Shown: positions 1 to 64,000, counted from the first letter of the stretch. The stretch: DNA of 64,000 bases from Sulfolobales archaeon (GCA_038841535.1 JAWBTQ010000001.1:96001-160000); one strand, 5' to 3'. A program made the numbers and translations. Notes: a model not told the origin generated them from the letters alone.

Positions 1-2
1 AG

Positions 3-146
3 CTGATCCACGTCTTCTGCTTAGCTATAGCTAAGAATTTGAGTATTAAGGACGTCGCTGACGTCGTCTATACGCATCCTACGTACTCCGAGGTAATAAG
101 TGAAGTAGCGAATCTAGCCTTAGGGAGACCGATGCACATAAAGTAA
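3..146 (+). CDS. 3' end of a pyridine nucleotide-disulfide oxidoreductase (dihydrolipoamide dehydrogenase-like), truncated by the window edge
   Basis: Manual translation gives LIHVFCLAIAKNLSIKDVADVVYTHPTYSEVISEVANLALGRPMHIK*, with the HPTxSE dimerisation-domain motif. Confidence 0.8.
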   Translation: MIHVFCLAIAKNLSIKDVADVVYTHPTYSEVISEVANLALGRPMHIK

Positions 147-154
147 TCGTTCTT

Positions 155-1003
155 CTATTTCCTATGGAACATCTCTAACTTCTTTACACTCTCAGCAGGT
201 GGTTCCGCTAGAGAAGCTGCGCACTTTACCCCTAGCTGTGCGCATACCTCCATAAAGGCTTTGACTACGGATGACCACCAAGTCCTGCTCCTCGCAAGAG
301 ACTCTATCTTCTCGATGTCTTTAACAACTGAGCTGAGAGAGCTGCGCACTCTCGGGGTGACCCTCAGTTTGTCTATGAGAACTGTGCTCGCGCACCCATG
401 AACAGCCTCAAGAACTTTAGTAAATGAGTTTTTGTCATCGTTTAAACCTGGGATCACAGGTCCGTAGAAAAGCCACGTTCTTAATCCCTCTCCTGATACC
501 TGAGTTAAAGCTTTAGCTCTCTGCGCAGGTATAGGGGCACCTGGCTCTAATAGAGAAGCTACTCCAGGGTCTAGAGTTATAATCGTGAAGCCGACGTCTA
601 CCATCCCCCTAAAGCTCTTAAGGATATCGAGATCTCTTAAGACTAGGGGAGACTTCGTCTGAACACTTACCTTAAAGCCTCGCCTTAGTAGTACCTCTAT
701 GGACCTACGCGTTAGTTTCTCGACTGACTCTACTGGTTGGTATGGGTCTGTAATAGTTGAGATACCTACGGTACCCGGCTTAAGCTTCCTGGTCTCCCTC
801 TTCAATATACTAAGGAGATCCTCCTTAACGTATACGAGAGACCCCCATTTTTCAACAACTTCTGCCTGCCTAGTGTAGTCTCTCGCGTAACAGTACAGGC
901 AACCGTGTAAGCAGCCGATGTATGGATTGAGCGAGTAGTCTAGGTCTGGTAGCCCGGACCTAGATAGAGCCGTCCTAACCCTAATCCTAGGGCACTTAGT
1001 CAA
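155..1003 (-). CDS. Radical SAM protein, SplB/Rv2578c-like (putative DNA repair)
   Basis: NPYIGCLHGCLYCYA (CxxxCxxC), TDPYQPVE, TKS and LEPGAP motifs; overlaps the nre stop. Confidence 0.85.
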   Translation of the reverse strand: MTKCPRIRVRTALSRSGLPDLDYSLNPYIGCLHGCLYCYARDYTRQAEVVEKWGSLVYVKEDLLSILKRETRKLKPGTVGISTITDPYQPVESVEKLTRRSIEVLLRRGFKVSVQTKSPLVLRDLDILKSFRGMVDVGFTIITLDPGVASLLEPGAPIPAQRAKALTQVSGEGLRTWLFYGPVIPGLNDDKNSFTKVLEAVHGCASTVLIDKLRVTPRVRSSLSSVVKDIEKIESLARSRTWWSSVVKAFMEVCAQLGVKCAASLAEPPAESVKKLEMFHRK

Positions 1004-2219
1004 AGAGCCTCCTACCTCTAGTTAGAAGACTCAGTATCCTCGATCGAGCCACTATGTTCTCTACCGGAACCCTAGTCAGACCTCTAATATCTTCAAGAAG
1101 TTCACTCAAGGTTTTGTAGCTCTTGTATTGAGAGCTAAATAGGGCTCTAACCATCTCCCTAACGAACCACACGCCTACTGGAACGTTGAAGCTCGGATAG
1201 ATCTCTCTATAGAGTACTGCTCCAGCTTGCCGCCCCAGCCTATTTAAGTACTCAACTACGGCCAGCCTTGAAGCATAGTAGCACCCTCCTATCGAAGGGT
1301 ACTCTCTTCTCCTACTCGTAACCTCCCAGTCTCCCTCTAGTACAACATCACCACCGAAGAGGTTCCAGGTCGACCCTGGAAACCAAGCCTCTATCCACTC
1401 GAACATCCATCGAGTAGGCAGTAGGATTGCTATGAATAGATTACCGCTACTCGATAGACAATACAACCTGAACTCGTTTATTGTCGGCTTATCAACTAAT
1501 CTCCTTATTAAAGCCTCGGATATAGTTGAGTCAACAGCCGTTATAGCCCACCTAGTAGGTACGAGCTTTCTCCTGCTTTCTCTACCTAGAGACCCTACGG
1601 ATAGTACCCTCATTATCGTGGATACCGGTACAGATGACCTATATAGGTAGAGAATAGCGTTTCTAGCATCTAACTCCCCGTCTCCGTAAACCTTCTCAAC
1701 GTGCTTGTCCACATATGGGTTTGAGCCAAGGTCTATCTTCTTTACTGGCGCTAGGGGACCCATTGGTGGTATGTGCTCATCTAGTAAGACCTTCGGCCTA
1801 ACACTTTTCTCGAAGTAGACTTCGACATCGACAGGTTTAGAGGACAGAGCAATCTCTCTTATCTTATCCGCAAAACTACTACTTACTTCATATACCCTGA
1901 GTGTTCTCCCTCCACGTATGAGAGTCAACCTAAACCTTAATATTTCGTCTAGCGGTAGCTCTAACCATTTCTCTGGTTGGTCGTATACCGAAGTATCCCC
2001 AACCTCTGGTGGGAGTCCTGCCGCCACAGTAACGCGAGGATAGCCTACCCAACCCACATAAACAGACGGAGGCGATGTACTTGTGAGTTCTCGAGAAACC
2101 TGTTTTAAGGTATATAGAGAAGATGTCCTAATAAGGACTGGACAATACTCTAAGCCGCACAGCCTTCTCGACCCACCGCGGCATAGAACGCATAGCCTGC
2201 TATCTATCAACTTCCTCAC
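996..2219 (-). CDS. nreA: Nre family DNA repair protein (DUF650/DUF651); likely start is the GTG at 2219 rather than 2348
   Basis: N-terminal C-x2-C...LCG..CP zinc motif, SPPSVYVG..GYP, RKLVPTRWAITAVD, GGCYYASRL, PVGVWFVRE. Confidence 0.85.
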   Translation of the reverse strand: MRKLIDSRLCVLCRGGSRRLCGLEYCPVLIRTSSLYTLKQVSRELTSTSPPSVYVGWVGYPRVTVAAGLPPEVGDTSVYDQPEKWLELPLDEILRFRLTLIRGGRTLRVYEVSSSFADKIREIALSSKPVDVEVYFEKSVRPKVLLDEHIPPMGPLAPVKKIDLGSNPYVDKHVEKVYGDGELDARNAILYLYRSSVPVSTIMRVLSVGSLGRESRRKLVPTRWAITAVDSTISEALIRRLVDKPTINEFRLYCLSSSGNLFIAILLPTRWMFEWIEAWFPGSTWNLFGGDVVLEGDWEVTSRRREYPSIGGCYYASRLAVVEYLNRLGRQAGAVLYREIYPSFNVPVGVWFVREMVRALFSSQYKSYKTLSELLEDIRGLTRVPVENIVARSRILSLLTRGRRLFD

Positions 2220-2580
2220 GCGTATTGAGCTACTGCGGCTAATATTATCGCTACAACGGGACTTAGTTTGGTTGATATTCATGGTTGTTTTTAAGTCTGA
2301 GATACGGGGTCCTGACTTCACCAAACGAGCCTTAACTAAGTTAAACACTCTCTAGGCAACCGCCGCGCCGCAGATAAAGGCATCCAAAGATCTATTACTA
2401 ACGCTGTAGGCTTGTCTACGTGTCTATGGAGTCCAGTCGCACCTACAAGCATCTAAAAACCATTATAGACTGTAGACCCCGCAGCAGATTCTGCTTGCTG
2501 GAAGATAGATCCTCAGTAAGTAGTAATGTGTAGCGCTGTTTTTCTAAGACGCTGCTGTAAGCTAAGTAGCGGGCTGTCTG

Positions 2581-3048
2581 TTGGTAGTGCCTCCACAGTT
2601 ACTCTTAGGGCTAGGGTTTTCACCGGAACAGCTCGATTGCGCTGGTGTCAAGCTGACTCTATGTGAAGTCTACAACTTTGGCGATAGTGGTGAGGTTCTC
2701 CCGGAGAGTAAGAGAATTCCATTGTACCTAGAGTTAAAGCCAAATGATAGTGGGATGTTTATTTTAGAGAAAGGTGCGTACCTAGTTCGGTACTGTGAGT
2801 ACGTTAAAGTACCTGAGGACTCTATGGCTTTAGCATTCCCGCGCTCCTCTCTGCTGAGGTCGGGAGTGACTCTCTTTACTGCTGTATGGGATCCGGGTTA
2901 CGAGGGGAGGGGGTACGGACTGATGCTCGTTCTAAACAAGCACGGGATAAAAATAGGTGTTAGAGCTCAAGTAGCTCAACTAGTGTACGTAAAGCTTAGT
3001 GAAAAGTCGGCAATCCCGTATAGAGGAGCTTACCACCTTGAGAGGTAG
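2581..3048 (+). CDS. Trimeric dUTPase / dCTP deaminase family protein
   Basis: PRSSLLRSG, WDPGYEG, AQLV and terminal YRGAY motifs. Confidence 0.85.
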   Translation: MVVPPQLLLGLGFSPEQLDCAGVKLTLCEVYNFGDSGEVLPESKRIPLYLELKPNDSGMFILEKGAYLVRYCEYVKVPEDSMALAFPRSSLLRSGVTLFTAVWDPGYEGRGYGLMLVLNKHGIKIGVRAQVAQLVYVKLSEKSAIPYRGAYHLER

Positions 3049-3052
3049 TTAC

Positions 3053-4432
3053 TCATGAGTGCTTACACTGATTGACTAGTTTGACTACTTTGTCTAGAAC
3101 ATCGCTTGGGGTCTTCCCTAATACTCTAATCATAGGCTCTTTACCGATATCACCCATGTCTGCTAGAATGTCTGGTACTCTACCTACTTGCTCAATAGCT
3201 TTTCTTAGCATCCAGGGGAGCGATGCTCCCTCTATTCTTCTTGTTTCCTCGGGTTCTTCTCTTCTATCGATTGTTGCTACAGACATTCCTAGCTTTCTAG
3301 CTGCCTCAACTAGTTCACTACTGTACATTATGTTCATGGCCGACCTAATGCTGGAGTCGTACTTCATAGCCTCGAGTACGAGTCTTGCGACATGAGATGA
3401 CGCCCCAGGCTGCGGATAAGCATAGACCCTAACCCTGCCTGCGTATTTAACGATCCTACCTGGAACCCCGACGACATCTGCTGTACTAAGAGCTAGGTGT
3501 CTAGGTACCGAGTAGACAAGGTTTGATTGAACTTCCGGGATTACCTGTGCTAGTTCTCTATTTAGAGGTTCTGAGGATATTCTATCTAGGACTTCTGTAA
3601 GAACTCTCTCCGCTCTAAACAGCTCCGCATCCAGCTCAATAAAAGCCGTTGGGTTGACTGGGCAAGACCCCTTACCGACTCTGTAAGAGCGGGAGATAGC
3701 TGTGAGAATGAAGTTCTTAGCTTCAACTATGGAATCCAGCACTGGAAGACCTTTAGCTAGATTGGCTGCTATAGCCGCTGAAAAAGAGCAGCCTGTCCCG
3801 TGAGTGCAGCCATCGACTCTAGCCGATTCAATGCGCTTGAGGACGCCTCCTATATAGGCTACATCAACGGCGTTAGATTCCTGCTGAAGGTGTCCGCCCT
3901 TAACGACTACTGCTTCTATACCTAGTTCGCGTGCTATGATTCTAGCAGCTTCCTCGGCATCATCTGGCTTCTCGATCTTGACACCTGAGAGAATTTCTGC
4001 TTCGAACTTATTGGGTGTAACTACCTTAGCTAGAGGAAGTAACTCTCTCTTGAGGGTCTCTATAGCTTCATCAGCTAGAAGCTTGGCTCCACTTTTCGCA
4101 ACCATAACGGGATCAACTACAAGCGGGAAGCCGTAGCTCTTAACCGACTTTGCTACAGCTCTAACTATCGATGAAGAACTAAGCATACCTGTTTTAGCTG
4201 CGTCAATACCCATATCCTCCCACACAGCTTTAACCTGTAACTCCACGAACTCCGCAGGAACCTCGTAGGTCCCTATGACTGAGTAAGTATTTTGAGCCGT
4301 TAAAGCTGTTACAGCAAGTGTTCCGTGAACTCCAAGAGCAGCAAAAGTCTTTAAATCGGCAGCAACGCCTGCTCCACCGCCGGAGTCAACACCGGCTATG
4401 GTCATAGCAACTGGGACTTCCCACTTCCTCAT
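3053..4432 (-). CDS. thiDN: Bifunctional HMP/HMP-P kinase and thiamine-phosphate synthase ThiDN
   Basis: TIAGVDSGGGAGVAADLKT, DPVMVAKSG, HGTGCSFSAA, followed by a ThiN domain (IPEVQSN, GASSHVAR, GKEPMIRVLG). Confidence 0.93.
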   Translation of the reverse strand: MRKWEVPVAMTIAGVDSGGGAGVAADLKTFAALGVHGTLAVTALTAQNTYSVIGTYEVPAEFVELQVKAVWEDMGIDAAKTGMLSSSSIVRAVAKSVKSYGFPLVVDPVMVAKSGAKLLADEAIETLKRELLPLAKVVTPNKFEAEILSGVKIEKPDDAEEAARIIARELGIEAVVVKGGHLQQESNAVDVAYIGGVLKRIESARVDGCTHGTGCSFSAAIAANLAKGLPVLDSIVEAKNFILTAISRSYRVGKGSCPVNPTAFIELDAELFRAERVLTEVLDRISSEPLNRELAQVIPEVQSNLVYSVPRHLALSTADVVGVPGRIVKYAGRVRVYAYPQPGASSHVARLVLEAMKYDSSIRSAMNIMYSSELVEAARKLGMSVATIDRREEPEETRRIEGASLPWMLRKAIEQVGRVPDILADMGDIGKEPMIRVLGKTPSDVLDKVVKLVNQCKHS

Positions 4433-4558
4433 TTTGCTCCCTACACTAAGGCTATCTAAACATTAATAACGCCTACTGAGGGCTCTCTGCCGATCGTGGA
4501 CTCTGTGGTTCTTATTAACCTTGTTTTAAAATAAAGCTGTGACGTGCGGTGCTAGAGC

Positions 4559-7496
4559 TATGAGTACCGTAGACGAGTTCATAGCGTTCTTGAGGAACTT
4601 GGCGGAGAAATGGTCACGTCTCTATTACGAGAGCAGGGTGTTCGAAGCCGACCCGTCCGATGGGGTTCCAAAGTACTTTCTGACAGCAGCATACATGTAT
4701 CCAAACGCACCTATTCACGCAGGTCACGGTAGGACGTATTTAGTGGCCGACGTACTAGCTAGATACAAGAGACTCCTCGGTTACAACGTTCTCTTTCCGA
4801 TGGGTTTTCATTATACGGGGACTCCCGTACTAGTGAGGGTAGAAGCGATTCTAGATAACAACACTAAAGAAATAGAGGCTATGTCGAGGTCTTTCAACGT
4901 AGATGTCGAGACTTTAAAGAAGCTGAGAGACCCGGTTAGCTTTGCTAGATACTTTCACGAGCTCTCTAAGGATGTAATGAAGAGGTATGGACTCAGCATA
5001 GACTGGAGGAGAGAGTTTACTACGATAGACCCAGACTACAAGGCTTTCATACGTTGGCAGTTTAATAAACTTCTCAAGCTAGGCCTACTAGTAAAGGGTA
5101 CTTACCCGGTAGGATGGTGTCCAAAGCATGGTATGCCTGTAAGCATGCACGACACTGAGGGAGATGTTGAGCCGGAAGTCGGGGATCTAACCATAATAAA
5201 GTTTGTGGACGAGCAAGGTATAGTGTTTCCAGCTGCTACATTAAGGCCCGAGACAGTTCTAGGTGTTACGAACGTTTGGGTGCACCCTAAGGCTAAGTAC
5301 TGCATATCTAGAGTAGAGAATGAGAGTTGGGTTATTTCCTGCGAAGCTGTTGGTAAGCTAAGGCACCAGCTAAAGAAAGTCGATGTCTTAGAGGAAGTAA
5401 CTGGTTCTGCCTTCATAGGTAAAGAGCTGCTGAATCCAGTCACAGGTGAAAGGGTTAAAATACTTCCAGCAACATTTGTTAACTCTAGGTTCGCTACTGG
5501 CATCGTAATGTCGGTTCCAGCTCATGCGCCATACGACTATGTAGCCCTTCGCGACTTTGTGGAGAAGGACCTCGGGGGTGTTTGGACGAGGGACCTCACT
5601 CCTCGTCCACTAATTAAGGTGTCAGGATATGGCAATCTACCTGCTAAAGACGTAGTAGAGGAGTTCAAGATCTCTAGTCAGAGTGACGTGAGCCGCCTAG
5701 AGGAGGCTACGAAAAGAGTGTATAGAGATGAGTTTGATAGAGGAGTTGTTAGGCAAGACGTCGTCTCCTACGTAGTTAGTGGGAACTCTAGAGTACTCGA
5801 GTACCTAGAGAAATACGTAGCCGGGAGGACTGTTCGAGAAGCAAGAGAGAACATCAAGACCCTACTGAAGAGTATCGGAGCTATGGACTCTATGTATGAG
5901 ATAATTAATGCGCCAGTCCGCTGCCGCTGTGGTACGGAGGTTATTGTAAAGGTTTTAGAGAATCAGTGGTTTATTGACTATGGAAACGAGAACTGGAAGG
6001 ACCTAGCTAGAAAAGCTCTTGCCGATATGAGAATAGTCCCTGAGGAAGCGAGGAAGGGCATTGAAGCTACTATAAGCTGGTTAAGGGAGAGGGCTTGTGC
6101 TAGGACTAGAGGTATGGGTACGGAACTGCCATGGGAGCCTGGATGGGTTATTGAAGCCTTAAGTGACTCGACGATATACATGGCTTTCTATACGGTAGTC
6201 CACAGAATTAGGAGCCTAGGTGTGCGAGTCGATAGGCTGGACGAGCACTTCTGGGACTACGTATTCTTGGGTATAGGGAGTGCCGAAGAGGTAGCATCTA
6301 AAGCAGGTATTACTGTAGAGGACCTGGTCTCAATTAGGAGAGAGTTCCTCTACTGGTACCCGCTAGACTCTAGGCATAGCGGTAAAGATTTGATACCTAA
6401 CCACCTGACTTTCTTCATATTCAATCACGTAGCACTATTTCCTAGAGAGCTTTGGCCGAAGCAAATAGTGGCAAACGGCTGGGTTCTCATTGAAGGAGCG
6501 CGGATGTCTAAGTCTAAGGGTAACGTTAAGTTATTGGGTAACCTCATAGACACTTATTCGCCGGACGCACTGCGCTTGGGGCTGGCTCTGAGTGCCGAAG
6601 TGGACCAAGATCTCGACTTAAACGAGGACACCATACTCACCGCAGTAAAACAGCTCATGAAGATCTACAACGCTGTCCACGAAATACTTAGTAAAGCAAC
6701 TAGTGAAGACGGTAGGTCACCAGATGAGTGGTTGAGGAAGGTCCTCTCTCACCATGTAGCTGGCTATATAAGCGAACTCGAGAGCGTAAAGCTGAGGGCA
6801 GCAACTATTAGAGTGTACACTAAGATGCTGGAGGACTTAGAGACTTACGTAAAGTGGGCTGGTACTCCAGGGAAGGCCTCTAGAGAGTATCTGATTACTT
6901 GGGTGAAGCTTATGTCCCCGATCACTCCTTTTATAGCTGAAGAGCTCTGGAGTGTGCTAGGCGGTCAGGGATGCGTGGCTAGAGCTGTAATAGATAGGGA
7001 GCTAGCTTTCGGGGACCTCCTCTTCGAGGTCGAGCAAAGATATGTTGACTTAGTTACTGAGGACATAAGATCTGTTCTCGAAGTAGTTAGTGGAGATACC
7101 GTAGTCGTTTACACTCTAGATAAAGAGCTTACGTGGGTCGCAAAGAAGGTAGCTGAAGAAATGCTTAGTGGAACTGAAATGAGTGACATTATTAGGAGGC
7201 TCTCACGTGAGCTAGCCGAGTCGGGTATTAAGCAACCAGATAGAGTGATCAAATCAGTGTACGAGGCAGTAAGTTACTTAGGGCCCGAGAAGCTGATTAA
7301 GTACCTAGAAGCAGCTAAAGAATTCGACGAGTTCAGCGTGTTATCTAAGTATCGAGGACTTATAGTTACCAAACTCGGTCTTAAAGACCTAGTTGTCTAT
7401 AGAGCAAGCGATCCTAAGGTACCTGACCTAGGTGGGAGAAAAGGTAGAGCACTTCCACTTAAACCCGGGATCTACGTTACGTCGAGTACTAGCTGA
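4559..7496 (+). CDS. leuS: Leucine--tRNA ligase (archaeal type)
   Basis: YPNAPIHAGH (HIGH), TLRPET and GIVMSVPAHAPYD editing domain, GKDLIPNHL, RMSKSKG (KMSKS), C-terminal ALPLKPGI; start approximate (ORF 4539, ATG near 4560). Confidence 0.95.
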
Positions 7497-7670
7497 CCTT
7501 CTAAACCTCCTCACGAGGTTTTAACCCACGTACTCACTTCAGGAAGAAATGCCGCAATCGTAAAGCGTAGTCAAGTAAAATGGCTTGTCTTTATTGATGA
7601 TTTCGGTATTTGGTGGTCTTTATTTACACGCATGTACTTCTTATCTCTTGGTATTTAGTCCTTACTCGAG

Positions 7671-8768
7671 GTGGTGCGCGTGCCACGTGTGAGAGAAGCT
7701 ATAGAGATACCCTACTGGAAGTTGAAACCTGGACCCAGGAATTCCATTGTGGATGTTGAAGGTGTTCGCGTTGGTCACGAGACCTTAATCGAGGGCAAGG
7801 GCTCCTTAATCCCTGGGAGAGGACCTGTTAGAACGGGAGTTACTGTGCTCATACCCCACGATGGTAACTTGTACAAGGAGAAAGTGGTTGCTGCTGCCCA
7901 CGTAATTAATGGCTTCACTAAGGCCGTTGGTTTAATACAAGTAGAGGAGCTCGGTGTCATTGAAACCCCTATTGCTCTCACTAATACTTTGAACGTAGGG
8001 TTAGTAGCGGATGGTCTCATAGAGTACTCGATCCGGTCTAACCCCGAAATTGGGGTTATAGCTCCAACAGTTAATCCAGTAGTTCTAGAATGCAACGACG
8101 GGTACTTAAACGATATCCAAGGGAGGCACGTAAAGCAGCATCACGTACTTGAGGCTGTAAAGAATGCTAGTAGAGACCTTATAGAGGGAGCCGTTGGTGC
8201 TGGAACTGGAACGGTAGCCTTCGGGTTTAAGGGAGGTATTGGCGCATCTTCTCGTGTAGTAACGACCTCTTTGGGAACTTACGTTCTAGGAGTGCTTGTT
8301 CAGACTAACTTCGGTAGGATGGAGGACTTAACTATAGGAGGCGTTCCGGTAGGTAAATACCTGAGAGGCTCGGGCCCCGCTAGGTTCCCCGGCTCTGTCA
8401 ACATAATTGTAGCTACTGATGCTCCCCTCACTTATAGGCAACTGAAGAGAATTGCGAAAAGAGTTCAATCAGGGTTAGCTAGAGTAGGTGGATACGTCTA
8501 TCATGGTAGTGGAGAAGTTGTGGTAGCTTTCACTACTGCTCATAGAATTAAGCATGGAATTAAGGAGGTTGTAGACCTTAGGTCACTACCCGATGAAGAA
8601 CTCAACGAGTTCTTTAGGGGGGTTATAGAGGCCACCGAAGAAGCGGTGTTGAACTCCATGTTTAACTCTATTACGATGGATGGAAGAGACCATCACGTAG
8701 TCCATCAGATACCAGTCGAGAAAGTGGTAGAGCTGGTTGGAAACTATAGAGTACGCAACTCTACGTAG
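7671..8768 (+). CDS. DmpA / peptidase S58 (P1) family aminopeptidase
   Basis: GPRNSIVDVEGVRVGH, RTGVT, ECNDGYLND, GAGTG, KGGIG, GS autoproteolysis site, EATEEAVLNS. Confidence 0.9.
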   Translation: MVRVPRVREAIEIPYWKLKPGPRNSIVDVEGVRVGHETLIEGKGSLIPGRGPVRTGVTVLIPHDGNLYKEKVVAAAHVINGFTKAVGLIQVEELGVIETPIALTNTLNVGLVADGLIEYSIRSNPEIGVIAPTVNPVVLECNDGYLNDIQGRHVKQHHVLEAVKNASRDLIEGAVGAGTGTVAFGFKGGIGASSRVVTTSLGTYVLGVLVQTNFGRMEDLTIGGVPVGKYLRGSGPARFPGSVNIIVATDAPLTYRQLKRIAKRVQSGLARVGGYVYHGSGEVVVAFTTAHRIKHGIKEVVDLRSLPDEELNEFFRGVIEATEEAVLNSMFNSITMDGRDHHVVHQIPVEKVVELVGNYRVRNST

Positions 8769-8885
8769 AGATATGCGGCTCCTCAATTGATGCTATTTAC
8801 GTACTCCACTCTACTTGGAGTCGTTTTCTCCTAAGTTTTCGGGAAGGTTACAAACTTAAAAATCTTTATAGTCGCTGGAGTCTGC

Positions 8886-9500
8886 GTATCCGAGAAACTT
8901 TTGAGGCATAAGGAGGTTTGCGAAAAGCCCGGCGTTAGCTAACTTATATTGCAGAGATGGGTTGGGGTAGGCTGTATCTAGGCTATTGGAGCTATTGTTG
9001 GCAAGTGGGTGTTCCCAAGAGAGAGTTAGATGAATGCGTGAGGCACACACGAAAAAATTAGAGCCATGGTCTACGCTAGAGTCTCGCCTCGCGACCAAAG
9101 TGGGACCTGGAGAGGCAGATCAAGAACCTCCCAAAGCATTACGCCTCCTAGGATTATGGAGTAGTTGAGACGCAACTGACGTAGTGTCCAGACTGAAGAC
9201 AGACGAAAAAGTTTGAGGAAGTTGCTTGAGCTAGTAGTATCTAAGCAAGTTGATGACATAGTTAGAACCTGCTAAAATGGTTTCACGAGATTCAGCTTCA
9301 GTTAACTGGAATACTTCTCTAGTCAGTAAGGAGCTACAATAGAAGTTATCTTCAGAGGAATACGGAGAAACGCCTGCTAAGAGCTTGTAGAAGACCTAGT
9401 AGAGGTAGTAACGTCTTTTGCTGAAAACTATACAGATCGAGGTGCCATAGAAAGAGGAAGCAAGTAAAGGGGTTTAAGAAGTTAGACAGAAAAAAGGTGG
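8886..9500 (+). pseudogene. tnpA: Degenerate IS607-family TnpA serine recombinase/transposase
   Basis: Broken frames give SEKLLRHKEVCEKPGVS*LILQRW (MerR-like HTH), VYARVS (9069-9086), DLERQIKNL, RKSLRKLLELV, FTRFSF..LEYF and ELVEDLVEVVTSFA (9381-9422); several stops and frameshifts. Confidence 0.88.
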
Positions 9501-9541
9501 TAACTAAAACAATAGCTGTTAAATTAGAGTGGGTCAGCTAG
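9497..9541 (+). pseudogene. Possible 5' stub of tnpB following tnpA
   Basis: GTG-start MVTKTIAVKLE resembles TnpB N-termini and sits at the expected position; nothing further remains. Confidence 0.4.
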
Positions 9542-9562
9542 TGTCTGGGTACGCAGATCCCG

Positions 9563-10519
9563 GTGGTGCTTTTGAGAGAGGTAAGCTATAGTGAGTACCT
9601 CGAGTTCGCTTCAAGGCATGGTTCTGTAGTTATAGAGAGCCAGGAGTTTAAGCTTGAGCCACTAAGAATTGAGAGATTTGCGCCACTACCAGAGGAGTTA
9701 ACGGATATTTCTACAACCGTTTGGAGCTTTCCCAAGAGAGGGTCATGGGCTACGCACAGGGGCGACTACAGGGGTAATTGGCCTCCTCAGATGGCCAGAG
9801 CCTTAGTCTCTATGTATACTGGGCCCGGTGAGGTAGTGTTAGACCCCATGGTCGGCTCTGGGACGACATGCATTGAATCTAGATTACTTAGGAGGAACTG
9901 TGTAGGAGTTGATATTAACTACAATGCCGTAATCTTAACTCTTCATAGGCTTTACTGGCTGGAGGAGTCTGCTAGGAAGTGGAGTGGCTTAGTAAAGCCT
10001 GAGGAGGTAAATAACTTGCTGAGTACGTGGAGCAAGATATACCATGGAGACGCTAAGAGGCTGTCCCTAATTAGAGATGCCTCGATAGACTTTGTAGCAA
10101 CGCACCCACCCTACTGGAACATTATCGAATACAGCTCTAGTGGTGAAAGTGAGGGGGATCTCTCGAGAGCTAAGACCCTTGAGGAGTATTTGAAGCTAAT
10201 GAAGGAGGTTGCTGGGGAGCTGTACAGAGTGCTGAAACCGGGGAAGTATCTAAGTATTCTAATTGGTGATACTAGGATCCATAAGCACTACGTACCCGTA
10301 TCATACTATATACTTCAAGTTTTCCTGAAGACCGGTTTCATACTTAAGGAAGAAGTAATTAAGGTGCAGCACAAGATGAAGACAACAAGAGAAGTTTGGA
10401 GCAAGTTTAGGGAAGGAGGTTTCTTACTGATATACCACGAGAAACTATACATTTTCAGAAAGCCTGTAGACGCTAGTGACTTAAGTAAACACAAATACAG
10501 TGGGAAAACCGTGATTTAA
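9563..10519 (+). CDS. SAM-dependent amino-methyltransferase (N4-C/N6-A DNA methylase or TRM11-like)
   Basis: TTVWSFPKRGSWATH..YRGNW, LDPMVGSGTT (motif I), THPPY (motif IV), RVLKPG. Confidence 0.85.
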   Translation: MVLLREVSYSEYLEFASRHGSVVIESQEFKLEPLRIERFAPLPEELTDISTTVWSFPKRGSWATHRGDYRGNWPPQMARALVSMYTGPGEVVLDPMVGSGTTCIESRLLRRNCVGVDINYNAVILTLHRLYWLEESARKWSGLVKPEEVNNLLSTWSKIYHGDAKRLSLIRDASIDFVATHPPYWNIIEYSSSGESEGDLSRAKTLEEYLKLMKEVAGELYRVLKPGKYLSILIGDTRIHKHYVPVSYYILQVFLKTGFILKEEVIKVQHKMKTTREVWSKFREGGFLLIYHEKLYIFRKPVDASDLSKHKYSGKTVI

Positions 10520-10728
10520 TTAAACCTGGGAACAGGACCCCGACCTAAAGAGATTTCGCTCCCTTAGTCGCTTGCTCATACAGTGACTTCTGAAACTACG
10601 AGTAAAGCCGAGGTTGAGGAGCGAACTAAACCTAGGTAACAGATTACGACGCTCAAACTTGGCACGACAGGGACGCACACTGCCCACACCGAGAAATCGC
10701 TTTTAAGACGGTAAAACACGAGAACTTG

Positions 10729-11280
10729 ATGCGTGTGCTGATACTGTCGGATTCCCATGTACCTGAGAGAGCTGCTTGGATTCCTAAGCCTATTGAGGAA
10801 TACATACTAAGCGAAAATTTCGATGTCGTAGTACACGCGGGCGACGTTATCAATGAGGGATTAATAAGGTTTATTAAAGAGAACGTGGTTAAAGATGTTT
10901 ATACCGTTAGAGGCAACATGGACTACCTTAAGCTCCCCCGATATGTGAAAATTTCATTAGAAGGGGTGGAACTAGGAGTAACTCATGGTGATAGAGTATA
11001 TCCTAGGGGTAATATAGCTATACTAACTAGGTTTGCCCATACTCTTGGAGTGAGAGTACTCGTGTCTGGGCACACGCACATGTCGTTTCTAGTACACGAT
11101 AAGAGTGGGGTCCTCCACATTAATCCGGGAAGCGTAACGGGTGTTTGGGGTGGAGGTGGTGGAAGCGGGATCCCTTCTTTTGCTGAGCTCACCGCAAGCT
11201 CAAGAACCATCACAGTGGCTGTCTACGAATTAGTGGGTAACTCTATTATAAAGAAATCTATACACTCCCACACTTTCTAG
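10729..11280 (+). CDS. YfcE/Vps29-like metallophosphoesterase
   Basis: SDSH, HAGD, RGNMD, THGD, GHTH and NPGS motifs. Confidence 0.9.
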   Translation: MRVLILSDSHVPERAAWIPKPIEEYILSENFDVVVHAGDVINEGLIRFIKENVVKDVYTVRGNMDYLKLPRYVKISLEGVELGVTHGDRVYPRGNIAILTRFAHTLGVRVLVSGHTHMSFLVHDKSGVLHINPGSVTGVWGGGGGSGIPSFAELTASSRTITVAVYELVGNSIIKKSIHSHTF

Positions 11281-11475
11281 TGCTAAGAAACTTAAGATTT
11301 AGAGAAGGTGTTTAGTAGCAACTGGAGCTACGGACTTAACATTAAATTAAGAGAATGGGGACTCAGAGAAGGAGCTGCTAGAAGCTTGTGGTCGAAGTAA
11401 TAGCTTAGTCAACGAGGAAACTCTTAAAATAGAACATGGAGCTAAAGGTAGCTTAGAGTAGACCTTGCTCTGTAT

Positions 11476-11976
11476 CTAGCCACCAGGTGCTCCGTGCCAT
11501 GGGACATCTTTCCAGACTTGAGTCCAGAATTCTTCTTCAGTGAAAACCTCCTTTCTAGCGATGTTTTTCTCTATGCTCGAGAGCACGCTGTGGTGAGTTA
11601 CCTCGTCTGCGTGTATAGCAGACACTATGATCATTACTCTAGGATCTGTCACCAAGTTCAGTAATCTTTTAGTTTCCTCAATCATTATGAGCTCGGTGCG
11701 TATGTGATTTGAGATCTTACTAGCTATCTCCCTAACATCATCTGCCGTTAGGAGTGGCTGTATTTCAGTTAGTAATTCAACAATAGCTTTATACATCTGA
11801 CTATGCTTAACGGAGTCTCCCGCTATAGCCCCGATGAGTGCTTTCAGAACTGGGTGCCTCAGCTCTTCGGATAGTGCTTTCAGCTCTGAAGCGTATTTTA
11901 GCTCTAAATCAGCTAGTCCCTGAAAGTGCTTTACTAGCCCCTCACTACTTGGTTCAACCATATCTATCTCCACCAA
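11476..11976 (-). CDS. Ferritin-like (rubrerythrin-type) protein
   Basis: Paired E...DSVKH and E...DEVTH di-iron-like motifs; C-terminal WHGAPGG. Confidence 0.7.
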   Translation of the reverse strand: MVEIDMVEPSSEGLVKHFQGLADLELKYASELKALSEELRHPVLKALIGAIAGDSVKHSQMYKAIVELLTEIQPLLTADDVREIASKISNHIRTELIMIEETKRLLNLVTDPRVMIIVSAIHADEVTHHSVLSSIEKNIARKEVFTEEEFWTQVWKDVPWHGAPGG

Positions 11977-12147
11977 CTAAACTATGCTACCAATGTAAAT
12001 AAATAGCGGATTTTAGTTAAACAGAACCCATTTAACTCTTAGGATGTTCGAAACGTTTTCATCTCGACAGTGATCTCGATAGATTACCGACATACGTTTA
12101 GAAGCTCTTTTAGCCTACTTCTTAATTACCTTGGGCTGGTGATGTAG

Positions 12148-13182
12148 TTGAGTGAGATTGCTATAGTCACTGGCTTAGTGCTTTCAGCATGTATAGCGTG
12201 GTCTATAGGAGCTAACGACATGGCTAACTCAACTAGCATAGCTGTTGGCTCCGGTGTTCTGAGAATTAGAACTGCTATGCTAGTTTTCGCATCTATGCTG
12301 ACTTTAGGATCAGTTCTCCAGGGCTTCATGGTGATGAAGACTTTAGGACGGGGGGTCGTGTCGGATATGGACATATACTGCGCGATCTCGTCGTCTCTAG
12401 CTGCGTTTACTTGGATAATGGTTGCGACATCTCTTGGTTTACCCATTTCAACGTCTCACAGCATCACAGGTGCTGTCGTTGGGGTAGCTCTAAGTCGCCT
12501 CCTCTTAGGGGGGAGTAGTTCAATAAACCTTCACATACTTAACACTATAATTTTAAGCTGGATTACCTCCCCACTGGCTGCAGCGGCTCTAGCTGTTCCA
12601 TCGTATCTAGTCGTAGAGAAATTGTTTAAGAGGTCGGTATCTATAGGAGATAGTATAGCTAGATCCATTGTAATCGTTTTAACAGCGTTTTCTGCGTACT
12701 CCTTTGGAGCTAATGACGTAGCGAACGCAACCGGGGTCTATGTTGGAGCCATCTCTAAGTACTTTGGTACACCTGATCTCTACACTATGAGACTTCTATC
12801 ACTTTTTTCTTCCATAATTATGGCTTTCGGTGGTATAATAATGGGTAAGAGAGTCTTAGTTACTTTAGCATATAGAATTACTAGGCTAGACACCCTAATG
12901 GCTATAGCAGCAGGATTCGCAAACGCCTTTACTGTCTGGTTCTTCACTACTATCCCGTACCTGCTCCTCGGCTACGGGCTACCCATATCTACGACTTACG
13001 CAGCTGCTGGAGCTATTATGGGTGCCTCAATTGCGAAAAATAGAGGGTTTAAAGGTGTTAGAGTCCGCCAAGTGGTCGTAATAGTGATCGCCTGGGTTTT
13101 AACGTTGCCCGTAACTGCTGCTCTTGGCTTAAGCATATATTACCTTTTAAACTACTTATCACTACGACTCCTAGTGATGTGA
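12148..13182 (+). CDS. PiT family inorganic phosphate transporter
   Basis: Two GAND motifs, GLPISTSH and GLPISTT; multiple transmembrane segments. Confidence 0.92.
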   Translation: MSEIAIVTGLVLSACIAWSIGANDMANSTSIAVGSGVLRIRTAMLVFASMLTLGSVLQGFMVMKTLGRGVVSDMDIYCAISSSLAAFTWIMVATSLGLPISTSHSITGAVVGVALSRLLLGGSSSINLHILNTIILSWITSPLAAAALAVPSYLVVEKLFKRSVSIGDSIARSIVIVLTAFSAYSFGANDVANATGVYVGAISKYFGTPDLYTMRLLSLFSSIIMAFGGIIMGKRVLVTLAYRITRLDTLMAIAAGFANAFTVWFFTTIPYLLLGYGLPISTTYAAAGAIMGASIAKNRGFKGVRVRQVVVIVIAWVLTLPVTAALGLSIYYLLNYLSLRLLVM

Positions 13183-13183
13183 T

Positions 13184-13846
13184 ATGTCCTTCTGGGTTTG
13201 GATGTCGGGTAGGAGGAGAAGGGACCTACTTAAGTTTTTCATTGTCCACGTAGCGGAAGTTGAGAAAGTAGTCGAGAAATCTAAGAACGTGATTAACGAG
13301 CTAGTTAAAGGAAATGCTGACTTAGTGGCTGTATTCTGGGGAGAGGTATTCGAGTCGGAGAGAAAGGCAGACGACATTAAGAGGAAGCTTTTAGCTGAAC
13401 TAGCTAGTGAGACCTTCCACCCGATAGATAGAGAAGAGATCGTGAGATTGGTTCTCACAACAGATGACATAGCAGCTTACGCTAAAGCCTGGAGTCGCAG
13501 AGCCATGCTGTACCTACCGGACCGATTACCCCAAAATATAGGTGACGCCTTATCGACGATGGCGTCAAAAGTCCATGAAGCCGTTAAGTACATCAAGCAG
13601 GCAGTTGAAGTCCTCTCCGAAAATCCGAGGAGCACGCTGGATTTGGCTAATAAGGTAGAGTCTCTAGAGGAGGAAGTAGACGACATCAGACACGAAGTAT
13701 TCAGGGAGGTTCTGAAGTTCTGCGATAGTAGCCGGAGCTCTAAGTGCATGCTGACGAAAGAGATCATGGACTCGATAGAGAATGCCGCAGATCGTTGCGA
13801 GGACGTAGCAGACGTTCTAAGAAGTATCGCCCTTCTATCTATTTAG
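13184..13846 (+). CDS. DUF47 / PhoU-like phosphate transport regulator
   Basis: ERKADDIKR, PIDREEI, LEEEVDDI, ENAADRCEDVAD; adjacent to PiT. Confidence 0.9.
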   Translation: MSFWVWMSGRRRRDLLKFFIVHVAEVEKVVEKSKNVINELVKGNADLVAVFWGEVFESERKADDIKRKLLAELASETFHPIDREEIVRLVLTTDDIAAYAKAWSRRAMLYLPDRLPQNIGDALSTMASKVHEAVKYIKQAVEVLSENPRSTLDLANKVESLEEEVDDIRHEVFREVLKFCDSSRSSKCMLTKEIMDSIENAADRCEDVADVLRSIALLSI

Positions 13847-13961
13847 CCCCCAGTCTTGCTAGGCGAAATGCTTTCAGACCTCAAAGCTCTTGGAGTTTCA
13901 CTTAGGTAGCTACAGATATTCGCACCTATCAAGGAGACTGTGTAGTGTGGAAGTGAAATTC

Positions 13962-15923
13962 CTAGATCACTAGCGCAAGAGAGTCTAGTACTCTTGGCAC
14001 CAGTATCTCTACGTTTGGTGGTAATCCTACTTCCTTAGTCTTCTTAAACAGCGTGATCTTCAAGCTCTCTAGAGCTGTAGGCTCTCCGTGGTTTATGATT
14101 ATTCTCCTAGGCTTGGTCTCCACGTCCCTTAGGTATTTCAGGATTTGCGTTCTATCTGAGTGCCCTGAGAAGCCTTCAATAGCGTGTACTTCTAATGCGA
14201 CTTTAACTAACTCTATCTTATCACCTACTAAGATATGGGCCTCTTTAGCGCCGTCTCGTATTTTCCTTCCTAGAGTTCCCTCTACTTGGTAGTTAACGAA
14301 TACAAGAGAGTTATTCGGGTTTTCAGCCATAAGTCTAAAGTACTCGACAGCCGGGCCTCCATTAAGCATTCCAGAGGTTGCCAGTATTACACACGGATCT
14401 CTAGATTCGACTATCTCTGATCTCGCTACACCACCACCAACTACTTCAAATGTGTTGTACATAAACGGGTTTTCAGAGCTATATATTCTGTCTCTCAATT
14501 CTTTAGAGAGAAGTTCCGGGTACGCCGTATGTATTGCTGTAACCTCGTTTATCATCCCGTCTATATACACCGGGACCTCCGGCAACTTACCAGCCCTCAT
14601 GGCGTCAGCTATTATCAATAAGACTTCCTGAGACCTGCCGACAGCGAGAGATGGTATAAGTACCTTTCCACTTCTCTCCATAGTTCTCTTTATTATCTCC
14701 ACTAACTTCTCAGCAGATTCCTCTCGACTTGGCTGGTCAGAGCTACCGTAAGTACCTTCAATTATTAAGGTGTCCACTCTCGGGAACTTATTGTTTGCTT
14801 TATCAAGTAACCTAGTCTTATCGTACTTGAAGTCTCCGGTGTAAACTATATTGTGTAGTCCATTACCTATGTGTAGGTGGGCTATAGCTGACCCAAGAAT
14901 GTGTCCCGCGTTATAGAGTGTAAGTCTGACGTCTGGTGCGATGTCTGTGACCTCACCATACTTTAGTGATATTGTGTGTAGTAGTGCGTCTTGAACGTGG
15001 CGTGACTCGAAGGGCAGACTCCTTCCCTCCCTCTTCGTTAGCTCTAGTAGGTCCTTTTCGAGAAGCACCATGAGGTCTCTAGTTGCCTGAGTCATGTACA
15101 CTGGACCCTTGTATCCATACTTAAAGAGATACGGTACTAGCCCCACGTGATCTAGGTGGGCATGCGTCACGACGACAGCGTCTATCTCCTCTGGCTTTAT
15201 TCCAATAGCATCTATCCTGGGAACGAAGCTCTTCAGGAGGCTAGTTCCAGGGTTTAGGCCGAAGTCTAGAAGTATCTTCGACTCAGCTGTTTCAACAAGT
15301 ATCGACGACCTACCGACCTCCATAAAGCCTCCGAGAGCAGTTACTCTAACATAGTTATCCTTGAATATAACTTCTCTGTGTATTCTCTCTCCAGCAGCTC
15401 TCAAAAACTCGTGCCTCTCAGCTGATTGCCTAATGACGTAGTTTAGTTCGGACTCAAGTATCAGTGACTTTAGTGGTGGCTTTCTAACTATCCTGGGCCT
15501 CCAGCCGGTCTCTACAAATATTTCTTTAAACAGCTTTCTATCGTTATCTATAAAAGCTTGAGGTTGCGGAGTCTTTATAACGACTTCACCTAACACATCG
15601 TCGAACATTATATCGGATTCGCTCTCGATGTACTGCTTGGCTTTGGATATTATGAGTTTTCTGGCCTCACCCTCCCGACTTCTCCTCGATCCATCGACTC
15701 TAACAACGACTCTCTTCTTTATTGTCTTAGCTAGGCTTCTTACTGCCTCCTCGTTTTCGACTATGAACGAGGCGTTTCTGACGTAAACGACTACTTCAGG
15801 ACCTTCAAACTCTACTTTAGTTACCTGAGCTTCTGGTGGAAGCTTCGTAAATATCTCACTCCTTATGGTCTCACGTATATCGTCTATAAACCTTAAGTCC
15901 TTTACCGTCATAAAGTCTACCAT
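13962..15923 (-). CDS. fttA: aCPSF1 / FttA beta-CASP ribonuclease (transcription termination factor)
   Basis: N-terminal KH domains (EFEGPE), LGGFMEVGRS, THAHLDH, AGHILGS, GFSGHSD, HGE. Confidence 0.95.
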   Translation of the reverse strand: MVDFMTVKDLRFIDDIRETIRSEIFTKLPPEAQVTKVEFEGPEVVVYVRNASFIVENEEAVRSLAKTIKKRVVVRVDGSRRSREGEARKLIISKAKQYIESESDIMFDDVLGEVVIKTPQPQAFIDNDRKLFKEIFVETGWRPRIVRKPPLKSLILESELNYVIRQSAERHEFLRAAGERIHREVIFKDNYVRVTALGGFMEVGRSSILVETAESKILLDFGLNPGTSLLKSFVPRIDAIGIKPEEIDAVVVTHAHLDHVGLVPYLFKYGYKGPVYMTQATRDLMVLLEKDLLELTKREGRSLPFESRHVQDALLHTISLKYGEVTDIAPDVRLTLYNAGHILGSAIAHLHIGNGLHNIVYTGDFKYDKTRLLDKANNKFPRVDTLIIEGTYGSSDQPSREESAEKLVEIIKRTMERSGKVLIPSLAVGRSQEVLLIIADAMRAGKLPEVPVYIDGMINEVTAIHTAYPELLSKELRDRIYSSENPFMYNTFEVVGGGVARSEIVESRDPCVILATSGMLNGGPAVEYFRLMAENPNNSLVFVNYQVEGTLGRKIRDGAKEAHILVGDKIELVKVALEVHAIEGFSGHSDRTQILKYLRDVETKPRRIIINHGEPTALESLKITLFKKTKEVGLPPNVEILVPRVLDSLALVI

Positions 15924-16513
15924 CCCGCGGAGTAAGACCGCTCTTCGATTCCGTTAGGTCTAACTATAGCTACATCCACAGCTTCACCAGTAAAAACATC
16001 TCTCCTTATAGACGACCTAACAGCTTTTACCGCTAGAGCTACAGCCTCATCGTCGCTCATATCAGCTCTATACTCTGATTCGAGTACTCCTATGGCAACA
16101 GGGGACCCCGACCCAGTGGCTGTGTAAGTTTCCTCGAAGTAGTCACCGAAGAACTCTATGTTGTAAAGCCTCGGTCTGTCATCGTAACCGGCTAGTATGA
16201 ACTGCACTACGAACGGATAGTACTTATAGCTATTGAGTATTATCGAGAGGTAGGACGCCAGAGACTTTATCGGGATCTTGGCCTTATTAGATAAGACGTA
16301 CTCCGCTGCCTTAATTCTCAGTAGCGATGCTAGTACCTGTGTATCAGCTACTAGACCCGCTGTAGTTAGGACAGCGTGGTCGGATATTCTGACTATCTTC
16401 CTTACTAATTTATGAGCTATGTATGTTCCACTACTAGCTCTCCTATCAGCAGCTACTATTGCTGCCGTTTTTGTCACTAGACCCACTGTTGTTGTTCCAT
16501 ACAGAACCTTCAC
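15917..16513 (-). CDS. psmB: Proteasome beta subunit
   Basis: G|TTTVG processing site, AADRRAS, ATGSGSPVAIGVLE. Confidence 0.95.
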   Translation of the reverse strand: MKVLYGTTTVGLVTKTAAIVAADRRASSGTYIAHKLVRKIVRISDHAVLTTAGLVADTQVLASLLRIKAAEYVLSNKAKIPIKSLASYLSIILNSYKYYPFVVQFILAGYDDRPRLYNIEFFGDYFEETYTATGSGSPVAIGVLESEYRADMSDDEAVALAVKAVRSSIRRDVFTGEAVDVAIVRPNGIEERSYSAGW

Positions 16514-16585
16514 TTTTAATACACCTTCTGAGCTAGATTCCCAAACTTAAAAGTATTGCCGGCTTATAAGTTTTAGTGAAACTAC

Positions 16586-17641
16586 TTGAAGCACTCGATT
16601 GACCTTTTCAAGAAGGTGGTCATAGGTAACGGAGTTAGTTGGGAGCTTGGAGCGCTGGTCTCGGAGCTGGGAGCTAGAGATAGGCTGGCCATAGTCACCG
16701 GCCCTAACGTTAGGAAGACCATCGCCGAAATGCTAGCTGAGAGAGCCTTAAGCAACTTCGCTGTCGAAATATTTGAAGCACCTTCACCCTCTGTTGAGGT
16801 TGCTGAGAGCGTGGCCGACTTAATTAACTCCTTCAAACCATCCCTAATAATAGCCATCGGTGGTGGTAAGAGCATCGACATCGCAAAGTATGCTTCACGT
16901 AAGACCGGTGTGCACTACGTGAGCGTTCCTACAGTTACCTCGCATGACGGTATAGCTTCACCCTTCGCATCCCTAAGAGGAATGGAGACCGTTTACTCAG
17001 TAAAGACCTCACCCCCTATAGCAGTCGTCGCAGATATAAGAATCATCGCAAAAGCCCCTAAGAGACTGGCTCTCGCTGGTGCTGGAGACCTCGTAGCGAA
17101 GGTGACTGCCGTAAGGGACTGGAGATTAGCTAATAGACTCAAGGGCGAGTATTACGGCGATTACGCAGCATCTCTAGCTCTATTATCTGCTAAGCACGTA
17201 CTCACGTTCGGTAAGACTATAGCAAAGTATACTCCTGCCGGTCTCAGGATACTTGTTGAGGGACTAATAAGCTCGTCGACAGCTATGTGTATAGCTGGGT
17301 CCACTAGGCCCGCAAGTGGCTCTGAGCACTTGTTTAGCCATGCGCTAGATATAGTAGCTAACTACCCAGCGCTTCACGGAGAGCAAGTAGGTCTCGGGAC
17401 TATAATCATGGGCTACATACACGGAATAGACTGGAGGAGGATCAAGAAGACCCTTAGAAAGTTGGGGCTACCTACATCAGCGCGGGAGCTCGGGGTCAAA
17501 GAAGAGCACGTAGTTGAAGCTTTGACAATAGCACATAAGATAAGGCCAGATAGGTACACGATACTGGGAGAAAGCGGTCTAACTAGGGATGCAGCAGAAG
17601 AAGTAGCCCTTAAAACCGGTGTCATAGGGAATGATGGTTAA
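16586..17641 (+). CDS. egsA: sn-glycerol-1-phosphate dehydrogenase
   Basis: GGGKSIDIAK, PTVTSHDGIAS, RPASGSEHLFSHALD, LHGEQVG, RYTILG. Confidence 0.95.
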   Translation: MKHSIDLFKKVVIGNGVSWELGALVSELGARDRLAIVTGPNVRKTIAEMLAERALSNFAVEIFEAPSPSVEVAESVADLINSFKPSLIIAIGGGKSIDIAKYASRKTGVHYVSVPTVTSHDGIASPFASLRGMETVYSVKTSPPIAVVADIRIIAKAPKRLALAGAGDLVAKVTAVRDWRLANRLKGEYYGDYAASLALLSAKHVLTFGKTIAKYTPAGLRILVEGLISSSTAMCIAGSTRPASGSEHLFSHALDIVANYPALHGEQVGLGTIIMGYIHGIDWRRIKKTLRKLGLPTSARELGVKEEHVVEALTIAHKIRPDRYTILGESGLTRDAAEEVALKTGVIGNDG

Positions 17642-18071
17642 GACCTTGATAAGTAAATACGTTGCGAAAGAAGGATATAAGTTCCTTTTCTCAGGTCCTA
17701 TGACTGAGTGCCTGAGCTGTCGGTTCAAGTGCGCCTGCGTAGACAACCTTAAGGAGGGTGTGGCATATGAAGTAGTCAAAGTCCACCAAGTAGTCAATAA
17801 GTGTCCAGTGCTGGGGGAAGTCGTTACAGTCGATGTTAAACCAGCTGAATTAGATATAGCTCTAGACCCCAGAGCTGCTATAGAGGGAGCCATAGTAACG
17901 TACCTCCATCGAGATTGTGGTGTGCCCTGTCGGTACAGTGAGCTCTGCAGAAACCCGCTAATAAGGAGTGGAACTAGAGTAAAGGTTATTTCAGTTAGAG
18001 GTAGAGTAACCTGCAGGATTAATAAAAACCTCGTTAAGGCAACTGTAACTATGGGGTTTAGTTCTGCTTAA
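17634..18071 (+). CDS. UPF0179 family protein
   Basis: Cys-rich (EC..C.FK..C, CP, C..PC....C); overlaps egsA as in the usual archaeal synteny. Confidence 0.8.
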   Translation: MVKTLISKYVAKEGYKFLFSGPMTECLSCRFKCACVDNLKEGVAYEVVKVHQVVNKCPVLGEVVTVDVKPAELDIALDPRAAIEGAIVTYLHRDCGVPCRYSELCRNPLIRSGTRVKVISVRGRVTCRINKNLVKATVTMGFSSA

Positions 18072-18107
18072 ATATAGGTGTCTCTCTATTAGAGGTTGGT
18101 GTGCTGA

Positions 18108-18755
18108 GTGGCAACATTTAAGGTAGTGGTTGGGGATCCAGAGGCCAAGGACCCTAAGGAGGTTTACGTAAGAGTAGTTGAATCCAGCGAGTTGAAGCTG
18201 ACTGAGGCAATGAAAGAAGGGAGAGAGCTCTTGAGAGCGAGAGCTAACCCTAAGTTAGTCGAGAATCTCAAAACTCCTTACAGGATTGCCACGATTAGAA
18301 TATGGAAAGATAGAGCTAAGAAGGAAAAACTTAGTCTGACAGTGAGGCTCGAACTAGATCCCAGCGTTCCTGAAGGGGTTGTTTATGTTCCAGCAGGCCC
18401 TCTCTCGGAGAAACTTGGGAGTAGTGAAGCTCTAGCTGAGATATTTAGAGCAAAGAACTTCCAGATAGTGGTGGACGGCTCGAGAGCAGCAGCCTTTATA
18501 GGAAAAAAGATAGGTGACACCTTAGATGCTTCTATCATCGGCTTACCCGGGAAGAAGCTATTGATAACTGGAGGCTCGGATTCCTCAGGTTTCCCGATGC
18601 TTCAGAGCGTGCCTGGTTCCGCTAAGAGACTCCTCCTACTTTCTTCACCACCAGGGTACCACCCGCACAACGAAGGCGAAAGAAGGAGGAAAATGGTAAG
18701 AGGGAACACTGTAAGCGAAGACGTAGTTCAAATAAATACGAAGCTCGTTGACTAA
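18108..18755 (+). CDS. rps6e: 30S ribosomal protein S6e (long crenarchaeal form)
   Basis: FKVVVGDP, IGKKIGD, ITGGSDSSGFPM, GERRRKMVRGN, QINTK. Confidence 0.93.
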   Translation: MATFKVVVGDPEAKDPKEVYVRVVESSELKLTEAMKEGRELLRARANPKLVENLKTPYRIATIRIWKDRAKKEKLSLTVRLELDPSVPEGVVYVPAGPLSEKLGSSEALAEIFRAKNFQIVVDGSRAAAFIGKKIGDTLDASIIGLPGKKLLITGGSDSSGFPMLQSVPGSAKRLLLLSSPPGYHPHNEGERRRKMVRGNTVSEDVVQINTKLVD

Positions 18756-19166
18756 GTCACGCACCACCAATGATATCGTGATTAGTTATTCAAAAAGTCT
18801 TAAATAAACTCCCAGTTCGCTGTTTCTCGGCAGACAGAGCCACAGCAACCTTCATTTCCTCTCGCATCCGGTCTCCACATTACCTTTTCACGGTGGTGTA
18901 GTCCTAAACATCTAGCTGCCGTGCCCCCCAAGACCTTTAGAAAGCCTCGCCACCTTACAAACCTATGAACTCCGGGTCTGCCACACTAGCGGTACCCTTG
19001 AGTAAGAGAAAACTTTAGTGAACTAAAAACGTCTAAGAAATGAGGTAGGGGCTTAGATTCTGTGGTGTAGCCTATGCTATGCTTATGTAGAGAATATCTA
19101 TAATTACGGCCGTATTCTCATAATCACGGTTTAATGTGTACACGCTACTCTATTCATTTGCTATCC

Positions 19167-19424
19167 CTATTGACTTAGCTTTTCAATTTTACTTACAAGC
19201 TTTTCTACTTTTTCTGGGTCTTGGAGAACGCTGAGGAATATCTCCCCGTAATCTCCAAGTAGGATAAGGAGTGGCTGGAGATAGAGTCTAGCAAGCTGGG
19301 CCCATACTCGGCCCATGGGACCGAACGAACTAAGTAAAAAAATAACTATCGTATCGAGCTTGGAGTCTACTATTCTTTTCGCTAGCTTCTCTAGCAGTTC
19401 GTCCTCGCTGATAGGCCCCGACAT
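19167..19424 (-). CDS. Small conserved hypothetical protein, last gene of the membrane operon (start ATG 19424)
   Basis: ATG lies 2 nt past the upstream stop; LLEKLAKRIV...IFLL...QPL...EKLVSKIE. Confidence 0.7.
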   Translation of the reverse strand: MSGPISEDELLEKLAKRIVDSKLDTIVIFLLSSFGPMGRVWAQLARLYLQPLLILLGDYGEIFLSVLQDPEKVEKLVSKIEKLSQ

Positions 19425-19426
19425 AA

Positions 19427-20155
19427 TTACCTCTTTCTCAGGATACCTAGGATTATTGCTATAGCGGCTAGGATCGCTGCTATAATTGAGGCCCATGCCT
19501 GCGGCTGTATGTATATCAAGTAGATAGATATTAGGAACCCCACTCTAGTCATTATAGTGTTGGCGAAAAGTGCTCCGAAACCGACCATCATTCCGTAAAT
19601 ACCGATGTAATAGAAAGCTCTGTAGATTAAGTGCTGAGGAGACGCCCCAGCACCCTCTACTCTTCTTGGAAATATAGTAAAGAGGAAGTAAGTCAGTCCG
19701 CCAAGCGTTATTAAGACTAGTATCCAGTTGTTGAGCACCTTGACTGGGTCAGAACCCCAGAGTGGAACTATAGTAGCAGTAATCTGTCTAACTACGTTTG
19801 CTATAGGCACTGTTCTCAGAGCTAGCCCAGTACCAACAGCTATGTTAATAGCAACTGCGTACCTAGCCAGCCAGTAGTACTTTCTAGAGTATTTAATGAA
19901 CATCAGTGCGCCAAGTATGGCTGGAACTAAGTAGTGCCATGAGGTGCTCCAGAAGGTTCCAGGACTTTTAACTGCTGGTGACACGAGTACCTTATTCAGG
20001 CTGTCTAGAGCTAAAGCTATCGAGTAGCCAGCAGCAGTTCCTACGAACATGTGCTCAGCCACCTTATAGAACACGTTATCTCTATAAACAAAGCTGTATA
20101 TCCAGACGACCATGGCGGCACAGAGCCAGGCCCCGAACACTTCCCAGCCGATCAT
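19427..20155 (-). CDS. Uncharacterised polytopic membrane protein
   Basis: About 7 hydrophobic segments; YSFVYRDNVFYKVAEHMFVG and MVGFGALFANTIMTR; ATGA overlap with the upstream gene. Confidence 0.8.
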   Translation of the reverse strand: MIGWEVFGAWLCAAMVVWIYSFVYRDNVFYKVAEHMFVGTAAGYSIALALDSLNKVLVSPAVKSPGTFWSTSWHYLVPAILGALMFIKYSRKYYWLARYAVAINIAVGTGLALRTVPIANVVRQITATIVPLWGSDPVKVLNNWILVLITLGGLTYFLFTIFPRRVEGAGASPQHLIYRAFYYIGIYGMMVGFGALFANTIMTRVGFLISIYLIYIQPQAWASIIAAILAAIAIILGILRKR

Positions 20156-21003
20156 TTTGACTCACCTCTCTTGGCTGAAAACCTCTTGCTCCAGTACATG
20201 GCGTTCCCTATAACAATGAAGGCTACTATCAGCATGTGGGATGTGCTCTGCGCATCCATAGATGCTATACCAAGCCCGAGCCTCCCTACTAGAACCTCGT
20301 ACTCGGCCGCAGACCTCTGGCCGACAAGCATCCCTACGGCCTGCTTAGCACCTACGAATGGCTCTATTGAGGGGGCTATGACACTCAAAGCCGCGAATAA
20401 GAGGGGTACTCCGTAAGGTGTGTACCACTGCCTTATGTAGTATGAGAATATGTCAGTACCGGATGAGACTATGATTACTAAGTCAAAGTCTGTTGCCTTA
20501 TCTACTTCTTTCATCAGTGAGAGATCCTCTAACCTGTTACCGTAGTTATCGACGCTTATCGTACCCTTGATGCTCTTAGCTAGAGAAGCGGATGCTGCTT
20601 CCCCGCCCGCTATGTATCCAAGGTATACATAGTCCTTCCCGTACTCCTTGCCATCAAATAGGTCCGCAGCCATTGATCTAAAGAGAGAGAAAGCCACTAC
20701 ACCGAAAGCGCTTAGCGAGCCGTAGACTATCTTGCATCCCTTATCGAAGAAATGCTTCGTTAAAGCTATGAGATTAGGTTCTAGCTCCCCTCTAGCAGCA
20801 ACCTCGTAGTATACCTCTATGTAAACGCGGCAGCCCGGACGCAGATTCGTTTCGATATAGTTATACACGTCTCGAGTTCTCTGAGATATTTCAACCGGGA
20901 TTCCAAGGGGATGTAGTATCGGCAGGATAACTGAGAGTAGTAGAAGAGTGTAGAGGAGCTCTTTGGATCCCAGGATTTTCTCCAGGGAACTGCCTCCACT
21001 CAT
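20152..21003 (-). CDS. Uncharacterised membrane-anchored protein with a central soluble domain
   Basis: Terminal transmembrane helices; YGKDYVYLGYIAGGE, AAEYE, MDAQSTSH. Confidence 0.8.
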   Translation of the reverse strand: MSGGSSLEKILGSKELLYTLLLLSVILPILHPLGIPVEISQRTRDVYNYIETNLRPGCRVYIEVYYEVAARGELEPNLIALTKHFFDKGCKIVYGSLSAFGVVAFSLFRSMAADLFDGKEYGKDYVYLGYIAGGEAASASLAKSIKGTISVDNYGNRLEDLSLMKEVDKATDFDLVIIVSSGTDIFSYYIRQWYTPYGVPLLFAALSVIAPSIEPFVGAKQAVGMLVGQRSAAEYEVLVGRLGLGIASMDAQSTSHMLIVAFIVIGNAMYWSKRFSAKRGESK

Positions 21004-21004
21004 T

Positions 21005-21694
21005 TTACTCTCGCCTCCCCATCCAGCTCACCTCCCTCCACATCAGCAGTCTCAGGCCTAGGATTATAGTTCCTAGACCGGCACCTATAGTGATTGGCCT
21101 AAAGGCAGCAGTGTTTGGAACGGTCATTATCCAGTCCCTCAGGGGTAAGAAGCCGGGCCAGATCAGCCCACCAACAGTGGTGTTTCCGAAGATTACGATG
21201 AGTGCTGTAACGAGGAGCAGTAAAGCCATCGGGTTTCTGACTCTAAAAGCTCTATACGAAGCTGAAGCTATGTAGAAAACTAGTATTGAATACATAGCAG
21301 CATCGGCTGGAGCGTAGACGTTGAGATACAGCCATCTAAACTGAGGCTGAGTAGTTATCGTTATGCCTGCCTTAGGGTCGACATAGCTGAGGAACCAGCC
21401 GTACAAAGCGAAGAGAACCATGACCATGAGCAGTCCTATGGTAACCGCACTGAATGGTGCCTGCTTTAGGCCTTCCCTCTTTAACCTTACCAGGTGGAAC
21501 CTCAGTATATCGGTTCCTCCAACTATTAGAGCGAAGCTCGTGATAATTACGGCCCAATCACTCAGTGCTTTATCGGCTGTAGTGAAAGATTCTGCGATAT
21601 TTTTATTAATGTAGAGATAGTAGAAGGCAACTGTTAGTATTACTATGGTCGTAACAATGAGCTGGGGGATGTGTCTCCTGACAACTATACTCAT
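21005..21694 (-). CDS. Uncharacterised polytopic membrane protein
   Basis: About 6 transmembrane segments; YIASASYRAFRVRN, WIMTVPNTAAFRPITIGAGLG. Confidence 0.8.
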   Translation of the reverse strand: MSIVVRRHIPQLIVTTIVILTVAFYYLYINKNIAESFTTADKALSDWAVIITSFALIVGGTDILRFHLVRLKREGLKQAPFSAVTIGLLMVMVLFALYGWFLSYVDPKAGITITTQPQFRWLYLNVYAPADAAMYSILVFYIASASYRAFRVRNPMALLLLVTALIVIFGNTTVGGLIWPGFLPLRDWIMTVPNTAAFRPITIGAGLGTIILGLRLLMWREVSWMGRRE

Positions 21695-21698
21695 ATCC

Positions 21699-22592
21699 TC
21701 ACCCTACCTTCCATACCCAGTTGAGGGCATCTACCAGCTTGTAGCCTCCGAAGAGCAGCAATACCCCTAAGACGATTAGCACTATCGAGAGAACCTTACC
21801 TATGTCTTGACCCCTTATCGAGGCAAGAGTCTCCTTATCTCCCGATGCTAGTGCTCCTGCTGCAAATATTTCCTCGCCTATGAAGGAGTAGTCTGCTACC
21901 AAAACGAAGAACGGTATCTGAGTCTCTCTAGCTGTTCCTGCTATCTGAAAAGCGTTCACCATGTTTCCTGCCTCCATAAATATTAGGGACTCAGCGTAGA
22001 AGGGACCTACGACTATGTTGGCACCGACTCTTTCTCTAATCAGTGTTGCCTGAACAGCTGAGGCGTAAGCAAACTGCTGGTCTGTTAAGTACCTCACGTT
22101 ATATGTAGGGTCATAGAGCTCCGGTCTACTGGAGGAATAGTAGCCCTCTCTAACTATCTCTTCTGTCGTAGCTATTGCCTCAGGTACACCTAGAGTGGCG
22201 ATTAGCTTTGCTCCGTACCTACCGCACAATCTAGCAACGTGCGACAGTACCCCTAGGCCAGCGATAAATTGCGGTGCCATAGCAGACGATATGGTTCCAA
22301 AGCCAAAAGTCATGTGTACGGGCCTACCCATTTCAACTGATCTAGCTACAGCCTCCTCTATAGCATCAAAAGCAGGTATCTTTCTCACGGGAAATTCCTT
22401 ACCTATCTTAGCTTCAGACATAAAGATGTAGCCTACTACTAGCAAAGCTAGGAGTATTAAGAAGGCCGAAAAAGGAGCACGCGTTGAATAGAGCTGAACT
22501 CCTCGCAACCAGCTGATACCAGACACAACAGCTATGAGTACCAAAACAGCAATAGCCAATAATACCCCTAAAGAGGTCTTCAGATACGTCAC
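21699..22592 (-). CDS. DUF6754-like membrane protein, first gene of a five-gene operon
   Basis: RKIPAFDAIEEAVARSVEMGRPV, FYAESLIF.E.G, QIAGT, QIPFF...DY..IGEEIFAAGA, GQDIGK; family name from recollection. Confidence 0.75.
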   Translation of the reverse strand: MTYLKTSLGVLLAIAVLVLIAVVSGISWLRGVQLYSTRAPFSAFLILLALLVVGYIFMSEAKIGKEFPVRKIPAFDAIEEAVARSVEMGRPVHMTFGFGTISSAMAPQFIAGLGVLSHVARLCGRYGAKLIATLGVPEAIATTEEIVREGYYSSSRPELYDPTYNVRYLTDQQFAYASAVQATLIRERVGANIVVGPFYAESLIFMEAGNMVNAFQIAGTARETQIPFFVLVADYSFIGEEIFAAGALASGDKETLASIRGQDIGKVLSIVLIVLGVLLLFGGYKLVDALNWVWKVG

Positions 22593-22873
22593 CTCACCAC
22601 TATCTTAATAACTAAGATTAAAAACTTTATACGATTAAAGCTTCAGAGTACTTTAAGAAAACGTTTCCACGAAATGAGCAGAAATAATTTAGTTGCCATA
22701 TTTATTGTAATCGTTTACGTTCTCTCTCAGAAACTTAGTCAGCGCTTCAAGGGCTCTTTAGTGAAGGACTCCGGCTATCAATACTTATATGAGCCCACAT
22801 GATACGGAAGATGAAGGGTTTCTTAGCTGTTTCACTGCGATATTTATCGAAGGTTACGCAATGTCTTTAAGTC

Positions 22874-23084
22874 GTGATGAGTGTAGCGCCTTTGCTGGTT
22901 CGGGGCGGCACCGACAGCCAACACCAGAGCTGCTCAGAGGATGAATAAGGAGATTTAGATGTGGGCCCCGCCCCGTTGTGCTCGAAGAGGGGTCGTGACT
23001 CTCGCACATAATGGCTTGTAGCCACGATGAGCTGCTGACAAAATCCCAACTGACCCAGAAAACCTAGAGAAACCTTGGGGTCGG
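22874..23084 (+). mobile_element. Non-autonomous IS607/TnpB-derived mini-element with omegaRNA-like scaffold (type A, copy 1)
   Basis: Shares GTGATGAGxGTAG, TAGATGTGxGCCCCG..CCGTTGxGCTCGAA, TGGCTxGTAGCCACGxTGA and GAAAACCTAxAGAAACCT with the 32.5 kb element. Confidence 0.7.
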
Positions 23085-23201
23085 TAGCCCTGCGGTAACC
23101 TGGCTCTACCTTCAGCATCCCCTAGTTTTGCATAGAGTCTCTCTAAAGTTTCACGAAAGTTCGTATATACTATTTAGGTAGATACTAACCGAGGTGTAAC
23201 T

Positions 23202-23729
23202 GTGAACAAGGGAACTGTTACACTAGTTTCAGCAGTCGCTCTAGCTTTAGCGGCTCTGCTAGCTACGGGTGCTGTACTGGCTTACGCCAAAAGTGCGAAC
23301 GAAAGATGGATGCTCGGAGGACCTGCCGCAGGCATGTTAAACTGGATTGGTCAGCAGACAAACTGTAACTTAACTAATAAACCAGCAAACCTTCTCAGAA
23401 TGAGGCTGCTCTACGAGAAAATGAGGTTCGCAAAAAGTCTTGGACCACGAGTCGAGATGAGTGAGGAATATAGGGAAAAGGTCCTCAGGATAACTACAGA
23501 GGATGCTGATGTAGCTAAACTCCTAGAGAATGGCTATAACATAACAAGTATAAAACCTATCATTAAGGCGTATGTAGAAGCAGACGGATCAGTTAGTCTT
23601 AGAGCTGACGAGGCTCTAGTTATATTGCGCAAAGAGAAGAGTATCGCGGCAGTTTTAGTGAATCTAAAGGAGGAAAAAGTAGCTAAGATAGCGATCTACT
23701 CCTTTTCGGTAACCGTAATAGAGAAGTAG
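23202..23729 (+). CDS. Hypothetical exported protein
   Basis: N-terminal signal-like hydrophobic stretch ending AYA; followed by a T-rich tract. Confidence 0.7.
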   Translation: MNKGTVTLVSAVALALAALLATGAVLAYAKSANERWMLGGPAAGMLNWIGQQTNCNLTNKPANLLRMRLLYEKMRFAKSLGPRVEMSEEYREKVLRITTEDADVAKLLENGYNITSIKPIIKAYVEADGSVSLRADEALVILRKEKSIAAVLVNLKEEKVAKIAIYSFSVTVIEK

Positions 23730-23865
23730 ATTAAGGTATTAGCCAACCGAACAGTACAATGTTATTTTTATCTTTAATGGATTCTTCTGCTTTATTCTCT
23801 TACCCACTCACGTTCTCGTTTTACTGTATTTAGTATATTATACCTTATACATACCGTATTGTGGT

Positions 23866-24762
23866 ATGTATGTAGTTAGACCCTTCGATCCCTGGCGGTC
23901 TCCCCTGTGTACCTGCCCTGCTAAGTACGTGCTTCATCCTTACACGGGGTGTGGACATAGGTGCTTATACTGCTATGCTAGTAGCTACATACGCGACTTC
24001 TTTAATCCGAGGCCTAAGAAGGGCTTAGGAAGTAAGCTGGTCAGAGACCTCGAAATACTTTCTTCAGGTAGTGTAATCGAAGTATCTACGAGTAGCGACC
24101 CCTATACACCACCGGAGGAAAACCTACTACTTACTCGGGAAGCCATCTTGGAGATATTAAAGCGGGGCTACAGATTGCTTATAACGACTAAGAGCACTCT
24201 GATTCTTAGAGACCTCGACCTCTTAGCAAAGTATAGAGATAGAGTAGCTGTAGCTATCACTATTACCACTTTAGACAGTAAAATTGCCGCAGTTCTAGAG
24301 CCGGGCGCCCCCGAAGTATCAGAAAGACTTAAGGTAGTGAAACTGCTGAGTAAGTCTGAAATACCAACACTCGTTAGAGTGGACCCGATAGTACCCTACA
24401 TTAACGACGATTTCTCGGAAATAGCCAAGTTGGTGGATCATGTAGCTAGTGCTGGCGCTATTCAAGTCACTAGCTCAACCTATAAGGCTAGGCCGGATAG
24501 CCTGAGAAGACTGCTAAAGGCTTTTCCAGAGATTTCTTCACTATTGTTAGAGTCCTATAGGGCTGGTGAGAAAGTGGCGGGATACAGGTATCTGAAGAGA
24601 GAAGTTCGCCGCGAGTACATGAAGAGCGTGAGAGATGCTGCCGTAAGAGCTGGTTTAGCGTTTAATACGTGTAGAGAGGGATTTCATGAGCTAGCCTCGA
24701 AGGGCTTTAGTTGCGATGGCTCCTCACTCATAGGTAGATATCGGTCAGCCGTTAAGGCCTAG
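23866..24762 (+). CDS. Radical SAM protein (SplB-like paralog)
   Basis: RPFDPWRSPLCTCP, HPYTGCGHRCLYCYA, SDPY, TKS, LEPGAP, CREG, CDGS. Confidence 0.88.
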   Translation: MYVVRPFDPWRSPLCTCPAKYVLHPYTGCGHRCLYCYASSYIRDFFNPRPKKGLGSKLVRDLEILSSGSVIEVSTSSDPYTPPEENLLLTREAILEILKRGYRLLITTKSTLILRDLDLLAKYRDRVAVAITITTLDSKIAAVLEPGAPEVSERLKVVKLLSKSEIPTLVRVDPIVPYINDDFSEIAKLVDHVASAGAIQVTSSTYKARPDSLRRLLKAFPEISSLLLESYRAGEKVAGYRYLKREVRREYMKSVRDAAVRAGLAFNTCREGFHELASKGFSCDGSSLIGRYRSAVKA

Positions 24763-25248
24763 TGCCACTCTGTACTCTTTGCTTAGAGTTTCCAGCTTCT
24801 TCAGTATGCCTGGGTCTCTCTCTATAATCTCACTCACTAGACTGAGGTACCTCGCGGCTCTCACCGCATCAGGAGATACTCTAACGAGCTCTTTCCCATT
24901 TACAACCACGAAGTGCTCTTTACTTAATCTTTCACCCAGTATGTATTCTGATTCATTAGCACTCGCATGCAATGTGAAGCAGTGAGGACTTCCGTCTATA
25001 GTAACTATGGTAATCCTCCTCGGCCGTGACGACCTGATAATACTCGCTATCTTACCGTAGTGAGTCGGATTCTCGCGCTCAGGACAGGCAAGCAGTACTG
25101 TTTTTCCTTGTGAAAGCTGCTTGAATAACTCCGGGTTAACTACAGGTAGGCACGCTGAAACTATTAAGATATCTGAGTTCGCCAACACTGGTGCTTTAAC
25201 CCACGTACTCCACAACCAAGAACAAGAACCGCACTCCATTTTTACCAC
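24745..25248 (-). CDS. Cys-containing putative Fe-S protein coupled to thiC
   Basis: CGSC, VSAC, LLACPE and GSPHC motifs; start overlaps the thiC stop. Confidence 0.65.
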
Positions 25249-26582
25249 ACCAAGCTACCACCTTCTCCATATCTCTCCAGTAACTCATCTGTCTTCAGCT
25301 CTCTTCCACTTACGTACTTCGATAACAAGAGAAACACGCAGTACTGACCACACATAGTGCATGAACCCAAATCCTGCTGAAACTGCGTCTTCAGTTTCGC
25401 AGCCCTCTCCGGGTCGTAGGATCTCGACAACTGGTAGTCCCAGTCTAGAGAAGCTCTCCTTATGCTCATTTCAATGTCTTCGTAGGCTACCTTCCTACCT
25501 AACTTTACTAGGTCACCGGCGTGAGCAGCTATTTTAGCTGCTATCAGACCCTCTTTCACTTGCTCTACTCCGGGTAGCCCTAGGTGCTCTGATGGTGTGA
25601 GGTAGCATATGAGGTCCGCACCTGCGGCTGCCGCTATAGCGGCTCCTATGGCTGAGGCTATGTGGTCGTACCCTACTGCAACATCTGTGACTAGTGGACC
25701 GAGTACGTAGTAGGGTACACCACCACTGAGGGACTTCATCAGCCTCACATCTGCGACTACTTTGTCTAAGGTCATGTGCCCTGGTCCCTCTATCATTACC
25801 TGGACCCCCCTACTTACCGCATCTCTAGCTAGCCTAGAGTTGTTCAATAGCTCCCCGATCTGTAGCTCGTCGTGAGCGTCAGCTGTAGCACCAGGCCTCA
25901 AAGCGTCACCTAGGCTTATCACGGCATCGTACTCTCTAAATAGCTCTACCAGGTAATCCCAGTGCTTTAAGTACGGGTTTTCCTCGCTGTTCTCTATCAT
26001 CCAAACGGCTATCATGCTCCCACCTCTACTGACTATCGGAGCGACTCTGCGGCTCTTTACAGACTTTCTAGCTAAGTCTAGAGTAATTCCAGCATGTATT
26101 GTCATGAAGTCTACTCCGTCCTTTAGGTGCTTCTCTACAACCGATAGAAACCACTCCGAAGGTATGCCGACACCTCCATACTTTCTAATACCTTCAATCC
26201 AAGCTTGATATGTAGGCACCGTACCGAACGGTACTCCTTCAGAAGCTCCTAGTAGCCTTGCTCTAATCTCGTCTAGGTTACCACCAGTACTTAAGTCCAT
26301 TAGTGTATCTGCTCCAAGCTTTACTGCCGTCTTAACCTTCTCGACCTCTAAGTCGACGTTGACTATCGTGCCACTCGTTCCAACGTTTACGTTTACTTTA
26401 GTCCTCAATCCCTCCCCTACTGCTGCGGGTCTCACTTTAGGTCTTCTGCTGTTTCTTACGATAATTACTCTACCTAGACCTACCCTCTTCTTAAGGGTCT
26501 CATAGTCTATGCCCTCAGATTTCGCTATACCGACTAGCTCGCTTATACTGTTACTGTTTCTAGCTTCAGTTATTATACCCAA
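25242..26582 (-). CDS. thiC: Phosphomethylpyrimidine synthase ThiC
   Basis: [55 protein letters not shown]. Confidence 0.96.
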
Positions 26583-26705
26583 CGGTCTCGACCGTGATAA
26601 GTTCTTGGGCTACCTTATATATGACCTGGTTCTAGAGCATTTAAAACCGAGTTATAGACGTGATGCCGATGCTGCGAAACGTAACTTATTTAGCTGTATG
26701 GAATA

Positions 26706-27653
26706 GTGCATTCTTTGGGACGCAGGTTGCTGCCAGGACTCGAGAAATACCTAAGCGATGAGCGCTCTGGCTACGCTATGCTAGTCGCAGGTCCTCAGTA
26801 CCCACACACTTGCTCCTCATTCGAGTATCCAGCTAGGTACACTATGTCTATCAAGGAGAACTCCGACACATCTCTACTATTCGTAGTCCTTAGGGGAAGA
26901 GATAGAGTTGAAGACATTAACTGGAGGGTTTATGTCAATGAAGTAAAAGTATCTAGAGTGTTCAAACCGCAACACTCCCTCGAGATACGAGGCGACCTGT
27001 ACTACGTATACGTTGCCGACGTTTCACCAATCACTAAGAGCACCAATACTGTTGAGCTCTTAGTAAAGTGCCACGCTAGAGACGTGCGCATAGAGTCGAC
27101 GGGTCTAGTGGCTCTCCTTCCTGGGGAGCTTCAAAGTAGGGTTGGTGTTTACGTAGGCGTCTCTAGAATCGAAAAAGAGTACAGCCTCTACGTTGGTGAG
27201 TACGGCTTCTCTGTTGTCAGTATAGTTGGTCGCGGAAACGGTGGGACTATTACTAGTAATGGTATGTCGAAAAAAGTCAACAACTCATTTGAGATTTCAG
27301 AGCTACTCTCCAACAACAGAATAGACATTGCAGGACCAGTAAACGTGTATGCTATGGTTGTAAACGCTTATGCTGGTAAACCACCAGATATTTCCATACC
27401 CAGTATCATAGTAGAGCCAGAGAAAGTCAAGTTGATACTAACTAACACCGGTGACTACGCAATCAGTAACGTCGAGCTGAAGCTCCTGCGTGGTACGCAA
27501 GCAGTTCAAAGGCTAACTATGAGGAAGATAGGGCCTAGAGAAAGTAGTGAGGTAGAATTAAATAAACCAGCACCTGGGGCTACAGCAATAAAAATAGCAT
27601 ACGAGTTTTCTGGTTACGTCTTCACGCGAGTAATTCAGCTAAGTCAGCCTTGA
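26706..27653 (+). CDS. Hypothetical beta-rich protein with a C-terminal CARDB/Ig-like segment
   Basis: Long ORF; LILTNTGDYAISNVEL...IGPRESSEV resembles an Ig-like strand pattern. Confidence 0.6.
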   Translation: MHSLGRRLLPGLEKYLSDERSGYAMLVAGPQYPHTCSSFEYPARYTMSIKENSDTSLLFVVLRGRDRVEDINWRVYVNEVKVSRVFKPQHSLEIRGDLYYVYVADVSPITKSTNTVELLVKCHARDVRIESTGLVALLPGELQSRVGVYVGVSRIEKEYSLYVGEYGFSVVSIVGRGNGGTITSNGMSKKVNNSFEISELLSNNRIDIAGPVNVYAMVVNAYAGKPPDISIPSIIVEPEKVKLILTNTGDYAISNVELKLLRGTQAVQRLTMRKIGPRESSEVELNKPAPGATAIKIAYEFSGYVFTRVIQLSQP

Positions 27654-27931
27654 AATATTAAGTACACTTCACGAACCTCCTGAGATCCACTCTCACAAGT
27701 ACTGCTGGACTGAAGTGTACATCTGAAGACGCGACGTAATTTAGAAGTACTTACCGCATCTAACTGCTGAACTACTTATGGAGGGCATTTGCTATATTCG
27801 CATGTATTCCTGAGTCCTGATGCTCTCTAGCACCTAGATACCTACTTCGTTCACGTAAATAGTATTCCTGCTATCCATAAGCTAGCAACTATGGTCACTA
27901 ATAGCGGGAACTCTTTGAAGGGGCACGAAAG

Positions 27932-28008
<77 letters not shown>

Positions 28009-28062
28009 CATCTTACACATTTAATATCTTTAGTTTTAAGCTTTAAGTATTGGAGGCCTAGT

Positions 28063-28587
28063 GTGTCTATAAGGGTAGCTTATAGTGCGCTTAGAAGGAA
28101 GAACTCTAAAGAACTAGTCGAGAAATTCTGCGAGTTATATCCTAGAGCCTGCTTGAGTTTGGGGGCAAGTTCTACATCGCTAGTTTACGCAGCTGTATTC
28201 GATGGTGAAGTGATTTACGTAATAGATGGAGTCCCAGCAGCATTTAAGAGTGGGGAAATACTAGCTCCAACACTTGTTTCTGCTAGGATGACTGGAATCG
28301 AGGCATTTCACTACGCTGTCGTAGATGAGGGAGCTGTTAAACCGATACTCAATGGAGCTGACGTCATGGCTCCAGGAATATTGAGAGTAAGTGACTTTAG
28401 TGCTGGTGTTATCGTAGTCGTTTGGTCTAGAGACGAGAAAACACCTCTTGCTGTAACTCAAGCACTTATGGGTTCAAGTGAAGTGGTATCCAAGCGTAGG
28501 GGTAAGGCCTTAAAGAACTTGCACTACGCTGGTGACGGTATATGGAGGGTGTCTCTTGAAGTATTAAAGAAGTTCGGGAAAGTGTGA
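28063..28587 (+). CDS. PUA domain RNA-binding protein (DUF1947/PUA); true start GTG 28063
   Basis: VVDEGAVKPILNGADVMAPGI, GKALKNLHYAGD; the longer ORF overlaps tRNA-Ala. Confidence 0.88.
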   Translation: MSIRVAYSALRRKNSKELVEKFCELYPRACLSLGASSTSLVYAAVFDGEVIYVIDGVPAAFKSGEILAPTLVSARMTGIEAFHYAVVDEGAVKPILNGADVMAPGILRVSDFSAGVIVVVWSRDEKTPLAVTQALMGSSEVVSKRRGKALKNLHYAGDGIWRVSLEVLKKFGKV

Positions 28588-28637
28588 TCTTTGATTAAGG
28601 TTTATAAGCCCTATCATACGAATTTGAAGGGTCTGCT

Positions 28638-28865
28638 ATGAGCGATGCTGCTCAGCGCTTACTAGGTGAGAACTTAGGTCAAGACGTGCTAGTTAAGCTG
28701 AGATCGAGCGAGTTAGTTAGGGGAAAGCTGAAAGGCTTTGACCAACACTTAAATATCGTACTAGAAGATGCCTACGAGCTAGCGGAAAACAAACCAAGAA
28801 GACTGGGTACGGTAGTGATAAGGGGAGAAAACATAGTAATGATATCTCCAGCAACCACTGGGTGA
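28638..28865 (+). CDS. Sm-like archaeal protein SmAP1 (Lsm)
   Basis: [29 protein letters not shown]; upstream of L37e. Confidence 0.95.
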
Positions 28866-28869
28866 GAAC

Positions 28870-29055
28870 GTGAAGGGTACTCCCTCGATGGGCAAGAGAA
28901 GCAAGGGAAAGACTCACATAAGGTGTAGAAGATGTGGAAGACACTCGTATAACGTAGCTAAAGGTTACTGCGCTGCTTGCGGTTTCGGGAGGAGTAGGAG
29001 GCTTAGGAGGTACTCATGGGCCTCTAAGAAAGTAAACAGAGTTAGAGTTAAATAG
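28870..29055 (+). CDS. rpl37e: 50S ribosomal protein L37e
   Basis: [28 protein letters not shown]. Confidence 0.97.
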
Positions 29056-29067
29056 TGGTATATTGAA

Positions 29068-29325
29068 ATGCCCCTCAAAAAGATAGTTCTCGACGTGCTT
29101 AAGACCATAAAAGGCACTTCACTAGTAGAACTTGCTGAAATGATCGTTAGACTAAATGGTGTAAGCAAAATATCAATTAACGTAAGTGAAGTAGACGTAG
29201 AAACCATAACCCTCAACGTCACTATCGAGGGTAACAACATAGACTTTTCTGAAGTAAGAGATATCATAGAGAAAGCTGGAGGCGTCATCCACAGCATAGA
29301 TTACGTTACAGCTGAGAAAGATTAA
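29068..29325 (+). CDS. DUF211 family protein
   Basis: IVLDVLK, EVDVET, IEG..IDF, GGVIHSID. Confidence 0.85.
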   Translation: MPLKKIVLDVLKTIKGTSLVELAEMIVRLNGVSKISINVSEVDVETITLNVTIEGNNIDFSEVRDIIEKAGGVIHSIDYVTAEKD

Positions 29326-29346
29326 GCAAAACTAGTCGACTATAAA

Positions 29347-30486
29347 ATGGTGCTAGGAGAACTAGCTCTAATACTACTCTGTGTCGCACTATCTCACATA
29401 GCCTCTCTACCTCTCCTACTGCTTAAGCTACCTCCAATACCAGCCTACATAGCTGTTGGCATTCTGTTGCGCTCTACTCCTTTCAATATCTCTGGAATAA
29501 TCTGGGAGAACTTGGTCGGCTTCTCGCTAGTTTTCGTGGGTCTCCACGCCGGATTGTCGTCTAAGATCAAGCGAGATAGTATAAAGAGAATTGCGCTAGT
29601 ATCTCTAGTTAATGTCGGTGTTTCCGCAGCAGCTGTTTACATTTTCCTAGCTCTTCTGACAGGTGACTTCATCAAGAGCCTTTTAATGAGTGTACTGCTA
29701 GCTAATACCGCTACCGAGGGGGTACTGAGCTTGTCTAGGTACACTAAGCATAAGAGCGACGCAGAGATCGCTCTAGAAATATCTATCGGAGACGATATCG
29801 CAGTACTCTTGCTTTCCACTGTAGTTCTAGCACTCATAGGTACCCAGCAGACTTACGAGATATTGCTCGCTACCTTAGTTATAGCAGGTGTCACTATATT
29901 CCTCAGCGTGTTTTTAAAGAAGAATGTTGACCGAGCTATACTTAACACTATATCCATAGCAACTCTCTTCATTCTCATCGCTTTAACAGTAGATAATATA
30001 GGGCCACTAGTGGGGGGATACGTAGTTGGTATAGTACTAAGCTCTACGGCATCTTCAGGTGACCCGCTTTTAAAGGTAGCTAGAAACGTTGAAGCCTTAG
30101 TTGACGGACTGGAGCACGTTAACAGCTTAGTGTTTCTACCTCTAGTGTTCACGTATATAGGGCTGGGAGTCAGCATATCTGGGGCTAGCACACAGCTAGT
30201 TTGGTTAGGCTTACTTGGGGCTGTACTCGGAAAACATGCGGCTACCTCAGTATTGAAGAAGATAAATCTCGTGACTCCACTTAGTACTCGCGAAGTTGCG
30301 GCACTAATTACGGTCAGGGGCTCCCTAGAGTCAGCAATAGCTTTAACAGCACTAAAGTCTAAACTATTTACAGCTGAAGAGTTTGCGGCATTAATCATAA
30401 TATCTCTCTTAACTTACCCTATTTCAACAGCACTAGTAGCACTTAGCAGAAGGTCTATCTCGAAAGTGTTGCAAGTACTTACTTAG
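29347..30486 (+). CDS. Cation:proton antiporter (CPA2-like)
   Basis: About 12 transmembrane segments, SIGDD motif, FLPLVFTYIG, VRG. Confidence 0.8.
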   Translation: MVLGELALILLCVALSHIASLPLLLLKLPPIPAYIAVGILLRSTPFNISGIIWENLVGFSLVFVGLHAGLSSKIKRDSIKRIALVSLVNVGVSAAAVYIFLALLTGDFIKSLLMSVLLANTATEGVLSLSRYTKHKSDAEIALEISIGDDIAVLLLSTVVLALIGTQQTYEILLATLVIAGVTIFLSVFLKKNVDRAILNTISIATLFILIALTVDNIGPLVGGYVVGIVLSSTASSGDPLLKVARNVEALVDGLEHVNSLVFLPLVFTYIGLGVSISGASTQLVWLGLLGAVLGKHAATSVLKKINLVTPLSTREVAALITVRGSLESAIALTALKSKLFTAEEFAALIIISLLTYPISTALVALSRRSISKVLQVLT

Positions 30487-30655
30487 CCTTTCAGATAGAA
30501 TTTTGCGCGTATACAGTAAAAAGCATGTCAGCTCTCCCTCACTCCACCACTTATTAATTATCGTGATATGACTTTCTGAGGACTTGAGAGAGGATCGGGC
30601 TTTTCTATGCTGCTAGTTACGTGAACAAAAAAGAGCTTGGCTTAGAGGTTCCCGC

Positions 30656-32266
30656 CTAGAGAGTTGAAGACCTTAGCACTAGAGCGTAAACATCTACCAG
30701 ACCGTAGCCGCTCTCTTGATCGTAGCCTGGGGAGCCTAGGTCTAACGCTGTAGACCTGGTTACCTCCATCATTTGCGCAGGTGTCAGCTTCTGCCTACCT
30801 GAAGCAAGCCTCATTGCTTGAGCTAGTGCGATGGCGGCTGATACGTGTGGGCAGGCCATACTGGTACCGCTTGCTACGACATGTCTGTTTCCTGGCCACG
30901 TCGATAGTACCCCGGACCCTGGAGCCACTACGTCCGGGTTCCTATTGCTCCAGCTAGGAACGCTATAGTACTTGTCAACCGCTCCAACCGCAATTACCTC
31001 GGGGTAACACGCAGGGCAGAGCGGGGTTGAGCCACCGGAGTTGCCGGCTGCTGCAACTAAAACTACTCCAGCACTATAAGCATACCTAATCGCATCATAC
31101 AGTACAGAGCTAGAGCCCCCACCAAAAGACATCGAAATAACGTCAGCATCGTCATCTGTGCCAACTACTCCATCGGGTCCCTTCACTGCCTCAACTATAC
31201 CTCTAGCTATGTCGCTCGCGTACCCCCTCCCCGAGGAGTCGAGGACTCTCACTGCGTAGAGGACTACCTTAGGTGCGACACCGGCAATACCCCAGTTGTT
31301 GAGTCTAGCGGCGGCTATCCCGGCTACGTGTGTTCCATGCCCGTTCGGGTCAGCACACTGAGATATGTCGCTACCTCTGTAGAGAGTGCCGCTTAACGAA
31401 GCAACACACCACACTACAGCGCCGGCGAGGTCTTGATGTGTGTAGTCTATACCTGTGTCCACTATGGCTAGCTGAACGGCTACACTATATCCGTATGCTG
31501 AGTCACCGTACTGAGTGCTCATTGCCCAGACCTTAGTTGCGTTAATTATCTGGACGTTCCACCCGATTGTGTCGTTATACGTTGTTGAGTCCGAGGGTGG
31601 GCTCGGGGTCTCTGGAGTGGGTGCCACCACTTTTACAGTTACGGTAGCTGATGCGTAAACGGAACCCCCACCGCTAGAGTCTACTACTGCTAGTGTCCAG
31701 CTGTAGGTGCCCGCCGTACTCGGTGCTGTAAACCCTAGCTTCCCTGAGTAGCTGAAACCCGCTGGTAAAGCTATGGTGTCCGTCCTAGCGACAGCTACAC
31801 CTCTTTCATTTCGTAACTCTACAACAACTAGGACGTCCACCTTACCTACGTTCTTGATAGTGAAGTACACCTCACCCTGATCCTCTACCGCAATTGTGAG
31901 CTCCTTTGTGTAGTCAGCTATACTTACTCTAGGCTTACTAACTCCCGAAGACTTACTAGAAGACTTACTACCCAACTCAAGCACTACGTCTTCCTCAACG
32001 TACCTAGTGAAGGAGAACCCTCGAATGTGGTCGACAGAGTTCTTCGATACTGACAGCACTATAACTCCTATCTCAGGTATCTCTCTTTCTATCGACCCAA
32101 ACTGCCCTAAGACGGCTTTAACCTTTCCTAGGTCGAACTCTTGATGCACACCTACTACCGCTCTGACCCTAGTGACGGGGGCAGCTTCACCGATAGTCGA
32201 GAGTACGAACACGGCCACTAAGACGATTAAAACTAACACAATGATTCTCCCCACCGTACCCACCAA
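30656..32266 (-). CDS. Secreted S8 subtilisin-like serine protease
   Basis: Signal peptide, I9-like propeptide (YVEED), catalytic IVDTG, GHGTHVAG, AAAGN, SGTSMACPH. Confidence 0.95.
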   Translation of the reverse strand: MVGTVGRIIVLVLIVLVAVFVLSTIGEAAPVTRVRAVVGVHQEFDLGKVKAVLGQFGSIEREIPEIGVIVLSVSKNSVDHIRGFSFTRYVEEDVVLELGSKSSSKSSGVSKPRVSIADYTKELTIAVEDQGEVYFTIKNVGKVDVLVVVELRNERGVAVARTDTIALPAGFSYSGKLGFTAPSTAGTYSWTLAVVDSSGGGSVYASATVTVKVVAPTPETPSPPSDSTTYNDTIGWNVQIINATKVWAMSTQYGDSAYGYSVAVQLAIVDTGIDYTHQDLAGAVVWCVASLSGTLYRGSDISQCADPNGHGTHVAGIAAARLNNWGIAGVAPKVVLYAVRVLDSSGRGYASDIARGIVEAVKGPDGVVGTDDDADVISMSFGGGSSSVLYDAIRYAYSAGVVLVAAAGNSGGSTPLCPACYPEVIAVGAVDKYYSVPSWSNRNPDVVAPGSGVLSTWPGNRHVVASGTSMACPHVSAAIALAQAMRLASGRQKLTPAQMMEVTRSTALDLGSPGYDQESGYGLVDVYALVLRSSTL

Positions 32267-32478
32267 CTAATGAAGAGCTATCGTTCTATTACCACCTCAT
32301 TACAGTCCTCAAGCTTGCTGCTACGGCTTCGCATTTTAGGGCTTAATTACTTTTTCTGGAGGCAGAATCTTAAACGATGAAATACGCTTATATATGCCCT
32401 CATGTCCCCTACGACGTGTCCTCAGGAATCCGAGCGAACCTGTGTGGTGTTTAAGTGTACTAGAGCTACTAGCCTAGA

Positions 32479-32740
32479 CCGTTTCCCGCCCTAGGTTTCT
32501 GTAGGTTTTCCTAGGGTGGGTTGCGCCTCCTGCTCCACGCTTCACCGTGGCTACCAGCCACTCTACGCAGGTGTCATGGGCACCTTTCGAGCCCAACGGC
32601 ACGGGGCTCACATCTAGCCCGATCCCTGGGTGGCTCGGATCACTACTCTCATCACCACCCAGACTCACCCAAACACCTACACAAACACAAACCCCACAAA
32701 AACCCTTAAAAACTTAACGCATCAAAGCAGTTGTCAACCC
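32479..32740 (-). mobile_element. Apparently complete non-autonomous IS607-like mini-element with omegaRNA-like scaffold (type A, copy 2)
   Basis: TATA-like TTTTTAAG, GT-rich leader, hairpins GAGCCC/GGGCTC and GTGGCT/AGCCAC, AAACCTA repeats, ends GGAAACGG; translates as a TnpB-tail-like DVSPVPLGSKGAHD..EWLVATVKRGA. Confidence 0.75.
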
Positions 32741-32746
32741 TGATAG

Positions 32747-32845
32747 TGCGGGGGGTGGGATTTGAACCCACGCAGGCCTACGCCATCGGGGTTCCCACTC
32801 TAGGTCCTGAGCCCGACCCCTTTGACCTGGCTCGGGCACCCCCGC
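32747..32845 (-). tRNA. tRNA-Leu(CAG) with a 14-nt intron at 37/38 (32792-32805)
   Basis: GCGGGGG acceptor, UCGGG-CU-CAG-G[ACCUAGAGUGGGAA]C-CCCGA, long variable arm; CUCA/UGGG central helix of a BHB motif. Confidence 0.95.
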
Positions 32846-32960
32846 ACCATTAGATGTTAGTTAATGCGGGGTTATAAGTTTCTATTCGGTTGCTCGATGG
32901 ATTGCGGTCTTTAACGAGAGTTATATAAATTAACGAAGGATTATAGTACCAGGGCTCTAA

Positions 32961-34349
32961 ATGAGCTCCAAGAGGCTTTTTGGAACCGATGGAGTTAGAG
33001 GAGTAGTGAATGTCGATCTAACTCCTGAAGTAGTTTTAAGGCTCGCGCTAGCTATTGGAACGTACTTCCGCCCTGGGTCGAGACTAGTTGTCGGTTCAGA
33101 TGTGAGAGCTGGTAACAGCTTTTTAACTAAGATAGTAATCGGTGGCTTAATTTCTACTGGAGTAAAAGTAGTTAACGCTGGTCTAGCACCTACACCAGCT
33201 CTTCAATTCTACGTGAAGTCTAGAGGATTCGATGGCGGTATAGTAGTTACAGCGTCCCACAACCCACCTGAGTACAGTGGCATAAAGGTAGTAATGCCCG
33301 ATGGAGTTGAGGCACCACGCAAGGTTGAGGAAGAACTTGAGGAGATATACTATGAAAACAGATTTAGGAGAGTGCCGTGGCGTGATGTCTCGGGCGATGT
33401 CACGAGAGTTTACGATGTAGTCGATCATTACTTGAATAACATAGTTGAGCTTGTCGATAAAGCGAGAATACGTGAGTCCGGCTTGAAAGTCGTTGTCGAC
33501 CCTGCTAACAACGTGGGGGCTCTAGCTACACCTAAGTTGTTGAGAACTCTAGGAGTTAGAGTAGTCGTTATAAACGGTGACTTAAGCTATACACCTTCTA
33601 GGAGTCCGGAGCCTGCTCCAGAGAACATCGAAGACCTTATTTCCGTAGTTAAGGCTGTCGGCGCTGATCTCGGTGTCGCCCACGATGGTGACGCAGATAG
33701 AGCCATATTCGTTGCTGATGGTGGCCTCTACATACCTGGAGACTTATCGGCATTACTACTATGTAAACACATAGTGGAAAACCGAAGAGAGGTCACGCCC
33801 CCTAGGGTAGTTACTGCGGTTTCTAGCTCTACACTAGTTAGTAAAGCACTATCGGCATACGGGATCGAGGTCGTCTGGACTAAGGTTGGGAGTATAGTCA
33901 TATCGAGAACTATGATGGAGCTTGGAGCTATAGCTGGCTTTGAAGAGAACGGAGGCTTTATGTACCCAAAGCACCAGTACGTGCGGGATGGAGCTATGAG
34001 CCTGGCTTTAATGGTGGAACTACTTAGCTACGAAAAAACCTCTCTATCGAGTTTACTCGAAACACTACCGAGGAGGCACGTGGTTAAGAAGAAGGTGTAC
34101 GTTAACAGGGAGTTATTGCCGAAGGTTTACGAAAAAATAAAAAGTAGGTTTAGTGAGGTAGAGTTTATTGATATAGACGGCCTCAAGGGTATCTCAAGTA
34201 GGTACTGGTTTTTAGTGAGACCAAGCGGTACTGAACCTTTAGTAAGAGTTTTTGTTGAAGCCGATGAAGAACTACTTGTCAACGAGATATTAAAAGAGTT
34301 ACTAGACATTTTTGTAGAGGTGTACGGAAGTGAGGTACGTGTTGCTTAA
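32961..34349 (+). CDS. glmM: Phosphoglucosamine mutase / phosphohexomutase
   Basis: LFGTDGVRG, TASHNP, DGDADR, GFEENGG, RPSGTEP. Confidence 0.9.
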   Translation: MSSKRLFGTDGVRGVVNVDLTPEVVLRLALAIGTYFRPGSRLVVGSDVRAGNSFLTKIVIGGLISTGVKVVNAGLAPTPALQFYVKSRGFDGGIVVTASHNPPEYSGIKVVMPDGVEAPRKVEEELEEIYYENRFRRVPWRDVSGDVTRVYDVVDHYLNNIVELVDKARIRESGLKVVVDPANNVGALATPKLLRTLGVRVVVINGDLSYTPSRSPEPAPENIEDLISVVKAVGADLGVAHDGDADRAIFVADGGLYIPGDLSALLLCKHIVENRREVTPPRVVTAVSSSTLVSKALSAYGIEVVWTKVGSIVISRTMMELGAIAGFEENGGFMYPKHQYVRDGAMSLALMVELLSYEKTSLSSLLETLPRRHVVKKKVYVNRELLPKVYEKIKSRFSEVEFIDIDGLKGISSRYWFLVRPSGTEPLVRVFVEADEELLVNEILKELLDIFVEVYGSEVRVA

Positions 34350-34737
34350 TCTACTCGCTTGCCCTATGTGCAAGAGCTTCCCGCTAAAGTTACTAGTCTT
34401 TGAAGAGGGAGTTATAGATAAGAAGCTCAGTGTTAAAACTCCCTTCTGCGATCTCTACTGCGGGCTGAAGAGTTCTTACTTAAAAGACCTTAAAGTAGAG
34501 GAACTGAACTGCAGTGAGTGCGTTAAACACGATGTTCTCTGGGGTATACTTCACTGCTCTAACTGCGGGAGATGGTATCCCGTGATCGACGGGATACCCT
34601 TTATGTACCCAGACGACTTGAGGGCAAAGCCTAGGATTAAGAGTAAGGAAGAGCAATTTATTAGTAGGTATGCCGATAAGATACCTCTCGAAATAACCGA
34701 AAAAGATCCTCTGAAAATATTAAGGCCTAAAACCTAA
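34330..34737 (+). CDS. Trm112-like protein (zinc-binding, extended)
   Basis: LLACPMCK.FPL and CSNCGRWYPVIDGIP motifs. Confidence 0.85.
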   Translation: MRYVLLNLLACPMCKSFPLKLLVFEEGVIDKKLSVKTPFCDLYCGLKSSYLKDLKVEELNCSECVKHDVLWGILHCSNCGRWYPVIDGIPFMYPDDLRAKPRIKSKEEQFISRYADKIPLEITEKDPLKILRPKT

Positions 34738-35158
34738 ACATAGCTGCTCTAGGAACTCCGTCCACGTAGATTACGCGTATCTTGGTAATTAGCTCAACAC
34801 CTCCTACAACCTCTAACTCTCTCCTCAGGGACTGTAGAGCAGTCAATTTGTTGTTCAAGTTCTCTACAGCAACCTCGAGAGCTGTTTGCTCCTGCTCTGC
34901 CGTAGGATTAAATATGAGTGTTAAGCCTCTGAGGGAGACGGTGTTAGTTACTACTTCAGATTTTACCCCCAGCTTCCCTAAGAGCTCCTTGATCTTCTTT
35001 TCTTGTTCAGCCTTTATTCTCAGCTCTTCGAGTTTCTTTAAAAGATCTCCCATCCTCCTCCTAAGCTCGGCAATATCTTCGTCTATATCCTTAATGAACT
35101 CTGCGACACTATTGAACTCTCTAATCTCTGTAGAGGCGAGGTCTTTATGTGAAGACAT
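34727..35158 (-). CDS. Hypothetical coiled-coil protein
   Basis: Heptad-rich helices flanking a short beta segment; terminal YVDGVP. Confidence 0.7.
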   Translation of the reverse strand: MSSHKDLASTEIREFNSVAEFIKDIDEDIAELRRRMGDLLKKLEELRIKAEQEKKIKELLGKLGVKSEVVTNTVSLRGLTLIFNPTAEQEQTALEVAVENLNNKLTALQSLRRELEVVGGVELITKIRVIYVDGVPRAAMFRF

Positions 35159-35390
35159 AGCTACACCGATATAAGATTAACCCTGAGTATTTATATACAC
35201 TAAATATTGAAGTACTAGGAATAAGACTATTTTCACTTGATTGCGGGACGTGGTCACTCTAGACCTAACTTAAGCTGATATCACCTTCTCGCCGTCATAA
35301 ACAGCTCTAATCCACAGTTAGAGTTAATAACGCATGTGCTAATCTCTCAATGACCTATCACATCGGCTCGCTATTACCGTGGTTTAAAAC

Positions 35391-35747
35391 CTATAAGAGC
35401 TTGAGTTTACCCGTAATTCTGTCCAATAGCTCGCTAGGAGCGGGTCCTAAACCAACAGCAGTTAGAGTTCCGGGGGGTAGCTCTGTGAGGCCTGCGTCGT
35501 GTATTATGGCTGTAGGTATTCCGACTTTTTGTGCTTCAATAGCATACTTTAAGAGCTCTACTTCAGATGAAACCTTTACTACTACTTTCTTCTGTCCTTC
35601 GGTTATCCACTCTTTAAACCAACCTGGGTTACTGCTCATTGCTTCTAGTGCCGCGGCTACCGATGCGTGTGCAACTTGAACTGCTAGCTTTCCCTTACTC
35701 ATCTTCAAGTCTGACCTAACTATAATGACTTGCTTCATTTTGCTCAC
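35391..35747 (-). CDS. pth2: Peptidyl-tRNA hydrolase Pth2
   Basis: KQVIIVRSDLKMSKGKLAVQVAHA, GQKKVVVK, DAGLTELPPGT, GPAP. Confidence 0.96.
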   Translation of the reverse strand: MSKMKQVIIVRSDLKMSKGKLAVQVAHASVAAALEAMSSNPGWFKEWITEGQKKVVVKVSSEVELLKYAIEAQKVGIPTAIIHDAGLTELPPGTLTAVGLGPAPSELLDRITGKLKLL

Positions 35748-36061
35748 TTACTCAGAGCTGCTATTAGTTTATCGACGATGTTTCTGCTGTAGTCAGCTAT
35801 ACACCTATTATGGCAATAGGGGTCTAGCACACCGTTTCTACTGCACTTCTCGCGGCATGCTGCTTCAAACGTGTATGTATCTACTTCAAGAATGAAGAAG
35901 CCAGGGTTTTGCGGGAGACTCCTAACTTTAACTAGAGACCTAAGGTCGCCAATGACCTTTACTATCTCTCTAATAGCCTCCTGTTTGCTTTTGTCGAATA
36001 TGTAGAAACCGTATCTTTTAAGAGCCTCAATAACTTCAGCTCTTACATCTTGAGAGTCCAT
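35744..36061 (-). CDS. Hypothetical protein with four C-terminal Cys
   Basis: C-x3-C...C-x3-C; ATGA overlap with pth2. Confidence 0.65.
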   Translation of the reverse strand: MDSQDVRAEVIEALKRYGFYIFDKSKQEAIREIVKVIGDLRSLVKVRSLPQNPGFFILEVDTYTFEAACREKCSRNGVLDPYCHNRCIADYSRNIVDKLIAALSK

Positions 36062-36455
36062 ACCTCTTCACCGGTAGTTTAAGTAAGTCTACAACGCACT
36101 TAATTATGCTGTAGGCTTGGCTCTGGTCTATATGGCACTCAATTAATCTTATCTTAAGCTTTCTGTAGACAGCTTTAAATACGACAGTACCCGCTGAGCT
36201 GTAGACAGTGACGTCTCCCCTAACTTTCCTTCTCGGATTCCTCCTCACGTCCAAGGCTACGAGGAAGGTCCCGGGAGGTATCTCAACGAGTGCGTCGTAG
36301 GCTTCACCCTTAGCATAAGTAGGTTTAACCCCGGCTTTATCTAATACCCGCGAGGTGACCTTTATACAGTCCTTACTAATAGTGAAGTAAGTAGAGATCC
36401 TCATGTGTAAGCCGCTTCTGCTAACGGACTTCTCGACTCTTACTTTAGTTTCCAA
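36036..36455 (-). CDS. Conserved hypothetical basic protein (start uncertain)
   Basis: VEKSVSRSGLH, PTY.KG, AVYRKLKIR; packed in an operon with pth2. Confidence 0.65.
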   Translation of the reverse strand: METKVRVEKSVSRSGLHMRISTYFTISKDCIKVTSRVLDKAGVKPTYAKGEAYDALVEIPPGTFLVALDVRRNPRRKVRGDVTVYSSAGTVVFKAVYRKLKIRLIECHIDQSQAYSIIKCVVDLLKLPVKRYGLSRCKS

Positions 36456-36696
36456 CGCATCGAACCTCGAGGACGTTGCCTTTCTGCTCGAAACTAATAT
36501 TACCTGAAACCTTAACAACTATAGCTGCCTCAAATTCAGCAAAAGATATATCAGTTGAGCACTCGCTTGCGTACACTCTAACGTGCTTGATCGACTCTGC
36601 GAGTACTTCTCTTTTTAGCATACCTGTATCGTCAAACAGCCGTATTTCGGTGTTCCCCTCTTTACCCATATACAGCACTAACACACTTGAACTCAA
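36445..36696 (-). CDS. Small hypothetical protein
   Basis: Co-oriented and overlapping with the downstream gene; beta-rich sequence. Confidence 0.5.
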   Translation of the reverse strand: MSSSVLVLYMGKEGNTEIRLFDDTGMLKREVLAESIKHVRVYASECSTDISFAEFEAAIVVKVSGNISFEQKGNVLEVRCVGN

Positions 36697-36793
36697 ACAG
36701 TTGCCCCTATCAATTCCTCAGTGCTGATTAAAGCTTTGAGTACAGATAAACTAGAGAAAGCTATTCTTTTACTGTGATTCACCAGCGATCGGA

Positions 36794-37243
36794 GTGATTC
36801 CCGTGGAATCATCCTACCTGTTAGTCTTCAAGATATGCGGCAGACTGAGAGTAGAAATAGCGAGAGATAGCTGGTTTTTAGATGATGGGTACTATGCGTA
36901 CTTAGGCTCAGCCCGCTTAATGAGGCCATACTCTAGAATTCTAAGACACTTCACCCCTGCTAAAAGGATTCGATGGCACATAGATCGGGTAACGTCGAGC
37001 TATAAAACTCGACCGATAGCTGGCATATTACTGTACGGTGTATCCGAAGATTCCCTCTACAATGCGGTCTTCAGCAGCAGAATGTTTGAAGCTACTATCC
37101 CAAAGTTTGGCTCGACTGACAGGAGAAACCACTTCACACATCTCTTTAAAATCTCTTACTTCAGAGTTCCGGACATCTTTAGAGAGATCGCGTCTATAGC
37201 TGAAAACCTAGGAACTTACCTAGTCGAGTTCATATTCACGTAG
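36794..37243 (+). CDS. DUF123 / GIY-YIG (Uri) family putative nuclease
   Basis: SYLL, GYYAYLGSA, RILRH, RWHID, FGSTD, THLF. Confidence 0.85.
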   Translation: MIPVESSYLLVFKICGRLRVEIARDSWFLDDGYYAYLGSARLMRPYSRILRHFTPAKRIRWHIDRVTSSYKTRPIAGILLYGVSEDSLYNAVFSSRMFEATIPKFGSTDRRNHFTHLFKISYFRVPDIFREIASIAENLGTYLVEFIFT

Positions 37244-37426
37244 TCATAATATCTTAAATAAGGTGTTAGGTATCGGTAGACTTATACTGCTCTCCGCTCG
37301 TTTGCGGAGGTCCTGGAGGACGATTGAAGTAGCCTCTATTTAGAGCTCTCCTTTAGGTCTTAGTTACAGATAAGCTTAAAAACCCTACTACGACTTAAGT
37401 ACGCAAAACAGACAGAGTTGGAACGT

Positions 37427-37870
37427 ATGTCGGAGGGTAAGTTAAAGGTATTGGAACTAAAACCGGGAATGGAAAAAGTATCCATTCTCGTAAGAGTAAT
37501 AGATCCAGGAGAAGTGAGGAGAATCACCACAAGAGCTGGAGAGAGAACGATTCGAGAAGCAACTGTTGGCGACGAGAGCGGTAGAGTGAAGCTGGTAATG
37601 TGGGGTAGGTCTATTAAGTCCTTAACTCGTGGAGACGTAGTTGAGGTTTCGGGAGCTTGGACTACAGTATTCAAGGGTAAGGTACAGCTTAATGTTGGTG
37701 GTTCTGAGAACGTTAAGGTCGTTGAAGACTCTGGCGAACTACCTTCAGCCGAAGATATCCCTGAAGAAGAGCCTAAAGCTGAAGGTGAAGTACCTAGGAG
37801 GCCTAGGCATAGAGGCTTTCAGCAGAGGAGGAGTAGGTTCGGTAGAAGTAGAGGCGATGAATTTGAGTGA
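37427..37870 (+). CDS. ssb: Single-stranded DNA-binding protein (crenarchaeal single OB fold)
   Basis: ELKPGME, VGDESGRVKLVMWG, AWTTVFKGKVQLN, Arg/Gly-rich then acidic tail. Confidence 0.92.
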   Translation: MSEGKLKVLELKPGMEKVSILVRVIDPGEVRRITTRAGERTIREATVGDESGRVKLVMWGRSIKSLTRGDVVEVSGAWTTVFKGKVQLNVGGSENVKVVEDSGELPSAEDIPEEEPKAEGEVPRRPRHRGFQQRRSRFGRSRGDEFE

Positions 37871-38201
37871 AGAGCATGAAGCTCCAAAACAGTCAGACTA
37901 TATATCACTATATGATAGCATCGTAGACAGAAAACCCGTAAAGCAGGGTGCTGATGTGGGACTAAGTGGCGAGGAGTATATAGTAAGCCTAGGAGAGGAC
38001 AAAGTCTTTGCTCTAGCTCCAGCAGCTTACTATATATGGAACCTCTGCGATGGATTGAGGTCCGTTGGAGACATACTAGAGAAGGTAAAGTCAGACCTAA
38101 AGGAAAGCGGTGAAGAGGGGCTAGAGGAAGTAGAACTTAAGCAAATACTCGCCATGGTTCTCTCCGAATTAAATAGTGTAGGCTTAATCAGTTGGACGTA
38201 G
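37857..38201 (+). CDS. PqqD/RRE-like small protein (start ATG 37857)
   Basis: VFALAPAAYYIWNLCDGLRSVGDI...LSELNSVGLI matches the PqqD winged-helix pattern. Confidence 0.75.
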   Translation: MNLSEEHEAPKQSDYISLYDSIVDRKPVKQGADVGLSGEEYIVSLGEDKVFALAPAAYYIWNLCDGLRSVGDILEKVKSDLKESGEEGLEEVELKQILAMVLSELNSVGLISWT

Positions 38202-38248
38202 CAAGCAAGATATACTACTTGCTCTAATAGGCTTCTCAATAACGTTTT

Positions 38249-39730
38249 TTAGTCGAACTCTCTTGGCTTAATCATGGGGAAGGGCACTACTTCCTTAATA
38301 GAGTTTACTCCAGTATATACCATCACTAGTCTATCTATACCCAGACCCAGGCCTCCTGTTGGGGGCATTCCGTGCTCTAAGGCTTCTACGAAATCCCAGT
38401 CGAAGGGGTGCGCCTCGAGGTCTCCGAGGCTTCTTCTAACTTCTTCTTCCTTAAAGTAAGACGCCTGTAGCTCCGGATCATTTAGCTCTGTATAAGCATT
38501 TGCTAGCTCCATCCCCCCTATGTATAGCTCAAATCTCTCAGCAAGGTCTTGTCTGTTCCTGTGGGGTTTTGCTAGAGGTGACGACGACCTCGGGAAATCG
38601 GTAACGAACGTTGGCTGTACCAGGTGCTCTCTGCCGACGACGCGGTCGAATAGCTTCACTATAGCTCGTCCTCTATCGTATCCTCCGGTAAGCCTGATCG
38701 AGTACTTCTCTAAATATTCCTTTATTTTTTCGTCAGGTAGTGCCTCTACGTCTACTCCAGTGAACTCTCTAAAAGCATCGTAGATAGTGACTCTCTTAAA
38801 GGGTGGTGAGAGGCTTACCTTAACTAGGTCCTTACCGACAGGATACTCGACTACGTCAGTTCCTAGAACCTTCCTAGCTACAGTAGATACTAACTCCTCA
38901 GTTAGCCTCATGATGTCGTTGTAGTCTGCGTAAGCCTCGTAAGACTCCATCATAGTAAACTCTGGGTTATGCTCGACATCTATGTCTTCGTTTCTAAAGT
39001 TCTTCCCTATCTCGAAGACTTTGTTGAATCCTGCGACAATAAACCTCTTCAGGTATAGCTCGAGACTAATCCTCAAATACCACTCAGTTTCTAGAGCCCA
39101 CACGTAGGTCTTGAAAGGTCTTGCTGCGGCACCACCATATATTGGCTGAAGAATGGGGGTCTCTACCTCTATGTACCCCTTGCTCCACATGAACTTCCTT
39201 ATCTCTTCGATTGTCTTAAAGCGTATCTCGAAGATCCTCCTAACCTGTGGACTCATCATGATATCCAGGTATCTCTTCCTATACCTAACCTCCGGGTCGA
39301 GGACTCTATGGCCCCACTTAACTGGTGGGCTTCTCAAAGCCTTCGCAAGTAACTGCATCTCTCTAACACCTATCGTTAGCTCACCCTTCTTAGTATAGTA
39401 CAGCAAGCCAGTAACGTAAACAAAATCCCCTAAGTTAATGAACTTATCAAAGAACTCGAAGACCTCCTGGCCAGAGTCTCCCCTAGATATAGAGCACTGT
39501 ATTCTATGACCATCGTCTACTAAGTCGAAGAATATCAAACCACCGTGTCTTCTAATCCCAACAACTCTACCAGCTACTCCAACATTGCTACCGAGAGTCG
39601 GTGACTTAACTATGTCTCGCACTGGGGTAGCTCTGCCCTTAAGGGCGTGAGGATATGGGTTTAGACCTAGCTCAATCAACTTTCTCCTAATATCTCTTCT
39701 AGCATCTACTTCACTACTCACTGCGACCAC
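38249..39730 (-). CDS. lysS: Lysine--tRNA ligase, class II
   Basis: RYRKRYLD, GGAAARPF, ELYLKR, FRNE..HNPEFT, ELANAYTELNDP, GMPPTGGLGLGIDRL. Confidence 0.96.
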   Translation of the reverse strand: MVAVSSEVDARRDIRRKLIELGLNPYPHALKGRATPVRDIVKSPTLGSNVGVAGRVVGIRRHGGLIFFDLVDDGHRIQCSISRGDSGQEVFEFFDKFINLGDFVYVTGLLYYTKKGELTIGVREMQLLAKALRSPPVKWGHRVLDPEVRYRKRYLDIMMSPQVRRIFEIRFKTIEEIRKFMWSKGYIEVETPILQPIYGGAAARPFKTYVWALETEWYLRISLELYLKRFIVAGFNKVFEIGKNFRNEDIDVEHNPEFTMMESYEAYADYNDIMRLTEELVSTVARKVLGTDVVEYPVGKDLVKVSLSPPFKRVTIYDAFREFTGVDVEALPDEKIKEYLEKYSIRLTGGYDRGRAIVKLFDRVVGREHLVQPTFVTDFPRSSSPLAKPHRNRQDLAERFELYIGGMELANAYTELNDPELQASYFKEEEVRRSLGDLEAHPFDWDFVEALEHGMPPTGGLGLGIDRLVMVYTGVNSIKEVVPFPMIKPREFD

Positions 39731-39848
39731 CTGAGTTCCTACTACTGCTTAATTTGCACATCAATTTTATGTAAACTGATGCTATTTTATTGCTTCCATA
39801 GCTTCCAATCTTCTTACATCTCCACTATGGTATACCCCCCTACGTAAC

Positions 39849-39938
39849 GGCCTCAACCACATGGCTTACAGTAGCTATCAGCCACCCTAAGTGAAGTTCA
39901 TGAACGCACCTTTAACTTAATGGCTTTGGGTCCACACT
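39849..39938 (-). repeat. Degenerate third copy of the type A omegaRNA-like scaffold
   Basis: Minus strand TGTGGACCC..GCCATT..AAAGGTGC..CATGA..TAGGGTGGCTGATAGCTACTGT aligns with copy 2 TGTGAGCCC..GCCGTT..AAAGGTGC.CATGA..TAGAGTGGCTGGTAGCCACGGT. Confidence 0.65.
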
Positions 39939-40102
39939 TGCTCGAAGGACCGGCTTAGAGCACCTGATGGAGATCGGCTAACTTTGATTAATCAAACAGC
40001 CGCTGGCTTTAGTGGTGGAATCTGTATGCCACCGGAATCGGTTCACAGAGTTTTCGGCATGTTTATTAAGATGGTCACTAGAATAGATCTCACGGTAGCA
40101 GT

Positions 40103-40477
40103 ATGAGCAGTGAGGAGGAAAAGAAAAAGAGAGTGGAAGGTTTGAGCGATGTCGAAGAGCTGAGAGAAGTACTTAGAGCCATCTCGGAGTTTCTAGCTGA
40201 GATCAGGGAACCTCTGGAAAACCTCATTAAGACCGTTACCGACGCTGGTAGTGGTGAAAAGTTAGCTAAAGAGGTAGCTACTTTCTATAAATCGCTCATT
40301 GAGAGTGGGATCGACCAGCAGACAGCTAAAGAATGGGCTGAGAAGTTCTTTGTCCAGAGACTAGAATCCATCCCAAGCCTCGCCTTCTTAAAAGAGATAT
40401 TCAGAGAATGGGGTTCTAGAGAATCATCGAAGGCCGAACAGGTAGCTGAGGAGGAGTCTCGGCAAGAGAGCGAGTGA
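40103..40477 (+). CDS. Hypothetical helical protein
   Basis: Clean ORF; GEKLAKEVATFYKSLIESGI pattern. Confidence 0.7.
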   Translation: MSSEEEKKKRVEGLSDVEELREVLRAISEFLAEIREPLENLIKTVTDAGSGEKLAKEVATFYKSLIESGIDQQTAKEWAEKFFVQRLESIPSLAFLKEIFREWGSRESSKAEQVAEEESRQESE

Positions 40478-40525
40478 GAAGCTTATAGTAGAGTCCGGGA
40501 GAGCTAGCTACTTGGGAAGATAGTT

Positions 40526-40969
40526 TTGAGCTCAGACGAGCTACTAGAGAGGATTGAGAAGCTTCTGTTGAGAGTGCTGGAAAAACTGGAGAAGCTCGAG
40601 GATCTATTATCTACTGCTACTGTAGACCCGGCTCAAACAGTAGCTTTAGAAGTAGCTATGTTCTCGATGCTTCCGGCACATAAAGCTGTGAAAGTAGTTA
40701 GAGATACCGTCGCGATATTACGCAAAGCTAAGATGAGTGACCCTATAACGAGAGCTATAGTGGAGGTTCTCTTAACTCACGGTGAGGGAGTTACCATCTC
40801 AGACCTCACTAGGAAAGTTAGAGAACTACGTGGTACCGCTTCAAGGAGGATCGTATCGGAAAGGCTGAAGTCTCTGGAGAACAGAGGGGTGGTAGTAATG
40901 AAGAGAACTGGGAAAACTGTTAAAGTATACCTTAAGAACGAGGTGGTTGATCTTGAAAAAGATAGTTGA
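40526..40969 (+). CDS. Coiled-coil plus winged-helix putative transcription regulator
   Basis: DPITRAIVEVL, TISDLTRKVRELRGTASRRIVSERLKSLENRGVV. Confidence 0.75.
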   Translation: MSSDELLERIEKLLLRVLEKLEKLEDLLSTATVDPAQTVALEVAMFSMLPAHKAVKVVRDTVAILRKAKMSDPITRAIVEVLLTHGEGVTISDLTRKVRELRGTASRRIVSERLKSLENRGVVVMKRTGKTVKVYLKNEVVDLEKDS

Positions 40970-41206
40970 TATCCTACTGATACTGTACTATACCATAACC
41001 TCAGTCCTCACGATCGCCGACTTACTTATCTACCTGCTAATATATTACTGCTTTAGAGAATGGACTCGCTACTGGAGATTTAATTTAGTGCTGGTCACGC
41101 TGAACTTACCCAAAGACCTAAGAAGAAGCCTTTGCCAAACGTACAAAAACAAAGTCCGCATTTACGGCTTATTTGACCTAGTAGAGCTACTTAAGAACCT
41201 CACATC

Positions 41207-44084
<2,878 letters not shown>

Positions 44085-44087
44085 GAC

Positions 44088-44390
44088 CTAATCAGCAGAT
44101 CTTGCTTCTGCTGCTATTGCTTCATCGAATACTATTTCAGCGACTACTCGATGCCCTTTCGAATGGTTCTCGAGTTCTGACCTATCGACTATGGTTGCTC
44201 CACACGTTATACAGTAGACTCCGCCCTTCTTATTCAGGGCACTCAGTAGTTCGTCTAGAGAGACCTTCTTGAACTTCTCACAAGTTCCATGCTCGTGGAC
44301 GCACGTCTCGCTGGCGCCGCAGTAACCTATGTATGGAAAGAATATGTGTGGCTGAAAGTGAATGCAGTTTCTACATCTTTCCTCTGTCAC
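44088..44390 (-). CDS. Small Cys-rich putative metal-binding protein
   Basis: CRNC..F, GYC, C..F, CITC, H...H motifs; inside the ferredoxin-OFOR operon. Confidence 0.7.
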   Translation of the reverse strand: MTEERCRNCIHFQPHIFFPYIGYCGASETCVHEHGTCEKFKKVSLDELLSALNKKGGVYCITCGATIVDRSELENHSKGHRVVAEIVFDEAIAAEARSAD

Positions 44391-44393
44391 AGA

Positions 44394-44654
44394 CTAATCC
44401 CCAACTTTCTCGACTTTGATGGCTGCCACAGGGCACACGTCAGCCCCTTTCTTAGCGCACTCGAAGAGCTCTTCAGGTATTTCACCTATAGATAGGTTCT
44501 CGCTTATTTCGGTGCTATATCTTCCTACAACTCTGTTCTTCTGGTTATCGGAGCCTAGTTCGTAAACCTCGGGACAAACTGCTGGAGCAACACCACACGA
44601 TATACACATAGACCTATCCACGATTACTCTGTACTTAACCAAGTTACACACCAA
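44394..44654 (-). CDS. Monocluster ferredoxin
   Basis: CISCGVAPAVCP and CPVAAI. Confidence 0.9.
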   Translation of the reverse strand: MVCNLVKYRVIVDRSMCISCGVAPAVCPEVYELGSDNQKNRVVGRYSTEISENLSIGEIPEELFECAKKGADVCPVAAIKVEKVGD

Positions 44655-44816
44655 TTATTAATTTCTCAAAAATCATTTAAATTGGGCGACTTAGTAAAAG
44701 GAAATACTCACACTCTACTTACTCAGAAACTTAAGGTACAGTTGGATTTTCCTCTCTTATAGTTAACATCTTTGTACGCTTATATTTGAAAATCGCTATA
44801 TCGTAATGGTGGTAGT

Positions 44817-45152
44817 ATGACTTTATGGAAGTGTCAAGTTTGTGGGTATGTTTATGAAGGAATTGAAGCACCAGAGAGATGCCCTAAGTGCGGTGCTCCT
44901 AGAGAGCGGTTTAAGCTACTATCAGAGCAGGAGGTCCAGCTAATACTGAGGTCTAGGAAGTCGAACTACCTACACATGAAGGCTCTTACACTTCTGAGGG
45001 ATCTATTAGCGGTCGCTGATGAACTTATTCAAGATAATCTAGACCCGGCTTGCGTCAAGTTGGCTACCGAGGAAAGAGAATCTGCTTTAACTACTATCCA
45101 AAAGATAATGGCAGAGCTCGAGACGCACGAAAAGAAGGGTAAGTGGGGATAG
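44817..45152 (+). CDS. Rubredoxin-like domain protein
   Basis: [23 protein letters not shown]-terminal H.KKGKWG. Confidence 0.85.
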
Positions 45153-45156
45153 GTCC

Positions 45157-45681
45157 TTGAGCGAGCCCGGGAAGTATGTGTATAAGCCCTCAAAGTACCC
45201 GCTGAGACCTGAAGTCATGGGTATCGATAAAGAAGTCTTAGTTAATATGCTCCTATCGGCATTCGCTGACGAAATCTTAGCTTGGTATCAGTACTATGTA
45301 ACTGCCTATGCTCTCAAAGGTAGCGTAGCGTCCGAGCTAGAGGAAGTGTTCAGGGAAGTAGCTGATGACGAACTCAACGATCACGCTAAGAAGTTGGCTG
45401 ATAGACTGCAGGACTTCGACGTTGACCCTCCTGACTTTAGAGACCTATGGCAACTATCTAAGTGCAGGCAGACGGAGCTACCCAAGGATCCCTACGATAT
45501 CGATGGATTTCTAGAAGCAAGCGTCAAGGCGGAAGAATGCGCTTTAGAGCACTATAGAGAGATATTCCAGTACGTGTTCGGAAAAGACCCTGTAACTGAG
45601 GAAATAGTTGAAGACATAATGAAGGACGAGGCAGAACACGAAACAATATTCAGAAACCTCAAATCGACGAAGAGAGGCTGA
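45157..45681 (+). CDS. Ferritin-like / DPS-like protein
   Basis: ADEILAWYQY, DELNDHA, KAEECA, KDPVT, DEAEHE. Confidence 0.85.
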   Translation: MSEPGKYVYKPSKYPLRPEVMGIDKEVLVNMLLSAFADEILAWYQYYVTAYALKGSVASELEEVFREVADDELNDHAKKLADRLQDFDVDPPDFRDLWQLSKCRQTELPKDPYDIDGFLEASVKAEECALEHYREIFQYVFGKDPVTEEIVEDIMKDEAEHETIFRNLKSTKRG

Positions 45682-45904
45682 GAAAGAGGCTTTATTAAGT
45701 AACGTAAGGACAGACCCCCATACTTTTGATTTGAGCTCGCCTTCTTAGGTTTCTTTTGTTCAGCTACTACGGTGCTCAATAGCTACTAAATAAGCCTATT
45801 CTAGCCAGAAACTACAAAGAACACTAATCAGTACAGTTTAGACAATGTTACAAAGTTTAAGACTAGGTCGAACTTCAATAAAAACAGGTTTTAAGCTGAG
45901 TTAT

Positions 45905-48900
45905 CTATATCAAAAGATTGAAGGTGAAGTATATAGGCATACTGTAGTAATCGAAATATACTGTCGGCGAACCTCTGTCTAACCAACCTACTGTGGTAAC
46001 CGGCACTCGCGTAACGTAGTTGAATGCTATTATGTAGTCGCCACCATATGGAACCGTGGGGCATGGGTGTATGCGGACGCTGGCTATGTAGGAAGTCGGG
46101 GTTGTTTCTAGAGTCTCTAGCGTTATAGGTATTCCGTATTCTGCTAGAGAGGGTATGTAGTAGAAGACCGATCCACCGGTAGGTCTTACTGCTCCATCGG
46201 TTGGTGGCTCTATTCTCACCGGCAGGAACTCGCTCGATCCGTACACGTAGATCCAGCCGTTGGCACCTAAGTAGCTACTTATCCTTCTGGGGATACTTAC
46301 GGAGATGCTTACGCGGGTTAGTTCTATAGTTAATGCCTCCTCGTAGCTCATGCCCAAGTACTGTATGTTTCTAACTACGACTCTGTAGATTCCTGGTAGA
46401 GGTGTTGGAGAGAGTATTGTCGAGGTCCCTGGACCTGTGGAGTCCCAGAACCTCGTCGGGTTGTAACCACTACCTCCACGCGGGTCTCTCGAGAGTTCAG
46501 CTGCTAGCTGAACGCCGTTTACTGTATACGTAAGTACCTCTTTAGTGGTGTCGTCGACCATGTAGTACGTCCAGGGTCCAAAGACCATCGCATCTATGTT
46601 GCTAGCATATGCGGGCTTTCCGTAAGTAGGCCAAGTGGCTTTAATACCTAAGGCTCTCGTTCCCATTGGTACGTAAACCTTGAATACTCTCCAATCTCCC
46701 GACTCGTATCTCCACGTGTAGTCGAACGCTCCCCGTAGGTAGGTGTTTCTATACGGCGTCGTCTCAGTTCTAGGCATCATTCTGTACGTTGTCGAGTAAT
46801 ACGTCATGTTGATCGGTATAAAGTATGAGACAGGTATGAGGTACTTTAGGGCTTTAGTGGTTTCCTCTATCACTAAGTAGCCGCTGTAAAACCCTGGGTA
46901 AGCGCCCGTTACGATAACATTAACTCTAGCTATACCTCTAGAAGTTAGTGTTGTTGGACTAACGGTTACGTCTCTCCAGGGCATTAGGCTGTATGTGATT
47001 ACTCTCGCTCTCATCGGTAGATAGCCACGGAAGGTCGCGCCGGACACACCTATCCTAACTACTAGTGCTTTCGCTGCTCCTTCGATGCTTATGCCTGTAA
47101 GCTTTGTTGTTAGATACTCTATTTCCTCTATCTGCTTGCTTAGGTTGCCTATTTGCACCCTAACGTAGTTAGCCCTCCTGATGTCGTAGTATATCCTCCC
47201 AGTTTCAGTCCAAGCGAACACTCCATCTCTGTTTGTGTCTATCCAGTAAGCTAGTTCTAAGACTACGGTCGGTATCAGATTGTTAAACGCCCCAGTTCTA
47301 CCACCGCTTTCAAAGTATTCGAAGGGGAACGTAACCTCTATCTCGAAGAAGCTCGCTGAGAGTAGAGGTCTCGGATCGATAGCTAGGTGACCGTAGACAG
47401 TGGCTGTAGATACGTTCAGTGTAACGCTGTCTCCAACACAGGAAGTCACGATCTTTGGATCGAAGTTCGTCTTCATTAAGTCACAAAGTGGTCTCACACC
47501 TGTCCTCGTGTGGATTACTGAGTAAGCTCTGAAGGTTCCGGCACCCTCTATGGTTACCGTGCGTAACTCGAGACCACCGGGTCTCACGTACGGAATATAG
47601 ATCTTAGGCTCATACCAGGTGAGTGAACCGAGGCCACTGTATGCTATGGTGCTATATGTCTCGGCTAGGTCTGCCATGATGTCCTGAGGCAAGCTAGTTG
47701 AGTAAACCCTAGGTACACTGGGATCTAGAACCGCAGTAACAGCCCTGTAGGCATTTACAAAACCGACGCCCTGCGAAAGCTGGTCAAAGCCCATGTCGTA
47801 CGCCGTATTCATGAGTACGGTTTTCAATAGGTGTGCCGGCATTCTGCTTCCGTAAACGGACTTGTACGCTGATACTACGAGAGCGCCGACACCAGCTGCC
47901 ATGGGGGTTGCCTGACTAGTGCCACTAAAGAGCGCGTGAGTTGCGGTACCCCTTAGAGTTCTTGAACCAAGCGCCTCCCAGGTCCTCCCAACAGCCCAAG
48001 CAAAGGACCCCACTGCTATGACATCTGGTTTCACTACACCTAGCTCTGTCGGCCCCCTACTGCTCCAGGATATCACTTGCCTACTAGCTCCAAGTACTGT
48101 ATAGCCGTAGATGGGCCTGTAGGCAAACTCTGTTGCAGCACCAACCCCTATCGAGAACGTCGATGATGCTGGCGAAGCTATAGTACCCCAGCCGGGTCCT
48201 CCATTACCTACGGCTACGAAGTGAGGTACACCAGTCATCATAGTCGTGTAGTCAAATATTATGCTAGAGGGGTCCATTCCGGAAGCCCAACCCCAGAGAG
48301 CCCAACCACTTATTCCATAAGAGTTGCTAGTGACGTCTACCCTAGGGGCACCCGTGTAGACCCACTCCCAGGTGAACCCCTCAAACGCTATCCACGGGTT
48401 TGTTCTGAGAGCTGGCCAGAGGTATCTAGAGCCTTCACCGTAAGGTGTCGCCAGGTCGAAGCCCGTGAAGAAGTATATCGCAGTTATTGTAGTACCGAAG
48501 TAGAGTGCTGGAGCAACAGCTATCTTAGCCGCAGGTGCCTGCCCCGACATACTTCTAACACCGTAACCCGTCTGAGCGTAGTAGTCTCTACCTGCTGCTG
48601 TTGTTGCGCAGAAAGTGCCGTGATTACCGTAGTCGTACTGGAACACTACGTAGGCCCCGTATGGGTCTAGACCGGGCCAAACCATAGCTACTGGCTCGTA
48701 CTCCCATACTTCGCGATAAAGTAGAGCATCAGTTCTATATCCGTATCCGTGGGGTAGTGGTGTTATTAGCTCTTTCCAATATCCGAGTACTTCGTAGACT
48801 ATTGCGTATGCCGCATCGTATACGTAACCTGCTAGAGTCCCGAGCGAGAAGTCTGTTACACTGTCTCCGTCTAGGTCTCTAGACACTACCTCTTTGCCGT

Positions 48901-50080
48901 AGCGTATCGGCTCTTCGTCCTCAAACGAGTAGTCGGGAGCTGTGGGGGCAGACGGTATAATGACAGAACACGGTGGGGGAGCTAGCGCTAGTTGGAGGAG
49001 ATAGAGAGTCGTTGTAGTGTCTACGTAGACAGTATCGTAGTTTCCATCACCATCGGAGTCGACGACTAGGGCGGGGACCGTAAACCTTAAGGTCGTCGAA
49101 ATTCCTCCCACGGAGGTGCTTGCGTAATACATCATGAGGCCGAACTTGGCCGGTCCATACCTAGGTATGTCGCCAACGTACCACCGGTTGTCAGTTGGCC
49201 ACGAGACGTATGCTGAGTAGGACCTGCACCCACTTACCGATATCCAAAGACCTTGGGACCACTTGTATACGTAGTATGGTGGGTAGAACACGTAGAGCTT
49301 TTCTGGATTTACGAAGACGTAGCCCTCACCTGCTTCCTTGGCTTCAACAGGGGTTAGAGCTAGCCCGAGGCTACTAACGTCGAAAACTAGTGGAAGGCCA
49401 GACTCGTCTCTAGCTACCGCATCTAAGCCTAGTGCAGGCGACCCGTAGTCAACGCCGGTATCGATTATGGCTATGCTGACACCTTCACCTCTAATCCCGT
49501 ACTTTAGCCAGACGTCGATAGCCCTCGTTACGTTAACTGTGTAGTGATAGCTGCCTCCACTATCTCCAGAAGTGCTTAGCTCTCTAGGTACGGCACTACT
49601 TTGTTCTCCAAGTGCTCTAGTAGACCTTATGAAGACCGGATCCATTCTCATGTCTGGGAGTATGGCTACTACTCCCGGCAGCCTGGAGAGCGTTTCGAGG
49701 TCGTTCTTGGTAATCACTACGTTAACTAATCTATACAAATGCGTTGGGTAGGAACCGAGAAACCCCCTGACTCTCCCCTTGAGGATTCTGAGTGGTACCG
49801 ATCTGTCGAGGACTACTATAGCTCTAGCAACTTGAGTATCTGAATTCAGCACTGTAAACCCTTCTTCAGGCACTAACTCGAAAGCTAAAGCACTTGGGTC
49901 ATCTACGTAAGCACTAAACCTCCAGTAGCTCTCGTCGTACAGTAAGTGGCTTATGTAGGCAGTCCTCAACGAACTTGGTGCTTGCCCAGTCCTGACGGCG
50001 TCCGCCGGGAGAGTGGCTATCGTAGCTAGAGAGATTAGTAAGACTAGCAATAGACCTTTAGCGAAGACCTTACTTCCCAT
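45905..50080 (-). CDS. Large secreted S8 protease (pyrolysin/STABLE-like)
   Basis: Signal peptide, IIDTGVD, NHGT, VGNGG, SSRGP...KPD, FSGTSQATP, long C-terminal extension. Confidence 0.92.
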   Translation of the reverse strand: MGSKVFAKGLLLVLLISLATIATLPADAVRTGQAPSSLRTAYISHLLYDESYWRFSAYVDDPSALAFELVPEEGFTVLNSDTQVARAIVVLDRSVPLRILKGRVRGFLGSYPTHLYRLVNVVITKNDLETLSRLPGVVAILPDMRMDPVFIRSTRALGEQSSAVPRELSTSGDSGGSYHYTVNVTRAIDVWLKYGIRGEGVSIAIIDTGVDYGSPALGLDAVARDESGLPLVFDVSSLGLALTPVEAKEAGEGYVFVNPEKLYVFYPPYYVYKWSQGLWISVSGCRSYSAYVSWPTDNRWYVGDIPRYGPAKFGLMMYYASTSVGGISTTLRFTVPALVVDSDGDGNYDTVYVDTTTTLYLLQLALAPPPCSVIIPSAPTAPDYSFEDEEPIRYGKEVVSRDLDGDSVTDFSLGTLAGYVYDAAYAIVYEVLGYWKELITPLPHGYGYRTDALLYREVWEYEPVAMVWPGLDPYGAYVVFQYDYGNHGTFCATTAAGRDYYAQTGYGVRSMSGQAPAAKIAVAPALYFGTTITAIYFFTGFDLATPYGEGSRYLWPALRTNPWIAFEGFTWEWVYTGAPRVDVTSNSYGISGWALWGWASGMDPSSIIFDYTTMMTGVPHFVAVGNGGPGWGTIASPASSTFSIGVGAATEFAYRPIYGYTVLGASRQVISWSSRGPTELGVVKPDVIAVGSFAWAVGRTWEALGSRTLRGTATHALFSGTSQATPMAAGVGALVVSAYKSVYGSRMPAHLLKTVLMNTAYDMGFDQLSQGVGFVNAYRAVTAVLDPSVPRVYSTSLPQDIMADLAETYSTIAYSGLGSLTWYEPKIYIPYVRPGGLELRTVTIEGAGTFRAYSVIHTRTGVRPLCDLMKTNFDPKIVTSCVGDSVTLNVSTATVYGHLAIDPRPLLSASFFEIEVTFPFEYFESGGRTGAFNNLIPTVVLELAYWIDTNRDGVFAWTETGRIYYDIRRANYVRVQIGNLSKQIEEIEYLTTKLTGISIEGAAKALVVRIGVSGATFRGYLPMRARVITYSLMPWRDVTVSPTTLTSRGIARVNVIVTGAYPGFYSGYLVIEETTKALKYLIPVSYFIPINMTYYSTTYRMMPRTETTPYRNTYLRGAFDYTWRYESGDWRVFKVYVPMGTRALGIKATWPTYGKPAYASNIDAMVFGPWTYYMVDDTTKEVLTYTVNGVQLAAELSRDPRGGSGYNPTRFWDSTGPGTSTILSPTPLPGIYRVVVRNIQYLGMSYEEALTIELTRVSISVSIPRRISSYLGANGWIYVYGSSEFLPVRIEPPTDGAVRPTGGSVFYYIPSLAEYGIPITLETLETTPTSYIASVRIHPCPTVPYGGDYIIAFNYVTRVPVTTVGWLDRGSPTVYFDYYSMPIYFTFNLLI

Positions 50081-50868
50081 AAATTGCTCCCCAAAAGTTC
50101 TTAAAACCCTGGCTTAATATGTTTTAAAAGAAAATATGGGTAGCATAGTGAATACTTCCCAGGTACACTTGCGACGCACTCGCAGCACTCAAACATAAAC
50201 AGAGGAATGATGTAGCGCATTCGGTTTAAATGAGGTAACGGAGTGTTTAGTTATTTCCGGTTTTATGTTAATGAGTCTTGTCTTGAGCTTTTAGTGCTCT
50301 CGCTACTGCCATTTAGCCGCCGTTTAGCCGGGGATTTCACAAGTTCGCTTCAACGTGCGTGTATATCGATAACTCAGAGTTCTAGATCTGTGTCGTACCG
50401 CTAGTATGGGGGTAGGGAAAGCTTCGTGGACTGTCTGGACCTACCTATCCGTCACGGGAAATAACCCCTTAGTGAGTAGGTTGGTTTCGTTTACAATGTT
50501 TTTTAGAAGTAATTGGGAGCACGCTTATACTCCATAGTGGATCTACGTAATTATGGGAGTAGTGCTTTAAGCTGTTGTAAAAGCTCTTTTACTCTGAATG
50601 TGGAGCCTAATAGTGCTGGGTTCTATGATTCTTACTAATCATGTAGGGGCCCATAAAGGTCTTTAGCTGAATGAGTAACCGTGTGCGAATAAATTACGGG
50701 GATGAAGTTGTTTATTAGAGGTCGTAGTTAGCTATCGGCTGTAGTTATATGCTAAGTGCACACGTTCGGCAATAGACCGTGCTCCTGTGACGAAGGTTTT
50801 CGGTATCTAGCAGTAGTATCGATTTATAAGCTCTATATATGATACACATACGACTATACGTGGGACCT

Positions 50869-51402
50869 ATGATGGTGGAGCCTGAGAAGACTCGAGAGCT
50901 CGTAACTAAATCACTTAAGTGTTGGGCTTCATTTGAGAGGTTGGTGGCAGATCTTTACGACCGAATGGCAAATAAGGTAACTGACGAAGTTCTGACTCTA
51001 ATGCTTAAGTGGTTGTCTACGGAGAGCAGGTCTCACTCCACTTACCTAGAGAATTTATCAGTAATGCTTGAAGACATAAGAGAAAATGGCTGTGCTGAGT
51101 TCATAGGTATTCCATGGTTTACTAACGAAGGTCTCCTAAGAGAAGTGAGTTTGGTGGAACACCTAGATTTAGAGATGGCTTTAGATATCCTAAGAAAGCT
51201 TCAATCAACAGAAAAGCTCGCTTCTGAAGAAGTCTACAGCGTAATACTATCTAACCTATTGAAGGATTTAGTTTCTTTCGTAGGCATTGAAGCTGAACCT
51301 ATGAGACTAGTTTTCGAGGAAATCTCCATGCAGGAAAAATACCACGAGAAAATTGTGGAACTACTTACCGAACATATCTCGAGAAAACTCTCGAAGTTGT
51401 AG
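50869..51402 (+). CDS. Ferritin-like (rubrerythrin-type) protein
   Basis: FE...LY, ESRSH, EE.YS and QEKYHE motifs; start approximate. Confidence 0.7.
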   Translation: MMVEPEKTRELVTKSLKCWASFERLVADLYDRMANKVTDEVLTLMLKWLSTESRSHSTYLENLSVMLEDIRENGCAEFIGIPWFTNEGLLREVSLVEHLDLEMALDILRKLQSTEKLASEEVYSVILSNLLKDLVSFVGIEAEPMRLVFEEISMQEKYHEKIVELLTEHISRKLSKL

Positions 51403-51694
51403 CTATTCAGTCAATAAGTTGTCTAAGGGTAAGCGTACTCGCTGCTAGTAGTGAGTAGAGAGCCTGTGTAATCTACGGTCCTCTATGGATCAGGGAACCT
51501 CGAGCCTAGTGCCTCGAATGGCTATTCTACATTATCTAGAACAGCCCAGCAAGACAGTTCGCAGACAGTACCGTTGCTAAGCTCTGAAGAAATGCGATAG
51601 AACTATCTCTACACTTCCTTAAGGCTCTGAACCTAGCACACCCTGCTGGAGTAATACTGGTTTTAGATAAAGCGGTATGTGGACTCGGCAGTAG

Positions 51695-51768
51695 TGGGCC
51701 CGCGGGGATTTGAACCCCGGACCTCCGCCGCGTCAGGGCGGCGTCCTAGCCAGCTAGACGACGGGCCC
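51695..51768 (-). tRNA. tRNA-Val(GAC)
   Basis: GGGCCCG acceptor, CCGCC-CU-GAC-GC-GGCGG anticodon arm, GGUUCAAAUCC T-arm. Confidence 0.97.
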
Positions 51769-51997
51769 TTAGCCACTAAAACTTTGAGTAAGGTCTAATA
51801 AATCTTTAACCCAGAAGTGACTTAAGATTAAGCAGTGGTTTAAAATTGAGAGCACTGTTGGTTGCAGCTTACGCATACTCTTTTAAGATTAATAGCGATT
51901 AGTGAACCATGTTAATTAAAATATGTAAATACTTCGTGTGATCTAAAATGCACCATGCTTATAAGTTTACACATTATTGTAATATTGGGTGTAATAA

Positions 51998-53056
51998 GTG
52001 CATCCTTCCCCTAAGGTTAGGGTAACTGCTGTTGGGTTATTAATAGGGTTGGTGATAGGGTTTGGTGGAGGGTTTCTGGCTGGTTGGCTTGTTAAACCTT
52101 CTCCTGGGTATTCCGGGTCTACTCTAGTTAGATTCACTCTCGACTGGGCTTACCAGGGACCTCAAGCACCGTTTCTCGTTGCTTACTATAAGGGCTTCTT
52201 CGCTGATGAGGGTCTCTCAGTGACCGTCGATAGGGGCTATGGTTCAGCTAAGGTTATAAGTGACGTAGCAGCTGGACTATTTGATATAGGCTTTGGTGAC
52301 GTAAACTCACTAATAGAGTTTAAGTCGAAGAACCCAGACGCCAAGGTTAAGCTTGTTGCGGTAATACACGTTAGGTCTCCCCTGAGTGTTGTGACTCTCC
52401 GGGAGTACGGGATATCTACTCCTAAGGACTTAGAGGGTAAGAGACTGGGGGCACCCGCTGGTGATGCTGCGAGAAGAGTGTTTCCAGCGTTTGCTTCAGC
52501 CGTAGGGATAAGCTTGGATAAGATTACGTGGGTTACTATGGACATTCCCTTGAGAGAGCCTATGCTAAAGAGAGGTGAGGTAGATGCTGTAACTGGGTTC
52601 TACTACACTGTAGTAATAAACCTCCTGGGTCTAGGAGTAAGTGAGGACGATATAGTAGTCTTTAAGTATGGAGACTACTTGCCACTCATAGGTAACGGAA
52701 TAGTAGTAAACGAGGACTTCCTGAAGAAAAACCCCGATGCTCTCACTAAGTTTTTGAGAGCAATTATTAGAGGTATTAAGTACACCATACAGAATCCAGA
52801 TGAAGCAATAAATGTACTCTTGATGAGAGATCCCACCCTGAATAAGACTATAGAGAAGAAGAGGCTGCTAATGGCTTTAGAGATAATTAACGTAAGAGGA
52901 ATTACCGACAAGCATGGATTTGGATACGTCGAGCCTTCAGTTATAGAAGAAAACATAAACGCTGTTGTCGCAACATTCGGTCTCTCTAGAAAACCCTCAC
53001 TAAGTGAGATAGTAGACTTTAGTTACTTACCATCTCGCGAGGAGAGGTTGCCTTAG
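51998..53056 (+). CDS. ABC transporter substrate-binding protein, NMT1/THI5 (SsuA/TauA-like)
   Basis: N-terminal anchor, FTLDW, KGFFADEGL, GYGS, PKDLEGK. Confidence 0.88.
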   Translation: MHPSPKVRVTAVGLLIGLVIGFGGGFLAGWLVKPSPGYSGSTLVRFTLDWAYQGPQAPFLVAYYKGFFADEGLSVTVDRGYGSAKVISDVAAGLFDIGFGDVNSLIEFKSKNPDAKVKLVAVIHVRSPLSVVTLREYGISTPKDLEGKRLGAPAGDAARRVFPAFASAVGISLDKITWVTMDIPLREPMLKRGEVDAVTGFYYTVVINLLGLGVSEDDIVVFKYGDYLPLIGNGIVVNEDFLKKNPDALTKFLRAIIRGIKYTIQNPDEAINVLLMRDPTLNKTIEKKRLLMALEIINVRGITDKHGFGYVEPSVIEENINAVVATFGLSRKPSLSEIVDFSYLPSREERLP

Positions 53057-53070
53057 TAAAGGTATAGGCA

Positions 53071-53829
53071 ATGGAACCAGTAATAAGGCTTAGCAGTGTT
53101 GCGGTTAAGTACAGAAACAACAGCCGAGGATTCCTTACAGCTATAGCTGACGTAAACTTGAGTGTGATGCCTAAAGAATTTGTTGGAGTAGTTGGGAAGA
53201 GCGGTTGCGGTAAGACTACTTTACTGAAGGTTATAGCTGGGTTGATAAAACCAGATGAAGGTGAGGTACTTCTAAATGGTTGCGCCTTTAACGGGTATAG
53301 AAAGAGAATAGGCGTGATGTTTCAGTCACCACTCCTTCTCCCGTGGCGCACTGTCCTCAAGAACATCCTTCTACCCATAGAGATATTAGGTGAAAACCCC
53401 GAAGACTACGTAGAGAGAGCGCTCATGCTGATTCAAAGAACCGGGCTCAAAGGATTTGAAAACAGCTACCCGTGGGAGCTCTCGGGGGGAATGCAGCAGA
53501 GAGTAGCTCTCTGCCGAGCCCTCATACATAAACCTCTACTGCTACTGCTTGACGAGCCATTTAGCTCACTTGACGCTATAACTAGAGAAGACATGTGGAT
53601 TCTTTTGGAATCGGTCTTTCTCTACGAGAAATATACGACAGTTCTCGTTACGCACGACATCAGAGAGGCTGTTTTACTGTCTGATAGAGTTATTGTGATG
53701 ACAGGTAAGCCTGGCAAGATAAGGGCAGAAGTGAAGATTCCGTTCAGTAGACCTAGAAGTCTCGATCTTCAATACACTAAAGAGTTTAACGAGTACGTAG
53801 CCAAGATTAAGAGCATGTTGGGTGAGTGA
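53071..53829 (+). CDS. ABC transporter ATP-binding protein (TauB/SsuB-like)
   Basis: GKSGCGKT, LLPWRTV, LSGGMQQR, LLDEPF, VTHD. Confidence 0.95.
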   Translation: MEPVIRLSSVAVKYRNNSRGFLTAIADVNLSVMPKEFVGVVGKSGCGKTTLLKVIAGLIKPDEGEVLLNGCAFNGYRKRIGVMFQSPLLLPWRTVLKNILLPIEILGENPEDYVERALMLIQRTGLKGFENSYPWELSGGMQQRVALCRALIHKPLLLLLDEPFSSLDAITREDMWILLESVFLYEKYTTVLVTHDIREAVLLSDRVIVMTGKPGKIRAEVKIPFSRPRSLDLQYTKEFNEYVAKIKSMLGE

Positions 53830-54598
53830 CGTGAACTCTATGTTGCGTGTGAGGGGTGCTGCCTTGGGTATTACAGTAATACTGACTATCCTAGTAGTCT
53901 GGGAAGTCCTCACTCAAATCCTGGAAGTACCTAAATACGTTTTACCGCCTCCTTCATCGATAGTTGGGACTACGTTGCAGTACCTTAGCTACCTGTCTGC
54001 GAACTTACTAGACACTCTATTTCACGCTTTAGTTGGGCTCTCAATAGCCGCATCTTTTTCGCTCATACTGAGTCTTCCGCTAGCCTATAGCGAGACACTT
54101 AGGGATGCTGTTAATCCTTTGATAGCTGGATTTAATGCTATTCCAAGGGCGGCACTAGTGCCCTTACTGGCTCTATGGTTTGGTCTTGGTGGGCTACCAA
54201 AGATACTTACAGCTTTTCTTATAGCGTTTTATCCTATTTTAGTGCCTACACTCACCGCTATGGTCACTATAGAGAAGGAACTTTGGGAGATGCTAGCTTC
54301 GTTTGGAGCTACTAAAGGGCAGGTTTTAGTCAAAGTCGCTATTCCTAGGTCAATGCCGTACTTTCTTAGCTCTTTACACATGGGGTTAACGAGCGCCTTA
54401 GTTGGTACAGTGATAGCTGAGATGATAGCGTCCGATAGAGGTCTAGGATACGTTATTTTGTCATCTACTTCTAGACTTGATACTTCACTGGCGTTTTCCT
54501 GCTTGATGCTACTCGCCTTAACGACCTTTATTTTATCTAAAACTATGAACGTCGTCGAGAAGAGGGTTGTAAAGTGGGCATACAGAGCAAGCACTTAG
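53822..54598 (+). CDS. ABC transporter permease (TauC/SsuC-like)
   Basis: LPPPS, IPRAALVPL, GA...KVAIP, AEMIASDRGLG. Confidence 0.92.
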   Translation: MSDVNSMLRVRGAALGITVILTILVVWEVLTQILEVPKYVLPPPSSIVGTTLQYLSYLSANLLDTLFHALVGLSIAASFSLILSLPLAYSETLRDAVNPLIAGFNAIPRAALVPLLALWFGLGGLPKILTAFLIAFYPILVPTLTAMVTIEKELWEMLASFGATKGQVLVKVAIPRSMPYFLSSLHMGLTSALVGTVIAEMIASDRGLGYVILSSTSRLDTSLAFSCLMLLALTTFILSKTMNVVEKRVVKWAYRAST

Positions 54599-54972
54599 TA
54601 CTTGATTTAGAGAAGTGTACTGGCTGCAGAATTTGTGAACTAGCCTGCAGCTTCTACAAGCACGGGAGGTTCAACCCGAAGATGTCTGCTATTAGAGTAC
54701 ACTACAACTACGAACTCTACCGTGCCGAGGGGTTTAATGCGTGTACTCAATGTGGCTACTGCGTGAGTTACTGTCCTACTGGTGCTATAGGTGTAGTAAA
54801 CGGAGTTGTGATAATCAACTATAGTGTCTGTAGCGGTTGTCTAGCCTGCGTCAAAGCTTGTCCGATAGGTGCTTTAATCTCCGTAAATGGCAGGCCATTT
54901 AAGTGTGATCTCTGCTTAGGTAGCCCTCAGTGCGTTAAGTACTGCGCTAGAGGGGCTCTACATGTATCTTAA
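54574..54972 (+). CDS. 4Fe-4S multicluster electron-transfer protein
   Basis: CTGCRICELAC, CTQCGYCVSYCP, CSGCLACVKACP, KCDLC...CVKYC. Confidence 0.9.
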   Translation: MGIQSKHLVLDLEKCTGCRICELACSFYKHGRFNPKMSAIRVHYNYELYRAEGFNACTQCGYCVSYCPTGAIGVVNGVVIINYSVCSGCLACVKACPIGALISVNGRPFKCDLCLGSPQCVKYCARGALHVS

Positions 54973-56920
54973 AGGGTACGCTGGCAGAATACTCTACATA
55001 GATCTGAGTAAGCGTAAGTACGTATCCGAGCCTCTAAGAGAGGATACAGCAAAAGGTTATCTAGGTGGTAGTGGTTTAGCAGCCTACTTACTGTGGAATT
55101 TGGTAAACGAGAACACGCACCCACTATCTCCGGAAAACGCATTAGTAATAGCTACCGGTCCAGCAACAGGGGCTCTCGCACCTTCGTCAGGGAGGTTTAT
55201 GGTGGCATCGAAATCACCTCTAACAGGGGTTTGGGGTGAGAGCCACGCGGGAGGTAGCTTCGGGCCTCAGATAAAGTACGCTGGGTATGACGCAATAGTA
55301 ATTATGGGGAAGTCCACTAGACCTGTTTCAATAATAATAGACGACGACTCGGTGGTCTTCTACGACTCGTCAGGTATTTGGGGCGCGAACACGCGTGATT
55401 CAACTAACCACATTAGAGACGTGTTTGGAAAAGACTTCCACGTTATGACTATTGGGCAAGCTGGTGAGAATCTAGTGAAGTTCTCCTCGATCATGGTTGA
55501 CTACTACAGAGCTTTGGGTAGAACTGGTATGGGGGCTGTCATGGGGTCGAAGTACTTGAAGGCTGTAGCCGTAAGAGGTTCTAAACCTGTGGAGGTCCAT
55601 GATCCCGACAAATACGTGGAGATCATGGAGGAGTTCTTGAGAATAAATACTGAGGGTAGGTGGGCTCTTCCAGCACAGCTAAGCTTGGGCAAGTACGGTA
55701 CGCCATCCCTAGTAACCGTTATAAACGCTATAGGGAGGCTTCCAACAAAAAACCACTGGACTGGGTATTGGGAGCATGCTGATAGAATAGGTGGTGATGA
55801 ACTCCTCAAGTATAGGGTTTCGAGAGGTTCCTGCTTTTCGTGCATGATTATGTGTAAACATATGACTAGTGTAGATGATGGAGTATACGAAGGGTCTATA
55901 TCTGGGGGACCAGAATACGAAACCGTGGTAGCTCTCGGATCAAATCTGTTGATAGACGACATTAAGGCAATAATACACATGAACATGCTCTGCAATCTAT
56001 ACGGACTTGATACTATTTCTGCTGGAAAGGTGATTTCGTTCGTCTTTGAGATTTATGAGAAAGGCCTGATTTCCGATAGCGACCTAGGGGGCATCAAGCC
56101 CCTCTGGGGAAGTCAGAACGCGGCAATAGAGCTAATAAAGGTGATAACCTTTAGGCAGGGGATCGGGAATCTCTTAGCTGAAGGTGTAGTTAAAGCTGCT
56201 AAGGCTATGGGTAAAGGTGCTGAATACTATGCTCTTCATGTAAAGGGACTGGAGGTCTCAGCTCAGGATCCGAGAGCACAGAAGTCTGTTGGGTGTACGT
56301 GGGCTGTATCCGTGCGTGGTGCTGACCACCTAAGGTCTCTCACTACTGTAGACGAGTTAGGGTATCGAGACATAGCTGCCGAAAGGTTTGGTTTAGATAA
56401 AGTTGAGGAAGTGTGCGATAGGCTTACAGAAAAGCATAAAGGTCTCATAGTAAAGGACCAAGAAGACCTATTCGCAGTTGTTGATTCAGTTATTATGTGT
56501 AAATACGGCACCATGTGGCCACCTATGTACTACTTCGACTTCATAGCGAGACTCCTGAAACCTTTGACAGGAGTTAAGGAATTCGGCGAAGTTAAATACT
56601 TGAGAATCCTCGGGGAGCGGATAGCTAACCTCAAGAGGTGCTTTAACCTGAGAGAAGGTGTTAGCAAGGAGTCTGAAGTCCTTCCGGCGAGGTTTACGCA
56701 GGAGCCGATGCCTACAGGACCTTCAAAGGGTTACACATGCGACTTAGAGCCCATGCTGAGGGAATACTACCAAAACAGGGGATGGGATTACGAGAGCGGT
56801 TTACCGTACGAAGAAACTCTTGAGGGCTTAGGGCTAGAATATGTTGCTAAGGAGCTAAGTAAGAGATTGAAACTGCCTAGGCGAGACTATGGTGTTACTC
56901 AGGTTACACGGCGTCCTTAA
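54962..56920 (+). CDS. Tungsten-type aldehyde:ferredoxin oxidoreductase family protein
   Basis: KSPLTG, GRTGMGAVMGSK, CFSCMIMC, GPEYET, GLDTIS, HVKGLE, RGADH. Confidence 0.92.
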   Translation: MYLKGYAGRILYIDLSKRKYVSEPLREDTAKGYLGGSGLAAYLLWNLVNENTHPLSPENALVIATGPATGALAPSSGRFMVASKSPLTGVWGESHAGGSFGPQIKYAGYDAIVIMGKSTRPVSIIIDDDSVVFYDSSGIWGANTRDSTNHIRDVFGKDFHVMTIGQAGENLVKFSSIMVDYYRALGRTGMGAVMGSKYLKAVAVRGSKPVEVHDPDKYVEIMEEFLRINTEGRWALPAQLSLGKYGTPSLVTVINAIGRLPTKNHWTGYWEHADRIGGDELLKYRVSRGSCFSCMIMCKHMTSVDDGVYEGSISGGPEYETVVALGSNLLIDDIKAIIHMNMLCNLYGLDTISAGKVISFVFEIYEKGLISDSDLGGIKPLWGSQNAAIELIKVITFRQGIGNLLAEGVVKAAKAMGKGAEYYALHVKGLEVSAQDPRAQKSVGCTWAVSVRGADHLRSLTTVDELGYRDIAAERFGLDKVEEVCDRLTEKHKGLIVKDQEDLFAVVDSVIMCKYGTMWPPMYYFDFIARLLKPLTGVKEFGEVKYLRILGERIANLKRCFNLREGVSKESEVLPARFTQEPMPTGPSKGYTCDLEPMLREYYQNRGWDYESGLPYEETLEGLGLEYVAKELSKRLKLPRRDYGVTQVTRRP

Positions 56921-57131
56921 AGAAGAGTCTGGAGTAAGTCTGATCGCCGTTAGAGGGAATAATCTAGAGGAGGTCCTATCAAGCCTACCAGAGGAAATAA
57001 AGAAGCCCATAGAGAAATACAGGAAGTACATCATTATACTAGTTAACGGAAGGAGAGTTTACGGATGCCGAGAAACTTCCTTAAGCGAGGAAGACGTAGT
57101 AGACTTAACTCTAGTCGTTGGAGGTGGGTGA
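56889..57131 (+). CDS. MoaD/ThiS ubiquitin-like sulfur carrier
   Basis: ILVNGR and C-terminal GG. Confidence 0.85.
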   Translation: MVLLRLHGVLKEESGVSLIAVRGNNLEEVLSSLPEEIKKPIEKYRKYIIILVNGRRVYGCRETSLSEEDVVDLTLVVGGG

Positions 57132-57483
57132 GTACTAACTAGAGAACTATTCTTAGGTCATTCCCCCACTTAGTAAAACCTTAAACTCAAGTTAGTAGAT
57201 TCAGTGCCTTGGAACAAAATAAAGGAGGACTCAAAGTGCATCGAGGATAGTAGTGCCCGAGCCTCCCTATAGCGCCACAGGACCCAGCTTCTCTGATAAG
57301 CAACCACCATTTCAGCAAGAAGGTCTAACATTGAAGAAAATGCAGCGTACTCCCCCATAACTTGAAGTACCGCTCTATCTGTAGCCTAACGCAACTGTTT
57401 CGAGTTTCATATCTTTTCATATTGATTGATGTAGATTGAAACTTTTGTGAATGTCTCTAGCGCTCCATATGCTGAAGCGGTCT

Positions 57484-57650
57484 CGATGAGGGATCGAGAG
57501 CCCTGTAGATCGACTCTCCCCGAGTCACTCAAGATGTGGGGCGACCGAGGTCGCCCGAACATCCCCAACCCCGATGAATCCCCGAGCGGGATACGGGAGA
57601 ACAAAGACGAGACAATGAAACCAACCAATACAAACTAGCACAGGAGCTGA
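57484..57650 (+). mobile_element. TnpB-tail / omegaRNA-like remnant, type B
   Basis: AGATGTGGGG start, perfect palindrome GGGCGACC-GA-GGTCGCCC (57539-57556), translation LKMWGDRGRPNIPNPDESPSGIRENKDETMKPTNTN*, A/C-rich tail. Confidence 0.6.
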
Positions 57651-57769
57651 AACCCTATATAGTAACTTTAGAAGCTATACCGCAGGAGATCGGAAGATAT
57701 AGGTTTGAAGTCTACGAACTACTGACTGCAGGGAATGGTATGCTTAGAACAGTACTGGAATCTCTATCA

Positions 57770-58495
57770 TTACTTCTGGCTGCTTTCGATAGCCTTTGGT
57801 GAGTACCTTACGTACTTTAAGCCGTGGTCTCCTAAGTACTTAAGTGTAATACTGCTGATGTCTGGTGCTACGAGAACGCCGTATACATCCAGCCCCAACC
57901 GCTTATAGTACTCAACGTAGCGCTGCAGTTGCTGCGCTGCTTCTATATCCGCTCTCGCTCTCTTGATTTCGACGACTACCAACCTGCCGGAGGAATCTCT
58001 TAGCATGATATCGACTCTTCCATATGGAGTGCTAACCTCGCGAGCTATGAGAGTGGAACCGCCTATTATTTGCGATGGATTCCTTGCTAGTTCTTCGATT
58101 ATGTCTTCCTCCTTCCCGTATAGGGTTAGCCCCTCATCACCTAGCTCAGTAACTATCACTAGAGAGCTCCCCATAACTCTTATGACCAGCTCCTCTTTAG
58201 GGCTGACCCGAACCGCCCTTAGCTCCACTTCAGACTCGTTTACCTGTTTAGTTATTAGTGACGACCTCGGTTGCCAATTCAGTGGGTTGCTACCTACCGA
58301 CCCGTGAACTAACACTGTCCCATCCTGCTTTATGATTATGAGTCTCGTAGATTCCCTAGCGATGCTAGACGCTCTTCCGCTATAGCTTACTGAGCACCTT
58401 GAAACCATAACAATAGTTGCTCTTCTAAACCATCTATTTACGAGCTCAACAAGTTCTGCTGGCTTTACTATCCCACTCGATATGATCTCCTTCAA
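57770..58495 (-). CDS. nucS: Endonuclease NucS / EndoMS
   Basis: CSVSYSGRASS, IIKQDGTVLVH, PLNWQP, GRVD, VEIKR, QLQRY. Confidence 0.92.
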   Translation of the reverse strand: MKEIISSGIVKPAELVELVNRWFRRATIVMVSRCSVSYSGRASSIARESTRLIIIKQDGTVLVHGSVGSNPLNWQPRSSLITKQVNESEVELRAVRVSPKEELVIRVMGSSLVIVTELGDEGLTLYGKEEDIIEELARNPSQIIGGSTLIAREVSTPYGRVDIMLRDSSGRLVVVEIKRARADIEAAQQLQRYVEYYKRLGLDVYGVLVAPDISSITLKYLGDHGLKYVRYSPKAIESSQK

Positions 58496-58524
58496 GTATG
58501 ATCCCAGCTAGAAGTATGCTGAGT

Positions 58525-59505
58525 CTAGCTGCTGTGACTAAGCACCTTACTGACTATGCTACTCGCAACTCTAGCTAGAGATTCTTTTCCTATCGTAATC
58601 GACGAGGCTTCCGCGTGTCCCCCATAGACACCTTTCAAGGAGCTTGCTATAGCTTGAGAAAGCACTAGAGCATCTCTATGGGCTGATCTAACTGTAATAA
58701 CTATCTTCTCTTGTTCCTCCCTAACTAATACAACACTCTTTCTGTAAGCCTTAGACAGCTCTGTAGCCGCTACACCTATTAGTCCTGCGAAAGCTCTCGA
58801 CAGCGGTAAGCTAAGGAAGGCTACTTTAGCCTTTCCCGCATCTAAGGAATCTTCGGAAATTATCTTTAGTAGGTTTCCAAGTAAGAACTTGGCCCTCCTA
58901 GCTCTCATCTTCACTAGAGAGTCTTGAGACAGGTTCTTGGACTTCATCATCAAGTCAATGAGGTGCCTCATGAAGTTGAGATCACCCGGGTTTAGCGCTA
59001 TCGACATTCTGATAGAGTCCACTAAATCAAGTACTGACCCATCGATATCGGGGTGGGGTGTCTTACCTTCACAGATATCTGCTACCTCAACTAGCATGTC
59101 TTCGTAAGGATTGAGTGGAGATCCCATCAATTGCGTGAGTAATCGAGGAGTAGAACTAACCTTTGAGTATACAACCTTAATTTTAGTCTCTATTTTTGGT
59201 ATCATAGACTCCGACGTCGCGTGGTGATCGATGAACACAACTTTTTTATATTTAGAGCTAACAGCCCCGAGCACCTCGATTAGCTTATCGCTAAGAGCTA
59301 TGTCGATAATCACCAACTCACTCCCGCCAGTCGCAACTCTCTTAATGTCAGTATGAGCTCTCCACGGGTGCGTAACGGCGAGGTTTAAACCACTAGGATA
59401 CAGGTCCCGAAAATACCTCTTTATGTATAAATAAGCAGCTATAATCCCATCGCAGTCCCCGTGAAACACCACTGAGACGCTCAGCACACACCACCTCCTA
59501 CCCAA
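58525..59505 (-). CDS. DHH family phosphoesterase
   Basis: HGDCDG, DIA, IDHH and C-terminal GGH motifs. Confidence 0.88.
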   Translation of the reverse strand: MGRRWCVLSVSVVFHGDCDGIIAAYLYIKRYFRDLYPSGLNLAVTHPWRAHTDIKRVATGGSELVIIDIALSDKLIEVLGAVSSKYKKVVFIDHHATSESMIPKIETKIKVVYSKVSSTPRLLTQLMGSPLNPYEDMLVEVADICEGKTPHPDIDGSVLDLVDSIRMSIALNPGDLNFMRHLIDLMMKSKNLSQDSLVKMRARRAKFLLGNLLKIISEDSLDAGKAKVAFLSLPLSRAFAGLIGVAATELSKAYRKSVVLVREEQEKIVITVRSAHRDALVLSQAIASSLKGVYGGHAEASSITIGKESLARVASSIVSKVLSHSS

Positions 59506-59683
59506 ATAAAAACCTAGCTATCGGTAAAATCCTTTACTCGAATACCTTACTAAATCTTCTCCAAGAAGAGGGGAAGACTTTCAGCTATAGATAGCGAGGA
59601 GTACGCTTCCGCATGTAGTAGCTATATACGGCAGGAAATAGTGTCTGAATTAACTACTCTAACTATCGTGAGCTTATACCAGG

Positions 59684-60436
59684 TTACTGAGATGGTGAGA
59701 AGTCCCCTTTTTTGTGAGCTTTGCTACATATTGCGTAAGAAGTTTTGAGAAACTTATATAAAACTCTGCACTCAGCTTTAGTAAGTAGGGCTTTGTTTAC
59801 GATATGCTTAAGAGCTGAGACCTCATTTTGATCTAATCCATAAGCTAATCCGAGCTTCTCTACGTACTTAATAACTATTCCCATGTAGTCTCCCACACAT
59901 CTCTCACCTACGACTAACTCCCCAACTTCCCTCCCGGCCAGTTCATAGAGATAGATTGCTACAGCGTGAGATAGATTCAGTACGTTGTAATCAGATGTAG
60001 TCACTAATGTAGAGACTAGAGAGCATAGGGCAAGCTCGGACCTCGTTAGTCCCACACTCTCGCGCCCAAAAACTAAGGCTATCTTAGAGCCACGTGGAAG
60101 AAGTAGAGGTATCGCACGGGGGGCTACAGCCTGCCTTAGAGGGTCCTCAGAAGCACCAGCTATAGACGTTGTGCACACCGAGAATTCCACACCATCGAGA
60201 CACTTAATGAAGGTATCGACTACTCTAACTTTCTCTAGCAGAACCGCGCCACCAGCAGCAAAATCGATTACTTCTTTGTCTCCTATGTCGAACTTAGGGT
60301 TTACAACACAAATGTCATCTATACCGAAGTTCCTGGATAACCTCAGAATTTGGCCGAAATTCATCCTTCCTTCAGGTTCAACTAAAACTAGCCTAATTCT
60401 CAGAGACAAAGCTACACCTACCCAGTCACTTTTCAC
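59684..60436 (-). CDS. trmJ: SPOUT tRNA methyltransferase, TrmJ-like
   Basis: LVEPE..NFG...R..NFG, ALVFGRESVGL, YNVLNLSHAV. Confidence 0.85.
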   Translation of the reverse strand: MKSDWVGVALSLRIRLVLVEPEGRMNFGQILRLSRNFGIDDICVVNPKFDIGDKEVIDFAAGGAVLLEKVRVVDTFIKCLDGVEFSVCTTSIAGASEDPLRQAVAPRAIPLLLPRGSKIALVFGRESVGLTRSELALCSLVSTLVTTSDYNVLNLSHAVAIYLYELAGREVGELVVGERCVGDYMGIVIKYVEKLGLAYGLDQNEVSALKHIVNKALLTKAECRVLYKFLKTSYAICSKAHKKGDFSPSQ

Positions 60437-61085
60437 TGTAGAGCTTACTTAAGTAATCTAGGTATACGGCCGCAGATACACCCTTAGGTGGGTGCACGAA
60501 CAAGTAGTATCTTTCAGCACCTCTCAATTCACTTATCACTCTCTCTGTTAGTGCCTTCAAGGGGTCAAACCCCTTGACCCTATTCTTGATGTCATTAAAG
60601 TCTTTAAACTCTCCACGAGCTCTCTCGTCGAGCACGACCCACAAAGTTTTCTTTCCTATTCCAGGTACCAGCTCTAACGTGTGGAACTTTATAGTTAGTG
60701 GTGGTGCTATATTGAAGAACTTTGTGAACTCTCTTTCCATCTCTAGAATAAGTCTCTGAACCGCCAAGGGCAGATTGGACTTAGCTATAGCGGTTAAGTC
60801 GTCGTAGGCTACGGGCTCACCCCATACGTAAGCAACTTTATCTCTAAGCTCTCTCCTCGAGAAGCCTATGTAGACCCGCTCCTCAATAGCAACGTTAGCT
60901 CCAGGTTTGGGATGAAATTCGACTAATGTGAAGTATCTGCATCCAAGTGCTTGAGCTATTGGGCGGTCTCGATGAGAGGGGTGATGTAAGTCTGCTGGGT
61001 TACCCCTAGGCAAGAAGTCGAGAACTAGTGCGTACTCCTCTCTACTTACAAGTCTTAGCCAGTAATCTCTCTCTTTAGAACTCAT
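60426..61085 (-). CDS. DUF655 putative RNA-binding protein
   Basis: EEYALVLDFLP.G, FFN.APP...H.LELVPGIGKK helix-hairpin-helix; downstream of rpo4. Confidence 0.9.
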   Translation of the reverse strand: MSSKERDYWLRLVSREEYALVLDFLPRGNPADLHHPSHRDRPIAQALGCRYFTLVEFHPKPGANVAIEERVYIGFSRRELRDKVAYVWGEPVAYDDLTAIAKSNLPLAVQRLILEMEREFTKFFNIAPPLTIKFHTLELVPGIGKKTLWVVLDERARGEFKDFNDIKNRVKGFDPLKALTERVISELRGAERYYLFVHPPKGVSAAVYLDYLSKLYSEK

Positions 61086-61107
61086 GCTATCACTTATTCA
61101 CTAACAG

Positions 61108-61440
61108 CTAGGAATCCCTATAGCAGTACTTAGATACTAAGTCCACGATCTTCGAGATCACTTCATTATCGATGTTCGAGGACTCGAAGTTTAGTAGTAT
61201 CTTAACCTCGTCCTGGTTTTTCGGTGTTACATCCACTATCATGGAAGCTGTTAAGTCGTTAAGACCTAACCTAATAAGCTCCTCGTAGAGCTCCCCAGGA
61301 CTACTGCACTTACTCAAGACCTCGGCCAGCTCCATAGTTCTCTTAGCTAACCCCTTCACTATCAGCCCTTTTCTCTCGCACTCCACAAGCTTCTTGAGCG
61401 CTATAGCTAGAGGTATGCTCTTAACCTCTAGTATCCTCAT
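61108..61440 (-). CDS. rpo4: RNA polymerase subunit F (Rpo4)
   Basis: IVDV.PK..DEVK.LL motif; rpl21e-rpo4-DUF655 synteny. Confidence 0.8.
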   Translation of the reverse strand: MRILEVKSIPLAIALKKLVECERKGLIVKGLAKRTMELAEVLSKCSSPGELYEELIRLGLNDLTASMIVDVTPKNQDEVKILLNFESSNIDNEVISKIVDLVSKYCYRDS

Positions 61441-61451
61441 GACGTTTTTCC

Positions 61452-61757
61452 CTAGCTACCTCCTTGAGCAGGTATTAAGTGCTCTGGAACTGTTATAATT
61501 ACCTTCTTCTTACTGCCTACTAGGAGCTCCACTAAGTATGCCCTACCCCTCTTGCCAACTACAATTCCAGTCTTACCTATGTACCTTCTGTGAGGGAGAG
61601 CCTCGTGAATAGCTGGATTTGGTGCTATGTGGACTCTATCTCCCGCTCTATACTCCTGCATGACTAAGCTGAGCCTTGGTATGGCTCCCCTCTCTCTCAC
61701 GTTCTTTCTAAGAAGCTTTCGGGTCCTGTGCCTCAAGCCTTGAGATGCCTTTACCAC
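61452..61757 (-). CDS. rpl21e: 50S ribosomal protein L21e
   Basis: GLRHRTRKLL, PHRRYIGKTG, PEHL. Confidence 0.96.
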   Translation of the reverse strand: MVKASQGLRHRTRKLLRKNVRERGAIPRLSLVMQEYRAGDRVHIAPNPAIHEALPHRRYIGKTGIVVGKRGRAYLVELLVGSKKKVIITVPEHLIPAQGGS

Positions 61758-61812
61758 TTCAGTACCACCTAACCAAGCATTGCTGCGTTAAACTTAAATA
61801 TCCTTTCTTTCC

Positions 61813-62295
61813 CTACCTACGCCTGCGCCCCCTACCTCCTGCTGTCATAATGTTAAGTAAGTTGTCCTCAGAGAGAACTCTCTGCTTTACTTCTTCAACG
61901 ACCTTTGTAAGCTCATCTAACACCTGCTTCTGACTATCAGTAAGTTTATCCAGTAGTTCCTTACCTAGTGAGGTAAGTCTCAGCTTTCTACCCTCAGTAA
62001 CCTCGAGAAGACCTAAGTAAAGGAGAATTCTAACGTCTTCAAGTAGCTCTCTACTATTGACTGCTGTGCCAATTACTTGAAATGGGTAACCCAGGTCTTT
62101 ATCCTTCTCAGTTTTTAGAACGTAGAGACAACTTATCAAACCCCGCTCACTGATTTCCCCCAAACTCCTGACGACACCAAGCACACTAACCTTCCTGCTA
62201 TCCTTCATAGCATCATCTACTGTAACAACCGGTCTAGCCACTATCTTTAACTCCTTCGACACCGTCTTTTCAGCCTTTTGAGACACCCTAAACAC
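61813..62295 (-). CDS. Hypothetical winged-helix-like protein
   Basis: DLGYPF...SRELLEDV..L.YLGLLE..LTSLGKE; basic tail. Confidence 0.7.
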   Translation of the reverse strand: MFRVSQKAEKTVSKELKIVARPVVTVDDAMKDSRKVSVLGVVRSLGEISERGLISCLYVLKTEKDKDLGYPFQVIGTAVNSRELLEDVRILLYLGLLEVTEGRKLRLTSLGKELLDKLTDSQKQVLDELTKVVEEVKQRVLSEDNLLNIMTAGGRGRRRR

Positions 62296-62564
62296 CTAGA
62301 GTTATGGTTGTCGAAAAATATTAAGCTTTATAGCATTTCCCGTCTCGATCATCTAGACTTCCACGACCGGTTGTACCTCTCCTACATCCCGCAGTAGCTA
62401 CTAGCTGGCTTGGTTACGGTATCTAGTCGAACTTCACGCAGAATTAATAGTGGCAGCTAGCTGAGTGAACTAGTACATGAGCAACGGTAGAGAATGCACA
62501 AATATTCGAAAACATCATTGGTGGGGGAAAAACACGAGAAACTCTGTGAATAGGTGACGAGAGA

Positions 62565-63248
62565 GTGGTAGAGGCTCTCGTAATGTTCATGGACTTAGAC
62601 GGCACTCTAGCCGTAAGCCCTATATCGAGCGTCATTAAAGAGGCCTATAACTATCTTGCTCTCCACTCAGGTATTAGTGTAAGCGAGATCGAGTCCTACT
62701 CTTGGAGGACGCACATAGAGCTTATAAAGAGATCTGACCCACTAGCTTTCGACTGGGACTACATCTACAGAGAAGTCTCAAAATTTTTTGGTGTAAGCCC
62801 GGGCTACAGCGTCGAGAAAAGGCTCCAGGAATTGTGCTACCTCTCGAAGCTACTGGATAACGCACACGAGGTTTTGGCAGGGCTTGCTCGATCTGTGGAT
62901 ACCCTCATCTTAGCTACTAACGGTCTGATTAAGTACCAAAGATGTGTTATCGAGACTCTAGGACTGGACAAGTACTTTGGATCCATATTCACACCGGACA
63001 CTAGGGGGTGCCTAAAGAACTGTGAGAGGTTCTACGCTGTTTCTACAGAGCACGGCCGCAGGATTGTGGTAGGAGATAACTACACCTTCGATGTCTACTA
63101 CCCCAAGAGGTTCGGCTTGAAAGCGGTGTACGTATTGAGGTCAGGGTCTGATCCGTACCTTAAATGGCTTGGAATTGAGAGAGTGTACGAACCGGACGCT
63201 ATCATAAATAACCTGAAGCACGTACCATTAACTCTTTTAAAGCTGTAA
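62565..63248 (+). CDS. HAD superfamily hydrolase
   Basis: DLDGTL, ATNG, K, VGDNYTFD. Confidence 0.9.
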   Translation: MVEALVMFMDLDGTLAVSPISSVIKEAYNYLALHSGISVSEIESYSWRTHIELIKRSDPLAFDWDYIYREVSKFFGVSPGYSVEKRLQELCYLSKLLDNAHEVLAGLARSVDTLILATNGLIKYQRCVIETLGLDKYFGSIFTPDTRGCLKNCERFYAVSTEHGRRIVVGDNYTFDVYYPKRFGLKAVYVLRSGSDPYLKWLGIERVYEPDAIINNLKHVPLTLLKL

Positions 63249-63962
63249 AATATCCCATAAACACAGAGGAACGTCTGGGTTACTGAGGAATACTTCTCCA
63301 CTACTGTTCATGTAGATAGAAATGCTTTTTACTATAACCCCTCTCTCCATGGCCTTATCGAGGAGCCTGGACACTTCTTTATCTCCTTCTTCATTTGGTC
63401 TAAAGCACTTAACGGAGCACATAGCCGATATAAAAACTAAGTAAGCAACCATTCCGCTAGATGCTAACTCCGCTAGCACCACTAGGTGCCTTCTTCCTCT
63501 ACTCGTTTCGCAATCGGGATACATGGCCTCACCCCTCGGCCCTCTCATGACTGCGCTCTTGGTTTCAACAAAGACAACTTTATTACCGCACCTGAGTAAG
63601 TAGTCTAGCTTACTCTTGCCTACTGACGGAGACCGCTTTACAATCGAGCAGTCCCTGAAGTACGGTAGCAAACCTAGCTTGATAGACTCTTCAAACGCTC
63701 TCGCTTGAGTGCGCACGTCTACCACGTTAAAGCAGTCTTCTGCGACGTCTTCGACTCCAATTAGTCTATACCTCATCCTACTCTCGATGTGAGAGAGTAA
63801 GACCCTCTTACCAGGTGTTAAAACGTCTATCAGCCTACCAGTATTCGTGTTGTGAGCTAAAACTACGTCGCTACCTATTTTCACTCTAACGACAAATCTC
63901 CCGGTTCTCTCAAGTAGAACCCCTATGTATGTAGGATCTATTTTAAAGAGCTTCTGCTCCAT
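63237..63962 (-). CDS. sfsA: SfsA family DNA/RNA nuclease
   Basis: RF, AH..NTGRL, LDY, VETKS, YPD..T.RGRRHL, FRPN. Confidence 0.9.
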   Translation of the reverse strand: MEQKLFKIDPTYIGVLLERTGRFVVRVKIGSDVVLAHNTNTGRLIDVLTPGKRVLLSHIESRMRYRLIGVEDVAEDCFNVVDVRTQARAFEESIKLGLLPYFRDCSIVKRSPSVGKSKLDYLLRCGNKVVFVETKSAVMRGPRGEAMYPDCETSRGRRHLVVLAELASSGMVAYLVFISAMCSVKCFRPNEEGDKEVSRLLDKAMERGVIVKSISIYMNSSGEVFLSNPDVPLCLWDILQL

Positions 63963-64000
63963 CTCTAGCCACTCAGAAATAGCTCCTGAGGTTAGCCGTA

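Follow-up and report, generated by a model that had tools for sequence, protein, structure and literature searches.

Three related loci in the window

The window, i.e., the whole stretch of 64,000 nt of DNA that was analyzed (positions 96001-160000 of contig C1 of a Sulfolobales archaeon), contains three related loci. An iterated nhmmer family profile located them at 22817-23084 on the plus strand (copy 1; E 4.5e-50), at 32477-32739 on the minus strand (copy 2; E 4.8e-64) and at 39849-39939 on the minus strand (copy 3; E 7.5e-07), and yielded no further family match in the window. A covariance model of the family, run across the whole window with filters off, retrieved exactly these loci at 115.5, 156, and 26.7 bits, respectively, with the next best match at 7.6 bits; copies 1 and 2 were part of the training set of this model, copy 3 was not. 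Both searches thus support the homology of the three loci, as originally predicted. The hairpin on which that prediction drew is present as TGGCTTGTAGCCA in copy 1 (23012-23024, +), as GTGGCTGGTAGCCAC in copy 2 (32547-32561, -) and as GTGGCTGATAGCTAC in copy 3 (39871-39885, -), and the second stem reads GGGCCC/GTGCTC in copy 1 and GAGCCC/GGGCTC in copy 2. By homology, all three derive from a TnpB-carrying transposon and are short and gene-less; copies 1 and 2 have kept its ends and its guide-RNA scaffold. No tnpB lies in the window, as had been stated: the Pfam TnpB domain matches on the contig (C1:40473-40683 and C1:173485-173670) fall outside it. On the 5′ side, the full elements reach further than had been given, copy 1 spanning 22820 to 23087-23096 and copy 2 32478-32736.

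Copy 1 is a complete non-autonomous IS607-derived element of subfamily B (22820-23096, +) with an ambiguous right end (23087, 23091 or 23096). Its alignment with 10 further full copies spans the whole element. In the alignment of family copies, its left end is abutted by AAGGGT (22814-22819, +), a target/TAM-like motif. Within the left end, the AT-rich box ATATTTAT (22840-22847, +) is found at the same place as TTTATAAA upstream of tnpA in an intact element of the same genome (on contig C18, see below) and may represent an archaeal TATA box from the promoter that once served tnpA. It is followed by a remnant of the tnpA 5′ region (22874-22940, +), assigned by profile alignment; C18:1983-2108, comprising the left end and the first ~55 nt of tnpA, is placed at the same positions. 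The omegaRNA-homologous scaffold with helices P1-P5 extends over 22941-23091 (+; model positions 1-153) and includes two subterminal AAACCT repeats. Going by the omegaRNA layout of published IS607 TnpB systems, the 3′ flank (23088-23116, +; start uncertain by 9 nt) would supply the guide. For copy 1, the comparison with other genomes shows only a shorter orthologous intergenic gap, by ~330 bp in G007 and by 262 bp in G002.

Copy 2 (32478-32736, -) is a complete non-autonomous IS607-derived element of 259 bp that belongs to subfamily A. An intron-containing tRNA gene (32747-32845, -; Rfam tRNA 46.2 bits), which has a 17-nt insertion in the anticodon loop and was not reported by ARAGORN, is situated 10 nt upstream of its left end. 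The left flank CAGGGT (32737-32742, -) again constitutes a target/TAM-like motif. Copy 2 is absent from the same-genus genome G007, where the alignment shows a 259-column gap in otherwise collinear flanks and the empty site reads CTAGGGT-CTAGGC (hyphen at the insertion point); this presence/absence polymorphism points to mobility of the element. In comparison with the empty site, the two junctions share only GGT and no target duplication is found. Insertion at GG(T) without duplication is the signature of serine-recombinase IS607 transposition. C18:1978-2056, with TTTATAAA ~40 nt before the tnpA start, matches the left end of copy 2 at 78% identity, and by this likeness the AT-rich box AAGTTTTTAAGG (32704-32715, -) is a candidate TATA box that might function as promoter element. 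A remnant of the tnpA start-codon region (32632-32655, -) then reaches up to the deletion junction.

The omegaRNA-homologous scaffold of copy 2 (32478-32631, -) shows 86% identity across 140 nt to C18:3803-3941 (blastn), i.e., to the last 125 nt of tnpB and the right end of the intact element, with the tnpB stop at 3928 inside that stretch. In line with this, the anticipated TnpB-tail likeness of the translated copy 2 was recovered by HMMER with the C18 TnpB, which matches the copy 2 frame (E 4.1e-18). Like the intact element, copy 2 terminates in GGGAAACGGT. The predicted 20-nt guide, CTAGGCTAGTAGCTCTAGTA (32458-32477, -), is found directly after AGGGT in the G007 empty site and may be used as such.

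Two sequence blocks had been described as common to copies 1 and 2. The 5′ block is present (GTGATGAGTGTAG from 22874, +, and GTGATGAGAGTAG at 32643-32655, -); it is not part of the RNA scaffold, GTGATGAG being the region around the start codon of tnpA. The 3′ block, AGAAAACCTAGAGAAACCT in copy 1 (23057-23075, +) and GGAAAACCTACAGAAACCT in copy 2, was found as described and corresponds to the paired subterminal AAACCT repeats typical of IS607 ends.

Copy 3 (39849-39939, -; profile positions 143-233) is a degraded internal scaffold relic of the P1 to P4 region without left end, AAACCT repeats or right end. Its low score under the covariance model goes along with many non-canonical pairs and a missing P5. 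It is kept in G002 inside a 1401-bp match at 94% identity and lies at a synteny break relative to G007. The proposal that the cassettes kept ends and scaffold while losing the nuclease ORF therefore applies to copies 1 and 2, which contain neither tnpA nor tnpB, and not to this internal fragment. Likewise, the notion of a separate guide for each locus fails for copy 3, which cannot define one because it has neither end.

An intact parent element in the same genome

Contig C18 of the same genome carries an intact IS607-type element consisting of left end, tnpA, tnpB, and right end. The tnpA gene (2053-2685) encodes HTH_17 (E 7e-14) and Resolvase (E 7.1e-26) domains, as is characteristic of IS607 serine recombinases. 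The accessory tnpB (2657-3928) lies downstream of tnpA and overlaps it by 29 nt, which is likewise an IS607 trait; its product of 423 aa contains a Cas12f1-like TNB domain (E 5.9e-17). Thus, the genome does contain the full-length TnpB homolog that a supply in trans presupposes, and the expected homology of the short copies to an IS607 tnpB 3′ end and right end is given by the match of copy 2. The protein has a RuvC-I D, a RuvC-II E, and a RuvC-III D, at positions which we take to be the catalytic sites. It is the only intact TnpB of matching type in this 84%-complete assembly. Since the C18 scaffold is 86-92% alike to subfamily A and only ~67-71% to copy 1, compatibility of this TnpB with copy 1 is doubtful. 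The same-genus genome G007 also has subfamily A orphans, and no close full-length TnpB was found in its 80%-complete assembly.

Size and build of the family

The count of three loci is correct for the window, whereas 42 matches at E<=1e-5 are present genome-wide in the 1.56-Mb assembly. Full copies amount to four in subfamily A, seven in B, and 14 in C, alongside one intact parent. The short elements are 259-277 bp long and composed of the left end, the first tnpA codons, and the last ~140 bp of the parent element. Copies 1 and 2 thereby resemble MITEs and PATEs in being short, lacking a transposase gene, retaining both parent ends, and occurring in many copies. Terminal inverted repeats and duplications, the classic MITE features, are absent, as expected for IS607. 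Instead, copies 1 and 2 have two AAACCT motifs at a distance of 12-40 nt from the right end, as well as AGGTTT-type motifs in the left end, which at the sequence level fits the subterminal direct repeats of IS607. The position at which the deletion starts on the tnpA side differs between subfamilies A and B. In both, the right-end-derived part begins within ~2 nt of TAGATGTG, and in subfamily C its start coincides with the matching CTAGGTGG or precedes it by a few nt. Family copies are 65-92% similar; with differences of 8-35%, most of them must be old and some, such as copy 3, are decaying.

Structure and distribution of the scaffold

The scaffold is predicted to adopt a conserved five-helix RNA fold and ends in AAACGGT. 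On C18 it extends from 3789 to 3941 and hence runs, as an omegaRNA does, across the tnpB 3′ end (stop at 3928) and the right end of the element. Similarly, it closes an ORF of 411-453 aa in five of 29 other genomes. Copies 1 and 2 differ in helices P2 and P3 by compensatory changes. In a set of 29 sequences from the 29 other genomes, 90.4% of cells were paired (32-44% with slid partners), changes on both sides occurred in 31 of 38 pairs, and the covariation score was 0.563 (0.06-0.09), although these counts lean toward the structure, which was taken from one family member and to whose covariance model the alignments were fitted. Covariation across the fold is thus strong. Thirteen subfamily C orphans, which stood outside model building, were 79.1% paired (27-47% slid) and showed double changes in 14 of 32 pairs (0-6 slid). 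The covariation of the family may nevertheless date back to autonomous ancestors, the short copies having simply inherited it.

The scaffold was found in 73 of 121 sampled genomes of the order. Across the window, none of the Rfam 15 families reached the gathering score for it, and at E<=10 both full loci gave only chance-level matches. Being widespread in the order and not represented in Rfam, the scaffold family is missed by current genome annotation.

Flanking sequences and predicted guides

Among 12 family copies, the C18 element included, the left end is preceded by AGGGT in nine and by a flank with GGT as its last bases in 11. As described for copy 2, AGGGT also directly precedes the guide-matching sequence in the G007 empty site. 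Judged by these flanks, AGGG(T) is a candidate TAM for the family. At the right end, most copies of the own genome terminate in AACGG, as do 23 of 29 foreign ones. By construction, the 3′ flank of an element is also its guide. Such a predicted guide would therefore most likely target the empty site of the same element and not a free repertoire of other sequences; for the copy 2 guide, the sole target seen was its own empty site in the relative G007. In two RNA runs, only ~4% of sampled words were present, and no transcript of the loci emerged from them.

Origin and possible function of the gene-less elements

Copies 1 and 2 are thus internally deleted, MITE/PATE-like derivatives of an IS607 element and copy 3 is a decayed fragment of one. 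We consider this origin, together with use of TnpA and TnpB in trans as the proposed mode of action, to be probable at roughly three in four. TnpA supplied in trans would move the elements. The retained tnpA promoter, i.e., the AT-rich left-end box, would transcribe through the scaffold into the 3′ flank, and the resulting RNA would be an omegaRNA with this flank as guide. TnpB in trans might then load this transcript and cleave the empty insertion site of the element, where AGGGT precedes the flank, while the occupied site, with ACGGT before the same flank, would be spared. According to the published homing/retention model, cutting of the empty site would favor restoration of the element by recombination after excision.

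A further-reaching version, which we put forward tentatively, describes the elements as double parasites that borrow TnpA for moving and TnpB for retention, and which selection has trimmed to the tnpA promoter and a complete omegaRNA. If true, the nearly identical start of the right-end-derived part would show where an archaeal IS607 omegaRNA of ~140 nt naturally begins, and ~25 promoter-driven guides would share one TnpB in competition, encoded by the single intact gene, an arrangement recurring across the order.

Less probably, the copies are inert relics, mobilized by TnpA now or once and decaying neutrally with a functionless scaffold. Retention of the right ~140 bp would then reflect only a cis requirement of the recombinase for the end, or chance placement of the deletion. 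The plain decay of copy 3, the 65-92% similarity among copies, which argues against recent origin, the single intact cognate TnpB, and a covariation that is inheritable from autonomous ancestors would all be compatible with this. However, the retained right part (~140 bp) is about twice the span of the TnpA-binding repeats, which have been placed ~20-60 bp from the terminus by measurements on the left end of IS1535 (Chen et al., 2018, eLife, PMC6188088). Moreover, the start of this part is nearly the same in three subfamilies although the tnpA-side junctions of A and B differ, and the orphan-only subfamily C keeps 79% of its pairs, with double changes in 14 of 32.

The dispersed guide repertoire of the original prediction, in which a trans-acting TnpB or a nuclease-dead relative would be aimed beyond the insertion sites for defense or gene regulation, appears improbable. 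It would account for ~25 full orphan copies next to one intact element. Nevertheless, none of 27 extracted 20-nt flanks had a second near-full match in the genome (best 16 of 18, about chance level), and two 20-mers, namely the predicted guide of copy 2 and the flank of copy 1 starting from the candidate end at 23096, both lacked an exact match in the viral collection searched. Orientation toward the next gene was unbiased, with 10 co-oriented and 12 convergent cases among the 22 of 27 examined right ends that had a crude gene call within 500 nt. Furthermore, the guide of copy 2 has its match beside AGGGT in the empty site of this copy, and all three residues are present at the presumed catalytic positions of the intact TnpB. 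That the loci form a structured small-RNA family or small protein genes unconnected with transposition is very improbable, since the conserved, covarying fold, the GTGATGA of the 5′ block, which may resemble a C box, and the ORFs overlapping copy 2 (64 aa) and copy 1 (83 aa) are set against sequence continuity with the tnpB 3′ end and both IS607 ends, the insertion of copy 2 relative to G007, the lack of an Rfam match even at E<=10, the opposite strands of the two ORFs relative to the element, indels between copies that are not multiples of three, and the lack of a Pfam match in the copy 2 ORF.

Comparison with known systems

Trans-acting standalone omegaRNAs are already published, and the internally deleted IS607 derivatives described here therefore refine known biology and do not change it. 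Such loci, mobilized without effector and transposase and with a stated function in trans together with compatible effectors (Altae-Tran et al., 2021; summarized in PNAS 2023, PMC10691335), share a genome with effector-bearing loci, as is the case here. The cases as described in that summary are not archaeal IS607 derivatives, and the present elements additionally keep the tnpA promoter region and start codon. What is provided here is a clean gene-less IS607 derivative from a hot-spring archaeon, dated by comparison, with a full omegaRNA scaffold and an exact empty site. Were the orphans expressed, they would delimit a minimal scaffold of ~140 nt for a thermophilic TnpB, with AGGG(T) as its likely TAM, and would be a case of non-autonomous elements profiting from both nuclease and transposase.

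PATE-like IS200/IS605 elements of Geobacillus stearothermophilus are minimal, have conserved ends and no genes, and often encode omegaRNAs that need TnpB from elsewhere (Meers et al., 10.1101/2023.03.14.532601). As described there, they depend on a Y1 (HUH) transposase, single-stranded hairpin ends, and a TTGAT-type TAM, whereas the elements of the thermophilic archaeon are of serine-recombinase origin, insert at GG, and have no hairpin ends.

The flanks and right ends found here mirror the IS607 TnpB-omegaRNA system of Clostridium botulinum, with TAM TGGG and right end TCGG (Zedaveinyte et al., 10.1101/2023.11.20.567912). Like the C18 parent type, it has a serine-recombinase tnpA, a tnpB, and a GG core target, and a G-rich TAM or TAM-like motif differing at one position from the scaffold end recurs, TGGG/TCGG there and AGGG(T)/ACGG(T) here. 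The C. botulinum elements carry a group I intron and genes; by contrast, the window elements are archaeal and gene-less and have a scaffold without Rfam match.

For the IS607 family in general, GG at termini and target, the lack of terminal inverted repeats and target duplication, and short directly repeated subterminal motifs in the ends have been described (Chen et al., 2018, PMC6188088). These features recur here, with AAACCT twice in the right end of copies 1 and 2 and insertion of copy 2 at GG without duplication; the window copies differ by lacking both genes.

Homology of the Three Loci

The window corresponds to C1:96001-160000 of an assembly that comprises 1.56 Mb in 40 contigs and is 84% complete; the closest counterparts of the proteins encoded in the window are in MAGs of hot-spring Thermoproteota that carry the label Sulfolobales or Desulfurococcaceae. 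Three intergenic loci had been proposed to be homologous, orphan omegaRNA-like cassettes without a tnpB gene, and each motif quoted in this original prediction was found in the sequence at the position assigned to it. With nine copies from the genome as input and one iteration, an nhmmer profile matched copy 2 (32477-32739, minus strand; E 4.8e-64), copy 1 (22817-23084, plus strand; E 4.5e-50) and copy 3 (39849-39939, minus strand; E 7.5e-07), and no other locus across the window. A covariance model covering only the 3′ part, with copies 1 and 2 included in the training set and copy 3 not, was applied to the complete 64 kb with filtering disabled. This model, suggested earlier as a check, recovered all three loci at 156 (copy 2), 115.5 (copy 1) and 26.7 bits (copy 3), the next best match in the window scoring 7.6 bits. 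The E-values and model scores establish that the homology is real and that copy 3 is a weak, partial family member. Copies 1 and 2 align over approximately 260 nt, while copy 3 is alignable only in its central part and possesses neither the left end nor the AAACCT repeats nor the right end; the proposed homology extends no further for this locus. The relic at copy 3 is kept in the same-genus genome G002, with a synteny break beside it relative to G007, a second genome of the genus. No family match was found at the copy 3 region of G007. The feature as such is real and the core of its identification was right.

Origin From an IS607 Element

A genome search with copy 2 yielded 29 matches, two of them directly at tnpB 3′ ends. 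An intact tnpB was also present in the genome, on contig C18, as part of an intact element. Its 210-aa ORF with HTH_17 and Resolvase domains is an IS607-type serine recombinase TnpA, and the TnpB of 423 aa, the gene of which overlaps tnpA by 29 nt, shows a weak match to RuvC in addition to a Cas12f1-like TNB domain. When seven TnpB sequences are aligned, the D residues of GVDVN and HDRDV in the C18 protein are invariant and the E of VVLEKL is common to six of the sequences; we take these residues to be the three RuvC catalytic positions. This alignment was too diverged to use for finding named TnpB relatives, and a scan of the genome contigs for which the C18 TnpB was the query confirmed none.

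Copy 2 is 78% identical to C18:1978-2056, which runs through the left end as far as the start of tnpA, and 86% to C18:3803-3941, which covers the last 125 nt of tnpB and 13 nt past its stop codon. The resemblance of its translation to a TnpB tail, pointed out in the original prediction, was borne out: used as a HMMER query, the C18 TnpB matched this frame with an E-value of 4.1e-18. Furthermore, the profile aligns the first approximately 55 nt of tnpA with the middle of the short elements. From these two separate matches and the profile alignment, copies 1 and 2 are internal-deletion derivatives consisting of the left end, a tnpA stub and the right approximately 140 bp. This structure accounts for both blocks previously noted as shared by the two copies: the 5′ block, GTGATGAG, corresponds to the region of the tnpA start codon, and the 3′ block is a pair of AAACCT repeats. 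The latter resembles the subterminal direct repeats of IS607, which are bound by TnpA according to PMC6188088.

Within the genome the family amounts to 42 profile matches at E<=1e-5. Full gene-less copies form three subfamilies, namely A with four copies, including copy 2, and the right end ...GGGAAACGGT; B with seven, including copy 1, most of which end in ...GGGAACAGT, the end of copy 1 being uncertain; and C with 14, none of them in the window, and the right end ...GGGACAAACGGT. Apart from the single intact IS607, located on C18, the genome has a frameshifted copy (C1:40254-41463, minus strand) and one further full-length TnpB with an unrelated 3′ end (C19). Subfamily C copies are approximately 300 bp long (e.g., C10:42938-43244, C7:883-1226 and C5:65610-65916); they have the left end and the first scaffold hairpin (P1) in common with copies 1 and 2 and a 3′ half of their own ending in GGGACAAACGGT. 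The only tnpB-linked copy of this subfamily in the genome lies beside a 159-aa tnpB fragment (C9:40579-41058), and in other genomes its right-end type closes full-length tnpB ORFs. A lone right-end/scaffold copy (C1:41842-41992, plus strand) lies inverted approximately 400 bp past the left side of the frameshifted IS607. The IS607 TnpA has only one other match (E 3.8e-36), an 821-aa frame open to the contig end (C14:32887-35354, plus strand) that perhaps encodes a large serine recombinase belonging to a different mobile element.

Insertion Sites and Boundaries

At the copy 2 locus both sides are collinear in G007 and exactly 259 bp are absent, which sets the limits of copy 2 at 32478-32736 (minus strand). 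In element orientation, the empty site of G007 reads ...CACTACTAGGGT|CTAGGCTAGTAGCTC..., and the occupied site reads ...CAGGGT, followed by the element (TGACAACTG...GGGAAACGGT) and then CTAGGCTAG... GGT is the sole sequence shared by the junctions, and there is no duplication. This matches the signature described for IS607 in PMC6188088, in which exchange takes place at a GG core and the target is not duplicated. The intergenic gap at copy 1 is shorter by approximately 330 bp in G007 and by 262 bp in G002; an exact empty site could not be placed in either genome, as the intergenic spacer is too diverged. The family alignment places the start of copy 1 at 22820 and its end at 23087, 23091 or 23096.

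In G002, the flanks of the copy 2 site lie approximately 13 kb apart on opposite strands (C4 near 233466; C4:246497-247212). The tRNA-side flank breaks exactly after CTAGGGT into unrelated DNA (L064:1490-1510), and at the other flank only the right part of the element is left, a pattern suggestive of a rearrangement at the junction of the insertion. The tRNA gene itself (window 32747-32845, minus strand), past the 3′ end of which copy 2 starts after 10 nt, has a long variable arm, and its anticodon loop carries an insertion of 17 nt; it was missed by ARAGORN and scored 46.2 bits with Rfam. Across the scaffold (window 32468-32635), the depth summed over contig sets of hot-spring metagenomes climbs from approximately 20 to values in the hundreds or thousands, and contigs break at the borders of copy 2, as expected for a multi-copy repeat common to several community members.

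Scaffold Structure and Distribution

Rfam 15 contains no matching family for the scaffold, as searches at gathering thresholds on the window and at E<=10 on both full loci returned only tRNAs and chance-level matches. The default RNAalifold consensus of a 20-copy alignment was poor (-4.2 kcal/mol) and was dropped. Instead, the minimum-energy fold of one subfamily A copy served as the source of a five-helix structure. In it, P1 forms a hairpin, P2 encloses a domain with P3 and P4, the latter being the hairpin recognized in the original prediction, and the terminal hairpin P5 spans the AAACCT repeats and is followed by a short tail, AAACGGT.

Among 20 copies from the same genome, 78.8% of the cells were paired, compared to 33–44% with slid partners, and 21 of 38 pairs had changes on both sides (9–14 slid), bearing in mind that the structure derives from a family member. 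The corresponding values were 90.4% (slid 32–44%) and 31/38 (slid 13–17) for 29 copies from 29 other genomes, and 79.1% (slid 27–47%) and 14/32 (slid 0–6) for 13 subfamily C orphans outside the model, both of these alignments having been fitted to the model. The covariation score of the 29 foreign copies was 0.563, against 0.06–0.09 when partners were slid, and the observed values were not attained in any shuffle; for the subfamily C orphans shuffles gave 8.0 pairs changed on both sides and 0 of 500 reached the observed count, with relatedness inflating these shuffle tests. The fold is thus conserved, and the compensatory changes may be older than the gene loss. The P3-P4 internal loop (GUAGAG ... 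GGUGAA; window 32541-32570, minus strand, and the matching part of copy 1) contains tandem G/A positions, which in our view resemble a kink-turn.

Of the 121 genomes sampled from the order, 73 contain the scaffold according to the covariance model, and they represent 40 of 53 genera. When the best match from each of 29 other genomes was taken, the ORF that terminates within the scaffold measured 411–453 aa in five, 100–190 aa in five (two near a locus edge) and less than 100 aa in 19, sizes indicating that gene-less copies are common well outside this genome.

Possible Function of the Gene-Less Elements

Standalone omegaRNAs, mobilised without effector and transposase and working in trans, are described in PMC10691335, citing a 2021 Science paper, and gene-less PATE-like IS200/IS605 elements "often encode omegaRNAs" needing TnpB in trans, according to Meers et al. 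Archaeal gene-less omegaRNA elements derived from IS607 were not found in the literature searched, including the texts of PMC11061315 and PMC12558985; supplements may hold cases. The window copies are new members of a kind already in print; their ancestry, anatomy and conserved fold and the insertion signature are shown, and all that concerns an RNA function is inferred.

Several features may suit a functional RNA acting with TnpB in trans. The left flank is AGGGT in nine of 12 copies, and 11 of 12 end in GGT; AACGG terminates the scaffold in 23 of the 29 foreign copies and in most copies of the genome itself. This parallels the published IS607 of Clostridium botulinum, where TGGG is recognized by both TnpA and TnpB, the scaffold ends in UCGG, and the occupied site is spared through the single differing position between TGGG and UCGG. 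By analogy, the guide in an RNA made from copy 2 would be CTAGGCTAGTAGCTCTAGTA, for which the sole match found was its own empty site, directly after AGGGT. The intact element carries TTTATAAA approximately 40 nt before the tnpA start; since the left end of the short elements keeps an AT-rich box at the same place, the former tnpA promoter could drive transcription of the scaffold. The TnpA-binding repeats of IS607 span 20–60 bp, as measured on the IS1535 left end (PMC6188088), and the approximately 140 bp kept on the right are about twice this span. The tnpA-side junction differs between subfamilies A and B, yet the right-end-derived part begins within approximately 2 nt of TAGATGTG in both; in subfamily C it begins at the matching CTAGGTGG or a few nt ahead of it. 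The excess over the TnpA-binding span together with this near-constant start suggests that the scaffold is kept for a reason.

Against a functional reading speaks that only one cognate TnpB is intact, albeit in an incomplete assembly, that copy 1 is only approximately 67–71% like the scaffold of this C18 TnpB, that many family copies are old, and that G007 (80% complete) contains subfamily A orphans and no close full-length TnpB. Two of the 22 listed sequencing runs are RNA, each with approximately 0.04 of the sampled words, and the tRNA was covered in two RNA and two DNA runs. Family-like pieces at 88–96% likeness occur in one RNA library; they do not demonstrate transcription from the window loci, and no contig spans the element.

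Nothing points to the further proposal of a scattered guide repertoire aimed at targets other than donor sites, although the negatives are weak: none of 27 flanks tested had a second near-full match in the own genome, the viral collection held no exact match to the copy 2 guide or to one candidate copy 1 guide (its pattern placed the right end at 23096, perhaps incorrectly), and 27 right ends showed no orientation bias to the next gene (10 co-oriented, 12 convergent, five without neighbour; crude ORF calls). A 14-mer of the copy 2 guide (window 32458-32477, minus strand) recurs at 10 other genomic sites with at most one mismatch, compared to approximately 0.5 expected under uniform composition. 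As the flanks of these sites are unrelated, the recurrence probably reflects CTAG-rich or serine-codon composition.
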